In this document: piece by piece, positions 1-64,000 of the stretch
How the letters are laid out: every line of letters starts with the position of its first letter
Position numbering within the stretch: the stretch's first letter is position 1
Assembly (NCBI GenBank): GCA_038087875.1
Contig: CM075990.1
Span: 12,774,001 to 12,838,000, forward strand
Reading direction: 5' to 3'
DNA from: Malacoraja senta
Lineage: Eukaryota
Length of the DNA: 64,000 nucleotides
Notes under the pieces: model-generated
The model's database searches: none
Told to the model about the DNA's origin: nothing
The model's input: the letters and a program-made list of their open reading frames with translations, nothing else
Made by a program: the position numbers and the translations under genes

Positions 1-543
1 ATTCCTCAGAACACATCTAAAAGGGATGATCAAGTTATTTAATGCATTGCTATTTGCGGGTACTGCTGTGTACAAATTGGCTCGAGTTTCCTCTATTACA
101 CTAACTATACTGAAAAAAAAGCATTTAATTCGATGCCGAGTGTGTTAGGATGCGATGTAATTAACAACAAAAAAATAAACAAGTCTTTAATTTATACCTA
201 CCACTGTCCAAGTGCAGATGATCTAACACCAGAGTCTGCAAAATCCAATTGTCTCCCTAGTAAGCAATCATCCAGGCAACAGTTTGGGGGAAAACTATGT
301 TCTCTCTCAGCTTCTCCAAGCCAGACAAATACCGAGTAGGTGTGACTCACTATTAATGACTAACAAATCACCTGCTAGAGAGACAAAGAAAGCCACTCTC
401 CATTTTTCCACTCCTTTTGCAAATATTTCTCTACATCAGATTAGCCAAGATCAGCAACCCAGAAGACTGACAGAATATGGGACTACTTACTGGATTTTGT
501 CAAGTAAACTATTGAGAATTGACTCCTGGTCACTGAAACTTAC

Positions 544-711
544 TGTTATAATCACCATATCCCTGTCCATAACCATAATAGCCATAGTTGTATGCTGGGT
601 AGTCATAGCCACTATATCCACCATAATTCTGGTTATAGCCATAGTTATAATTTCCATAACTTGGGTTCCAATAGTTACTGTTGTAGCTTTGGCTCCAGGT
701 CTGACTTTGTC
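544..711 (-). CDS. hnRNP D/DL/AB-family exon 6, Tyr/Gly/Asn-rich low-complexity segment ([16 protein letters not shown]...[10 protein letters not shown])
   Basis: ttctAG acceptor, A|GTAAGT donor; 168 nt, symmetric phase 1 (a cassette exon in this family). The final PY-NLS exon was not found in the window. Confidence 0.94.
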
Positions 712-1699
712 CTAGAAAGGGAAAAACAAACAATTATTAGCAATTCAGTGGACAAAAAAAGTATCAATATTTGTACAGACCACGTTTCATCTTTATGGCA
801 GCAATCCATACACCTCATTCTCAACTGTAGTTGTGAATTAGATGGATAAACAACAGAAAGCTACCAAAGCAAATAGACAAAGCAAATAAAGCATAAGATT
901 GACAGAGTTGCTGGTACATCTCATGGCAAAAGATTGAATTTGATCCTATAATCCAGACCCTCAGAATAATTTAATTCCAGCACAGTATTATGTGGAGCTG
1001 TACTGTCCAGACCCACATAAACATGGCCATAGCTTGCAAGCGAAAGACTGAACATTTGGATGGTTGCAAGATTATTGCAAGTTACCCCATCTCCTGGCCA
1101 ATCCGCATTCAACCATATCAGATGAACGATTTGAATCATTCAACAGCTGCTTAAGGAATCTTTTTTTTTTAAATTAAGACATTATAAATGACACTTCCCA
1201 TTGACTGCATGCACAATCATTCTGAAGGAATGATTTGCAATTTAAATGCAAGCCTTTTCTATGTGAACATTTCATCATATATTGTCTACAGTCATGACAG
1301 TCGTGCCAACGGGATAAAATAACATAGTATTTCCGTGTTATAACACACCGATACCTTGCATAGCACAATTTAGCACGGGATGTTTGCAGGAACAAGAGGA
1401 TTAATTGAATTAACAATAAAAAAAGGACACAAGAGACAGAAGCTGTGCTGGGAATCCATCGTGAATTAGACATCCCACCCCCACCCAGAATTACTGCACT
1501 AGGCACAAACTGCCACCCTTCCTATCACAACACACCACTTTGCTGGAAACCTACTCTGCTGATGTTCCCTCAGCAAAGAACTGCCCATAGCTCAGTATGA
1601 AGATGTTGCCTGTGAAAGTTGCTATTGAGAAAGCAGCTTAACCGTTTGCTGCCAAGATGTGTTGCTCAGAAGCTGCACTCCAGCCAGATTTTTCCTTGA

Positions 1700-2200
1700 A
1701 AGTGGTGTCATCTTGTAGGAAAGATATCAAGCTGGAAAGGGTTTAGAAGATTTGAGCTTGTTGCCAGGACTCGAGGGCCTGAGCTACAGGGAGAGGTTGA
1801 GCAGGCTAGGACCCTATTCTTTGCAATGCAGGAGGATGAGGGGTGATATTATAGAGGTACACAAAATCATGAGGAATAGATCGGATAAACACACAATGTC
1901 TCTCGCCCAGAGTAAGGAAATTGAGAACCAGAAGACATTGGTTTACAGTGAGGGAGGAATGATTGAATAGGAACCCAAGGGGTAACCTTTGGTTTTACAC
2001 AAAGGGTGTATGGAACAAACTGTCGAAAGAGGTAGTTGAAGCAACGTTTAAGAAACATTTAGATAGGTACATGGATAGAATAGGTTTAAAGGGTTATGGG
2101 CCAAATGTAGGCAGGCGGGACTAATGTAGAGGAGACACGTGGGTCACTGTGGGCAAGTTGGGTCAAAGGGCCTGTTTCCACATCGTAAGACTCGATGACT
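1700..2200 (+). mobile_element. CR1 LINE 3' fragment
   Basis: LPGLEGLSYRERLSRLG...RMRGD; characteristic 3' end GGGCCTGTTTCC. Confidence 0.85.
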
Positions 2201-2493
2201 GTTGTCCAGATTTCATGTGCTCCAAAATTATAATTGTTAGGTGTTTCGAGATATAGTGAAAAACTTAGTTTTGCATGCCCCATTCACCTCCTGTTAAATG
2301 TCAAGATTACAGTGACTCCCTTTCTGTTTTTGGCCGCACTGCTCTTCCCATGTATGGAAAAACCTCAATGGCCAGCAGCCACCATAAAATGTGTTGCTAG
2401 GGGAAAAAAATGGGTTGGCAAGGGCTGTACATTTATTACAGCATGTAATCATTGTTCCCTGCTGTGAAGATCACTGCCCTCCATACATTATAC

Positions 2494-2587
2494 CTCCTCT
2501 ACCTCTTCCTCTTCCTGTGAGTCCACCTCTGCCTCCCCACTGCTGTTGCTGGTACACTTCCTTAGGCTGAGCCAATTTGATTTCCAC
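2494..2587 (-). CDS. hnRNP D/DL/AB-family exon 5, Q-rich/RGG segment ([31 protein letters not shown])
   Basis: Hand translation; ttttaaAG acceptor, G|GTATAA donor; 94 nt, phase 1. Confidence 0.93.
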
Positions 2588-2880
2588 CTTTAAAACAAAA
2601 CACAGTAGCAATTAAAAGTTGTGCTTGTGTTCCAGAAACAACATGCATTATATGAAAGCTTAGAGCAACTGTGAGGCTTTTAAAATTGGATTCGATATTT
2701 ATTTATTCTTGTAATTGACAAGGTAATAATATAGTGTACACACTATCAGCATTTATTAACCAATTCACAGAAAATGAGATTAGTGTAATGTACTAATGGT
2801 CTACATGGACATGGTGGGCCAAAGGGCCATTTTGTGTTGTGAAACGAGGACTCTTAATTACCATTAGAAAATGACCATAC

Positions 2881-3012
2881 CTTGCTCGTTCCCACGTCGT
2901 GAAACTTCTTCTCCATAATCGTCTTTACTGGATTATCTTCCTTGAATGTGATGAAGCAGAACCCTCTTCTCTTGTTGGTCTTGGTATCCATGGGAAGTTC
3001 AATTGATTCAAT
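2881..3012 (-). CDS. hnRNP D/DL/AB-family exon 4, RRM2 ([44 protein letters not shown])
   Basis: Hand translation, not in the ORF track; RNP1 RGFCFITF; catAG acceptor, AAG|GTATG donor; 132 nt. Confidence 0.97.
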
Positions 3013-3495
3013 CTATGAAATAACAAAACATTTTTTTCTAAATTGTGTAAACCAACTTTACCGTTCTCTTAACAGTTCTTTCTGACAGCCTTTACATCAT
3101 TGAGCATGTTGGTCCAAGGGTGGAAGATTGCAACCTTCACGTGGTCCGCCCTGTTTCGACTAATGCAATCAACTCGACGTGCACAAACGGAAGATCAAAT
3201 AGAACAAGTTGCCCTACAACTTTAGGCTGTGCACGCCACATGAAAGAAGAAGTCCAAGGCAAACTTTTGGAAATTATTTTCTCTTTCTTACCAAACCCCC
3301 AGGAATACCAAAGACCGGGCAACAGTGATCAGCTAGAAAATGACAAATACAGCCTCTCCTCGATTAAACAAATTATTGGCCTGAAAGTATTTATGTAGAT
3401 ACAGGTTTCCATCCTGGATTAATTTGTGAATGATGATACACTTATTACAAAACATATTTACGTACCATTTTGCTGAGGGCAAAGCAAGATCTTAC

Positions 3496-3654
3496 CTCTC
3501 CATAGGTTCCGAAGTATTCTCTCACTTTTTCTTCCGGACAGTCAGGATCCAACCCACCCACAAAGATTTTCTTGATTTGTTCTTTGCCCTTCATAGCCTG
3601 TGCTCTCTTGGGGTCAATAACTCTTCCATCAAGTTTGTGTTCCTTATTTAATAC
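3496..3654 (-). CDS. hnRNP D/DL/AB-family exon 3, end of RRM1 and start of RRM2 ([18 protein letters not shown]...KKIFVGGL...YGE)
   Basis: ttcAG acceptor, GAG|GTAAG donor; 159 nt. Confidence 0.97.
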
Positions 3655-6600
3655 CTGAACATTAAAACAAAATACTGATTTATAATGCTTTTGTTGAATT
3701 AATGTAATGATCACGTGCAAGTGATTTTATTTAAACAAGCAAAATTAAATTAATATGCATGTAAATTCTGTAGGTTCTAAAATCCCTGGTTAAGTACTTT
3801 TTGAAAAAGTGATAATAGCTTAATTCAGAATTTATCCTCCATCTCCCAAATCTCTTACTCTGTTCCAACAACCACCTTAAATACATGAAACAGTTGGAGC
3901 AGGCCACTCAGCCCCTTATACTACTCCAAGAGATCATGGCCGATCACAAACATAGTCCCCGAGCCCTCGCTGCCCTCTCAAATAGAGAATTTCAAAGATT
4001 CACTTCCCTCTCTATAAAGAAATTTCTCGTGTCCCATTTGGAGACCATAGCTCCTGATTCTGAACAGTTACAGGAAACATCGACTCCACATCTACCCCCC
4101 AGGGCAGCTCTCATTCTGCTAAAACGTTAGAGTGCTTTTATTCTGGAAACTCGTCCTTTCTATTCCTCCATGTAAAATATATCCTTCCTAACATGGGAAA
4201 TAAATTTGTACACAATATTCATGACATGGAGTCACCAGGAATTTAATTGCATGGTATTTCTGCTCTTTTACTTAAAACTCTCTTGCAATGAAAAACAAGG
4301 TATAATTTGACTTCCAAATTTCTTGTGCACCCAAATTTTAAATGTCAGCAATACAAAGGAATTCAGTGAAATAATTAACAATGTTGTACTACAAACTGTC
4401 TAATATAAGCAGCATTAGAGAAAACAATTAACCTATGTTGAGGGGGAAATCAGTGCAAGCATTATCACCATTTAACTAGTGGTTTCTGATTGTATTCCAA
4501 TTTTCAAGCTGAACTCCATGATGAAAGGTTCCCCACTATACAAGTGTTTGTCACTGTGCCTTTATTTCATTCAGATCTTGGATCATTTGTAAATCCCACA
4601 TATTATTTCACATTTTAAAATCGCATATACCAAACTTTAAAATGTTTTTTTTTTTAAATTAAGGATGGAATTCATCTGCGTTTCAGTGCATCAGGCCTTG
4701 CATTTGTTTGAAGATTTCATTCTTAGTGCTAGCCTCAGCCCCTCCTGGCATCAAATATCTATGCCAACCTGTCAAAGGCCGAAATACAGATGTGTGATTT
4801 ATATGGGAACAAGGATATGGACATTTATACTTCCCTGTTTCTCATCACCAAGTTTAAATCCTAAAATGTTTGAACCAACAGACAAGGAGCCACAAGAGAC
4901 TGCAGATGCTGGAATTGTGAGTAAAAGCAAACTGCTAGAAGAACAGGCAGGCAGCAATGTTTCAGTGAAACTTTGTTTGTCCATGTTCCTCCACCAATGT
5001 CTTGTCTCAGAGTTCCTCCAGCAGTTTATTTTTTGTCAACAGACCGGGAGCATCTTCTCAGAAGCAGTAAATCATTCCAAGATATTAATTTATCACAAGC
5101 CTTCATGGGTAATCAATGTGCTAAAGCCAGCACTGTCAAAATACCCAAATACCTCAAGACATTTATCAGAAGAACCTTGATATTATTGATCAGGGGCAAC
5201 TTTACCAATACTTTATTGATGAGCCACACATTAGTTCATTCCACCAAAAACTGTTATAAGGTAGTGCTTTGGCAACTAAAGATATAGAAACTGTCCTTGA
5301 TACAGCGTATTGACCTGAAATATCAAACATCCATTTACATCCACAGATGCTGATTGACCTGCCAAGATCACCGAGCAGTTTTTTTGCTCCAGATTTCAGT
5401 ATCTGCATCCTCTTGTGGCTCCTTGTATCCAGATTTTCTGAAATATGACACTCAGTTCCATCAGTTATTCATAGATTATAACCACAACTCCAGTATTGAT
5501 GATTTACATTTTGCCAACTTGAGGAACGACCCATTTGTCACGACCTCTATTTGTTAACCAATCTTTCAGCAATATTCAATCCTAAAGTCCTTATCTTGTG
5601 GCACCTTGTCATGCATAGAGAAAATTATAATACAGGTACAGCAACGGAATATTGACCTTTATTGCAGAGGATGGAGTAGATAAAGAATCAATATTTTACA
5701 CAGATACATTCTTAGGTTACCCTTTACCTAACCTTCTGGTTAGATCTTCAAAAATAACTAATTTGTTAATCACAATATCTTTTTCATAAAACACTACGTC
5801 CTCTGTTAGCACTTAATTTTATCCAAGTTACTTAATATAAAATGCAAGAAAACTTGTAAGTTGCATATACCTGTGTCTAAAATGCAAAAGGAACCTCGTC
5901 ACAAGATGAATGTGAAAGAGACCAAATTCTAAACAGTTACATTACTAAATACCCAAATTAAATGGTAGAAAACAATTTAACAGCTACTTCTGAAGTCATC
6001 CTATTTACCCAATAGTGGATAAAATGCAGAAAGCAGACTAGGTGCACATTAGCATTTGCCCAAAACATTTTTTTCCCACAATGAACTATCACCCTCCCAA
6101 TTAACAAGAGGTACACCTATCCTAGTATCATTTCAATGCTCAATTCACAACCCAAAGCAAAATGCACCATGGTGTCCAACGCCTTGGGATAAGTGAATGT
6201 TTCCTTGTGATTCAATGGCGATAATGGGTCACTTGAAAGAGCACTTCATGAAGCCCCTCAACCATTTTGACCTCAACAATATATTTAAGTACCTTGCTGT
6301 GATCTGCACACTGCATAACACATCCTAATATTTGCTATAAAATGTGTAATATTTAGCTATCAAAATGAAAGCATATACTTGGGATTATAATCTGTTGTTT
6401 TAGCAAAGCCTTCCTTCACTGTATTCAACTGATTTTCCTTCATGTTTTACACCCCTTCCACAGGGAAACAGCCATGTTAAAACAGAATCAAGTTCAAATA
6501 CTGGCTGTTGCAGTTTGTCAACATGTCAAAATCATGATGGTATATTGAAGAAACTTCAAAACGCAAATACTTTAAGTTTGCTGTTGAAAAGGTCTGCAGG

Positions 6601-7094
6601 ACAAAACTGCATTGCAATAGTTCCTTTACTTTCCTGGTCACCTCCACAATTCAAGTCAAGCATTGATAATTTCAGCTGCCAAGACCACTTAAATGTATAG
6701 CTCTCAGACAGCACTTCCAGATTTCTGCCATTTTCAAAATATTATTTTCTTCTGTCGATCTCCGATATCTTGCTCCAGAGAAGAGCTCTTGATCCCAGAC
6801 CTCTTCCATTGTCCTCCCAAATAAAATTGCGACACTTGTTGTAATAAGACCCTTAGACAAAGTTACAATGTCAATTTTTCCCAGCCCTAACTGACGACAC
6901 AAATGCAATCTAGATCAGCACATGAAGATGTGCAGCAGCATCAATTCAAACCAGTAACTTCAATGCCAGCATACTTATATGTAAAATCCTTGTATCATTC
7001 CCCCTAGTCAACGCATCACCCAGTTATCAACTCACTATTTAAACTGGCTTCAATGTGTGACAACACCAAAAGGAATGGTATAGCAGCGATATAG

Positions 7095-10000
7095 CACAGG
7101 TGGGCAGGAAAGAGAGTGGGAGAGCTCTAGTGATAGGGGATTCCATGTAACGGGAATCGATAGGCGTTTCTGCGATCGCAAAAGAGACTCCGTGATGGTA
7201 TTTTGCCTCGCTGGTGCAAGGGTCAAGGATGACTCGGAGCGGCTGCAAGGCATTCTTGGAGGAGGAGGGCGAACAGCAAGTTTTAGGTGGGCACGTAGGT
7301 ACCAGCGGCATAGGTAGAAAACGGGATGAGGTCTTACAAAGCGAATTTAGGGAGTTAGGAAGTAAATTAAAAAGTAGGATCCCAAAAGAGTCAAGAGTGT
7401 TTTATTGTCATATGTCCCGGATGGGACAAGGAAATTCTTACTTGCTGCAGCACAACAGAATATGTGAATATGCAAACATTGTATATAACGGGGGGGGGAA
7501 AGAAAAAGTTCAATAAATGAAAAAAAATAGTGGTTACCAAATAATAATATACTTTTGCAATTCAGAGCTCATAGCTTATTCGTTGTGTTTAATAGCCTGA
7601 TGGCTGTGGGGAAGTAGCTGTTCCTGAACCTGGACGTTAGTATTCAGGCTCCTGTACCTTCTTCCTGATGGCAGTGGTGAGATAAGTGTGTGGCCAGGAT
7701 GGTGTGGGTCCTTAATGATTTTGGCTGCCTTTGAGGCAGCAACTACGATAGATTCCTTCGATGGTGGGGAGATCAAAGCCGGTGATGGACTGCGCAGTGG
7801 TCACAACCTTTTGTAGTCTTTTTCGCTCCTGGACATTCAAGTTGCCGAATCAGGCCATGATGCAACCAGTCAGAATGCTCTCTACCGTGCACCTGTAGAA
7901 GTTTAGGAGAATCCTCTTCGACATGCCGAATCTCCGTAATCTTCTCAGGAAGTAGAGTCGCTGATGTGCCTTCTTTACAATTGCATCGGTGTGCTGGGTC
8001 CAGGAAAGATCTTCTAATATATGCACGCCCAGGAATTTGAAGTTATAGACCCTCTCCACCATCGTCCCGTAGATATAAACAGGATTGTGGGTCCTCATCC
8101 TTCCCCTACTAAAGTCCACAATCAGTTCCTTGGTCTTACTGATGTTGAGAGCCAGGTTGTTGTGCTTGCACCATTTGGTCATCTTTGGATTACTACCAGT
8201 GCCACGTGCTAGTAAGAGTAGAAATTACAGGATATTTCAGATCAATCCATGGCTTGAGAGATGGTGCAAGGAGGTGGGATTCATATTCCAGGGCATTGGA
8301 ACCGGTTCTGGGAGAGGTGGGACCAGTACACCTCGGCTGGACTGGAACCAATGTCCTCAGGGGAGTGTTTGTTAGTGCTGTTGGGAAGTAATTAGTTTAA
8401 ACTAATATGGCAGGGAATATGGGATCCAATGCAGGGAGACAGAGGGCTGTAAAATGAGGGCAGAATCTAAAGGTAGAAGGGAGAAAAGTAGAAGTGGAAG
8501 GTCTAAGAATATTAAAATAAACCTGAAAGCTTTGTGCCTTAATGCGAGGAGCATTCGTAATAAGGTGGATGAATTTAATGTGGTTAGTTGTTAATGGATA
8601 TGCTATAGTTGGGATTATGGAGACATGGCTCCAGGGTGACCAAGGCTGGGAGCTCAACATGCAGGGAATTCAATATTCAGGAAGAATAGACAAAGGAAGA
8701 GGAGGTGGGGTGGTATAGCTGGTTAAAGAGGATATTAATGCAATAGTAAGGAGTAACATTAGCTTGGATGCTGTAGAATATGTATGGGTGGAACTGCGAA
8801 ATAGCAAAGGGCAGAAAACGCTTGTTGGAGTTGTGTACAGACCACCAAACAGCAGTAGTGAAGTTGGGGGTATTAGGAAATTAGGGATGCGTGTAGCAAA
8901 GGTATAGCAGTTATCATAAGTGACTTTAATCTACGTATAGATTGGACTAACCAAATTGGTAACAACACGGAGGATTTCTTGGAATGTATACGGGATGGTT
9001 TTCTAAGTCAATATGTAGAGGAACCAACTAGAGGGCATGCCATCCTAGACTGGGTATTGTGCAATGGGGAAGGATCAGTTAGCAATCTTGTAGTGCAAAG
9101 CCCCTTGGGCAACAGTGACCATAATATTGTAGAATTCTGCATTAAGATGGAGAGCGACACAGTTAATTCAGAGACATGGGCCCTGAACGTAAAGAAAGGT
9201 AACTTTGATGGCATGAGATGGAAATTTGCTAGGATAGACTTAAGGTTGACAGTGGATATGCAATGGCAAAGATTTAAAGATTGCATGGATGAATTATAAC
9301 AATTGTTCAAACTTGTCTGGCATAAAAATAAAACAGGGAAGGCGGCTCAACCGTGGCTAACGAAGGAAATTAGGGATAGCGTTAAATCCAAGGAAGAGGC
9401 ATATAAATTGGCCAGAGGAACCAGCAAACCAGAGGACTGGGAGAAACTTAGAATTCAAGAGGAGGACAAAGGGGTTAATTAAGATACGGAAAATAGAGCA
9501 TGAAAGAAAGCTTGTGGGGAATAAAAACTGACTGAAAGCTTCTATAGATATGATACGAGGAAAAGATTAGTGAGGAAAAATGTAGGTCCCTTACAGTCAG
9601 AAACAGGTGAATTTATAATGGGAAACAGGGAAATGGCAGAGAGATACTTTGGTTTTGTCTTCACTAAGAAAGACAAACAATCTCTCAGAAATACTAATGG
9701 ACCGAGGATCTAATGGGAGGGAGGAACTGAAGGGAATCCATGTTAGTCAGAAAATGGTTTTAGGTAAACTGTTGGGACTGAAGGCAGATAAATCCCCAGG
9801 GCCTGATGGTCTGCATCCCAGAGTACTCAAGGAGATGGCCCTAGAAATCGTTGATGCATTAGTGATCATTTTCCAAAGTTCTATAGACTGAGGATCAGTT
9901 CCTGTGGACTGGAGGGTAGCTAATGTAACCCCACTTTTTAAGAAAGGAGTGAAAGAGAAAAGAGGGAATTATAGACCAGTTAGACTGATATCGGTTGTAG

Positions 10001-11322
10001 GGAAGATGCTCGAGTCAATTATTAAATATGTAATAGCAGCGCATTTGGAAAGCAGTGACAGGATCGGTCAAAGTCAGCATGGATTTATGAAGGGGAAACC
10101 ATGCTCGACTAATCTTCTGGAATTTTTTTGAGGATGTAACATGTAGAATGGATAAGGGAGACCCAGTGGATGTGGTGTATCTGGATTTTCAAAAAGAATT
10201 TGACAAGGTCCCACACAAGAGATTAGTGTGCAAAATTAGATCATATGGTATTGGGGGTAGGGGATTGACATGGTTGGCAGACAGGAAGCAAAGAGTAGGA
10301 ATTAACGGGTCGTTTGAAAAATGGCAGGCAGTGACTAGTGGGGTGCCGCAACACTCAGTGCTGGGACCCCAGTTATTTACAATATATATTAACAATTTAG
10401 ACAAAGGAGTTAAATGTAACACTTCCAAGTTAGCGAATGACACAAAGCTGGGTGGCGGGGTGAGCTACAACGAGGCTGCAGGGTGACTTGGATAGGTTGG
10501 GTGAGTATAATGTGGATAAATGTGAGGTTATCCACTTTGGTGACAAGAACAAGGCTGCAGATTATTATCTGAACGGTGTCAGATTTGGAAAAGGGGAGGT
10601 GCAATTAGACTTGCGTGTCCTTGTACATCAGTCACTGAAAGTAAACATGCAGGTACAGCAGGCAGTGAAGAAAGCAAATGGCATGTTGGCCTTTATAGCG
10701 AGATAATTTGAGTATAGGAGCCAGGAGTTCCTACTGTAGTTGTACAGGGCCCAGGCAAGACCACACCTGGATTGTGTGCAGTTTTGGTCTCCTAATTTGA
10801 GGAAGGACATTCTTGCTATTGAGGGAGCGCTGCGTAGGTTCACCAGATTAATTCCCAGGATGGCGGGACTGACGTATGATGAAGGAATGGATCAACTGGG
10901 CTTATATTCACTGGAATTTAGATGGATGAGAGGGGATCTTATAGAAACATATACAATTCTTAAGGGATTGGACAGGCTAGATGCAGGAAAAATGTTCCCC
11001 GTGTTGGGGGAGTCCAGAACCAGGGGTCACAGTGTAAGAATAATGGGTAGGCCTTTTAGGACTGGGATGAGGAAAAATGTTTTCATCCTGATAGTTGTGA
11101 ATCTATGGAATTCTCTGCCACAGAAGGCAGTGGAGGCCATTTCACTGGATGTTTAACAGACAGTTTGATATAGCTCTTAGGGCTAATGGAATCAAGGGAT
11201 ATGGGGAGAAGGCAGGAACGGAGTACTGATTTTGAATGATCCGCCATGATCATATTGAATGGCGGTGCTGGCTTGCAGGGCCGAATGGCCTACTCCTGCA
11301 CCTATTTTCTATGTCTATGTTT
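7095..11322 (+). mobile_element. Near full-length decayed CR1-clade LINE (ORF1 esterase-like; ORF2 endonuclease and RT), antisense in hnRNP intron 2
   Basis: ORF fragments HVGT..IGR, KSPGPDGLHPRVLKE, VDVVYLDFQK.FDKVPH, CVQFWSP; many stops and frameshifts; CTATGT-type tail. Confidence 0.93.
7387..8181 (-). mobile_element. Rex1/Babar-type LINE 3' fragment nested in the CR1 ORF1
   Basis: WC..NNLALNISKTKELIVDF, FLGVHI, KKAHQRLYFLRRL; 3' end CAATAAAACACTCTTGACTC. Confidence 0.88.
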
Positions 11323-13019
11323 AAAACAAATATCGTGTGTATTAATCAGAAATGGCATCAGGACTGAGGACACTACAGCTAGAGATAACATATACATCTT
11401 TATACTCTCAAGCAGAGATGGTTGATAGCCCAACTGAAGAATTCACAATGAAGGAAATCAATATTGTCCATAGAGAGAAACTAGATTCCTAAAAGTAGCC
11501 TAAAGTAGAAATTAGCCAACGAGAAACAAATAAAAAATTGACATGCAAAGATTAATACAAATCTTCCCAAGATTGTGGAATACCAAGTCAACCCACAATT
11601 TTAACAAAAAATAAATTTGAATGTACTTTTAAACATATTACAATAGCTACTTCAGGACACCCTCTTCCCATTAGACAAATGTTTAATGTTTAAGTGTTGG
11701 ATAATGTCATTTAAACACACTATGTTGCAACACAAATTCCACACAAACCTCAACCCAATGCACACTGGATTCTTTGTTTCCCCAAATTTAAAATGCAAAA
11801 TTTAGTCAGGTCTGGTCCGTAATCTAATCAAGCAGGAGCCTATTTTACCAAGTATTATTTCTACCCTAACCCCATCTACCGAGTCCGTGGGACTAGAACC
11901 TTTCAATTTCCAAAAATGAAATTTTCAAGCTGAACCACCTAAATGTTCTTTGTACTACTTCAGGGTACTTTTTTCCCCCTTTTAAATGAACACATGCAAT
12001 TGAGAGAGTAGTATGAGATATTTTTTTAACATTTATTCACAACTATAATACTTAATTAGCATGCCAGTGAAATATAACCATTGCATTTCCAAAAAAAAAA
12101 TCTCCTAGGGCCACAGAAACACAATTGCAGTTTCTATTCAATTTTTATTGTGGTCTGTGGGGTGTTCAAAGTTCAATGAATGCAGGAGAATCATAAAAAG
12201 ACAACAAGAGCGCTTTTAACAATCGCTGAACAAACTGACGGAGTCCAATGAGAAACACCAAATGGGATCTGAGGAATCCACTGGGTGATTGTGACATGAA
12301 CATGTGCCCATTATATCTCCCTGATATATTCAGTATTCAATTAAATGAAGCAGAATTTGTGTCTGAAAATGCAAACTTGTGGTCAAACGGTTGTGGATTC
12401 AGGTTCTACTGGGATGTGTGCACATGACTGGAGCACCGAGAAAGTGCGGCTTGTTGAAGGAGTTATTTGCCAGATAAGACATTTTTATCTGACTTTAAGT
12501 AGATAATGGAAATGGTGTAATTGCCATCAGAAGCAAGTTCTCTATGTCTTGCAGTTACTTCTCTCAAGAACAAAAAACTTTAAAATAATTCATCTTATTA
12601 TTCATTATACTCTGCGTACACCAATACAGAAGCTGCATTTGTCCAAAAAAAATAAACACACAAATACTTTGGATGTTCAGTCATATAATGGCAGTATATG
12701 AATGTAAATTTTATACTTGTAAAATTTGCAGTTCAACTTCACCCTACAGGAAGATGTGGTAAACAGATGGTGCAAATTAAAATGATATGCTCAAATGATT
12801 TGGGCAAACACCCAGGAACAGATCACTCATTTGTCATCCTGGTGGAAGAATGGAGTTAGTATCGGTAGATCTAAAGAAAGGAGCACAAGTAAAATGGAAA
12901 CCAAAATACCCTGCTGTTCAACCTTATGCAGTATCAGAGTTGAATTGTTTTAAGAAGTTAGGTTTCCTCATTTAACCTGAATGAAGTCAGGTTAAAACCA
13001 GGTGAATACCAAATCCTAC

Positions 13020-13188
13020 CTTTTCTACACTTTCAGGATCCTTGAAGAGGATAAACCCAAATCCTCGCGAACGCCCAGTCACAGGATCCATTTTGATTAC
13101 GCAGTCTACAATGTCTCCATATTTAGAAAAGTAGTCCCTTAAATCTTTCTTGCTTGTTTCCCAGCTGAGTCCACCAACAAACATCTTC
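13020..13188 (-). CDS. hnRNP D/DL/AB-family exon 2, RRM1 ([16 protein letters not shown]...[18 protein letters not shown])
   Basis: RNP2 and RNP1 motifs; tgcAG|G acceptor, AAG|GTAGG donor; 169 nt, phase matches exon 1. Confidence 0.97.
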
Positions 13189-15629
13189 CTGCACAGTGAC
13201 AATATAAAAAAAGGAAGTGCAAATCAGTTTTGAGAACAGCGCTAGTACAAGAATGTTAACTTAGCTCAGATGGGGTGGGGTCAGCACTACCAATACTGGT
13301 CACCTCCTCCACAGGCATTTTAGTGCAAACTCAATCTTGGCTTAGAGGTGAATATCTTGTTTCTCCGTCCAATGCTCTGGGAATTAGTTAGCATTATCCA
13401 TGTTACATTACCTAGAAATTTAAATGTCATACTCCAATGGAAGACGTTTATCAAGAAAGAAAGAAAGAAAAAAAATCAGGGATGCTAACTCCAAGTACTT
13501 TGCATCAGACACTTCAACCATCAAGCTACCCATAACCTTTGACAAATCCCATGTAACATTCAGGCCAAGTAGACAAATGAAAACTACATGATCTAATTAT
13601 TTTTTTTTTGTAGAAGTTGGGATGGTAGAAATTTTGTATATTGTGATTTTGAGCAACAGCAGTAGTTGTTAGCCTAACATTATTTCTTCATCATATTAAA
13701 ATACAAACATACCATAATCGTTCAAGAGCTGGAAAAGAGATTCCAAGACCTGTGTACTTAAAAGAACAACACAAACCCTTATGTCATGCAAGCAATTCCA
13801 AATAATACATGCACACTCTACCCAACTTCTGTGAATAGCATTGTGAAATATCTTCCCCTCATTGTCCTGGATTTTACTCAGTTCTAACTGTGCTTTCATG
13901 TTGTGCCTTGCTCTTAAGGCCAAGGAAGACAGACTATGTGTACCCGGTTCATTCATCACACTGGTTCCAATCAAAAAAAGGTACTTGGATTACCAAACAC
14001 ATTATGATTAAAGCAAACTATGAATTAAAAAAAATGGTTTCAAGATGGTCAAGGAAAGCAGAAATTACTAAGGCAAGTGAAAACAGTCAGAAATGTCTTT
14101 TGATTGCAATTTCGGTTGGATAAGAGATAATTCACACACCAAAGAAAGAGATCACTACTTCCAGATCTATAAAACAATGGTTAAATAATCAAATTGAAAT
14201 GGTACCAGCATTATTAGCCTCCAAGACGCCATTTTAGTTGAGAGCAGGTTTAATAGAGTACAAAGCCCTGGATTCAAAGAGTTATAACCACCATTTGACC
14301 AGCAACTGGTGGGGTTATTGAGTCATGAAACTTATATGTCTTCTTGGCTTGAACATGCCAAGAAAAAAATCTCAAGTACTCCAAATTGTTGCTTCAATTG
14401 CTTTCAATTAAAAATATTTTTTTATAATCAGAGTTCAGTCTTTGTCTTGTATTAAATTGTATTACCTGATCTGGACACAGAAGAGACGGGAAGAGTTTTG
14501 GTTTGAATGAAATTAATATAAATTTCATTAAACAAGACGAATAGTGAAGCTAAAAAAAGGGAATTGGAATGCAACATACAAAGCTCTGCAATGTCCCAAA
14601 TACCTTTCAAAATAGTTTTGTTATAAGGTTATAAATGTTATTCACTGTTGCATATGAGAAAATAACAAACATAGTTAATGGTGCAAAGTTGGCCAGAAAC
14701 CTCAACTGACAAAGATTCCATGCATTGGCTTGCAACAGACATCATGGTAATTTAAACAATGTCCTAGGCCAAAATGATAATCAACAGCCCATGCAATTTT
14801 CAATGGTAATAATTTCCTTCATGGATGCCAATAATATAGTTTAGTTTATAGGAATGATGCAAGAGCCAACATTACAACATAATTGGAGCAAGTATACCAT
14901 GAAAGAAAACCCATCTTTTGCTCCAGGTTTAGTAAAGGAGCCAGGAATGCTATTATTCATTACAACCTTGCAAACACCATTGCACAAATTATCAATTGTC
15001 AAACTTCACTGCACAAATATCTGCTCACTTATCAACCTGCCCAGACGAACATGTCCTGGCCCTGTGCCCGGCTGCATATTAAATAATTATGTCACTGTGC
15101 TCCTCCTCCAACTAATTTCTAAATCATTGTCTTGTCAACACCATCCAAAAATTCTTGCAAGCCAACTTACACACATATCCCTCCTAACTGCTTACTGTAC
15201 CTCAACTTTCTGCATTTCACAAACCAGTAACATTCCATTCCACACCAATATTTAAAAAGCTTTTCTATTCTTTCTCCATGTGAACAACTTCTCATGGAAC
15301 TGGTGCCCATTATTGACGATTGTCTGCTACAACTGAGTAAAGGATTTGCTCCAACCACCTAGCAGTCACTCCATGAAACAAGTTTTTTTCAACTAAAAGC
15401 TATTTTGAACAGCTAAAAATGTATTCTTGTTACTGCAAATTAAAAAACACTTTAAAAAAATTGTTACATTGTTTAACAGAGTATCATTCCACAAATGTCC
15501 ATCGAAGCAATTGCTTGTCAATTTCAACGATCCTCTCGCAGTGTAACTAACAGCCTGTGTTCTTAGAGATAATGGTGTCTGATTACTGTGGGGACGCTCC
15601 CTACAACTTAACCAAAATCTGGTACAAAA

Positions 15630-16040
15630 GAGTGTAAGAAGGAACTGCAGATGCAGATTTACACCTAAGATAGACATAAAATGCACTGAGTAACTCAGTG
15701 GGTCAGACATCTCTGGAGAAAAGGAATAAATAGGTGACGTTTCCAATCAAGACCATTCTTCAGACTGAGAATCAGGAGAGAGGGAAACGAGATATGAAAA
15801 GGAACATAGAATAAATAAATTAATGAAAGGTATGCAAAGGGGCAAATCAAAGCTACCAATGATGATCAAGAGAAGATGGGAGCCCACAATGGTCCATTTT
15901 TGTCTGTGGAGAAGGTGATAACGAGTGATACAAACTGAAACTCGGCAGGATGACAGTTAAACTAGTACAAAGACTAGGGTGGGGGAGGGACAGAGAGAGG
16001 GGATTGAAGGGTTACTTGAAGTTAGAGAAATCAATATTTC
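15630..16040 (-). mobile_element. Penelope-like element terminal-repeat fragment with hammerhead motif
   Basis: Same terminal sequence as the other PLE copies; CTGAAGA...GAAACGTC on the minus strand at about 15735-15766. Confidence 0.75.
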
Positions 16041-16479
16041 ATTAAAGATGAATAGTGAAGTTCAAAAAGGAAAATGGAATGCAACTCAGCCATATAGTCA
16101 ATCTTTGGGAAGTACAGATATCAGGATAGGCCAGAATCTCTCCTTTTGTCTGAGCCGACTTCACTTTCCTGGCATAAAGACAACTTAACTGAGAACTTCC
16201 AGAACCAATTCTTGTGCATTTCCAGGCATAGCTGTCAACATTAATACATAACCTTGAGTTTGCAAAGAGTTTTTTGAAGACAGCAAGGGATCAGGCACTA
16301 AGTTGGCACTAAGCATCCTGCCAACTCATCATTCTCCAAACAAAACCCTCATAGAAAAGTAGTGAAGAGCAGTGCAACTAACCGAATTTCTCTTCAGCCA
16401 AATAAGGAATGCAGAGCAAAAGTTATAAAATTGTGCGTAATGTTTTGTTTTTAGACTAGTTGAAATCACTCAGGCCACC

Positions 16480-17288
16480 CAACAGGCAATTTGCCTCACC
16501 TTCCACCCCATCAGCCGTCGCATACATCATATAATCTGCCAACACTTTTGCCACCTCCAATGGGATCCCACTACTGGCCACATCTTCCCATCTCCACCTT
16601 TTTCTGCTTTCCTTAGAGACCGTTCCTTCCCCAACTCCCTGTTCAACTCGTCCCTTCCCACCCAAACCACCCCCTCCCCAGGTACTTTCCCCTGCAACCA
16701 CACGAGATGCAACACTTGTCCATTTACCTCCCTCCCGACTGCACCCAAGGACCCCAACAGTCTTTTCAGGTGAGGCAGAGGTTCACTTGCATGTCCTCCA
16801 ACCTCATCTACCGAGACCAAGCACTGGCTCGGCGATAGTTTCCCTGAACACCCCCACTCAATCCGCCTTAACCTACCTGATCTCCCGGTTGCTCAGCACA
16901 TAACTCTCCCTCCCATTCCCAATCTGACCTTTCTGTCCTGGGCCTCCTCCATTGTCAGAGTTAGGCCCAGCGCAAATTGGAGGAAAAGCACCTCATATTT
17001 TGTTTGGGTACGCTTACACCCCAGCGGTATGAACATTGACTTCTCTAACTTCAAATAGCCCTTGCTTTCCCCTCCATCCCCTCCCCCTTCCCAGTTCTCC
17101 CACCAGTCTTACCATCTCCGACTACATTCTATCTCTGTCCCGCCCACTCCCCGGCATTAGTCTGAAGGGTCTCGACGCGAAACGTCACGCATTCCTTCTC
17201 TCCTGAGATGCTGCCTGTCCCGCTGAGTTACTCCAGCATTTGTGTCTACCTTCGATTTAAACCAGCATCCGCAGTTCTTTCCTACACA
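16480..17288 (+). mobile_element. Penelope-like retroelement 3' fragment (decayed GIY-YIG endonuclease plus terminal repeat)
   Basis: Homologous to the GIY-YIG copy at 20121-20420, with an internal deletion. Confidence 0.85.
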
Positions 17289-19885
17289 TCCTAGGCAATA
17301 GATTGTTGTTTATTGATGTCAGGAGTGACACTGTAGGTACTTCCCATACTCATGTAAAATATAGATTCTTATTCTAGTTCAAAACCTATGAGATAGAGTC
17401 ATGAACCAGTCAGATCAACATATAGGTTTCCAGACCTGTTTTTTGCATTTTTCCACCCAATATAAAAGATGCAGTAAAGATGAAGGTAAAGAAAATCCCT
17501 GTATCCATCAACCTATTATTGCAGCATTATACTTGTACCAAGCATTGTAGTGTGACAAAAGATAAAATATTGCAATTACAAGCAAATTATTATAAGCAAA
17601 TCCGTGCAGAGATCTCAGATACTAAGCATGATTTATTCGCAGTCACCTGAAGCAATACTCCATACTAGCTATTGCAGGTAATTTGAATTAAAAGGTAAAA
17701 GAAAGGCTTGGTTTTCCCAGCATTAGTTGAGGATTCCAACAAGTTCCACTCTAAACTGGATGCTCAACTTCATGACCAACAGTCAGTGATGATAGGCGAC
17801 AAATCATCTTCTACAATAATCCTCAACACTGGTGCCCCGCAAGGATGCGTACAATAATAAAACTGAAACATAAAGAACTGCAGATACTGATTCAGTATCT
17901 GAAAGAGGTACTGAAAGCACAATAATAAAGCCAATTCCTGCAATACCTCACGTATACCATCATGGATTTCACTGTATTTGGAAAGAGGTTCATACCTGAA
18001 ACACACCCAATTATTTATAAACCACTAGCATTATCCTTGCAGTCGTTCTTTCCACTATAACCAAAATCCATTACAAAGAGGTTCATAATAACAAGGGTAG
18101 ACTCTACTACAAACTCAAATAGTCCATTCTTTATCTGCGGCTAAATGTTGAAATGACCCTTGTGGACAATTCCACCCTGGGAAAAAAGTTTTAACTTTCT
18201 ACCCTCTCTGTGCCTTTTATAATTTATTTTGCATATAAAATGTATGAGTGGCCTAGTCAGAGCTTTTTCCCGGGGTGGAAATAAATCTATACGGTGAGAG
18301 GGGGAAAGTATAAAGGAGATGCGCGGGTCAAGGTTTTTTTCACACGGAGATTGGTGGGTACCTAGAATGCATTGCCATGGGTGGTGGTGGAGGCAGATAC
18401 GATAGTGGCATTTAAGAGCTTTTAGATAGGCGTGTGGAAGTCTGGGGAATAGAGGAATATGGATGATGTACAGGCAGATGAAGTCAGTTTAACTTGGCAT
18501 CATGTTCGGCACAAACATTGTGGACAAAGGGCCCATTACTGTGCTGTACTGTTCTATGTGAACTCATCAAATAACTTATAGCTCTCACAGAAGCAGTCCA
18601 GACAAAATTAAAAATGTCTGCAAGAAACTTCTCACCTACTCCAACAGATGCTAGCAATAGCAGAATTGCCACTGAAATAAAAACTAGGCAGTTTTAAGAG
18701 AATAATTAAATAGACCGTTTAATGAGGTGTTTAACACGGCATTGAATTAGGAAGCAAACGTGTACTGTTAATAGAGACCTAGTAACAAAGGTGGAAACAG
18801 CAATGGAAAATTATGATTGCCCAGCATATTACTGGTAAAGAAAAATAGGATGAGTAGGGTCAGTTGGCACTTTGAGTGTGTTCTGCCATTCATCGAGACT
18901 ATGGCTGTCCATCTTGCTATAGACTAATTTCCTCAACCATTACCTCGATTCCCTTAGTCATTTTGTCAAGATTTAGACAATTCCCTTAGTCAAGATTGTT
19001 TTCTGAATAATAAGCCTCCACATTCTTCCAGGGTAGAGAATTCATAAGATTTGCCACTCTGCCTGAAGCAATTTCTCACTTTTAAATGGTTCTGCCCTTA
19101 TTCCGAGACACAGATCCAAACTATAGCTCTGGCCCTCAAACCTAATTTAATATCTAACCCGGAAATATAACTGATCTCCTCAGCCAGCCTGATAATTATG
19201 AGTGGTTGGGACTCAAGCACTGATCCCAACTAATCAACAATCCTGATTATGTGGCAGCCTATTTTAGAATGGTTTGCTGAAAAACAAAGCAAAACCAACA
19301 ATTGTGTCCTTGATTAAATCTTTAAAAGGCCATTCATACTGGCGGCAAAGAAACCGGGATTGTAATAAATCCCAAGGCTTTAAATCATGCACACGTCAAT
19401 TGGTCAATTAATGCACAATGACACCAAAAAAATATTTCCACCCTAAAAAAAAAATCAAGTCTAGTAACTTAAATCGTCCTAGTGAAACAGTAGCAAAAAC
19501 AACTGTTTTCAAAGACAAAAAGCAAGTTCCCAAGCGCCATTGGTCAGAGTACCAAAGTTTTGCAACCTACAACTTAGACATCCTGAGTTAAGGCAGTAAG
19601 ACCAAAATAAGGCACCAAATTAGAGTACTTCCTGAAAAGACTGAACTAAGGCACAAAGTTATTCTACCTTAAAAAGTATGAGATGGCAAACACTGGATGT
19701 ACAACTTCATTAGCACCGAGTATGGAAATAAGAAACAAAGTTCAAAATTAAATTGGCCCATTAAACTGCAAATCTCTCCCCAAATGATTTCCATCCAAAG
19801 GAACTAATGAATCCTCTAATATGCCAGATAGCTACAAAAAAACATGCAGGCAACAGCTAGAGCAATCAAATAGTCAAAATCATCA

Positions 19886-20497
19886 GGTACACAAAAATGC
19901 TGGAGAAACTCAGCGGGTGCAGCAGCATCTATGGAGCGAAGGAAATAGGTAACGTTTCGGGCCGAAACCCTTCTTCAGACTGATAGGGGGTGGGGAGAAG
20001 AAAGGAAAAAAGGAAAAGGCGGAGGAGGAGCCCGAGGGCTGGGGGAGGGGAGGAGACAACCAGATGGCTGATGAAGGGGAGGGGACAGCCAGGGCTAGCA
20101 GAATTGGGAGAATTCAACGTTCAGGCCACCAGGATGTAGACTGCCCAAGCGGAATATGAGGTACATTTCCTCCAATTTACGGTGTTGCTCGCTGTGGCCA
20201 TGGAGGAGACCCAGGACAGAGAGGTCAGATACGGAATGGAGGGGGAGTTGAAGTGCTGAGCCACCGGGAGTTCAGGTTGGTTATTGCGGACCGACCGGAG
20301 GTGTTCGGCGAAACGATCGCCAAGCCTCCGCTTGGTCTCACCGATGTAGATCAGCTGGCATCTAGAGCAGCGAATGCAATAGATGAGGTTGGAGGAGATG
20401 CAGGTGAACCTCTGTCGCACCTGGAACGACTGCTTGCGTCCTTGAATGGAGTGGAGGGGGGAAGTGAAGGGACAAGTGTTGCATCTCTTGCGGTTGC
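19886..20497 (-). mobile_element. Penelope-like retroelement 3' fragment with GIY-YIG endonuclease
   Basis: NLIYCIRCSRCQLIYIGETKRRLGDRFAEH; TSD AATCATCA at 19878-19885 and 20498-20505. Confidence 0.92.
19947..19983 (-). ncRNA. Minimal type-I hammerhead ribozyme motif, sense to the hnRNP pre-mRNA
   Basis: Minus strand reads TCAGT-CTGAAGA-AGGGTTTCGGCCC-GAAA-CGTTACCT. Confidence 0.72.
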
Positions 20498-22240
20498 AAT
20501 CATCATGTGGGTTGGGTGCATCAGAACATCAAAAGACTAAACTGGGATTAAATCATGATTATGGTGGAATTAATGCCCTAGAGATTGCTTAATACTTAAG
20601 GAATCAAAAAGCATTTGTACAAATTCTCCCATAGATAAGCTTAACAGTGCATTTATGGTTTTTGTTTCCAACTATGGTGCACAGTAATAAGAAGAAAATC
20701 TAGTGTGATGAGTTATGTTCAGAGATTTTTTATGATATGGCATATAAAGAAAACTCCTAGATTAAAAAGTAATCATCCATTTTAAAGAAACCCTCAAAGA
20801 TTTTAGGAGATGCTTATTTGCTGGCCCTGCAAGCGGATTTGGAGAACTTTACAAATATAGGGCTGTGCTACTTCTTACAGTGCTCTGAGATGTCTGCTGC
20901 ATGGCTCCAGAGCCAGGTCAAGAACTAGAAACACACATTTTTCCCTCAGGCTATGTTGACACACTGAAGATAATGATGAATTTTATCAGCATGAATGCCT
21001 GCCTTTGACGAGAGATGGTTCCTGGGATATCAGAAGTGCAACGTGTTTTCTGGGGTCTCTTTATAGCCCTTTAACATTGGACATCGTTGAGGCAAGTTAC
21101 CGAATGAAGTAAATATAAAAGTGCAGAGAATAAGATAACCATTACAAAAAAAAAACACTAAAACTGGCAGGGATTACATTATAAAAACAGCTATCCAACA
21201 TGGTTCCAAAAAAAAATGTAGACCTTTGTCGAAAGTCACTTCAATATCCCTGCTACTAGAGAATGTAAGCAGCTTCGATCAGGGTTCAACTGCACATTCA
21301 TTTCACTGCCAACCTCAGACCAGAGCAGAAGGACAAAACTATTTGCAGTGCAAATTCCAAGGAATAAAAAAATATTTATATTTTTCTACATTATTGTAAA
21401 TTTTCATCATCCATGCACACTTCTATGGAACACAAAATGTATCAATATTTACAAGAAGAATAAATACTGAACAATCACTATTTTGGACTCACATTTCAAT
21501 CACATTTGTCTAACGATAGAAAAAAACCTATGAAACCTAGCCTGGTGAAAAATCAGAATTAATAAAAAGCTGAAGATGCTGGAAATCAGATTTATAAATA
21601 GAAAATGCTGGAAATGTCAGCATGTCAGGTAGAACCTGTGAAAAGAGATATTGTGCGACGTGCTTGGCGTTTGAGCATTTTCTCTTTAAGTTCAGCTTTG
21701 AAGGCCTTGGATCAACTCATAACATTTTCACTTAAGGAACTAGCATGTCCAAGTCCTTCTCCAGAAGTCCAAACACAAATATCTAGGGTGACATTTAAGT
21801 TTGGTACTGAGGGAGTAAGTACCGTGTGGTCGGAGACAACTTAAAAGTTGTTAAACCAAGGCATTGGTTGCAGTTCTAGTTGAATGATCAGTGCCACAAT
21901 ATCACTGATACAACAGTGGGGTGATTAACAACAACTAACTAGCAACAGAGGCAGGTAGACAAAAATGCTGGAGAAATTCAGCGGGTGAGGCAGCATCTAT
22001 GGAGCGAAGGAAATAGGCAACGTTTCAGGCCGAAAGCCTTCTTCATTCAGGACCAATAATCTGACATATAATCTTAAATTTCCACACAGGCAGCTCTGCA
22101 ACTAAATGAATCTGAATTTTCAAAAATCTGGTATAATTGCCTGTAAACATAAACCCACTAGATGGTCAGATCATACCCCATTATTCACATGTCCATCTGA
22201 AAAGGAAATCTGCCAACCTTACCTGGTACCTGCATTTCTC

Positions 22241-22530
22241 AGGAAATGCACCTCATATTCCGCTTGGGCAGTCTACATCCTGGTGGCCTGAACGTTGAAT
22301 TCTCCCAATTCTGCTAGCCCTGGCTGTCCCCTCCCCTTCATCAGCCATCTGGTTGTCTCCGCCCCTCCCCCAACCCTCGGGCTCCTCCTTTTCCTCCTTT
22401 TCCTTTTTTCCTTTCTTCTCCCCACCCCCTATCAGTCTGAGGAAGGGTTTCGGCCCGAAACGTTACCTATTTCCTTCGCTCCATAGATGCTGCTGCACCC
22501 GCTGAGTTTCTCCAGCATTTTTGTGTACCT
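22241..22530 (+). mobile_element. Penelope-like element 3' fragment, near-identical inverted copy of about 19885-20170
   Basis: Direct sequence comparison; the ORF-track peptides MNSPNSASPGCPLPF... are almost identical. Confidence 0.9.
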
Positions 22531-22689
22531 GGTACAGACCATGTCTGACTCTATCCACCCGAATATTGTCAACTTTTAACAGCCATCTCATTTCAAGGTA
22601 ATTAGAAAGGGGCAATATTCACAAGAAAGGGAGGAGTTCAAGAGAATACTGGATATTATTCCCCATCCAACATCAAAAACATGATCACA

Positions 22690-23560
22690 AAATATAGAAT
22701 GGTACAGCACAGGAATTGGCCCATTGACCCAATGTTTGTGCCGAACATGTTTAGCTGAACTGATCTCATCGGCCTGCAAGTGATCCATATCCCTCCATTC
22801 CCTGCAAATCCATGTGCCTAACTAAACATTTCTTAAACGCCACCATCACATCTGCCTCCTTCACCACCTCGGCAATGCATTCCAAGCCCCCAAAAAACAC
22901 CCTGCACATCTCCATTATATTTCCCCCTCATCTTATAGCTATGTCCTCTAATGTTGGGCATTTCCACCATGGGGAAAAATGTTCTGACTGTCTATCCTAT
23001 CTATGCCTCTCATAATTTTGTATACTATCAAGTCTCCCCTCAACATCTGACTTTCCAGAGAAAACAATCCAAATCTATCTAACCTCTCCCTGTAGCTGAA
23101 ACCCTCTAATCCTGATAGCATCCTGGTAAACCACCTCTGCACCCTCTTCAAATCTTTCACATTGTTCCTGTCATGGGGCAACCAGATCTGCACACAATTA
23201 CCAAATGTGGTCAAACCAAAGTCTTAAAAAGCTGCATCAAGACTTCCCGACTCTTGTATTCAATGCTCCTAACAATGAAGGCAAGCATACCATATACCCT
23301 CTTTACCACTATCTACTTGGACTGCCATCTCTAGTGAGCTATGAACTTTGATTCCAAGATCCCTCTGCACATTAATGTTGTTACGGTCTTGCCATTAACC
23401 GTATACTGCCTCCTTACATTCAGGCTCTCAAAATGCAACAACTCACACTTGCTCAGGTTAAACCTCATCTGCTATTTTTCCACCCATTTCTGCAGCTTAT
23501 CTATATCCTGCTTTATCTTCTGACAGCCTTCCTCACTGTCTGCAACTCTCCAATATTGGT
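22690..23560 (-). mobile_element. CR1 LINE 3' fragment
   Basis: CVQIWLP...LKRVQRWFTRMLSGLEGFSYRERLDRFGLFSLE. Confidence 0.85.
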
Positions 23561-24455
23561 ACTGTCAGCAATCTTAAATCAAGCTGCTGATTTTCACATT
23601 ATGCAATGCCCATGGACAAAAAAAATGCTATTATGTGTCTATGTTATCCTGCACTACAAATACTTTTCTTCAGCTGCAAAATATTTTGGAAACAATAGAA
23701 GCCTCTGCCATATATTGTGCAGACCAGTTTAAAAAAAATCAAGGCCATGGAAGTTCAAAACATTTTTTGTTCTAAATGTTCATTATGTGATCATTTGTCA
23801 GCACAGCATCTATTGCACCCCAGCACGTTGTTACGCCATTTCAGTTGAATCAACAACATTGCTGTAAATCAGATGTCGTGAAAGATCATGAATTTGAATC
23901 TCAGTGTCCTATCTGGGACATGACAATAAAACACTCTGGACTCTTGAATTTGATCGTCAGTATTGTTTACCTCACCACCGATGTTGATTGAGCTGATGAG
24001 TATTTCCAGCGTTTTATTTGAAATGAATATTTTGCACAAAGATCAATGAATGGGCCGTGAGGGGACGTGAGTAATAAGGGCACTTTGAAGAAGGGTCTCG
24101 ACCTATTCCTTTTCTCCAGAGATACTGCCTGTCCCGCTGAGTTACTCCAGCTTTTTGTGTCTATCTTCAGAGCATTTTCAATAACAGGGTCAGGATGAGT
24201 ATTTAATTTCACATAGTTAATTCAAAGTAGACTACCTTTGTTGCTTTGCTTGATCAGGACCCTGGTCTCTGGTGGTTAGATTCCCCTGTCATTAAGCCGC
24301 TGAGGCAATAAGGTGGAGAACATTTAATCTCAGTACAAACTGGCTCACCAGACCCTCAATGAGCTCCACAAAGGGGGGTCACCCGCGGGTCAGCCCAGGA
24401 CTAGGCCCCAGCGCCCCAAACACAAGCCCCGGCCTCTGCTCCCTCCCGCACTCAC

Positions 24456-24775
24456 CCCTCGTCCTCCTCGTTCTTGCTGGCGTTGATCTTCGAGCCTTCC
24501 ATCTCCTTGTTGGTCGGCGGCTGTAGCTGCTGCGACGACGGCACCGCCTGGCTCCCGTCGCCCGCCCGCCCCGAGGCCTCGTGGCCAGGCCCGCCGCCGA
24601 CACCGACGCCGCCGCCGCCGCCACCCACGCCTTTGGACGCATCGGCTTTCGAGTCCGTCGCGTTGCCGAAAGCCTCGTTGTCTACCGGGCCGCCGAAACT
24701 GTAAAAGGCGGCGTCGAAACCGTCGGGACCCGCCCCGGCGCTGCCGTTTTCTGTGAACTGAGCCGAGTCCGCCAT
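24456..24775 (-). CDS. hnRNP D/DL/AB-family protein, coding exon 1 (MADSAQFTENG...EGSKINASKNEEDEG)
   Basis: ATG in AAGATGGCGG context inside a CpG island. Ends in the family motif KINASKNEED, then donor GG|GTGAG; 320 nt, phase 2. Confidence 0.93.
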
Positions 24776-24778
24776 CTT
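24769..24778 (-). promoter_or_regulatory. YY1 consensus site overlapping the start codon
   Basis: AAGATGGCGG on the minus strand matches the YY1 motif AANATGGCG. Confidence 0.6.
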
Positions 24779-27355
24779 GACAAGAGCTGGAGCACGAGGG
24801 CGGGTCGGTGGCGGGACGTCCGCCTGATGGACGGGCGCTGTCACCAATCATCAACAGGCCCGCCCACTCATCTGCCGCACTGGGCCAATAGTGATGGAGA
24901 GGGCGGGACATCCGCCTGATGGACGGGGACTATAACCAATCAACAACGGAGGCTCCACCGCCGCTGCCAGATCTGGCCAATAGAAATGGAGGGGCGGGAC
25001 AGGTCCCTGACTGACGGGTGTTCTCGCCAATCAGCAGCTGAAGCTCCCCTCCCGCCCTGGCCAATAGTCATTGAGAGGGCGGGATCTTGCCTGATGGACG
25101 GGCGCGTTAACCAATCAGCAACGGAGCCTGGACCATCGCTGTGGAGAGGGCGGGACAATGTACAGACAATGAACAACCGGTCCCGGATGACGAGGGCTGA
25201 CCGCTGTGTGACAGCGCGGCTCACCAATGGGTGGAGAGAAGGAAGCCAAACAATGGCAGGTCTCAGCCTATCGCAGGCGGCGGGGGGCGGGAGCAGCGCT
25301 GATTCTGCAACAATTCAAACCAGCATCTGCAATTCCTTCCTATTCACTGAATACATTGATGTTGCCACGTCCCATCTGCCAAATATTTCACAAGTTACCA
25401 TGGGCTTTACCTGCATTCGCCTCCCCTTCAGTTTTTTTTGCAAAATCCAGTTTGCATTGCTGGCGTATGCAGAGATCGAACCCAGCGTTCGGAAGCCGCG
25501 GTCATGTGACTCTGGAGGGGCCGCTTGTTTCGCGCGGTTTTTGCTTGCGCGCGTTAGTTCAGCGCTGACCACCGTTGTGGGCAGACGTGTCTAAAGAACC
25601 TGTATATTGGAAATCGAACTTTTGAATAAAGATCTGTTGGAAACCCCAGTTGTCGTTCTTCAGACCGCCAAAGTATCTGTTTTCCTTCATTGTTTTTGTC
25701 CCTTTCCCGATTAACTAATAATAATAGACACAAAATGCTGGGGTAACAGCGGGACAGACGGCATCTCTTGATCATCTTTACATTTCACATGTCTTTCATT
25801 CATTTGTTCTATATCTATATATACAGTACCACCGTCTTTGTCTCTCGTTCCCCTTTCTCCTGACTCTCAGTCTGAAGAGGGGTCTCAACCCGAAACGTCT
25901 CCAAACCTGTCCTATCCAGCTTCTTGTGTCTGTTAGACTGGGATGGCAGATTCACACCAACTTGGATGTGCAGTTGATTGATTGGCTTCCTCCTGAGAAT
26001 TGAGAAAAAGCTTTTGTTTCATATTTTTAACACATGCAGCTTTCTGCATTGCAATGAATGAGAAAACTTGCTTGCAGCAGATTTCAATAAACTCACTGTT
26101 CTCTATTGTTTAATACCATAAGTTGCATCACAACTCAATTTCATAAAGGTTAAAAGCATTCCTGAACAATTTGAATGCTTGTATTAATCAAGAAATATTT
26201 GACAGTACACTCAATCAACTTGCATTTATTTCTTTGTGTATTGTATCAGTTTATCATTGTCATATTGTTATCTGGTGATATGCTGTGTTATCAAGCACCA
26301 GGGCTCATAAAAAGATTGTTGAGTAGGTGAACAAAAGCAGAATGAAAAGGTATATTTCAAGGAATATTTCAAATGAGAAAGGGAAGTGGAGAGATTTAGA
26401 GAGGGAAATTTAGAGCTAGGGTCCAGATAGGTGAAAACATGGCTGCTAATAATGGTGTCGTAAAAAAAATAGATTTGTGAAAGAGGTTGAAGGAGGGGCA
26501 GAGATCTCAGAGAATTGTAGACTGGAAGATGGAAAGGGACAAGGCTATTGAGAAATCTGAAAAGAATGAGATTTAATTTGCTGGACTAGGTAAATCAGAA
26601 AACGCAAAGATGACGGGTGAAAGAGATTTTGTGCAAAAAAGGGTACATACAAGAGTTCTGAGAAGATCCAGTTCCAGGAGGGGGCAGGGGCATTTTGGAA
26701 TACTGAGGTTAAAGGAAGCAAAAGCATGCGTAACAGTTTGATGGTGCAGAGATGGGAGACATGAAGGGATGAAACCAGGCAGTCTGTTGAGGAGGATATT
26801 GGCTGGGAATCTCAACTCTCGGTGACACATGACAACAAACTGATAGCAAATCCCAGATCAATTTCAGACACTTGCCTTGGTGGGCAATAGCGTCATTGGA
26901 ATTTGTGACATGACCAATGAAAGCTTTGGTCTTCACAATATTTAATTGGTGACAGTCTAGTTCATCTCCCGGGGTCAAGGAAAGAGCGTTCACGTCGCCA
27001 CCCTGTTTCCACCAATCTTTCCACCACCACGCACAAGAAGCACAAGAAGCGCAAGACAGACACCATTGTACGCAAATACCGAGAAGTGTGTTCAGCTCTG
27101 GCTGAACAACTTCTGATGTTGTGACGTGGACTCGATAAGAAGTTGTTCATTTCCCATCGAGTGCCAGCAAAGCAGCACAATCAATCAAACTGGGGAGGAG
27201 TTTATAACACCGAAGCTGAGAGAGCTGGTCTCCAACAACACAGGAAGAGAAGCCTTGGGGTAGTAGCTTTGGGTGAGGAGGAAGAAGAACGAAACTAAGC
27301 AAAGACATTCACATTACAGCTATAAAATGATGGAAAAGCATTGAAGGAGGACGGT

Positions 27356-27719
27356 CATAGAGTCACAGAGTGATACAGTGTGGAAACAGGCCCTTTGGCC
27401 CAACTTACCCACACCAGCCAACATGTCCCAGCTACATTAGTCCCACCTGCCCGCGTTTGGTCTATATCCCTCCAAACCTGTCCTATCCATGTACCTATCT
27501 AACTGTTTCTTAAACGTTGGGACAGTCCCTGTCTCAACTACCTCCTCTGGCAGCTCGTTCCATACACCCACCACCCTTTGTGTGAAAAAGTTACTCCTCA
27601 GATTCCTATTAAATCTTTTCCCCTTCACCTTAAACCTATGTCCTCTGGTCATCGGTTCACCCACTCTGGGCAAGAGGCTCGGTGCATCTACCTGATCTAT
27701 TCCTCTCATGATTCTATAT
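27356..27719 (-). mobile_element. CR1 LINE 3' fragment with TSD ACGGT
   Basis: TRGHRFKVKG...FFTQRVVGVWNELP; ACGGT at 27351-27355 and 27720-27724. Confidence 0.88.
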
Positions 27720-28204
27720 ACGGTGTGAGCAAATAAAGTCTGAAGACAAATCAAGATGCAATACCATGAAAGTTGAACTGCAGGCCAATCCTTGTGATTC
27801 TGATATAACGGCATTTTTTATATCAGAACGTATTCAGAACAAAATGGCTAACGGCTACTACAAATCCGACTTAACTTATCTTTCCAAACTTGTCACTTCC
27901 TTATGTTTTATGTTTATTTACCTTTTAAAAAAGCGTATTCCTACTTCTTGTGTGTAATATATAATTTCACTCCGTGGCACTGCATTGAAACTGCCATCAC
28001 TAACCACAAAACATCACCTGGTTAAACACAAATAGAGCAGAAGTTCCTCAATACACGAAGGTGATTCTGGATTCTCATGACCAAAGTGCTGGAGTAACTC
28101 AGCGGGTCAGCCAGCATCTCTGGAGAACATGGATAAGTGACGTTTTGGGTCGAGACCATTCTCCAAATGTTTTGTCCGAGACCCGTTGATTATAATAGCA
28201 TAGG

Positions 28205-28650
28205 AAAAATACAAACATAGAAAATAGGTGCAGGAGTAGGCCTTTCGGCCCTTCGAGCAAGCACCGCCATTCAATATGATCATGGCTGATCATCCAAAAT
28301 CAGTACCCCGTTCCTGCTTTCTCCCCATATCCCTAGATTCAGTTAGCCCGAAGAGCTATCTCCAAATCTCTCTTGAAAACATCCTGTGAATAGGCCTCCA
28401 CTGTCTTATGTGGCAGAGAATTCCACAGATTCACGATTCTAGGTGAAAAAGTTTTTCCTCATCTCAGTCCTAAATGGCCTATCCCTTATTCTTAAACTGT
28501 GACCCCTGGTTCTGGACTCCCCCAACATGGGGAACATTTTTCCTGCATCTAGCCTATCCAATCCCTTAACAATTTTTTATGTTTCTATAAGATCCCCTCT
28601 CATTCTTCTAAATTCCAGTGAATACAAGCCCAGTCGACCCATTCTTTCAT
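28205..28650 (-). mobile_element. CR1 LINE 3' fragment
   Basis: Reverse complement of the same CR1 3' end seen at about 10880-11320. Confidence 0.85.
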
Positions 28651-29189
28651 TGGAAAGGCATTGGGGGACACATGCCTAATGTGGGCAAAGGGGATTAATG
28701 AATGAATGAATGAATGAATACGTTTATTGGCCAAGTATGTACACATACAAGGAATTTGCCTTGGTGCTCCGTTCGCAAGTAACAACACGACATACAGTAA
28801 ACCATTAAGAATAAAACATTAAAACATTAGGAATAAAACATTATAGTTTAAACATGTGAATGAAATAAAACACCAGAGCAAAAGGGTACATATAACATGG
28901 ATAGACATCGCAGTGTGCATGCTTAAGGTGAGCTGAAAGGGACATGTTTCTGTGCTGTCCAATTTTACAATGAGAGCAGGAGAATCACACTGCAGATGTA
29001 GGCTACAGTGCCACACACAGGCAGCAGTCCGGCATCATCACAATATCTGCATGAACATCAAAAACAAATTGCTGGAAGTACTCAGCAGGTCAGACAGCAT
29101 TTGTGGAGGCAGAGGGATGATTGACGTTTTGAGGTAAGACCTTGCCTTAGAGCTCATGAGAATTATCATCTGAATGAGGTAATACAACA

Positions 29190-29481
29190 CAGCAGTAGAG
29201 TTGCTGCCTTACAGGATCAGAGACCCAGGTTCGATCCTGACGATGGGTACCGTCTGTGTGGAGTTTGTACCTTCTCCCTGTGACCGCGTGGGATTTCTCT
29301 GGGTGCTCTGGTTTCCTCCCACATTCCAAAGACGTACAGGTTTGTAGGTTAATTGGCTTTGGTAAAAATTGTAAATTGTCTCTAGTGTGTAGAATAGTGC
29401 TAGGGTTCGGGGTGATCGCTGGTCGGCGCAGACTCAGTGGGCTGAAGGGCCAGTTTCCACGCTGTATCGCTAAAGTCTAAA
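29190..29481 (+). mobile_element. tRNA-derived V-SINE (HE1-like)
   Basis: Box B GGTTCGATCC, V-domain GGTTTCCTCCCAC..CCAAAGAC, CR1-like tail. Confidence 0.85.
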
Positions 29482-30243
29482 TATTACAAATTACTTTAAT
29501 TGTGTTTTTGATCTAAAGCCACAGCAAGTACGCCATCCCTTTCAGAAGCATATGGTGATGATGGAGGCCATTTGGCCCATTGTATTTCTGCCAGCCAAAC
29601 AATATTCTGCTTCCCAGCTCCTGGTCTTGTGCATTGCAGCTTGAGGTTTTTCAAGTGCATGTCCAGGAACGTTTAAATGCAAGGGGGCTCAGTCACACTT
29701 GGGTCAGTTTTCCTGATGGAACATTAATCTGATATGTCACCTAACCATGTCCCAAAAACCAATGTAGTTACTACATTTGGTTTGTGCAGCTGAGGAATAA
29801 ATACCAAAGATAAACACAAAATGCTGGACTAACTCAGCTGGACGGGCAGAATCTCTGGAGAGAAGGAATGGGTGACATTTTGGGTCGAGACCCTTCTTCA
29901 GACTTCTCTCCAGAGATGCTGTTACTCCAGCATTTTGTGGCTATCTTCGGTGTCAACCAGCATCTGCAGTTCCTTCCTATGAATAAACTGGCGGAGTAGT
30001 CTTGATGGGCCGAATGGCCTAATTCTACTTCTGTCACTTTTGATCTCTAAATACCAACCTGGGCAGGGATAACTCTTCATTTTGCATTAAATAATGCCAT
30101 GGAATGTATTCTTATCCACCTAAACAGACGGGCACTATCCCAATACAATGACATGCTTGAAGGGCTTTATCTCCTAAAATGCAGCATTCCTTCACCGCCA
30201 GCCTGCACTGTGTGCTCAAGGCTTGTACTGTCTTGTTATAACA

Positions 30244-30548
30244 CTACAGCACACTTAAGGATAAGGGGAAATCCTTTAATACCGAGATGAGAAAAAACGT
30301 TTTCACACAGAGAGTGGTGAATCTCTGGAACTCTCTGCCACAGAGGGTAGTTGAGGCCAGTTCATTGGCTATATTTAAGAGGGAGTTAGATGTGGCCCTT
30401 GTGGCTAAAGGGATCAGGGGATATGGAGAGAAGGCAGGTACAGTATACTGAGTTGGATGATCAGCCATGATCATATTGAATGGCGGTGCAGGCTCGAAGG
30501 GCCGAATGGCCTACTCCTGCACCTATTTTCTATGTATCTATGTATCTA
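30244..30548 (+). mobile_element. Young CR1 3' fragment, near-identical to 38765-39070
   Basis: Direct comparison; (CTATGTAT)n tail. Confidence 0.88.
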
Positions 30549-31152
30549 AACAGGCCACTGGTCCCAAATGGGCACTTTAAGATGCACAAGATAAAGAGGC
30601 AAAAGGGCTCTCCATGAACCTCAGGATGTTCCAACCTCTACAACTGGTTTGGAGCACTTCCTCATTCATGGGCAAGTCAGAAGCAAGTTATTTGTGTTGA
30701 TATTGCCTACCTGTTTTATGTCTTTGCTTTTTAATTCCTTCACTGTCCAACATTATGTAAATTCCTTTCTTTAGACTTTAACTTTAGACTTTAGAGATAC
30801 ATCTTTCATCTTTTGACCTCAAAACAGACCATTTTAACGAATTATGTTTCTCTAATATGGCATGTTAGGTTTAGTCTGTGCTCTGTTAAGGGTGCACGTT
30901 TTAACACTGAGAAATGTGTAGTTGTGTCTTTGGGAACTGTTTCTCCTAGCTTCCTGTTTTATTCCGATGACCCAATTCCTTCTGTCCAGAGATGCTGCCT
31001 GTCCAGCTGCGTTACTCCAGCATTTTGTGTCTATCTTCGGTGTAAACTAGCATCTGCAGTTCCTTCCTACACATTGTTCGCTAAATGGGTCTCTGTATAT
31101 CAAAATACTGGAACATTTGGTTATGTACAGTATGGTTATTGACATCGACAGG

Positions 31153-31363
31153 TTTATTGTATTTTGTTAGATAGTAAGTTGATTGGGAGACCCGTTATGT
31201 CAGACGTGAAACAATCTCATTTGCAGCAAGCAACACATCATCTAGTTTAGTACAAACAGCAAACAGATATCACAGGCTGGGTTTACTTCACAGCAGATTA
31301 TTTCATCGAAGCTTATAACAGAATCCAGTGCAGAGTCTCTGAGTTTTAGTCAAACTATTTATT
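31153..31363 (-). terminator. Candidate polyadenylation signals for the SEC24-like gene
   Basis: AATAAA on the minus strand at 31363-31358 and 31158-31153, in unique sequence beyond the 3' insertion. Confidence 0.4.
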
Positions 31364-32034
31364 CAGTAAACCACAATGAACTTCTAAGAAACCTGATAAG
31401 ACTGAATGAGCAGCAAATATTCCACATGTAAGGGTGAGGGTTCCATACTTGACATCTTCTGCCATCCTTATTTCATTCACTTAGCTATCCATTCAGTTGA
31501 AGATTAAATAGGTTTTATACACAAATCTGAAAAAAACTTCTTGCATATATACTTAAAGTGTTTTCTACTTGATTTCAAAGGCTCCATGATTAAAATACAA
31601 TCCACGAGCTTCAAACAAAAAAATAAAGAAATTAGAGTTTTGGAGTCTTTGTGCCTTCAGCGGCCAGCCAGAGGTGAACCAGTCATCACTGGAGCCATTG
31701 AGGAGATTGCTTTCATACCTTGTTCAAGAAGGAACTGCAGATGCTGGAAAATCGAAGGTAGACAAAAGTGCTGGAGAAACTCAGCGGGTGCGGCAGCATC
31801 TATGGAGCGAGGGAAATATGCAATGTTTCGGGCCGAAACCCTTCTTCAGACTGATGTAGGGTGGGAAGAAGAAAGGAAGAGGAGGAGCCAGAGGGCTGAG
31901 GGAGAGCTGTGAAGGGGAGGAATCCGACCTTACTGTTCTGGGCCTCCTCCATGGCCAGAGTGAACACCACCGGAAATTGGAGGAGCAGCACCTCATATTC
32001 CGCTTGGGCAGTTTACACCCCAACGGCATGAACA

Positions 32035-33416
32035 ATAGACAATAGACAATAGACAATAGGTGCAGGAGTAGGCCATTCAGCCCTTCGAGCCAGCATCGCC
32101 ATTTAATGTGATCAGGCTGATCATCCCCAATCAGTACCCCGATCCTGCCTTCTCCCCATATCCCCTGACTATTTTTAAGAGCCCTATCTAGCTCTTTCTT
32201 GAAAGCATCCAGAGAACCTGCCTCCACCCCCCTCTGAGGCAGTGAATTCCACAGACTCACAACTCTCTGTGAGAAAAGGGTTTCCTCATCTCCGTTCTAA
32301 ATGGCTTACTCCTTATTCTTAAACTGTGGCCCCTGGTTCTGGACTCCCCCAACATCGGGAACATGTTTCCAGCCTCTAGCGTGTACAAACCCTTAACAAT
32401 CTTATACGTTTCAATGAGATCCCCTCTCATCCTTTTAAACCCCAGAGTGTACAAGCCCAGCCGCTCCATTCTCTCAGCATATGACAGTCCCACCATCCCT
32501 GGAATCAACCTTGTAAACCTACGCTGCACTCCCTCAATAGCAAGAAGGTCCTTCCTCAAATTAGGGGACCAAAACTGCACACAATACTCCAGGTCGGAAT
32601 GGTACCATTCGGCGCCGCCGTTTCGGGGTGTTAGGGTTAGGGTTAGGGTTAGGGTTCTGATGAGTACAAATATTATAAACGGAGGCGCCGAAACGGCAGG
32701 GCCGAAAAGTACCCGACCCACTCCAGGTGTGGTCTCACTCACTAGGGCTCTGTACCTGCAGAAGGACCTCTTTGCTCCTATATTCGACTCCTCTTGTTAT
32801 AAAAGCCAACATGCCATTCGCTTTCTACACTGCCTGCAATACCTGCATGCTTACTTTCATAGACTGATGAACAAGAACCCCCAGATCCCGTTGTACTTCC
32901 CCTTTTCCCAACTTGACACCATTTAGATAGTAATCTGCCTTCCTGTTTTTGATACCAAAGTGGATAACCTCACATTTATCTGCATTAAACTTCATCTGCC
33001 ATGCATCAGCCCACTCCCCTAACCTGTCCAAGTCACCCTGCATTCTCATAGCATCCTCGTCACAGTTCACACTGCCACCCAGCTTTGTGTCATCTGTAAA
33101 TTTGCGAATGTTACTTTGAATCCCTTCATCCAAATCATTGATGTATATTGTAAATAGCTACGGTCCCAGCACTGAGCCTTGCAGTACCACACTAGTCACT
33201 GCCTGCCATTCTGAAAGGGACCCGTTCATCCCTACTCTTTGTTTCCTGTCTGCCAACCAATTTTCTACCCATGTCAGCACTCTACCCCCAATACCATGTG
33301 CCCTAATTTTGCCCACTAATCTCCTATGTGGGACCATATCAAATGCTTTCTGAAAGTCCAGGTACACTACATCCACTGGCTCTCCCTTGTCCATTTTCCT
33401 AGTTACATCTTCAAAA
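32035..33416 (-). mobile_element. CR1 LINE 3' part (RT) nested in the Penelope-like element
   Basis: VDVVYLDFQKAFD, FTDDTKLGG, YCVQFWSP; (CTATTGT)n tail; the host PLE sequence CATGAACATTGAC is split at AACA. Confidence 0.92.
32592..32719. mobile_element. Small MITE-like insertion carrying (TTAGGG)4
   Basis: TSD ACTCCA at 32586-32591 and 32720-32725; imperfect TIRs GGTCGG.../...CCGACC. Confidence 0.8.
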
Positions 33417-33529
33417 AACATTGACTTAATTTCCGGTAATCCTTATTGGCTCCTCCCCTTCTCAGCTCTCCCTCAGCCCTCTGACTCCTCCTCTTCCTTT
33501 CTTCTTCCCCCCCCTACCCACCCTACATC

Positions 33530-33563
33530 AGTCTGAAGAAGGGTTTCGGCCCGAAACGTTGCC
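33530..33563 (+). ncRNA. Minimal type-I hammerhead ribozyme motif in a Penelope terminal repeat (representative copy)
   Basis: AGT-CTGAAGA-AGGGTTTCGGCCC-GAAA-CGTTGCC: CUGANGA core, stem II, GAAA, palindromic ACGT. Confidence 0.75.
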
Positions 33564-33632
33564 TATTTCCGTCGCTCCATAGATGCTGCCGCACCCGCTG
33601 AGTTTCTCCAGCACTTTTGTCTACCTTTGCTT

Positions 33633-33741
33633 TCATACCTGCTCCTTCAGGTGAAGCAGAAATTCATAGTAGGACATTGCTGATTCAGTGCGGTCATTGA
33701 TCAGATGCTGGATGAATATGGACCGTGAAGTACTGTCATCC
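33633..33741 (-). CDS. SEC24A/B-like last coding exon (DDSTSRSIFIQHLINDRTESAMSYYEFLLHLKEQV*)
   Basis: Conserved DRTE..SYYEFLLH C-terminus; TGA at 33635-33633. Confidence 0.96.
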
Positions 33742-34866
33742 CTGTCGAAGAAAGGCCGGCAGAATTAATCCATGGCATTGCTTAACTATTCCTGAATTGT
33801 CAAACACTCCAATATCTGGTCGTCAACATCACAGGGTGAAGCAGACAGTATTATTATCACTTACAGTACACGAGGCAACAGATATTTTGATGTTAAAATC
33901 ACCGTAGAAATGCATGGTTTGTTGAATTTCGGCTCATTTGTGCTTCTGCTGATGCTGTGACAGAGTTCGGGACGGCCATTCTCATGCTCTTTTCCCACAT
34001 TTCCTTTAAACTTATTCTTACACTTTACAATGAAATCTGCTTTCAGCACGTGAGGAGGGCACGGCCGTTTACCAACTAAAAGAAAATTCTCACCTCCTCT
34101 TTGCTTCTTTTACCTTTCATCACAAACCTGTGACCTTTGGTCCCTATACTCCAACCATTAGAAGTAGTTTGTCCTTATTTACTCTGTGAACAATTTCATA
34201 GTTTTAAACACTTCCCACCGATTGCCCCTTCAAGGGAACAAAGCATGCTTGCCAGTCTTTCAACATACAATGTAAAGAGACACTATTTGTCCTCTGTCTA
34301 TCCCTTGCACTTATCGCACGTACATTGTAGCTGCCATACACTGAAGTTGATAACACTGACATTTCTAATGCAACCTTATATATTACAGTATTTCCCATTG
34401 ATAACTGATGATGCCACCTAATTTGCAGTGGAGATTGTAGTAATTTTCCCAACTGAATGTTTATAATCCCTTTCCAACCTACTTCACCTCATTTCATCAG
34501 CGCCATATCCTGTTCTAACTCTTGTGCTTCCCCAAAAGTGTATTCAAGAAGAAGAAATGTAAAAGTAAGATTATTTTCTGAAGAAGGGTCGCGACCCAAA
34601 AGGCCACCTATCCTTTTTTCTCAGAGATGCTGCCTGACCCTGAAGATGTGCCTATCTTCGGTGTAAACCAGCATCTGTAGTTGCTTCCTACAATCATTGT
34701 AACATAACTGAGGTTCCTCATTACTGCAATCATATTGGTAGACTCCTCTGCATCCTCCACAAGGCTTTGACCTCCCCAAAGTGCTCCAGAATTACATATT
34801 AAAGCCTGAATGGGGCCGATAAAGAATGCATTTAATTTCCTTGCTTTTGTTCTCTATAAAGCCTAA

Positions 34867-35196
34867 TAGTCCTGTCCCACGGTACGAGTTCATTCCAAGA
34901 GCTCTCCCGAGTTTTAAAAAAATCAATCTCGTGGTAAACATGGAGAATGAACGTAGCGGGTACGTCGGAGCTTGGGGACGTCTCTTAGCGACTCATAACG
35001 CTCACGGCAGGTAATCGGGAAGACTCGCTAACGGCAGGTAAGCTCGGGAAGACTCGTGAAGATTTTTCAACATGTTGAAAAATGTCCATGAGAGCCCCGA
35101 GTACCGATGAGTGGCCATTACCGTAAATCTCCGAGTTCAAATCAGGGCAAACTCGGGAGAGCTCTTGGAATGAACTCGTACAGTGGGACAGGGCTT
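34867..35196. mobile_element. PIF/Harbinger-type MITE
   Basis: About 47-bp TIRs (CCTGTCCCAC.GTACGAGTTCATTCCAAGAGCTCTCCCGAGTTT); TAA TSD; internal palindrome ATTTTTCAACATGTTGAAAAAT. Confidence 0.88.
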
Positions 35197-36476
35197 TAAG
35201 ATTCATATGATCTTTGTACCAACTTGGCTTGATCACATTGTATCTGTTAGATACCAAACTTCATTGTTACTGCACCCTGGTTAAAACGGTACCATTTATT
35301 TTATAATTGCCTCTTCATGCAATGTATCACATTTCTCTGCATTATGTTCAAGATGCTGAATTACCCGTCTCTATCCTGCTGAAGTCTCTTACTATTTGCC
35401 TCACTGTTTAGCTACCAAGATTAGCTAACACTGGTGCAAAAAGACCTAAGGTTTGGTCATCCAGTGTGTGCATCACATTACATCTGTTGCTGTAAGGCTT
35501 TAGAACAGGGCAAGCCTTGTGAGCAGGCACACGTACGTACATACACACAGACACAACGCTGCACTGTCACTCTTGCTCAGAAAGATGTAAAAGATACCAA
35601 CACACCATTAAATGTACCAACAGGGAATTCTCTCTCTATGTCCAGGCCAAAGCTGATTTATTTGCCAACACGCAAAGAGATGATTCTGCTCCACTATTAT
35701 CATTTCATTTATTGGGAACTTGCCATCAACGAGGGGATCCTAAATGTATTGAATTACATTGAATTGGCAGCAAGGGAAGAAACCATGGAGGCCACCCAGT
35801 TTGTGCAAATATGTATGACCTGTTGGAATCTCCTCTCATCCTGTCAGTAAACCTTTTCCCATTCCTTCTCTCCAGACATGCTGCCTGTCCTGCTTAGTTG
35901 CTCCAGCATTTTGTGTCTATCTTCGGTGTAAACCAGCATCTGCAGTCCCTTCCTGCACTAAACATTTTCCGTGCTTGCTCAGTTATCCAAGTTATTCTTC
36001 AATACTTTTTTGTCTCAATCAATCAATGTAAGAGCATATCTGTACCGAATATATTGCGGATAATCTTATACTAAAGCCCCGAATGGTGTGAAGGGCCGGA
36101 CACAGACTGACTATGAGTACTGTAGATTTGCCACAGGGCAGCACTGAACCTTCAGTTACTACAGGTCATTCACTCTCACCCACAGTGAGTGAACTTTAAA
36201 ACATTGCCAGGAATTGCTCCCAGATGTCTTTTAGTGGAAGCATTTAAAGTGTATTCTGAGCAGAAGCATTCAGCTACATGATCATAAGACCAAAATCTAT
36301 GGGCTGCAGGTCAAAGACTCAATCAATCAATCTTCCCACAGAGAGATTCAAGTAGAATGCCAACAAATGAAGGTTTTTCCAAAGTGCAGGATGAATTCCT
36401 GTAAATTAGCATCATATGTCATCCAACGCCATATTTTATAGCCCAATAATTTGGACGATTGCAGGAATGTGTCATT

Positions 36477-36765
36477 GGAGTGGCACAGTGGCGCAGCAGT
36501 AGAGTTGCTGCCTTACAGCGCCACAGACCTGGGTTCGATCCAGACTATGGGTGCAGACTCCGTGGAGTTTGCACGTTCTCCCTGTGACCACGTGGGTTTT
36601 CTCCGGGGAACTCCGGTTTCCTCCCACATTCCAAAGACGTGCAGGTTTGTAGGTTAATTGGTTTCTGTAAATTGTCCCTAGGAAAGAGGATGATGGTTGA
36701 TCTGCGCAGACTCGGTGGGCCAAAGGGCATGTTTCCACACTGTATCTCTAAAGTAAACTAAACTA
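36477..36765 (+). mobile_element. tRNA-derived V-SINE (HE1-like)
   Basis: Boxes A and B, V-domain, (TAAAC)n tail. Confidence 0.87.
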
Positions 36766-37026
36766 GGCTTCCAATGGTGGGGTGGCTGTGATGGCAACTG
36801 TCGCACACTCTCAGCTCCACTTCTCAAAGCTAAAGACATCTAATGACGCAAAAGGCCCTTTAATATGGGACAAATCTGATGACATGGGTGCACATTTCCC
36901 TGTTTTGATGCTCTGGCCAATTCACCAATACTGTACATCAATCAGCTTAGATGTCAGCGCCAAAAGCAAGTATGTGAAATAAAGTCCAAAGAGTTTAAAT
37001 GAGATTCGGAGAAACCTTGTACTCAC

Positions 37027-37130
37027 TTAATGATAAAGCAAGGCGCATAGTAAAGTCTCTCCTTCCTTAAAGATTCCAGCAGCACATGGATTTGTTTAGA
37101 AGCTGGACTTTCCAAAATGGGCAGCAAAGT
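37027..37130 (-). CDS. SEC24A/B-like penultimate coding exon (TLLPILESPASKQIHVLLESLRKERLYYAPCFIIK)
   Basis: Hand translation; tttcAG acceptor, AA|GTGAGT donor; 104 nt, phase 2. Confidence 0.88.
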
Positions 37131-38431
37131 CTGAAACACAGCAAAGGTATTGATGTTGACATTTGCTTGGCGTTTCCTCATGTTTGCCTAGACACATGGG
37201 CCTAAATTTCATTGGAAGTAATTCTGTTGCATTGGCAGATGTTTCGCACTCGATGAAAGCTGCAGCACAATCAGCAGAGGGCAACTCCTCAGGAGTTCCA
37301 CACACAGACAATCAGTTCACTGTACTACATAGTCAGAAAACGACATCAGGAAATGAAGTCTGAAGATTTTATTTTCTGCAGCAATGGTATATCAAGAGTC
37401 AAGAGTGTTTTATTGTCAGGTGTCCCGGATGGGGCAATGGAATTCTTACTTGCTGCAGCACAACAGAATATGTGAATATGTAAATCCACTTCGGGGGAAG
37501 AGAAAAAAACACTTCATTAAATAACAAATATAGTGCAATAATAATATAGTCTTTTGCAGTACGATACGATCCAATACAAATGTATTCATCCCCGGAGGGA
37601 TATTGGTCTGCCAACAGTCATAACACACGACAAGGTACATGAAAACTTGAAATTAAAATTAAATTAAAAGTGAGAAAAAAAAAGAAATTAGACCAGCTGG
37701 CTGGCTGCCATATGCGCGGCGCCTTAACCGGAACGAACAAACAAACAAACGAACGCAGGTTTATCCCCTGGGCAGAGGATTCTAAAACTAGTGCCCCCCT
37801 CCCCCACAAGGGGCCCTCCATCGTTCTCCCATCATCCCTCATGGCGGGGCCCCCACGCCAGGGTCCCTGTTGTCCCCATGCTGTATATTTCCACATGTGG
37901 TGGTTGTTGAAGGCAAGACAACCCCAACAATTGAGAAAGATTTTGACAAACATCTAAAGAAAAATATGAAAAGGGCTGAAGAAAATCAAAAAGTGCAGAT
38001 ACTTCAAATTTGAAATGAGGAACAGCAAGTGCAAGAAATCAGATCTTTGTCCTGAAATGTTAACTCTGCTTCTCTTTCCATCAATGCTGCCAGACCAGCA
38101 CACAACTCCAGAATGTTATGTTTCTAGTAATATGTAGAATGGTGCTTATTCGATTTCCTCTTAAATATATTGGCACTGTTCAGTTCAACTGAGTGAGTTA
38201 AATAAAATTCTATCCCAAGATCCCTATCGCTAATCCTGTTTATAATATTGGCCCTTGATTTTAGTTTTCCCTTCAAGGGGAAACAACCACCTGCATCAAC
38301 CTAACAATTCCATTCACAATTTTAAAGTCCTCCGTCAGATTACATCCGTTTTTCCGACATTGAAGAAAAGAGCCCTGTCTGTTCAGTCTTTCCTGAAAGA
38401 TTTTATTTCCCCTGCTGAATGTAGGTTATTA

Positions 38432-39210
38432 GAGTCATAGAGTGATACAGTGTGGAAACAGGCCCTTTGGCCCAACTTGCCCATAATGGCCAATATGTCC
38501 CAGCTACACCAGTCCCACCTACCTGCGCTTGGTCCATATCCCTCCAAACTTGTCCTATCCATGTACCTGAATAACTGTTTCTTAAATGTTGGGATAGTCC
38601 CAGCCTCAACCACCACCTCTGGCAGCTTGTTCCATACACCCACCACGCGCTAGAATTTAGGAGATTGAGAGGGGATCTTATAGAAACGTACAAAATTCTT
38701 ATGGGGTTGGACAGGCTAGATGCAGGAAGATTGTTCCCGATGTTGGGGAAGTCCAGGACAAGGGGTCACAGCTTAAGGATAAGGGGGAAACCCTTTAAGA
38801 CCGAGATGAGGAAAAACTTTTTCACACAGAGAGTGGTGAATCTCTGGAACTCTCTGCCACAGAGGGTAGTTGAGGCCAGTTCATTGGCTATATTTAAGAG
38901 GGAGTTAGATGTGGCCCTTGTGGCTAAGGGGATCAGGGGGTATGGAGAGAAGGCAGGTACGGGATACTGAGTTGGATGATCAGCCATGATCATATTGAAT
39001 GGCTGTGCAGGCTCGAAGGGCCGAATGGCCTACTCCTGCACCTATTTTCTATGTATCTATGTATCTATGTACCCTTTGTGTGAAACAATTACCCCTCAGA
39101 TTCCTATTAAATCTTTTCCCCTTCACCTTGAACCTATGTCCTCTGATCACCGATTCCCCTACTCTGGGCAAGAGATTCTGTGCATCTACCCGATCTATTC
39201 CTCTCATTAT
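38432..39210. mobile_element. Minus-strand CR1 fragment interrupted by a younger plus-strand CR1 fragment (about 38647-39070)
   Basis: The host sequence CATACACCCACCACCCTTTGTGTG is split by a RGDLIETYKIL...-coding insert with a (CTATGTAT)n tail. Confidence 0.88.
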
Positions 39211-39319
39211 TCTTGCAGTTTCTCCCATGTTTTTATTGTCCTTTTTATATAATGAGGCTTGAAGTGTTTAATAACCTGGTCAGAAGTAAAGGGAGTGGCA
39301 ACACAGACACAGGACTTAC

Positions 39320-39412
39320 CACAGTGGCTGGTAGCGAGGTATAACTGGACACGCCCAGTACATCAACGAGGAAATTAGTGTTGCAATGCCTGCCGACCCA
39401 GAGATACAGAGC
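39320..39412 (-). CDS. SEC24A/B-like exon (ALYLWVGRHCNTNFLVDVLGVSSYTSLPATV)
   Basis: WVG..C..NF...VLG motif; cgcAG acceptor, GTG|GTAAGT donor; 93 nt. Confidence 0.95.
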
Positions 39413-39547
39413 CTGCGGAACACAACCCACAATCCTGGTCACACAATTATTGTATGGTCCCAGTAGTCAACAAAACACAATCGCTTTAGAATACACGATA
39501 TATGAGCTATCCAGCAGTGCTCAGCAGCACCTTTCATCCAAAACTGC

Positions 39548-40062
39548 TAGACTCCATCGGTGGAGAGCATACTGACTGGTTGCATCATGGCCTGGTTCAA
39601 TAACTGGAAGGAGGTTGTATAAAGTGGTGGGCACTGCCCAGTCCATCATGAGCATTGACCTCCCCACTATAGAAGAGATCTTCAGGAGTCACTGCCTCAA
39701 GAAGGCAGCTAATATCATCAAAGACCCACACCACACTGGCCACAATCTCATCTCGCTGCTACTATCGGGAAGAAGGTACCGTGACCTCCAGGTTCAAGAA
39801 CAGCTTCTTCCCATCTACGATCAGGTTCATGAACAACACCGCATTGTGCTAACTCAGCAACTAACTACTGTGGACTTTCTAATAGGTTGCACAATGTACT
39901 TCAGCGTGCACTATTATAGCCTGGTTACTTATTTATTTATTGTATTGTTGTTTTATTGTATATTTATTCATTGTGTCTATGCATTAATGAGCCGGTGAAG
40001 CTGCAAATAAACATTTCATAGTTCTATTACTGGAGCGTATGAACATTAAACGCTCTTGACTC
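39548..40062 (+). mobile_element. Decayed Rex1/Babar-type LINE 3' fragment
   Basis: CLKKAANIIKDPHHTGH.LISLL.SGRRYR; 3' end ACGCTCTTGACTC. Confidence 0.75.
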
Positions 40063-40400
40063 AACTCTTCCCTGTCTCAACACTGGGTGGTGTTGGTGTA
40101 TAGGGAATGGAAGCCCTATGTGCTGGCAAGCCCATAACATCAGTGTATTCCTGATTATAAAAAACAGCTATAAAAATGTGTAGTAAGCCAATCATGATTT
40201 CAGTTATTATATTCCTTTAGGTAGATGACAGTGCTTTCTGAACAAGGGGTTTGAAAGAGGTATATGTGGACAACACTTGTGGTGTCATCTCTCAGTCACC
40301 TAGACCCCAACCCTTGCTAATGCAGTACCCAACCCAACTGTCCCCCAGTCACCCCGTCCCCCAACTACTGTTCACCCAGATCCAATCCTGTCACCCAGAT

Positions 40401-40471
40401 CCCAACCATCAGCCGCTCTTGTCCCTGACCCAATCATCAGCCGCTCTTGTCCCTGACCCAATCATCAGCCG
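40401..40471. repeat. 28-bp tandem repeat (about 2.5 copies) inside a C-rich degenerate minisatellite (about 40290-40560)
   Basis: Unit CCCAATCATCAGCCGCTCTTGTCCCTGA. Confidence 0.85.
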
Positions 40472-40622
40472 ATTACTCCGTCCCCAACTGTTGATCACAC
40501 AGACCCAATCCTCAGTCACCCAGACCTCAGAGCTCAGCCACACACTCCCCAAACATCAATCCACCAGAAACCACCTGGTTCCCAAGCTCCCAGGTGCAGA
40601 GAAACCAGACACCAGAGGCTCT

Positions 40623-41145
40623 TTCAGGCCACATTTGGAATATTGTGAGCAATTTTGGGCCCCATATCTGAGGAAGGATGTGCTGGTCTTGGAGAGGGTC
40701 CAGAGGAGGTTTACCAGAATGATCCCAGGAATGAGTGGGTTAACGTATGATGAGCGTTTGTTAGCACTGGACCTATATTTGCTGGAGTTTAGAAGAATAA
40801 GAGGGGACCTCATTGAAATGTAAAAAATAGTGAAAGTCTTGGATAGAGTGGATGTGGAGAGGATGTTTCCACTAGTGGGGAAGTCTAGGACTTGGAGTTA
40901 TTTTAGGAAGGAGATGACGAGGAATTTCTTTCGTCAGAGGGTGGTGAATCTGTGGAGTTCTTTCCCACAGAGGCTGTGGAGGAAAAGTCAGTGGATATAG
41001 TTAAGGCAGAGATAGATAGATTCTTGATTAGTCAGAGGTTATGGGGAGAAGAGGATGGGATCTGGAGGTAGATCAGCCATGAATGAATGGCGGAGTGGAC
41101 TTGATGGACTGAATGGCCTAATTCTACTATCACTTATGATTTTAT
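40623..41145 (+). mobile_element. CR1 LINE 3' fragment
   Basis: RPHLEYCEQFWAPYLRKDVLVLERVQRRFTRMIPG. Confidence 0.85.
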
Positions 41146-41512
41146 GAGACGGTGAATCGAGTGAGAAGTATATACGTGCCCACTAACAACAGGAAAAGGC
41201 AGGTGTGTCTTAAGGTCAAGGTCATGATGTGAAAGAATCTTAATATCTCCAATTCAAACCCATTTGGGACACATCTCAGGACTGGTATTCCGTGTCAGGA
41301 ACATCTTCACCTTTCTAACAGGCAATTGGGCAAGCTTTTCTCTTCTCACGTGCTTGATGCCTGGAGTTGTTTGCTCCATGTTGCCTCCATAAAAACATTG
41401 ACTTTTATAGGTGGCCATGACAGGGAGGTGGCTGGGACTGATAAAGAGGCTACACGTATGTAGGTTCTCTTCCCATGCTCTTGAACTGTTTCCATGTAGC
41501 ATTTACACTTAC

Positions 41513-41620
41513 ATTACCACAGTCCATTAGGAATGCCCCTGCCAGTGTAAGACCTTCTGCAGACAGCGGTATCAAGGCTGGCCTCTTTACTGTCCTGGTG
41601 TCTGTTTCCACAGAATCCTG
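41513..41620 (-). CDS. SEC24A/B-like exon, start of gelsolin-like domain (QDSVETDTRTVKRPALIPLSAEGLTLAGAFLMDCGN)
   Basis: LSAE and GAFLMDCG motifs; NAGNAG acceptor, AAT|GTAAGT donor; 108 nt. Confidence 0.93.
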
Positions 41621-41687
41621 CTGTTAGATAGAAAAAGAACAAAAACAGTTTGATGCCCCGTTCGCTAATCTCACTACCACGAGCAAT

Positions 41688-42055
41688 CTCTCGCTCTCAG
41701 TCTGTCTCCCTCAGTGTCTGTCTGTCTGTCTCTCTCTCGCTCCCTCACTCACTCTCTCTCTCTCTTTCTCTCTGTTTCTCTCTCGCTCTTTGTCTCTCCC
41801 TCTCTCTCTCTTGCTCTCTATCTCTCTCTTGCACTCTGGCTCTCTCTCTCTGTCTCTCTTTCTCTGCTTCTCTCTCTCTCTGCCTCTCTCTGTATGAGTC
41901 TGTCTCTCTGTCTGTCTCTCTCGCTCTCTGTCTCTGTCTTTGTCTCTCTGTCTCTCTGTCTCTGAGTCTGTTTGTCTGTCACTCACTCTCTCTCTGTCTC
42001 TCTCTCTCTTTGTCTCTCTCTGTCTCTCTCTTTGTCTCTCTCTTTGTCTCTCTCT
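41688..42055. repeat. Complex (CT)n/(CTGT)n microsatellite
   Basis: Direct inspection. Confidence 0.95.
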
Positions 42056-42113
42056 GAGTATCCATGGCTTGATTGAAGCAAGAGCCCATTTACAGTGTAA
42101 CCACAACACTCAC

Positions 42114-42266
42114 ATTGTCTACAGTCTCGCCATTGAGGTAATCATCGATGCGATACAGATCTGGGTAAACCATCTGCAACACAAAAGTCAGTGGCTGCTC
42201 CATCAACTGAGACATCCTGAAGACCCGTTCATCCAGAGTCATTGTAAGACCCGTGTGGAAGGCAGG
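42114..42266 (-). CDS. SEC24A/B-like exon (PAFHTGLTMTLDERVFRMSQLMEQPL...YPDLYRIDDYLNGETVDN)
   Basis: LDER and P.LYRID motifs; tccAG acceptor, AAT|GTGAGT donor; 153 nt. Confidence 0.94.
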
Positions 42267-43684
42267 CTGGAGGGCAAAACGTAATGCATTTTAAAAACAA
42301 ATAAGAGAAAGGTTTACATGAAGACTTGGAATATTATCTACTTCATGCCCAATGCTATATCTTAAATAAATCCCTTAGCGTCCTCGATGACAGAGAGGAA
42401 TGTCCACCAGCACCCTCCCTAAAGAAAGACACAAAATGCTGGAGTAACTCAGCAGGACAGGCAGCATCTCTGGAGAGAGGGAATGGGTGGCGTTCAAGGT
42501 CGAGACCCTTCTTCAGTCTATCTTCAGTTTAAACCAGCATCTGCAGTTCCTTCCTGCACCACCCTCCCTGATATTGTGGCAGATGGCGTGACTTCAATTT
42601 AGGAACACAACCTAGCATTTTTGATAGGGCGACGTTAAATTAAAAGTTTAAATTTAAATTGTGTGGTCCAAACTCAAACCAAAATGATTTGATTGCTACA
42701 ACCAAACATATATTGCCAAATGTCATTAGATTCAAGAATATGTTTCTCAGAGATTTTGCACAGTAAATGCTGATTAAATCCTTTACAAAAGGGTGACACA
42801 GTGGTGCAGTTGGGAAATACAGTGGTGTAGCGGTAGAGCCTCTAACGTGCGTCAGTGACCTGGGATCAATCTTGATTTTGGGTGCTGTCTGTGTGGAGTT
42901 TGCATGTTCTCCCTGTACCCACGTGGGTTTCCTCCCACAGCCCAAAGGCGTGTGGGTTTGTAGGTTAATTGGCCTCTGGAAATTGGCCACCCAGTGTTGA
43001 GACAGGGAAGAGTTGAGTCAAGAGCCTTTAATCTGTAGGGAGTTGATGTAAAACTGGGATAATATCGAACTAATGTGAATGAGTAGGAATAAAGAACTGC
43101 AGTAGCTGGTTTACTGAAAAATATACAAAATGTGCTGGAGTAACTCAGTTATTCCAACACATTGTGTCTTTTTCAATGGGTGATCAGTGGTTAGTGTGGA
43201 CTTGGTGGATGTAAGTGCCTGTTTCCATGTTGTATGGAAATTCTGAACTAAATATCGAGCTGGGACAGGGCTGGAGATCTGGGAATATTCTCGGCTCAGA
43301 GTGTTGAATTATCTGCAAGACGTACATGCGGAATTCATCAGGTCAGAGTTGAAAAGCGACACTGATGCACTAAAGACGGAGGAATGCTCAGATCTCACAC
43401 AGATCTGGTTTGTTATCTGATATTGAAAGCATATCTCAGTGCGCTCTTATCAGTTGGTTTAAAGTATCTGGTTCTTGCGTGAAAGAACTGCCAGAGCCTG
43501 CCCTTGACCATCGTCCTGGATGGCCTGTTTATCAACCCTAATCATGTCAAAATCTAAAGAAAATTTGCTTTAAGTCCGGGGATAGACTCTGTTTCAGAAT
43601 TTCCACATAAACAGGGTGGAGATTTGTTAAAAATGGTAACATCACATAGTATGGTAACAGACTGCTATTTATTTTCTCACTGTA

Positions 43685-43998
43685 GGGGGCGGCACAGTGG
43701 CGCCGCGGTAGAGTTGCTGCCTTACAGCGCCAGATACCTGGGTTCAATCCCGACTACGGGTGCTGTCTGTGCAGAGATTGTTCATTATCCCCGTGACCGT
43801 GTGAGTTTTCTCCAGGTGTTCCGGTTTCCTCCCACACTCCAAAGACGTACAGGTTTGTAGGTTAATTGGCTTTGGTGAAAAAAAAATTGTAAATTGTCCC
43901 TGATGTGTAGGATAGTGCCAGTGTGTGGGGTGATCGCAGGTCGACACGGTCTTGGTGGGCCGACCGGCATGTTTCCACGCTATATCTCTGACTTCTAA
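43685..43998 (+). mobile_element. tRNA-derived V-SINE (HE1-like)
   Basis: Boxes A and B, V-domain, CR1-like tail. Confidence 0.87.
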
Positions 43999-44551
43999 AG
44001 TTCAAGGATCAGAGGGCACTATCTACAATAACAAGGATTGTGGAAGGAGCAGACATTGTGGGACTCATTACTTGACCATTTCACCCTCTAATTTCAAACA
44101 ATCCCTTCGTGTCCTCCATGTCAGAGAGGAATGTGTACCACTACCCTCCCTGGTATTGTGAGAGGTGTCATTACTTCAATTTAGAAACACAGCCTAGCGT
44201 TTATGATAGGGCAACGTTGAATTAAATGTTAAAATAAAATATTTGTCAAACAAACTCAAACCAAAATTATTGCTACAACCAAACAATATTGCCAAATGTC
44301 ACTAGATTCTAGTGTATGTTTCTCAGAGATTTTGCACAGTAAATGCTCAATAAATCCTTTGCAAAAGGGCAACACCGTGGCACAATTGGGCAATTTTAGT
44401 GGTGTAGTGGTAGAGCCACCACCTTACAGCGTCAGAGACCCAGGTTCAATCCTGATTTTGGGTGCTGCATGTGCGGAGTTTGCATGTTCTTGTGGCAAGT
44501 TGTTATCTAATTTAATGCTGAACAGTCTTCTCCGTATTCTGTGGCTCTCAC

Positions 44552-44727
44552 CTGCTTCAGGAGGGCCAGGACGTAGAGTGGAAGCTGCAGCAGTGTGTTG
44601 GGGATGGGGAGTGTGGCGTGCTGGGGGCTGCGTGCTGACGTGCGATAAGCAACAAGAACATCAGTCAGCATCTTGATCAGCTCATCTCGGCTGCTAGAGA
44701 GCGACTGCCTCACTGAGCGATCCACTG
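44552..44727 (-). CDS. SEC24A/B-like exon, helical domain (AVDRSVRQSLSSSRDELIKM...LPLYVLALLKQ)
   Basis: AVDRS and PLYVLALLKQ motifs; CAG|GTGAG donor; 176 nt. Confidence 0.95.
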
Positions 44728-45742
44728 CTGCAGGAAAACACAGAGAGAGATCTTGTAAAGACGGGGAGACACAAAACAATTTTACTAACCCACAGATTGC
44801 TGGTAATCTCCCTGGAAAATGCCTTCTTTAAGGTTTTCAACCAATAATAAAAAGTTTAATACTTAAAATATATCTCTTTACATATCAGTTACAGGTTAGT
44901 AATATTAACCTTGAACCAAAAGTAATATTAACCACTGTGGTGGATGTTCATGTTAAAATGTATTTTGTGTGTTCTGTTGCTTTTTATTGGTATGGCTGAA
45001 TGGCAAATGAAATTCCTCATATGTTGCAAAACATACTTGGCTAATAAAGTATGATTATGATTATGAAATATTTTTGCCTCTACTCAGCTATCTGTACAAT
45101 ATCTCCTCATATACCCTGTGGGAATTTTGTACTTCAGGCTACCTCACAGGGCCAGGGACCCGGGCACGATCCTGACCTCGGGTGCTGTGGTAGTTCAAAC
45201 GCATGGGAACACAAAAAACTGCAGAGTATGGTGGACTCACAGTCCCTCACAATCACGGTCACAATTGACAGCATCTGTATGAGGCGCTGCCTGAAGAAGG
45301 TGGCATCTGTCATCAAGGAACCTCACTATCTGGCCAATGCCCTCTGCTTACTGCTATCAACATGCAGGATATACAGAAGTCCAAGTCCAAAGCCACCAAA
45401 TTCAGGGACAGCTACTTACCTACAACCATCAGTTTCTTGAACTACCTGTACAACCCTAATAACATCTTAACAATGGAGTACTGCCGACCACCTTTTGCAC
45501 TACCATGACTAGTTTTCTAATTGTGCTTTTGCACTGCTGCGTTGTTTCAGCACTCTTTTTCTTTTAATTGTACAATTTATTTATAAGCATGGTTCATGTC
45601 AGTGTGTTATCTGCATATACGTGCCTGTGCTGACGCTGCTATAAGCCAGATTATCATTGTACCTGCACCTCATCATATGTGTAGGAAGGAGCTGCAGATG
45701 CAAGTTTAAACCGAAGATAGACACAAAATGCTGGAGAGCCTG

Positions 45743-46470
45743 AATAGACAATAGACAATAGGTTCAGGAGCAAGCCATTTAGCCCTTCGAGCCAGCTGAT
45801 CATCCCCAATCAGTACCCCGTTTCTGCCTTCTCCCCATATCCTCTGACTCCGCTATTTTTAAGAGCCCTATCTAGCTCTTTCTTGAAAGCTTCCAGAGAA
45901 CCTGCCTCCACTGCCCTCTGAGGCAGAGAATTCCAGACTCACCACTCTCTGTGAGAAAAAGTGTTTCCTCGTCTCCGTTCTAAATGGCTTACTCCTTATT
46001 CTTAAACTGTGGCCCCTGGTTCTGGACTCCCCCAACATCGGGAACATGTTTCCTGCCTCTAGCGTGTCCAAGCCCTTAACAATCTTATATGTTTCAATGA
46101 GATATTCTCTCATCCTTCTAAACTCCAGAGTGTACAAGCCCAGCTGCTCCATTCTCTCAGCATATGACAGTCCCGCCATCCCGGGAATTAACCTTGTAAA
46201 CCTACGCTGCACTCCCTCAATAGCAAGAATGACCTTCCTCAAATTAGGGGACCAAAACTGCACACAATACTCCAGGTGTGGTCTCACTAGGGGTCTGTAC
46301 AACTGTAGAAGGATCTCTTTGCTCCTATATTCGATTCCTATATTCGATTATATTCGATGAATGCAGGAACGGGGTACTGATTTTGGATGATCAGCCATGA
46401 TCATGTTGAATGGCGGTGCTGGCTCGAAGGGCCGAATGGCCTACTCCTGCACCTACTTTCTATGTATCTA
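45743..46470. mobile_element. CR1 3' fragment (minus, 45743-46335) abutting a short plus-strand CR1 tail (46362-46470)
   Basis: LVRPHLEYCVQFWSPNLRK; outward-facing (CTATTGT)n and CTATGTAT tails. Confidence 0.85.
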
Positions 46471-46524
46471 TTCAAGAATTATTGTTTAACCCTCTAATGC
46501 CGAATAGTTAATTCATGGTCTTAC

Positions 46525-46635
46525 CCATCTTAGAAAGAAAGCCCACAATAACGCTGACATTGGCTCCTGCATAAACGTCAGCTGGGGAGCTAACAACCGG
46601 GAGGCAGTAGGTGTAGATGCGAACTCGCCTTTCAC
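46525..46635 (-). CDS. SEC24A/B-like exon (GERRVRIYTYCLPVVSSPADVYAGANVSVIVGFLSKM)
   Basis: GERR.R and CLPVV motifs; ttttAG acceptor, G|GTAAG donor; 111 nt. Confidence 0.95.
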
Positions 46636-47202
46636 CTAAAAAACAAGAACAGTCTCAGGCAGTTTCATCACTATCATGTTCAAGCCAACTTGGCCAAAGC
46701 TTGTAGTTGGGGGATTTGGAAATGTGCAGAACGACGGGTTGTTCTATCAAGAGCTGCGATGGTTAAGATGAGATTTCATAGATGTGCTCCAAAGTAATTA
46801 AATACAAGTTATTAAATAAATCTGGGTTCTAAAGAAAAGATAATTCCAGTAATGACAATGAAATCTCCAGTTTGTTATAAACATCCATCAGGTTCATTAA
46901 TCTCCTACAGGTAGGAAAATCTACCATCCTTGACCTGTTTTGACCTACATAAGACTCCAGACCTGCCCAATATCATTGACACAATATAATTGAGCTGCCT
47001 CCTTCAACTGGAAACAAATGGCAGCATTGCCAGCAGCATCTAAATCCCATGATCAAATAAATAACTAATGACTTCAGCTAGCAGAGGAAGTCTGATAACC
47101 TTGGCATAACCTTTCCCATTTTACTGCCCGGCTAGAGTTCTTGAGTTGGAAGGAATTGAAATGTCGGTTTACACCAAAGTTAGACACAAAATGCTGGAGG
47201 AA

Positions 47203-47495
47203 CTCAGCGGTAGAGTTGATGCCTTTCAGCTCCAGAGACCCAAGTTCAATCCTGGCCACGGGTGATGTCTGTGTGGAGTTTGTACGTCCCCCCCGTGACC
47301 TACGTGGGTTTTCCCTGGGAGCTCCGGTTTCCTCCCACAGTCCAAAGACGTACAGGCTTGTAGGTTAATTGGCTTGGTAAATGTAAAATGTCCCGATTAT
47401 GTTTCGGATAGCGTTAATGTGTGGGGATCACTGGCTGGCACGGACTCGGTGGGCCGAAGGTCCTGTTTCCGCGCTGTATCCCTAAACTAAACTAA
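47203..47495 (+). mobile_element. tRNA-derived V-SINE (HE1-like)
   Basis: V-domain and (TAAAC)n tail. Confidence 0.85.
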
Positions 47496-47786
47496 AAGGT
47501 TGTAAACTTGTTCATGAAAACCAACACGCGGAGGTCCAGGGGATGACTGGAGGAAGGTTTTGAGTAGTCACTGTGCACTGGGCAACTCATTTTGGCACTA
47601 GTTGGGGACTGAATTCCCACTTGGCTGGTTTGCAAGGACTTGGATAAAGGACAGAGAAGGATCCTGGACTGAAATGTCACCTATCCACGTCTTCTAGAGA
47701 GGCTGCCCGTACCACTGAGTTACCCCAGCACTTCTTGTTTTTTTATGGATAAAGTTTGCGGAAACGTTGAGCGAATTACGTTCTAC

Positions 47787-47960
47787 CTTGGCAGGAAGTG
47801 TAGAGTAGAGAGCACTGAAAGATCACATGCGAACTCTCAGCTATAGCGCCATCTATCAGCATTTGAAAGGCAAACTCTGCCTGAGGATAGACACAGGGCA
47901 CAGTTAGCATCTGCATTGATTGCAGGAAAGAATTTCCATAGAAAGTGTCCACAATGAGAC
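47787..47960 (-). CDS. SEC24A/B-like exon, beta-sandwich domain (GLIVDTFYGNSF...FQCSLLYTSCQ)
   Basis: TF.GN and FQ..LLYTS motifs; tttAG acceptor, G|GTAGA donor; 174 nt. Confidence 0.94.
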
Positions 47961-48674
47961 CTAAAGAGAGAGAATTAAAATGATAATTACCCCCACAACA
48001 ACAACGTATCATAGACCAGCATTAATATTTCAACACCTTCCAAGGTGGCTCAGAGGATGTCTCAGAGTATCATTATCAAATGAAAGTTGGCACCTAGTCA
48101 CTTGGGGAGCGAACAAGGCAGTTAGTTGTCCTTTGACTTAGTCTATGTGGTTGAAGGAGCAGGTTAATGGAAGACTGAGAGGTGGAGACAGGAACAAGAG
48201 TAGTGAGAGAATTACAGAGCTTTTGAGTCTTGGCATTGAAGGCAGAGCTGACAAAGGGAATAATCACAAAGTCAGAATTGGAGGTTTACAGGGACCTGGT
48301 AGGATTGTAGGGGTGATCCTACCAAAAGTGCAGCATTGCTTAACTGGGAATTAATGTATTCATCAAACTCAGAGGCTGCAGTTGAGCTTTAGATCGTATT
48401 CAGAGAGCCATATTGCTTGGAAACACTTCCACATCAACAACAGGCTATCCATCCTTATTAATCTGTATAAATTACTTGCTGTAAAATAACCAGATCAAAC
48501 ACATGTATTTCATAAATCCATGTTCGAAGAGCAGAAGAAGGCCATTCGGCCATCAAGTATTCACGGCCATTTCATCATGGCTGATCTATCATTCCCTCTC
48601 AAGCCCATTCTCCTGCCTTCTCCCCACAACACATAACCATATTTGATATGGTTTTTGGTAAGCCCAGGGCTCAC

Positions 48675-48833
48675 CTTGTGTACATCGAATCCTCAGCATC
48701 CCCTCGTGGCCGAAGGAACGGGTCAGGTAGCTCTGGAATTCTTGGTGGAGTTTTTCCACCAGGGCAGAACTGTGGATGTGGTGGAATGCTGGGTAATAAT
48801 ACATAGAGCCACACGTGTACCTGGAAAGACAAG
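48675..48833 (-). CDS. SEC24A/B-like exon (ACLSRYTCGSMYYYPAFHH...YLTRSFGHEGMLRIRCTQ)
   Basis: Contains the B-site RIR motif; tacAG acceptor, G|GTGAG donor; 159 nt. Confidence 0.96.
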
Positions 48834-49479
48834 CTGTAAAAGGAAAAATAACCGTGTAGCATGGGCATTTTGTAAGGTTGTTTAATAACCTAAAGTAAAA
48901 AAACGTAGTCAGAAAGTTAACAACCTTTCGACAGCCCTTTCCCCTCAATTAACTCTCCCACGCGGATTCTCACAAATATTCATTTCAATGGACATACAAA
49001 ATGTTCTGCAGCAAGAGGCGGTCGGGCTGAAGATGGTCCACAACACCATAAATATAAGAGGGACCTGCAATAGATGGTGGGGCGAGAATGAAGAGTACCA
49101 TCATGACTCTAAAGCGTACTTTTGTAACTTTGTCGGCGCCAGAAACCTGGCGACTCTTTGTGTACTTTGTGCATTGTATGCAAAAGCAAATGATTTCACT
49201 GTACATAGGTAACAATAAAGTTTCATTGAATCATTGAACAGATCAGCTGATCCATCAGAGAGACACAACATGCTGGAGTAACTCAGCGAGACAGACAGCA
49301 TCCCTGGAGAGCAGGAATGAGTGACCTTTTGGGTCGAGACCCTTCATCAGACTAGCATTTTATGTCTATCTTCGGGTTAAACCAGCATCTGCAGTTCCTT
49401 CCCACACTGCTGATCTATCAGTACAGAAATGATGAGCCGAAGGGCCTCATTCTCTGTTGTATCTCTCCATACAATACAA

Positions 49480-49997
49480 TGACGGGCACCCGAAAAAGGG
49501 ACCACATCACCCCGATTCTGGCCTCTCTTCACTGGCTCCCAGTGCGGTTCAGAATCAATTTCAAGCTCCTCCTTTATGTATACAAAGCCCTTAACGGGCT
49601 TGCCCCCACCTACATCCAAAATCTGCTAACCCACCATTCTACCTCCAGGTGCCTCAGGTGGGCCGACTTGGGGCGACTGACTATCCCGTGGTCCAGGTAT
49701 AAGCTCAGGGGCGACCGCGCTTTTGCGGTTGCAGCACCTAGACTGTGGAACAGCATCCCTCTTCTCATCAGAACTGCCCCCTCCATCAACTCCTTTAAGT
49801 CTAGACTTAAAACTTATTTCTACTCACAAGCGTTTCTTGAGGTCCTCTGAGGGAGCGCTGTATGTATGTATTTATGTATGTATTGTTGATCTATGTACCA
49901 CTGTATGTAGCATGTTAGTACCTGCACTGATATAAAGCACTTTGGTCAACGAGAGTTGTTTTTAAATGTGCTATAGAAATAAAGTTGACTTGACATG
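49480..49997 (+). mobile_element. L2-clade LINE 3' fragment
   Basis: DHITPILASLHWLPVRFRINFKLLL, GDRAFAVAAPRLWNSIP; GACTT-type tail. Confidence 0.9.
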
Positions 49998-50635
49998 ACT
50001 CTCTATCAAGCCTGCAGCACAGATTAATTATCAGCTAAATCTTTCTTCCCTCTCTGACAGCTCCAACAATTGCCCCACCCAACTTCCCAAGTCTAGTTGG
50101 CTCTACGTCATAGAATCCCACTCATCAAAACTTTACTGTACTTCATCTCTAACTGCTTCTGAAGGACCAAAACTGCTTTCTTCAACATTCTTTGATCTCC
50201 TGATTAACTCTTCTACAACTAATCCGTAGGGACCATTTGCTGCCTAAATGCCTGAAAATGTTGACTATGTTTAATCATGCTCCATAAATGCAAACTCCCA
50301 TGGTGAAACTCCCCACAGTCAGCAAGAGTCTGTAATGCTGATCTAGAAGTAGCTAAAGAAACATTGATAGATCCTGTCAGAAAAGAATGAACAAGCTCGT
50401 TCTCTCAAAGAGGCCTTTACGATTAATGAAAAGTTTTGAACGGGTAGGAGCACAAATAATTCCACGTGGGTTGGGCAGGGGAGATCAAAAGTAGAGACAT
50501 CTCAAAGTAAGTAGCGGGAAAAATAAATGATTGAGAAAGGCATAGAAAGATATCATAAATTGGATTCAATTGAAAAGGGTTTGAGGTTTCATCACGTTGT
50601 GTCGCGAATACACCAGAAATTGGTCAGACACCTTA

Positions 50636-51005
50636 GGGCGGCACGGTGGCGCAGTGGTAGAGTTGCTGCCTTACAGCGCTTGCAGTGTCAGAGACCCAGG
50701 TTCAATCCCGACTACAGGTGCTGTCTGTATGGAGTTTGTACGTTCTCCCCGTGACCGCGTGGGTTTTCTCCGAGTTCTACAGTTTCCTCCCACACTCCAA
50801 AGAGGCCTTTACAATTAATGAAAAGTTTCAAATGTGTAGGCGCACAAATATTTGTAGGTTTGTAGGTTAATTGGCTTGGAATAAGTGTAAATTGTCCTTA
50901 GCGTGTGTAGGATAGTGTTAATGTGCGGGGATCGCTGGTTGGTGCGGACTCGGTGGGCCGAAGGGCCTGTTTCCGCGCTGTATCTCTAAACTAAACTCAA
51001 CTAAA
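50636..51005 (+). mobile_element. tRNA-derived V-SINE (HE1-like) with an internal insertion of about 50 bp
   Basis: Full head and tail; extra segment at about 50804-50850. Confidence 0.87.
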
Positions 51006-51101
51006 CCTTTGCTCTAAATTCTATGTATGCATGTGTAACCTTTTGCTCTTTTTTCATAATGTATCATCAATCATTCCTGCAAACTACTCGATGAACATCC
51101 G

Positions 51102-51167
51102 CTCACTTTGTGTACATCGAATCTTCAGCATCCCCTCATGGCTGAAGGCGAGGGTCAGGTAACTCTG
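51102..51167 (-). pseudogene. Intronic partial duplicate of the SEC24-like exon at 48675-48833
   Basis: Reads QSYLTLAFSHEGMLKIRCTQ then GTGAG, versus QSYLTRSFGHEGMLRIRCTQ then GTGAG in the real exon. Confidence 0.88.
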
Positions 51168-51931
51168 TGTGGGGCAGGCAATACACATGGATATCACCTC
51201 CCTACAATGTACGAGGTTAGCGTAAGATGCTATGCTACACTAGGAGGGGGAGAAAAGGGGGGAGTTTAAGGTTAGTTACCTAATATTGGAGAATTATATT
51301 GGTATCTTACATCGGTAGTGCTTTAATGTTGGGGTAATGGACTGCTAAGCCCAAATGGACTTTACTGAAGAACGAAAAGATAAACAACATTCCCTACACT
51401 GGTACAGGAGAACAACCAGCTATTGTATCTATTCCAGTACCGTTTAGTTATTACAGGCTGTTGTTATCTGATTTTGATGCCTGAAAGGGGAGATGCAGGC
51501 TTAGTAGGAAGCTAGAATAGAGAACCTGGTGTATACTTGAAGCCCAAAATGAGAAGGGTAACAAGGAGAGGGACTGTTTTGATTATTCCTCAAAATAACC
51601 AGAGCAGGTAAGAAAGGCCTCATTAGTTGTTAAATTTGTAAGCCTAGAATTTCATCTTTGCTTCGGCTTCTACTACGGCACCCACCCAACTGTGTCCCGT
51701 ATGTGGGCGAGCCTTCCGGGCCCAGATTGGTCTCACCAGTCACCACCGGACCCACAAACAAAAACACTGAAGTCATGGTCTTCTTCAACTACGAAGGACG
51801 AACAACAAAACAAGTATATGCATATTGTACTTAACAACATTAACATGCTATGTTTAGCGTATAAGACACTCTACCCCTATTACTGTATATCCCAGGACAC
51901 TGACTGGCTTTGCCATTGTCTAAACACTCAC

Positions 51932-52055
51932 CTATAGATGCAAGGTCCGTATACTGCTGGCTCAGCAGGAATAGGTCCACCCCTGTCTGCTGTCCACAAA
52001 ACTCAAGTGCAAGCACTTTGTAGAAATTCATAGCTGACCCCAAGTGCTTAGCTCC
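51932..52055 (-). CDS. SEC24A/B-like exon (GAKHLGSAMNFYKVLALEFCGQQTGVDLFLLSQQYTDLASI)
   Basis: FYK.LAL, VDLFLLS and DLAS motifs; G|GTGAGT donor; 124 nt. Confidence 0.94.
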
Positions 52056-53442
52056 CTTGTGCAGAGGGAGGAAGGAAGAAACATTCATTCAATTCAAGTA
52101 TTTAAATTTAAATTCATATATTCTAAATTTAGATCCTCCTGCATGACTTTGTGTACAAGTTCATACTGTGAAAGATTGGAAGGCGATGCACTTGCATCTC
52201 AGGAGCAACACAGTTGGTAAGTCCATTGCCTCTTGAAAATATCACTGTTAACACTCAACTTACGCTAATTACTGTACGACAGCAATTAACAGGACTAAGA
52301 AAAAAACAAATACGTACTGGGTTCATTCCGAGAAGGTTAGAATTGTAAAGCAAAGAGATTAAGTTAAAATTGCATGGGACATTAGTTATAACCCAGACAA
52401 TTACCATTTCTTGTGGAAAATGGTTACATAAAACAACCAGAAAGTGGTGGAGTAACTCAGCAGGTCAGGCAGCATCTCTGGAGAATGGTCTGAAGAAGTG
52501 TCCCGACCCAAAACATCCCTATCCATGTTCTCCAGAGATGCTGCCGGACCTGCTGAGTTACTCCAGCAATTTAGTTTAGTTTAGAGAAACAGCGAGGAAA
52601 CAGACCCATCAGCCCACCGAACCAGCGATCCCCGCACATTTTAAATTACAATTAAAACACAAAGTACTTGTGCTATAACTCCAGGATAAGCGCTCAACTA
52701 AGAAAACCAAGCCCCAAACCAAAGTATGATCTAACTAAATACACCAACTTACAATAAATGACTCCATATGTGGAAAAAAACCCAGCTACCTACATATTAA
52801 TTCACTTTAAAAAACAACTGATCGTGTAGATGCAAGTGTATCATTGGGGTTATCAAGTGGGCACCTCCCTTCATTGATGTTTCATTGAGTTAGGCCCATG
52901 ACTCCTCAGGAAGGCTCAACAGTTGGTTCTGGCGTCCCATAGAGGTAACCAAAGGAGAAGCCAGATAAGAGGAGAAAGGAATATACTGCTAGAGAAACTG
53001 GTTACCCTTATCAGGCAACTGAACTGTCGTATCACCAACTGGAGGGCGGTCCTGACCTAACATCTACCTCATGGGGACATTCAGAATATCTTTAATTGGA
53101 CTTCACTTGACTTTATCTGGTGATTTCACATACAGTGTATGTGACAAATATTGCATATTGACTATTGACGAAATGTTATTCCCTTTATCCTGTATCTATA
53201 CACTATGGACAGCCTGATTGTAATCATCATTTTGCTGACTGGATAGCACGCAACAAAAAATATTTTCTTTGTGCCTCGGTACACGTGACAATAATAAACT
53301 AAACTAAAGTAAAATGGAGCATAAACCAGTGAATCCTAGGCCGAGATTTCTTTGTGATTCCAGCGAACTTGTGAGATGGTAATTCGCTGACCAGTAGGAC
53401 TGCCCACTAAGGTAAGGGTTCATAGGAGAAACATCAGCCTAC

Positions 53443-53643
53443 CAGAGTACAGTCGCCAGGATCATCCCGTGATTGCAAGGACCCACAGCCGGTGTTGGGT
53501 AACTGGGTCAAAAAGGCAGACACTCGCCCGCCACAACACATTAGGACTTTTTGAGCGAGCTGCAGGGCTGGTCCAAAGGCACATGCTTTCTTCTGAGTGT
53601 CTCTGAACATACCTGGCAGTTCTTCCAGTAAGGAAATGATGAG
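53443..53643 (-). CDS. SEC24A/B-like exon (LIISLLEELPGMF...AFGPALQ...GGRVSAFLTQLPNTGCGSLQSRDDPGDCTL)
   Basis: GPALQ, GGRV and TQLP motifs; cacAG acceptor, CTG|GTAGG donor; 201 nt. Confidence 0.95.
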
Positions 53644-53696
53644 CTGTGACACAGGAAGTGTTAAATTAGTGGGAACATTAGAACAATCACACACAA

Positions 53697-54110
53697 CTAT
53701 CCATCATCGGCGGTCACTCGAAACGAGTATGACTGTCCTCTCATGGAGGACGCCTGTGCGTGACTTTGTTTAACGTGGGGAGACTGGTGCACAGACAGCC
53801 ACCACACGGTCCTTGACAGATCTGGGTCAGGATCCAGTGGCATGGAATCCAAGACGACCGGGGACCCTTTTCTGTTGCAGCCTTCATCCGCCTTCCCAGC
53901 TGTTGTGACGCTCCACTAAAGTCAGCCATCATCCTCTGCCTGTTCCACTGTTGAGGTCTTGGTTGGATTGCTCTTTGTCAGAGACCTCCCCCTCGACCTT
54001 ACCGCCATGGGTGACCCTACCAGGAACATAGCTCCAGACGGCATCGGTCTCAGGATCTCAGGACCACACAAGCTTCTCCACCACGATAAGGTGACAATCC
54101 ACGGAGAAGA
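53697..54110 (-). mobile_element. Short non-autonomous RTE-clade element
   Basis: The minus-strand 5' part (CACCTTATCGTGGTGGAGAAGCTTGTG...TAGGGTCACCCATGGCGG) resembles RTE/BovB-type 5' UTRs, from memory; GAT-repeat tail; no ORF. Confidence 0.6.
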
Positions 54111-54812
54111 ACAATGTAGTTTCATGCTTTCAGCTGCAGCTTTCATTTGACGAGGTAAACCAGTAAACTTGAGAGGGGAGACCATTGTAGTTGGGAAGAC
54201 TGTTGCTAAGGAGTACGTATCAAATTAAATCTGTCAGCTGAGTTGATGAGTACTGTTTAGGAATTTTAAAAATGAGGCTCAAAACTGGTGTGAATTGTGG
54301 GCTTTGGGTGGGTCTGCAGAAGAATCACAACAGTGGCATACAATACAAAACGATACAATAGAACTATTTCTCCCAGAAGGGAAATTGATCTGCCAACAGT
54401 CATAAAACACAAGATAAATGAAACATAAAATTAAAGTGACGAGTGGAAAGTATTGGGGATGTGCAAAGATTTGGGGAGGGAGGGTAGGGGAGTCAGTCTA
54501 CCCCACGACAGAAGGGGGAGGAGTTGTACAGTTTGATAGCCACAGGGAAGAAGGATCTCGTGTGGTGTTCTGTACTGCAGAACAGTGGAACCAGTCTGTT
54601 GCTGAAGGTGCTCCTCAGGTTGACCAGTGCGTCATAATGGGTGCTTGGTTGTCATCTTCCAAAATGTTATGGAACGGTCATTAACAGTGGAGCAGACTCG
54701 AGGGCCAAATGGGCGACCGACCTGTTCTTGTTTCTGTATTTACAATGATTCCAGCAAGTAGCAATTTGGTAACAGGTGGAACCAGAAGTCATTTGACTCC
54801 TCTGGTGCATTA

Positions 54813-55024
54813 AGGGGCTGTCCCACTTGCGCGTAATTTACGTGATGTCATTTACGTGTCACAACGCACGACGCGCGCATGGTGCGCATTACGCGCGCAT
54901 GGTGCGTGATGACATTGGCAGTGACACACGATGTTGCAGGATTTTGTGATGTACAAAATCTTCGAGCGCCATCTGCGTGACGCGCAAATGACAGCCAAGT
55001 GACCTGCTATTATTCGCGCGCCCT
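54813..55024. mobile_element. PIF/Harbinger-type MITE, same family as 63115-63297 in opposite orientation, with a damaged right TIR
   Basis: AGGGGCTGTCCCACTTG left end; TTA TSD; CpG-rich body shared with the 63.1-kb copy. Confidence 0.8.
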
Positions 55025-55357
55025 TTAGACCTGCTATTATTCTCCGTACTCGCCTAAACTTCTGATTCCATCAGGTAAGAAATTTTAAAACAACGTGAGA
55101 TCATGCAAGCACTTTCTAGTGTGTGAGGCACAGATGGTCAACAGTCAAGATTTAATGGCATAAGTCAATGAAGGAAGAAGTGATTAAGTATTATGGAAAG
55201 ATGGTATAGAGCAGACTTATTTTCTTGCATGGAGTGTAAACACAATGAGCTGGATGGGCTGAATAGCCTGATTCTGTGTGAACATAACTACAATATACAA
55301 TTGTAATTTGGTAATAAGAAACATTGCATGATCTTATGAGGACAAGAATTGTCATAC

Positions 55358-55413
55358 CTGTCTACTTTGTTGGAGATTCACCAACATCTCATTTTCGTTT
55401 GGGACAAAGATAT
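55358..55413 (-). CDS. SEC24A/B-like exon with the SEC23-binding strand (DIFVPNENEMLVNLQQSRQ)
   Basis: ttttAG acceptor, CAG|GTATGA donor; 56 nt, phase-consistent. Confidence 0.92.
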
Positions 55414-56935
55414 CTAAAAGAAGAAAACTGCATGTGATAACTGTGAAGACCGCAACAGAGATTGGTTAAAGTCAGTTGATTCGATGTTCTAGACACAAAG
55501 TGATGGTGTAACTCAGCAGGTCAGGCGGCATCCCTGGAGAAAAAAGGGTGACGTTTCGGATCGGGACCCTTCAACTCCTACATGAAGCATCCTCTACAGT
55601 AAGACAGTAGAGTCTGAAGAAGGGTCTCGACCCGAAATGTCACCCATCCTTTTTCTCCAGAGATGCTGCTTGACCCGCTGAGATACTCCAGCACTTTGTG
55701 TCTATCTTCGGTATACACCAGCATCTGCAGTTCCTTTCTACAGATTCAATGATCTAGCCTGGCTGAGTAGTCCAAACCACAACTTTCTTTTAACTGTAGA
55801 AGAACATCCCATTATTTTTCCAGAAGAATTATCAAAATAAAATGGGAACTGAATCGGAGGATATGTTGGGATAGGTGTTTTTTATTTGTTTAAAATGGGG
55901 ATCAAAGAGGACTGTGAGAAATCCAGATTTAAATCTGGATTTACTGAAGATTTACTGAATTTAAGAAATTAATTTAAGAGCACAAGAACACGTGGCATTT
56001 AAAAGGGAGCTGGATATTTGCAGAGCACTAGGGAGAAAACAGGAGAATGAAGATAGAGACAAAATGCTGGAGTAACTCAGCAGCATCTCTGGAGAAAAGG
56101 AATAGGTAACATTTCGGGTCGAGACACTTTTTCAGGCTCACAGGGGAATGAGATCATTTGACAGCTCTTTGACAAGTACAAATGACAAGTAAAAATGACA
56201 GGTAGACAAGAATGCTGGAGAAACTCAGTGGGTGAGGTAGCATCTATGGAGCAAAGGAATAGGCGACTTTTCGGGTCGAGACCCTTCTTCTGACTCATGT
56301 GGGGATGGGGGGGGCGGGAAGAAGAAAGGAAGAGGCGGAGACAGTGGGCTGTGGGAGAGTAAAAATGGCATGTATAAAGGGCCAAAATGCTGCATCCTTC
56401 TGCTTCTAATCCTGACAAGTCGTATTGCAAGAGTGTTGCATTCTCATGCCCAGACAATTTAGATATGGAGTGGCCAGTAACAAAGTCTAAGAATCCCTGA
56501 ACATTAACAGTGGTACCATTGGGATTTAACACCTACACAGTGTTGAGAATTAATAGGCTTCAGAGAACGGGTCCAACCACAGGATCTTCCAAGGCCAAGA
56601 GAGGTGCATCTAATCATCACCCAGTCACAGGGACGTACTGTACTTCCTACCCCTTTAGTTGATATCCATCAATAAATGCATCTGTAGTGGCCATTTGGCT
56701 TGTTTTGTGTGTCATTGATGATGGCATGTGTCTTTAAATTTTAGACTGCCCGTTATACTGTGGGTGGGATTTATGACGTATTTTTGGGGCTAACGTTTCT
56801 TGCGCAGAAGCTTAGTTGTTAGTTTAGTTTCGGACCAGCATGCAGAAGGTTTACCCTTTGACCATGCGAAGTGTAACGGAGACACGTGGAGTTTTCTAAT
56901 GTTTAAAGCGATAAGCTGGAGTTCGATGAAGATTA

Positions 56936-58225
56936 CCCCTCAAAGCTGGCCTCCAAATTGTACAACCTCCACTTGTGCCCATCCCTGAGCAAGTGGATCC
57001 ACAATTTCCTGACCGGCAGACCACAGCTGGTGCGTGTGGGCCATCACATGTCATCCTCCCTCACCCTCAACACTGGGGCCCCCCAGGGCTGTGTGCTGAG
57101 CCCTCTGCTGTATTATCTCTACACCCACGACTGCAAGGCCATCTCAGACTCTAACATCATAGTCAGGTTTGCAGATGACACAGTAGTGGTAGGCCTAATC
57201 TCAAACAATGATGAGGCAGCCTACCACTCTGAAATCATCCACCTGGCAAACTGGTGTAGGGAGAATAACCTGGAGCTGAACACCTCCAAGACCAAGGAGC
57301 TCATAGTGGACTTCTCCAGGAAGCAGCAGAGGAGCTTTCTCCCCTTCAGCATAAACGGGGCCCAGGTGGAGAGGGTGGAGAGCTTCAGGTACCTCGGCAT
57401 CCACATCTCCCAGGACCTGACATGGTCACACCACCTCAGCAGCCTGGTAAAGAAGGCCAACCAGCGTCTTTACCATCTCAGATGGCTGAGGGACTTCAAG
57501 CTCCCCCTCAGGGTGCTCAAGAACTTCTACACCCATACTGTGGAGAGCATCCTGAGTGGGAGCATCATCACCTGGATGGGGAACACCATCAAGAGGGACC
57601 AACTGGCTCTGAGGAGGGTGGTTCGCTCAGCTGAGCGGACCATCAAAACCACCCTTCCCAACCTGCAGGACATCTACACCAAGCGCTGCAGGTCAAGAGC
57701 CAGGAGGATTATCCAGGACCACACTCACCCCAACAACAGACTGTTTTCCCTGCTGCCCTCAGGGAAACGGTACCGGCTGCTCAGGGCCAACACGGAGAGA
57801 ATGAGGAGGAGTTTCTTTCCCCAGGCCGTGAGACTGCTGAACGAGGACGGAGTGTCGCCGCCCCCCCCCCCCAGCCCCCCAACGCCCAAACCCTCCCCAC
57901 CCTCCTCACCAGCACCTGCACCGCTGCCCAAACCCCCCGCCCGCCCCGCCTCGCCACCATCAAACACACACACACATGGAACTGGATGGAACATGCTGTC
58001 ATCACAGGTGTTCCACGGCACTTGTCACTTTGCTTGTAACAGCACTACTTGTTATGTGGTATATTTATGGGGTATGTGTTATATGTAGGTATTGTTTTAT
58101 GTGGGTTATGTGTAAGTGGGGAACCATGCACAATTGGACAGGCACTTAAGCATTTCACTACTGGTTATACCTGTATAATTAAGTATGTGACCAATAAACT
58201 TGAATTGAATTGAATTGAATTGAAT
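56936..58225 (+). mobile_element. 5'-truncated Rex1/Babar-type LINE with an uninterrupted RT ORF
   Basis: GAPQGCVLSPLLY, FADDT, KTKELIVDF; AATAAA followed by a (TTGAA)n tail. Confidence 0.93.
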
Positions 58226-58511
58226 TATAGTAACGAGTCGGAAGAAGTTTGGATGTACCTTATTGTTTTTCATCAACAATAAAGAATTTATTCATCAAAA
58301 GACTGTGTTTTTGAAGACGTATCTGAAGAAGCTCTGAAGGTCCCTGACGGTGAGATCACATGCGTATAAAGACATTCCCCTTAACCATGCAGTCCATTTA
58401 GCGACTAGAGGGAGTAATCTCTTGAACGATATAAAAATCTGCCACTACAGCACCCAGCTCAAGAAACATTGGGTAAACTAATCCCAGCCCACCCGATCAA
58501 CAAAGACCTAC

Positions 58512-58630
58512 CATCAGTATCAGCCATGACCATCATGCGGGGTCGAAACAGACTGTTGTGCAATTGGAAGACATTTACCGTGCTGGAGAATGTAATGAAT
58601 CCAATGCGGGTTTGTGAATCACCAGGTAAC
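58512..58630 (-). CDS. SEC24A/B-like exon (LPGDSQTRIGFITFSSTVNVFQLHNSLFRPRMMVMADTD)
   Basis: IGFITF motif; cctAG acceptor, G|GTAGGT donor; 119 nt. Confidence 0.95.
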
Positions 58631-59006
58631 CTAGGCAACAAAAGACAGCAAATAAGGTTGGAAGTAGGTTTCGTCATTCGTAGAGCAATTGTACTTGTTT
58701 TCCTGTTACACCATGGGAGCAACGATGCAGGGGGAGAGATCCTAGATATTAACTAACAAGCACAGATGGAGGAAAGGTCTCATCAACCCCATACTTTCAG
58801 ATGATCATTCATCCCCCCTGTTGTGAAGTCTTTCCCACCTACTGAATTTCCATTTCCATTTTGAATTCCTACAACAGGGACATTTTTTTCACATTTACAC
58901 CAAGCCAATTAATCGACAAGCATGTACATCTTTGGAGTGTGGGAGAAAACCTACGCTGTTTACATCAGCTTAAATTATATCTAATGAGAGCCATTGTGAG
59001 CCTCAC

Positions 59007-59119
59007 CTGTCTATATTCTGCAGCAGGATTTTGCAGACAATTCCCAGGTAACCAGTTTCCAAGGCACAGTCACTAACATCAAACACAAACAGGTATGTTA
59101 CAGGCCGAAGCTGCCCAGC
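59007..59119 (-). CDS. SEC24A/B-like exon, start of trunk/vWA domain (AGQLRPVTYLFVFDVSDCALETGYLGIVCKILLQNIDR)
   Basis: YLFVFDVS and ETGYL motifs; ttcAG acceptor, AG|GTGAG donor; 113 nt. Confidence 0.95.
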
Positions 59120-60129
59120 CTGAATAAGGACAGAGATAACAGCAAGCAATTAGTGAAGCCAAGCTCTTGCCAGCAGGGGAGATGTACAAAGTACGTCACA
59201 GTGAGCGGTGGATGTCAGATGGGGAGAGAGGATGATGCTGACTCGTGTTACAGGGGAATTTGTTCACCTCAGCTGTCCATTTGCAGAAGGGTGCAGAGTG
59301 TAAGAAGTGACTGTTCACCAAGTGGAGGTGACATGATGCGTACAACTAGTATCTGATCCCAGCACCCCTGTCAGCCTGACTGGGTTATAGAGAGGGATTG
59401 ATCTAGTGCTGAGAGCCCCTCATCATCCACCAGTGATATACCTGCAGCAGATGTGTTGTACAATGTGCCTGTGTGGTCCAGATTTGTTCTGGCCTTTTCC
59501 TACCTCCAGTCCCCCCACCCCTCTACTTTCAGTCTGAAGAAGGTTTCCGGTCCGAAACGTCTCCCATCCCCTTTCTCCAGAGATGCTGCCAGAGTCGCTA
59601 AGTTATTCCAGTACTTTGTGTCTATCTTCAGTATAAACCGACGCCTGCAGTTCCTTCTTACACATGAAGTGTCCTCTGCAGTGACACAAAGCAATTATTC
59701 TGCACTGTGAGATGGAGAAATCTTAATACAGGCTTACAGAAAGAGTATCTTGTACACTTGTATTCCACACAACAAGCAGAGCCGGTGTGTCTTGTTTGAC
59801 TGCCTGACTGCGGGAGAAGATGCAAGGAAGAGATTTTTTTACCTTCCATCACAGTGAGGAGGTGCCTGGAGGAGACTCACTGTGATGGATGTTTCTGTTA
59901 CATTGTGTTTAATTGTGTGTTTTGTTACTATCTTACTGTTATGTCTGCATGGCAACGAAATTTCATGCAAACTTATTTTTGAATGACAAATAAAGCAATT
60001 CAATTCAATTCAATTCTGTGGTGCTTTGAAGAAATGAGAGGAAAAAACTGAAAAAACTGTTAAAAGCTTCATCTGGTGCAGCTTCATTCGCAACATGGAA
60101 AGAATATACATAAAACAGGTTGTGTATAA

Positions 60130-60843
60130 CCCAAGACGCAACTATAACACACTCTTTTGTTTCTTGTATAAAACTTCATGGATTTTGGAGTGATATTTTC
60201 GAAATATTCACAAAATTATTTAAGACAAAAGTGGAACCCAATAATGAATTGATTATATTTGGGGTAATGGAAGATGGGAACAAATTGAACCCATCTCAAA
60301 AATTATTTTTTAATTATGGTTTAATAATAGCAAAAAAATTAATATTGAAATTTTGGAAAAATACACCAATACCAACGCTCAAAATGTGGATTGCAAGTAT
60401 GTTGGATACCGCACATTTTGAGGAAATGCGATTCCTCCTAATAGATAAATTTGACCAATTCATAACGAGTTGGTCTCCATTTGTCGTCTTTTTGGAAACA
60501 TATGGTGCAACACAATTGTAAAAGCTAATCCGTGACTGGGTGAGAAATGGTCAAGATTATAAATACGATCTCCTTACTTCTCTTTTCTTTTTCTTCTCTT
60601 TTCTTCTTTTACTCTTTTTCTTCTATTTTCTATTTCTTAACTTTCTTTTTCACTCTCTATTTTTCTTTTTCACACACTATATATCTCACATTTTTCTATT
60701 CTTCATTGTCTAATTTCTTTTTATTTTTCTTCTTTATAACAAAATTAAAAAAATAAGAAGCTGTACATAAAATGTATTATGAAAATATGATTGTATACAA
60801 TTGTACTTCTAATAAAAATAAATAATAAAAATAAAAAATAAAA
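60130..60843 (+). mobile_element. 5'-truncated L1-clade LINE (ORF2 C-terminus, 3' UTR, A-rich tail)
   Basis: H.F..C.KL..FW...AKKLILKFWK; 18-bp TSD AAAACAGGTTGTGTATAA at 60112-60129 and 60844-60861. Confidence 0.9.
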
Positions 60844-61074
60844 AAAACAGGTTGTGTATAATATGAAAGGAATTAGCAATAAAATGAGTATGTTGGTATG
60901 TCGGTACTCTGTATAGTGTAAGCAGCTATGGTTAGTGGAGATAATTAGTGCAGTGAAAGTGTATTTTTAGTACGGTTGTACTGGGGATTTGTACAGTGAA
61001 AGTATACATCCAGGAAGGTTTGTGTGCAATGAGTCAGTGTGTACTTGTTCCCTGTGGAGTGAAGGGATTTGTAC

Positions 61075-61184
61075 CTGATATTCCATTGGCACCAGAAACT
61101 CCACCGCTGCATGCTGTAGTTCAGGCCGATTGTATGGATTTGAGGGACTGCCAGTCATGGAGTCAAAGAGGAAATTCCCAGGAA
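61075..61184 (-). CDS. SEC24A/B-like COPII cargo adaptor, first exon in window (VPGNFLFDSMTG...RPELQHAAVEFLVPMEYQ)
   Basis: Resembles the SEC24A/B segment after the zinc finger (RPE..ATIEF.AP.EY); ttccAG acceptor, CAG|GTAC donor; 110 nt. Confidence 0.9.
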
Positions 61185-61224
61185 CTGGAAGGAGAGAGAA
61201 CATGGGTCATGAACTCTTTACATG

Positions 61225-61527
61225 TTAGACTTTTGAGATACAGCGTAGAAACAGGCCCTTTGGCCGCTGAGTCCCTGCCAACCTGCGATCACCCCGTGCA
61301 TTAACACGATCCTACAATTAGGGACACTAGGGACAATTTACAGAAGCCAATTAACCTACAAACCAGTATGTCTATGGAGTGTGGAAGGAAACCGGAGCAC
61401 CCGGAGGAAACCCACACTGTCACAGGAAGAACGTGCAAACTCCGTACAGGCAGCACCCGTAGTCAGGATGGAATCCGGATCTGTGGTGCTGTAAGGCAGC
61501 AACTCTACCACTGAGCCACTGTGCTGC
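61225..61527 (-). mobile_element. tRNA-derived V-SINE (HE1-like)
   Basis: Reverse complement of the same family. Confidence 0.85.
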
Positions 61528-62242
61528 TCCAAATTAGACTCTAATTAATCCAGATTCTCTTGTCAAAACTTTTCCACCAATGCCCCAGTCCATGCCAACC
61601 TTCTGAATGACCAGCTATGCAGACTACAGGTTTTACAATCTTCACACATGACAATAAATGTCTCTGCAACCATCTCCTCTCCTGGCCTCCAGTTTTCCAC
61701 TCTTGCTGCATACTCTCACTGCCTTCCACTGCGTGCCCAACAGCACAAGTGTTCCAGGCATCATTTCATGCATCTGCTTCAGGCCGTCCATCTCGTTCCA
61801 CCTTTCCCGTCCTGCAGAGACCCCCATAAACCAACACTTCTGCTGCGCTAGACACATTCTCAGATCCCGACAGGGTTTGTGACGGTAACATAGACGGCTG
61901 AAGACAGGAAGCCAAAAGCAAGTTTTAATCTTCAGGATATTTATAAGCGATCACGAAACTCTAGCTTCCAATTCCTATCAGTAACTAGAGCCCCACTCCG
62001 AGATGGCAAGCTGGGGTACTCATGCATCACTTAAATGAGACCCACACCACCCTGGCCACGCACTCATATATATAAGAAAGTCAAGAGTGTTTTATTGTCA
62101 TATGTCCCAGATAGAACAATGAAATTCTTACTTGCAGCAGCACAACAGAATATGGTAAACATAGTACACTGTGAACAATATCATAAACGAGAGAAAAAGG
62201 AAAAGTTCAGTCTGTGTATAGATACACATACTCACAAATACA

Positions 62243-62279
62243 CATATATATATATAGATCATATATATATATATATATA
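62243..62279. repeat. Interrupted (TA)n microsatellite
   Basis: Direct inspection. Confidence 0.9.
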
Positions 62280-62809
62280 CAGTGCGTTATGTTTTAAATT
62301 TCTGTTGTGCTGCTCAAATAAGAATTCTATCGTTCTATCTGGGGACACATGACAATAAAACACTCTTGACTCTTGAAAACACCACTCAGGATAAAGGCCA
62401 GGGGTGATGCTGCTCCAAGACCACATTGCTATCCAGGACAGGGAATTCTGACCATTTCTGGCACTGGACAAGATAGTGAACTTTGGGTTGAAATGAGGCA
62501 GGAAAATCACTATCAAATGCCTGATGTGCTTGGCCCATGAAGCCTTATATTACTGGGCTGTTCAATACATTTGGTTATCAATCTTTTCACTACCAAACGA
62601 TATCAGCCATGATCACATTGAATGGCGGTGCTGGCTTGAAGGGCCGAAGGGCCTACTCCTGCACCTATTGTCTATTGTCCCAAAGTAAAGAATATTTTCT
62701 CAAGTCTATACACTGTGACGATGTAGGAAACCGTATCTGGTTTGCATAAACGAAGCTTCCACAAAAGTTATGAGGTGATTTTTCAGTGACTTTGTGTTGA
62801 GGAAATGAT

Positions 62810-63005
62810 ATTGGCCCTGGACATGGGTAGAACTACTGTATTGTTTTTCCAAATAATACTTTGGGATCGTTTGTGTCTAACTGTGAGGGTTAGTGGGACC
62901 ATAGTTTACATCTTAATTGAAAGATAGTTGCAGCACTCCCTCTTCACTGGAAGTCTAAGCCTAGATTCCCCGAATGCTTCAATTCATGCCTCTTCAGCTC
63001 AGAAG
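62810..63005 (-). mobile_element. Ancient, highly diverged DeuSINE-like fragment (similar remnants near 30-120, 12380-12560 and 30060-30230)
   Basis: Recognised from memory by GAGGGAGTGCTGCA-type motifs; low identity. Confidence 0.4.
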
Positions 63006-63114
63006 TCAAAGTAATAACCTTTTTGTTATACTTAACCAACTAAAATAAAGCTGTATTAACTGTAATTTGTTCTTTAGGCGGGAACAGGTTATATTAAGTA
63101 ACTGAAAACTGTAA

Positions 63115-63297
63115 AGGTCCTGTCCCACTTGGGTGTCATTTGCGCGTCACGCAGATGGCGCACGAAGATTTTGTACATTCCAAACTCCTGGGGCGCCGCA
63201 CGTGACCGCACGTCATTGGCTACGTCACCACGCACCATGCGCGCGTCACGACGCGTAAATTATGTCGCGTAAATGACGCCCAAGTGGGGCAGGCCCT
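63115..63297. mobile_element. PIF/Harbinger-type MITE
   Basis: TIRs AGGTCCTGTCCCACTTGGG / CCCAAGTGGGGCAGGCCCT; TAA TSD. Confidence 0.88.
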
Positions 63298-63599
63298 TAA
63301 CTGTCCAGGTTCAGGAACAGCTTCTTTCCTACTGCCATTAATTAAAAAGATGAATTGTCAATACACTGCTGCAAGTGCAGCCAAGAAATAAATAAATCAT
63401 AAGAGCTTCCCAGTTCGATGAGTTTGAGGGGAGGCAGGTTGGGCAGGGTTTGGGTGGGAGTGTATCTGTTAAAACTGTCCACTGCTGCTGATGTTAAAAT
63501 GAGTGTGACCAATTACGCCCCAGGTCATTCCCTCCTGTCCCCTCCCCCATCGGACAGCAGATACAAAAACTTGAAAGTACCAGATTCAGGGACGACTTC

Positions 63600-64000
63600 T
63601 TTCCCATTGTGCCGCTCTAGATACAAGAAAGATGTGGAGGTTGAGAGAGGGTGCTGAAGAGGTTTATCAGAATGTTGCCTGGATTAGAGGCTATTGGCTA
63701 TAAGGAGAGGCTGGACAGAATTGGATTGTAGCGTCGGAGGTTGAGGGAAGTATCTAAAATTACAAGAGGCTTAGGGTAGACATCAGAACCTTTTCCCCAA
63801 AATGGAAATGTCAAAGCCTAGAAGGAAGGCATCTAGGTGAGAGTGGCAAAGCCAAGGAGATGTGCAGGACAAGTTTTTTTTACAGGGTCCCTGAAAATCA
63901 CTACCAAGGGTGATGGAGTCAGATATAATGGTGACATTTAAGAGGCGTTTGGACAGGCACATCATGTTCAGCATGGATATTGTAGGCCAAAGGGCCTTTT
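63600..64000 (+). mobile_element. Decayed CR1 3' fragment
   Basis: Resembles the other CR1 3' ends in the window. Confidence 0.7.

Follow-up and report, generated by a model that had tools for sequence, protein, structure and literature searches.

Elements of the Alu type have a pyrimidine-rich end that offers a cryptic 3′ splice site, and their inverted repeats form long double-stranded RNA in untranslated regions. Insertions of Penelope-like elements (PLEs) are characterized by 5′ truncation, an inverted 5′ copy that gives terminal inverted repeats, a tail of 30 to 40 bp at one end, a GIY-YIG domain, and a minimal-hammerhead-like motif in the pLTR (PMC8557442, PMC11167929, PMC4209133). Intron gain through transposon insertion at AGGT proto-splice sites is a long-established model (PMC3443670). 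Introners recruit splice sites from target site duplications (TSDs) in many ways (PMC9860276) and include about 5% non-LTR cases, vertebrates being said to lack recent gains (PMC12130899). In the supplements of the latter study, files 13 and 14 excluded, the two skate genomes covered have 0 introner families, and no Penelope element is found. Intron gain is nevertheless not absent from vertebrates, since a human survey counts 342 recent gains (PMC12124190).

In the 64,000-nt stretch of Malacoraja senta DNA analyzed here (the window), the insert at the stop codon of a SEC24-like gene is a Penelope-like retroelement that is truncated at its 5′ end, carries an inverted 5′ piece, and has a 35-nt tail; a CR1-like LINE and a mini-element of 125 bp entered it later. 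It is a lineage-specific gain of a PLE at that stop. With Alu-type 3′UTRs it shares a pyrimidine-rich candidate 3′ splice site and predicted inverted-repeat double-stranded RNA, and it differs from them in being Penelope-like and in deriving both arms from one insertion. The likeness to Penelope/Poseidon-type EN+ PLEs extends to the truncation, the inverted copy, the one-end tail, the C-terminal GIY-YIG, and, as a putative pattern match, the minimal-hammerhead-like motif, whereas the insert is a dead fragment of ~520 nt that harbors two nested elements and whose TSD lies over the host stop. As in the AGGT model, the TSD doubles AG/GT, so precise excision is possible; in contrast to it, splicing here is only putative, the site is at a stop so that retention is harmless, and the TSD acceptor is an AAG behind stronger AGs. 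Like introners, the insert is a transposable element with inverted ends and a TSD able to provide either both splice sites or just the donor, but introners are families of many similar spliced introns (PMC9860276, PMC12130899), while the insert is a single candidate site with no AGGT bias. The element belongs to a known kind and is intron-like only on paper, neither its acceptor nor its family behaving as those of introners do.

The SEC24-like gene before and after the insertion

The part of the SEC24-like gene inside the window is intact: its 15 exons (61184 to 33633, minus strand) translate into 635 codons, and the only stop is at the end. The last exon matches the C-terminus of Sec24A/B in PDB, the nearest named proteins are Sec24A/B-like and come from skates, rays, and sharks, and the other match to this exon in the genome is 57% identical. 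These sequence comparisons suggest a cartilaginous-fish SEC24A/B-like paralogue as the host gene. Upstream of exon 48833-48675, in the intron, part of that exon recurs as a diverged duplicate at 51167-51075. Downstream of the SEC24-like gene, also on the minus strand and from about 24900 to 200, lies a gene with RRM-like exons that we take to be hnRNP A/B/D-like.

Among 15 homologues, the C-terminus reads EQV in 4, all batoid, and VCK in 10, all from sharks, with one shark model diverging. Because the EQV stop is common to the 4 batoid proteins, the stop and the donor-like CAG/GTATGA are older than the insert, and creation of the stop codon by the insertion is ruled out. Compared with sharks, batoids have lost two C-terminal residues through an earlier stop. 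The shark gene model P0016 exits the last exon directly after KER, which corresponds by homology to the site of the latent donor, and gains 56 residues; this exit may be a prediction artefact.

The TSD AGGTATGAAAGCAA (gene strand) is 14 nt long and exact, occupies 33640-33627 and 31720-31707 with its copies 1920 apart, and can be extended on neither side. The original prediction had placed it over the last codon GTA and the stop TGA, which agrees with our finding of an exact repeat inside the last coding exon, and had likened CAG/GTATGA to a real donor of the gene; the exon chain indeed contains the identical donor after exon 55413-55358 (at 55357). Our computation likewise reproduced its proposal that splicing from 33638 to 31719 would take out 1920 nt; the protein would then still end in V and stop. 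The locus is laid out in Table 1.

Table 1. Features of the SEC24-like last exon and of the insert (window positions; gene sense is the minus strand)
Feature	Position	Strand	Basis
Last coding exon, SEC24A/B-like, ending in LHLKEQV and stop	33633..33741	-	PDB Sec24A/B matches; skate, ray, and shark homologues; open exon chain; joined to exon 37130-37027 in a contig of relative D
TSD copy 1, keeping GTA TGA and the latent donor CAG/GTATGA (GT at 33638-33637)	33627..33640	-	single copy at the empty site in 4 relatives
Inverted 5′ piece: pLTR and last ORF codons; minimal-hammerhead-like motif at 33533	33417..33626	+	sequence comparison, pattern search
Nested 5′-truncated LINE fragment, gene sense: RT, (CTATTGT)4 tail, possible 4-bp duplication AACA, ATTAAA at 32107	32035..33416	-	Pfam RVT_1
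Mini-element of 125 bp nested in the LINE: imperfect inverted arms, ~4.5 telomere repeats, 9-bp duplication	32595..32719		sequence repeats
Remainder of the inverted Penelope piece: end of the C-terminal GIY-YIG ORF	31922..32034	+	81% to window copy, 82% to full-length copy L086
Forward Penelope 3′ end, gene sense: pLTR and tail 31755-31721; all candidate acceptors; decayed minimal-hammerhead-like motif at 31849	31721..31921	-	exact matches to the 34-nt end at 1,249 sites
Best candidate 3′ splice site TTTTCCAG/C (AG at 31744, exon from 31743), branch-like CTGAG with A at 31781 (-38)	31743..31784	-	matrix and motif; weaker AGs before 31770 and 31734
TSD copy 2, supplying the exact acceptor AAG/G (exon from 31718)	31707..31720	-	sequence repeat
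Ancestral 3′UTR	31219..31706	-	contiguous with the stop in a spliced contig of relative D

A run search with 33600-33800 (201 bases, 18 words) gave 24 runs among the matches listed, two of them from the carrier (organism A) with all words and the relatives B to F with up to 0.72 of them; eight of the 24, none from organism F, were examined for the empty site. No RNA run of organism A was among the 24 listed, which carries no information on expression. The empty site is present in related species: position 31706 is joined straight to 33627 in single DNA contigs of relatives B (1249 nt), C (1114 nt), and E (577 nt), and in relative D the match of a 1948-nt spliced contig begins precisely at 33741, where the exon starts, and extends to 31219 with the same join. 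A second contig of relative D joins exon 37131-37026 to 33740. The joins in relative D are those of spliced mRNA, and we guess its runs to be RNA. The insert is thus absent from all four relatives examined (B, C, D, and E), and their single TSD copy shows that the duplication is not due to chance. In the spliced contigs of relative D, CAG/GTATGA is read through and not used as a donor. The non-coding and mixed flanks of the relatives differ from the window by 3.1-4.4%, and the ancestral 3′UTR has an AATAAA at 31363, a further one standing at 31158, just past the end of the relative D contig.

In the carrier, contigs reach 23 nt (runs X1 and X2) and 26 nt (X2) into the insert, which is below the 31-letter bridging bar, and no empty-site piece occurs among the matches listed; as the two organism A runs may moreover be the source of the assembly, this only hints that the insertion is homozygous. 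Raw poly(A) RNA of relative B, which is without the insertion, had zero depth over the last two exons (run X22, ~6/100 of the run) and is hence uninformative.

Anatomy and age of the composite insert

The insert had been described as one transposon. It is a real insertion, but its 170-bp terminal inverted repeat and its composite nature (Penelope, CR1, and mini-element) had been missed. On the gene strand, a TSD is followed by the inverted Penelope piece, interrupted by the LINE with the mini-element inside it, then by the forward Penelope 3′ end, the 35-nt tail, and the second TSD. The ORF remnant is 81% identical to a GIY-YIG copy at 20124-20528, which clears the Pfam GIY-YIG cut-off, and 82% identical to the end of the 1200-aa ORF of the full-length copy L086, in which RVT_1 (E 2.9e-6) precedes GIY-YIG (E 0.0014), both slightly below the Pfam cut-off. 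This ORF has a pLTR on either side, and the tail there extends to the start of the open frame. The family displays these features of EN+ PLEs: GIY-YIG C-terminal of RT in one ORF, a partial tandem pLTR, an inverted 5′-truncated copy, and a 30-40 bp tail at one end. The open Penelope-like frame of L086 (942-4544), lying between two pLTRs, suggests recent activity of a subfamily related to the insert.

The inverted arms of the insert differ by 5 mismatches in 166 core columns and by one 10-nt gap, and the 35-nt extension 31755-31721 sits on one arm only. Assuming that the arms were identical at insertion, their divergence gives the insertion an age that is a substantial fraction of the time since the relatives split off; it is not fresh. 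The layout of TSD, inverted piece, and tail recurs in many of 30 family loci, with TSDs of ~13-17 bp where clear, several of these loci being duplicates and some having no clear TSD. A DNA transposon with TIRs is ruled out, because an inverted pLTR with a tail on one side makes up the arms and the TSDs of the family have this length. The pattern CUGAnGA-stem-GAAA was found in both arms, with a broken palindrome in the gene-sense copy; Rfam gave 5 weak matches, none at the gathering score and no hammerhead.

The nested LINE, presumably CR1-like, has its best other genome copies at 96% identity. With up to 1 mismatch allowed, its junction with the PLE is unique in the genome. The nesting therefore most likely took place at the SEC24-like site, and movement of the composite as a single unit is ruled out. 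From the nesting, the CR1-like fragment and the mini-element would have come after the Penelope insertion. The mini-element also carries a CTGATGA motif, and its core has one other exact genome match (L072), where the telomere tract is longer.

Several further observations concern the family. A GIY-YIG fragment 100% identical to the window copy is found 37.5 kb before it (G000:C14:12756651-12757055), and this pair reflects duplication, either a recent segmental one or one made in assembly. At many loci (L033, L034, L036, and 13 more; L004, L012, and others), the sequences flanking short PLE copies are identical; these copies represent PLE insertions carried by other repeats. The inverted 5′ piece often starts with AGGTAGAC (33626-33616), a weak second donor (5/9), which together with TTTTCCAG near the 3′ end gives family copies a crude GT...AG layout of their own.

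Splice signals, predicted RNA structure, and the fate of the insert

The latent donor CAG/GTATGA matches the consensus at 7 of 9 positions, level with the gene's best donors. Acceptors were scored with a matrix built from the gene's own 15, a small set that penalizes AAG and gives a leave-one-out natural range of 0.4-12.6 bits. In addition to the exact acceptor, the original prediction had listed the sites at 31743 and 31734, with alternative tails that our translation confirms; a fourth in-frame AG, at 31771, had escaped it. Exons starting at 31770, 31743, 31734, and 31718 score 6.7, 8.8, -1.4, and 1.0 bits (ranks 5, 3, 42, and 16 of 200 AGs), so that TTTTCCAG falls inside the natural range, and an AG internal to the LINE, at 32863, outscores it. 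A TNA branch-like motif at -15 to -45 accompanies 15/15 natural acceptors and, among the candidates, only 31743. Since this motif is loose and usually present by chance, its absence is the informative part, and it is absent from the exact AAG, which has AGs 14, 25, and 52 nt upstream and a pyrimidine tract of 10/16. Measured against the 15-acceptor training set, the exact acceptor thus falls short in branch point, pyrimidine tract, and position as first AG. One real AAG acceptor is used in the SEC24-like gene, at 52055, with 65 AG-free nucleotides before it.

Hairpins can hide splice signals or draw splice sites together. In the predicted fold of the 2-kb region, the two Penelope arms pair into a duplex of ~170 bp (-343 kcal/mol); the branch-like CTGAG is paired with a probability of 1.0 and the tract of 31743 with 0.85, while its AG is predicted to be mostly unpaired (0.29). 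Pairing is also predicted across the donor and the AAG, imperfectly and with lower reliability, and the folding ignores co-transcriptional protein binding. By covering CTGAG and the tract, the predicted hairpin lowers the odds of the 31743 product and leaves the AAG product still unlikely.

We also asked whether AGGT at family ends exceeds chance. Of the 13,374 occurrences of the family tail, 67 have AGGT next to them, compared with ~54 expected from the composition of the window; 16 of the 30 loci fetched from these 67 have a flank in common, being copies of a single composite repeat. A target preference of the family for AGGT is ruled out by these figures, and the family does not repeatedly make splice-compatible ends. 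AGGT is found on a given strand in ~4.5% of 14-mers and with a good donor continuation in 0.2%. The AG/GT coincidence at the SEC24-like site is therefore at chance level, and such a layout is uncommon per insertion yet expected somewhere among thousands of copies. Across the empty sites of those 30 AGGT loci with a detected repeat, a rough ORF check, too coarse to identify exons, gave a longest frame of 92 aa.

The original prediction saw in this locus a possible intron in the making. Its exact TSD geometry and the lineage-specific gain stand: the insertion is absent from orthologues, and the TSD supplies both GT and AG. The sequence speaks against the exact AAG acceptor, in view of its missing branch-like motif, its rank, and the better AGs upstream. 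For 1920 nt to be spliced predominantly from GT 33638 to AAG 31719, so that the ancestral mRNA is restored, is accordingly a very improbable outcome, even though the geometry fits the AGGT model (PMC3443670), the gene uses an AAG acceptor elsewhere, and the duplex could mask the signals of the upstream AGs and so favor the distal one. Besides the poor tract and the three earlier AGs, coding function exerts no pressure to splice, family ends show no enrichment of AGGT, and the 34-nt tail of the insert is unchanged from its family form, which has little power as evidence. Judged from sequence features, the precise-intron reading is weak and unproven. We would give equally little credence to its mechanistic version, in which a Penelope retroelement gave rise to a precisely spliced intron at a vertebrate stop codon, its hairpin masking upstream acceptors and juxtaposing the TSD-derived splice sites.

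If splicing happens, the 31743 product is likelier than that of the exact AAG. Activation of the latent donor and its splicing to TTTTCCAG in an appreciable share of transcripts would skip the stop, add a C-terminal tail of 28 residues, and amount to an imprecise intron gain. This site ranks third, is the sole candidate with a branch-like motif, and has an AG predicted to be mostly unpaired; from each of the three upstream AGs, the reading frame ends at a last-exon stop, so that no NMD would be expected, and shark model P0016, itself a prediction, exits the exon at the homologous position. The outcome is nonetheless unlikely, given that its branch point and tract lie inside the predicted duplex, that a LINE-internal AG scores above it, and that the donor is unused in the relative D contigs. 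Transcripts might instead end in the insert, near the LINE 3′ end, at the ATTAAA at 32107, which is in gene sense and is the sole strong-type poly(A) hexamer within the insert. The downstream acceptors and the old UTR would then rarely be present in mature RNA and the protein would be unchanged. We consider such early ends about as doubtful as use of 31743, ATTAAA being a non-optimal hexamer with an only putative downstream element, and both ancestral AATAAA signals being still intact; they would be compatible with an unspliced insert.

What we favor, as the probable state of the locus, is an unchanged SEC24-like protein with the 1.9-kb insert kept mostly unspliced in the 3′UTR. A truncated Penelope-like retroelement entered at the last codon, its 14-bp TSD restoring the stop and leaving the protein unaltered; the insert would have stayed in a longer 3′UTR, and the CR1-like fragment and the mini-element would have followed it. 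In the mRNA, the Penelope arms are predicted to fold and bury the only good branch point and pyrimidine tract. Effects, if any, would be expected on the mRNA level or its 3′ end, by editing of double-stranded RNA, retention, or earlier polyadenylation. Since TSD copy 1 keeps the stop, survival of the insertion needs no splicing, and it likely survived as cost-free for coding rather than through being spliced. The empty sites, the donor read-through in relative D, the weak AAG acceptor, the buried CTGAG, and the near-chance AGGT frequency all support retention, as does an anatomy that agrees with other family copies and with described PLE insertions (PMC8557442). This reading is weakened by a donor equal to the gene's real ones, preceded by a stretch of 103 nt, the size of an internal exon; by the score of TTTTCCAG; by the real AAG acceptor at 52055 and a matrix that penalizes AAG; and by the possibility that the hairpin juxtaposes splice sites rather than hiding them.

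Implications for Penelope-like insertions in skate genes

No Penelope-derived intron was found in the literature searched, which included few subscription papers and no bioRxiv supplements, and no relevant paper on skate Penelope elements was among the matches listed. At present, the locus represents an ordinary, well-dated retroelement insertion that survives beside coding sequence since its TSD copied the stop. If precise removal were true, the locus would record a vertebrate intron gain whose date and parent element are known, with close relatives preserving the empty site and an RNA-structure mechanism that can be tested. As the 3′ end of this Penelope family always bears a fair acceptor, skate genes that contain copies of it in gene sense are candidate sites of cryptic splicing.

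Follow-up and report, generated by a model that had tools for sequence, protein, structure and literature searches.

Gene content of the window

The window, that is the whole 64,000-nt stretch of DNA analysed here, contains on the minus strand the 3' part of a SEC24A/B-type gene and, downstream of it, an hnRNP D/AB/DL-type gene. The features are as follows.

33633..61184, minus strand: SEC24A/B-type paralog, last 15 coding exons, coding for the end of the zinc-finger linker and the trunk, beta-sandwich, helical and gelsolin domains; 5' exons beyond 64000
61075..61184, minus strand: exon 1 of 15 in the window, 110 nt
59007..59119, minus strand: exon 2, 113 nt; first codon is the L498-equivalent (Ala); trunk domain begins
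58512..58630, minus strand: exon 3, 119 nt; Gln at the R541-equivalent codon
55358..55413, minus strand: exon 4, 56 nt
53443..53643, minus strand: exon 5, 201 nt; used as the initial search query
51932..52055, minus strand: exon 6, 124 nt
48675..48833, minus strand: exon 7, 159 nt; Met at the V748-equivalent; R750 and R752 retained
47787..47960, minus strand: exon 8, 174 nt; Gln at the R769- and K813-equivalents
46525..46635, minus strand: exon 9, 111 nt
44552..44727, minus strand: exon 10, 176 nt; helical domain
42114..42266, minus strand: exon 11, 153 nt
41513..41620, minus strand: exon 12, 108 nt
39320..39412, minus strand: exon 13, 93 nt; gelsolin-like domain
37027..37130, minus strand: exon 14, 104 nt
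33633..33741, minus strand: exon 15, 109 nt; stop codon 33635-33633
530..24775, minus strand: downstream neighbour, hnRNP D/AB/DL-type gene with two RRMs, 3' end approximate; synteny marker

Rebuilding the gene from its coordinates (61184 to 33633) reproduced the structure given in the earlier note, namely 15 phase-consistent, stop-free GT-AG exons with a total length of 1910 nt. An AG acceptor precedes all 15 exons, all 14 introns start with GT, and one frame holds 635 codons and the terminal stop, with 33 stops in each of the other two. A retrocopy origin is ruled out by the 14 introns. The 635-residue product aligns without gaps and with 97.3% identity (618/635) to XP_055517725, an 827-aa RefSeq protein of Leucoraja erinacea (little skate) named 'Sec24B-like'. 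The 5' portion of the gene (192 residues, including the zinc finger) falls outside the window, and a tblastn search of the 64,000 nt detected no exons for residues 1–186 of XP_055517725. The equivalent of exon 13 is left out of some shark isoform models.

Domain composition and type of the encoded protein

The window product gave phmmer scores of 826 bits against SEC24B and 792 against SEC24A versus 325 against SEC24C and 281 against SEC24D, which bears out the earlier assignment to the SEC24A/B type and rejects a C/D-type identity; the four motif changes listed there relative to human SEC24A are likewise real when compared with chain 2nup_B. The little-skate ortholog possesses the zinc finger, trunk, beta-sandwich, helical and gelsolin domains in this order, all above the Pfam cut-off, and the portion inside the window covers the final four of these five Sec23/24 domains. 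All four zinc-binding cysteines are retained in 19 of 19 paralogs. The structure of the paralog predicted with AlphaFold (pLDDT 88) matches human SEC24B best, with a TM score of 0.96 and an rmsd of 1.8 Å, a match which is partly built in, since the 81-row alignment used for the model contained many ordinary SEC24 rows. A search of the ESM Atlas returned generic SEC24 clusters only.

Distribution among species

The best 17 of the 120 protein matches listed are all chondrichthyan (62–100% identity), and the remaining 103 show 48–50% identity and are nearly all labelled SEC24B. Once cluster members are counted, orthologs with open frames are found in 20 chondrichthyan species including sharks, rays and a chimaera. 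RefSeq labels the paralog automatically as either 'Sec24A-like' or 'Sec24B-like'. Among 149 further representatives of 50% clusters, two score higher against the paralog than against SEC24B, one from the coelacanth and one from the reedfish, and the cluster of the latter also contains Polypterus, so that two bichirs carry the gene. The coelacanth has SEC24A, SEC24B and the paralog, while Heptranchias and Pristiophorus each have SEC24B and the paralog.

The retention in cartilaginous fishes suggested earlier was thus found, though not as a limit, as the coelacanth and two bichirs also carry the gene, and the paralog therefore predates the split between sharks and bony fishes. A profile search revealed no bony-fish members beyond the coelacanth among the 120 matches listed, and because the bichir itself fell below the cut-off of that list, copies in gar, sturgeon, lungfish or amphibians could be hidden. 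No tetrapod or teleost copy appeared among the matches listed either. It is likely that the paralog was lost from tetrapods and teleosts.

Phylogenetic position

The main tree was built with IQ-TREE under LG+C20 from 27 rows and 746 columns; the trees included no SEC24C/D rows, and SEC24A was represented by two partial models only, neither of them a shark protein. In the 27-row tree the paralogs form a clade with 100/100 support, which sits within vertebrates (100/99) and branches outside SEC24A+SEC24B (91/91), a grouping whose support drops to 82/84 in the 16-row tree. The SEC24B clade (99/96) includes the SEC24B proteins of Heptranchias and Pristiophorus and excludes the paralog. Identity of the chondrichthyan paralog with SEC24A, which the earlier note had named as a reason to abandon its proposal, is rejected (AU p=4e-6 against grouping the two). 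When the paralog is placed as sister to SEC24A or to SEC24B, the AU test rejects neither arrangement (p=0.060 and p=0.135, respectively). The stem of the paralog clade is long (0.45), due to which its placement may be pulled outwards, and the bichir branch is very long (1.07). The tree alone does not fix the branching order of the paralog relative to SEC24A and SEC24B.

The gene was also compared with Sec24III, an identity which is rejected as the gene nests within the vertebrate Sec24I clade and Sec24III is reported absent from opisthokonts in the available part of PMC4419792.

Chromosomal location

XP_055517725 was assigned to Leri_34C (chromosome 34) of the little skate by an exact match of the length of its contig (19,860,700), and the extra hnRNP D gene of this species, Hnrnpd-2, is located on the same chromosome. 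Sec24a, placed by its gene label in a supplement table of PMC10115646, and Hnrnpab are on Leri_11C, while Hnrnpd-1 and Hnrnpdl are on Leri_1C. The searched part of the supplement spreadsheet of that paper holds a single 'SEC24' entry, Sec24a on Leri_11C. According to its SI Table 3, LER34 is 1alpha for CLG Q, and LER11 and LER1/3 are the 2beta/2alpha pair (PMC10115646). The paralog, located on Leri_34C, therefore does not lie on the LER11/GGA13 segment as an ortholog of SEC24A would, and in the little skate it occupies the chromosome of the other 1R copy. The hnRNP D/AB/DL-type neighbour in the window is likely the ortholog of Hnrnpd-2. Since the skate ortholog resides on the 1alpha chromosome 34 together with the extra hnRNP D gene and Sec24a on chromosome 11, the paralog is likely a copy from the first vertebrate whole-genome duplication (a 1R ohnolog).

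The gene is thus a third SEC24A/B-type gene, neither SEC24A nor SEC24B. The separate, fast-evolving paralog proposed at the outset agrees with the tree, the three coelacanth genes and the skate chromosome other than that of Sec24a.

Evolutionary rate and cargo-site residues

Judging by the Heptranchias–Latimeria distance (0.949 vs 0.247), the evolutionary rate of the paralog is about 3.8 times that of SEC24B, and the skate and sevengill shark paralogs, whose lineages separated about 286 Myr ago (PMC10115646), are 77% identical over 629 columns. At 34 of 223 columns that are otherwise near-invariant, nearly all paralogs lack the conserved residue, and at 109 the loss is partial. The proline-rich N-terminal arm is reduced to about 80 residues versus 308–520 in SEC24B rows; the available part of PMC7594496 holds nothing relevant to the Sec24 N-terminal arm. 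Identity amounts to 59% in the zinc finger and 49% in the beta-sandwich, compared with 84% and 83% between ape and starfish, while in the gelsolin domain both values are 48%; the excess divergence of the paralog is concentrated in the domains that form the B site. The bichir copies are devoid of the conserved DIF/DVF-x-P trunk motif, which fits decay.

The B site consists of R430, R435, Y437, Y496, L498, V748, R750 and R752 (PMC12463132; bioRxiv 2022.01.31.478454), and the C site was taken as R541 and K813. Five B-site residues are mostly retained in the paralogs, namely R430 (14/19), Y437 (19/19), Y496 (16/19), R750 (17/19) and R752 (16/19). The others are nearly or entirely lost, with R435 kept in 1 of 19 paralogs versus 24 of 24 other rows, L498 in none of 19 versus 21 of 24, and V748 in 2 of 19 versus 24 of 25. 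K813 is present in two paralogs, those of the bichirs (2/19 vs 21/24), R769 in none (0/19 vs 24/24), and R541 in eight, all from sharks (8/19 vs 24/25). The C site is not preserved in the window gene, which has Gln at the equivalents of both R541 and K813. At several sites all 16 chondrichthyans share the same replacement residue, which is Gln at both K813 and R769.

Expression

Each of three Logan contigs, 3.2 kb in length, contains the coding sequence of the entire 826-aa protein, which on a contig of this length needs a spliced mRNA. In one RNA run from a related species (about 6% of the reads) two bins that contain exons were covered at a depth of 0 to 0.23; transposon copies dominated the reads and the joints were uninformative. 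The sequencing-run search yielded no RNA runs carrying the gene among the matches listed. Three listed contigs end at exon edges with a depth of 3–4, and as two of the source runs are flagged as probably DNA, they carry little weight.

Proposed role and alternative explanations

We consider it quite probable that the gene is an intact third SEC24A/B member, a 1R copy lost from tetrapods and teleosts, and that its product acts in the inner COPII coat as an adaptor whose cargo preference has shifted. Such an adaptor function is the likely role of the paralog. The protein would pair with SEC23 via the trunk domain and join Sar1-GTP coats at ER exit sites. A B site devoid of R435, L498 and V748 but keeping R750, R752, Y437 and Y496 may differ in its binding of DxE, LxxLE and C-terminal hydrophobic signals, and with the C site (R541, K813) largely lost, SEC22B would be captured poorly. 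The paralog may act alongside SEC24A–D on a more restricted cargo set whose expression is low or local.

It is fairly unlikely that the gene is instead a redundant ohnolog under relaxed selection, a backup vesicle coat with no cargo of its own which is being lost lineage by lineage. The high rate, the losses at near-invariant columns, the very long bichir branch and the lack of tetrapod and teleost copies among the matches listed would fit such a course; nevertheless, the 16 chondrichthyans agree in their replacement residues at several sites, the divergence concentrates in the cargo-site domains, and skate and sevengill shark proteins still share 77% of their residues after some 286 Myr (PMC10115646). 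The short arm and the changes at the C site and several B-site positions could also be read as those of a protein that does not coat vesicles or acts as an inhibitor, one which binds SEC23, captures little cargo and thereby tunes ER export. This is very improbable, since 16–19 of 19 paralogs retain R750, R752, Y437 and Y496 at the core of the B site, the predicted fold is complete and the zinc site is preserved.

With regard to origin, a separate functional gene might have arisen from SEC24A or SEC24B by a small-scale duplication in a stem gnathostome and been relocated to another chromosome rather than being a 1R ohnolog. We regard this as improbable: neither sister-group arrangement is rejected by the AU tests and the best matches outside the paralog clade are SEC24B, but a random move is unlikely to land on the corresponding chromosome of the paralogon (LER34, CLG Q, 1alpha), which also carries an hnRNP D gene of a third locus resembling the window neighbour, and the best trees place the paralog outside SEC24A+SEC24B. 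That it is a plain chondrichthyan SEC24A or SEC24B ortholog, as the RefSeq names would have it, or a pseudogene is scarcely credible in view of the AU result against grouping with SEC24A, the distinct shark SEC24B proteins, the different chromosome of skate Sec24a and the coelacanth with all three genes, as well as the open frame and the full-length, mRNA-sized contigs, which speak against a pseudogene.

Significance

Vertebrates are usually credited with four SEC24 cargo adaptors. The ancestor of jawed vertebrates possessed a fifth, which persists in sharks, rays, a chimaera, the coelacanth and bichirs and is masked by the automatic names 'Sec24A-like' and 'Sec24B-like'. No published description of it was found in the literature on Sec24 paralogs, chondrichthyan or shark SEC24, retained ohnologs and elusive genes, and 'SEC24' is absent from the searched whale-shark supplement files (12/24) and from two files of PMC11406177. 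Cargo-pocket residues that are near-invariant from coral to ape were changed and re-fixed in the paralog, which provides a testable natural experiment on how export signals are read. A bolder reading, offered tentatively and with the chances somewhat against it, is that early jawed vertebrates had five SEC24s, of which the fifth ('SEC24E') shed the disordered arm and remodelled both cargo sites, B and C, for an export signal unread by SEC24A–D, serving a tissue-specific secretory load later lost or re-routed in tetrapods and teleosts. If so, 'SEC24E' would provide a naturally occurring variant from which COPII cargo specificity could be worked out. The surprise is limited, as shark-retained ohnologs are already a known class.

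Comparison with known systems

Human SEC24B and SEC24A (Sec24I clade, PMC4419792; PDB 3eh1, 2nup, 5vni) share with the paralog the five Pfam domains, the four zinc cysteines, the predicted fold (TM 0.95–0.96 over the target) and, in most paralogs, the B-site residues R750, R752, Y437 and Y496. In contrast to them, the paralog has an arm of about 80 aa, replacements at R435, L498, V748, K813, R769 and often R541, and its own clade and chromosome, and it is only 49% identical to SEC24B rows, while ape and starfish SEC24B are 62% identical. SEC24C and SEC24D (Sec24II clade) resemble it in predicted fold and domain order but belong to a different lineage, with much lower similarity (325 and 281 vs 792–826 bits). 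Sec24III, the ancient third eukaryotic paralog, is likewise an extra Sec24 with patchy retention, whereas it is reported lost from opisthokonts in the available part of PMC4419792 and the present paralog lies inside the vertebrate Sec24I clade (100/99). A parallel in history is provided by the 68 ohnologs that chondrichthyans retain and some bony lineages have lost, such as wnt6b and cspg5 (PMC10115646): like these, the paralog is likely a whole-genome-duplication copy retained in sharks, rays and a few bony fishes, and what sets it apart is that it encodes a core subunit of the secretory coat whose ligand sites have changed.

Gene structure and identity

The window consists of skate-like, repeat-rich vertebrate DNA in which two neighboring genes are considered here.

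Window 33633-61184, minus strand: SEC24A/B-type paralog
Window 530-24775, minus strand: hnRNP D/AB/DL-type gene, the downstream neighbor of the paralog; its promoter falls within CpG-rich sequence at about 24-26 kb

The paralog has 15 exons running from 61184 to 33633, all with an AG acceptor, and 14 introns of 376-3285 nt, all starting with GT; the exons sum to 1910 nt, giving 635 open codons and a stop, and the N-terminal 192 residues are encoded outside the window. Its product is identical, without gaps, at 618 of 635 residues to P0001, the little-skate ortholog (RefSeq XP_055517725, Leucoraja erinacea ‘Sec24B-like’, 827 aa), and matches Amblyraja radiata models at 96.7%. With bit scores of 826 for SEC24B and 792 for SEC24A versus 325 for SEC24C and 281 for SEC24D, it is by sequence an A/B-type SEC24. 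The intact exon chain and the A/B rather than C/D type claimed in the earlier note are thus borne out, and the four motif changes relative to SEC24A that it listed are confirmed by comparison with the PDB chain of human SEC24A.

A 14-bp direct repeat across the stop codon (33627-33640 and 31707-31720, two copies in the whole window) encloses about 1.9 kb of repeat-derived DNA and is likely a target-site duplication from an insertion at the stop, lengthening the 3′ UTR and leaving the protein unchanged; the first AATAAA beyond the insertion is at 31363. At 33633-33641, skate and ray paralogs are two residues shorter at the C-terminus than those of sharks and the chimaera, which end in Cys-Lys. 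A 67-nt minus-strand copy of the exon 7 end and its donor (51101-51167, 88% identical), located in the upstream intron, resembles a partial duplicate of the exon that has since decayed, and intron 10 contains a 350-nt stretch twice (44139-44490 and 42557-42910, 82% identical).

Distribution and phylogeny

Residues 80-827 of P0001 were used as a query, and the best 120 of 8000 scored candidates were taken. The top 17 of these 120 all came from chondrichthyans (13 species, Callorhinchus among them, at 62-100%), the remaining 103 were at 48-50% and named SEC24B almost throughout, and Heptranchias and Pristiophorus were represented by separate SEC24B proteins besides the paralog, the two genes being located in Heptranchias on contigs of 198.6 Mb (SEC24B) and 27.6 Mb (paralog). 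When 1.84 billion 50%-cluster representatives were searched exhaustively with phmmer, 150 matches were listed, 149 of them new. Two of the new ones, from reedfish (with Polypterus in the reedfish cluster) and coelacanth, fit the paralog group better than SEC24B (ratios 2.8 and 1.95, the next being 0.89). The matches listed also include a partial coelacanth SEC24A, lamprey, hagfish, amphioxus and other invertebrates. A profile search revealed no further paralog scoring above SEC24B among the matches listed, the bichir being missing from the same list too, so that copies in gar, sturgeon, lungfish or amphibians may likewise have gone unlisted. Mammals and zebrafish are not known to possess SEC24 genes other than SEC24A-D. 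Retention in cartilaginous fishes, as supposed earlier, extends to at least 20 species, seven of them added via cluster look-ups, but is not exclusive to them, given the coelacanth, reedfish and Polypterus orthologs.

The FastTree phylogeny of 45 rows and the IQ-TREE LG+C20 phylogeny of 27 of those (most of the 18 others being near-redundant) are concordant. The paralogs form one clade (100/100) with an internal order matching the species tree. This clade falls among the vertebrate sequences (100/99), and SEC24A+SEC24B group to its exclusion, at 91/91 in the 27-row IQ-TREE tree and at 82/84 in a 16-row tree with the bichir removed and doubtful SEC24A stretches masked. SEC24A is represented in the trees by two partial models only; the Electrophorus model is labeled SEC24B in UniRef, yet pairs with coelacanth SEC24A at 100/99. 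Forcing the whole paralog clade together with SEC24A (p=0.060) or with SEC24B (p=0.135) was not rejected. The phylogenetic check proposed in the earlier note rejects the paralog as the chondrichthyan SEC24A, since grouping the chondrichthyan paralogs with SEC24A loses 170 log-likelihood units (p=4e-6). The separate, fast-evolving paralog put forward there agrees with the clade of its own, with a Heptranchias-coelacanth distance of 0.949 versus 0.247 for SEC24B (about 3.8-fold) and with the presence of SEC24A, SEC24B and the paralog in coelacanth, and we are nearly certain that the gene is a separate paralog.

The bichir and reedfish copies (P0328 and P0170) are much more diverged, with an end branch of 1.07, and are devoid of the conserved trunk motif DIF/DVF-x-P; the gelsolin domain of P0328 falls below the Pfam cut-off. 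Judging from sequence, these copies may be heading toward loss.

Synteny and duplication origin

The hnRNP gene is likely the little-skate ‘Hnrnpd-2’ of chromosome Leri_34C. Ecd, Micu1, Bloc1s2, Unc5b, Znf503, Adk, Adamts14, Gdf10 and Ppp3cb are taken here to be human chromosome 10 genes. According to the accessible part of PMC10115646, all of them are also on Leri_34C, Hnrnpd-2 is at 6.46 Mb, Sec24a and Hnrnpab are on Leri_11C, and Hnrnpd-1 and Hnrnpdl are on Leri_1C. P0001 was assigned to Leri_34C through size, its contig of 19,860,700 agreeing exactly with the end of that chromosome in the same part of PMC10115646. For linkage groups I/Q, SI Table 3 there gives LER15+LER34 (=GGA6) as 1alpha, LER11 (=GGA13) as 2beta and LER1/LER3 as 2alpha, and human 4q25, 5q35 and 10q22 belong to one paralogon in the portion available of PMC4678570. 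As far as these excerpts go, the most straightforward interpretation is a 2R pair formed by SEC24A and SEC24B, with the paralog as the survivor from the other 1R chromosome and the adjacent hnRNP gene as a second survivor of it; Hnrnpd-2 is probably a fourth family member besides Hnrnpab, Hnrnpd-1 and Hnrnpdl, and another retained ohnolog. We consider it likely that the paralog is a 1R ohnolog. Further suffix-numbered Leri_34C genes, Msx2-2, Tmem150a-2, Ppif-1 and Arhgap22-1, appear in the accessible SI Table 10 (PMC10115646) and may be more retained paralogs.

Fold and cargo-binding sites

All five Pfam domains are present in P0001, and its fold, predicted from an 81-row alignment with ordinary SEC24s among the rows (pLDDT 88, residues 1-73 with low confidence), would closely resemble human SEC24B (TM 0.96, rmsd 1.8 Å). 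The N-terminal arm has 70-138 residues in most paralog models versus 308-520 in SEC24B rows, the exceptions being a doubtful Heterodontus model (355 residues) and the shorter chimaera and coelacanth models.

Identity of skate paralog to ape SEC24B versus ape to starfish, by domain
Zinc finger: 59% versus 84%
Linker: 32% versus 61%
Beta-sandwich: 49% versus 83%
Trunk: 53% versus 64%
Gelsolin: 48% versus 48%

Human SEC24A numbering was mapped by alignment to the PDB chain, which presumably begins at residue 341, and the named residue types were all matched in SEC24B rows. Residue roles at the B and C sites follow the accessible parts of PMC12463132 and bioRxiv 10.1101/2022.01.31.478454. Mostly kept in paralogs are Y437 (19/19), R750 (17/19), R752 (16/19), Y496 (16/19) and R430 (14/19), and mostly lost are R435 (kept in 1/19), L498 (0/19), V748 (2/19), K813 (2/19) and R541 (8/19), which non-paralog rows keep in 21-24 of 24-25. 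R769 and L773, which we assume to be near the B site, are present in 24/24 other rows and in none and one of the paralogs, respectively. In chondrichthyans, fixed replacements are Gln at K813 and R769 (16/16 each) and Ala at L498 (15/16).

On the aligned residues, change in the paralog is clustered where cargo binds and was afterwards held, which favors a specificity shift over plain decay. The paralog would pair with SEC23, be recruited to ER exit sites, capture SEC22B only weakly and take new cargo; we hold this shifted-cargo mechanism less firmly than the separate paralog or its 1R origin.

Expression and standing of the gene

The entire 826-aa protein is encoded in each of three Logan contigs (3170-3243 nt), and the gene spans more than 27 kb; therefore, these contigs must be derived from spliced transcripts of related skates. 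RefSeq holds several isoforms per species. In one polyA RNA run from a related species, about 6% of which was read, depths of 0 and 0.23 in two exon-bearing bins suggest low or nil expression in that single sample.

Sequences of the paralog are already in RefSeq under the automatic names ‘A-like’ or ‘B-like’; no account of the lineage was found in the literature covered, which included few subscription papers and parts of some supplements. The paralog is a real gene and a new member of the known SEC24 family, and cases in which ohnologs are differentially retained in chondrichthyans form an established class, 68 of them being given in the accessible part of PMC10115646.
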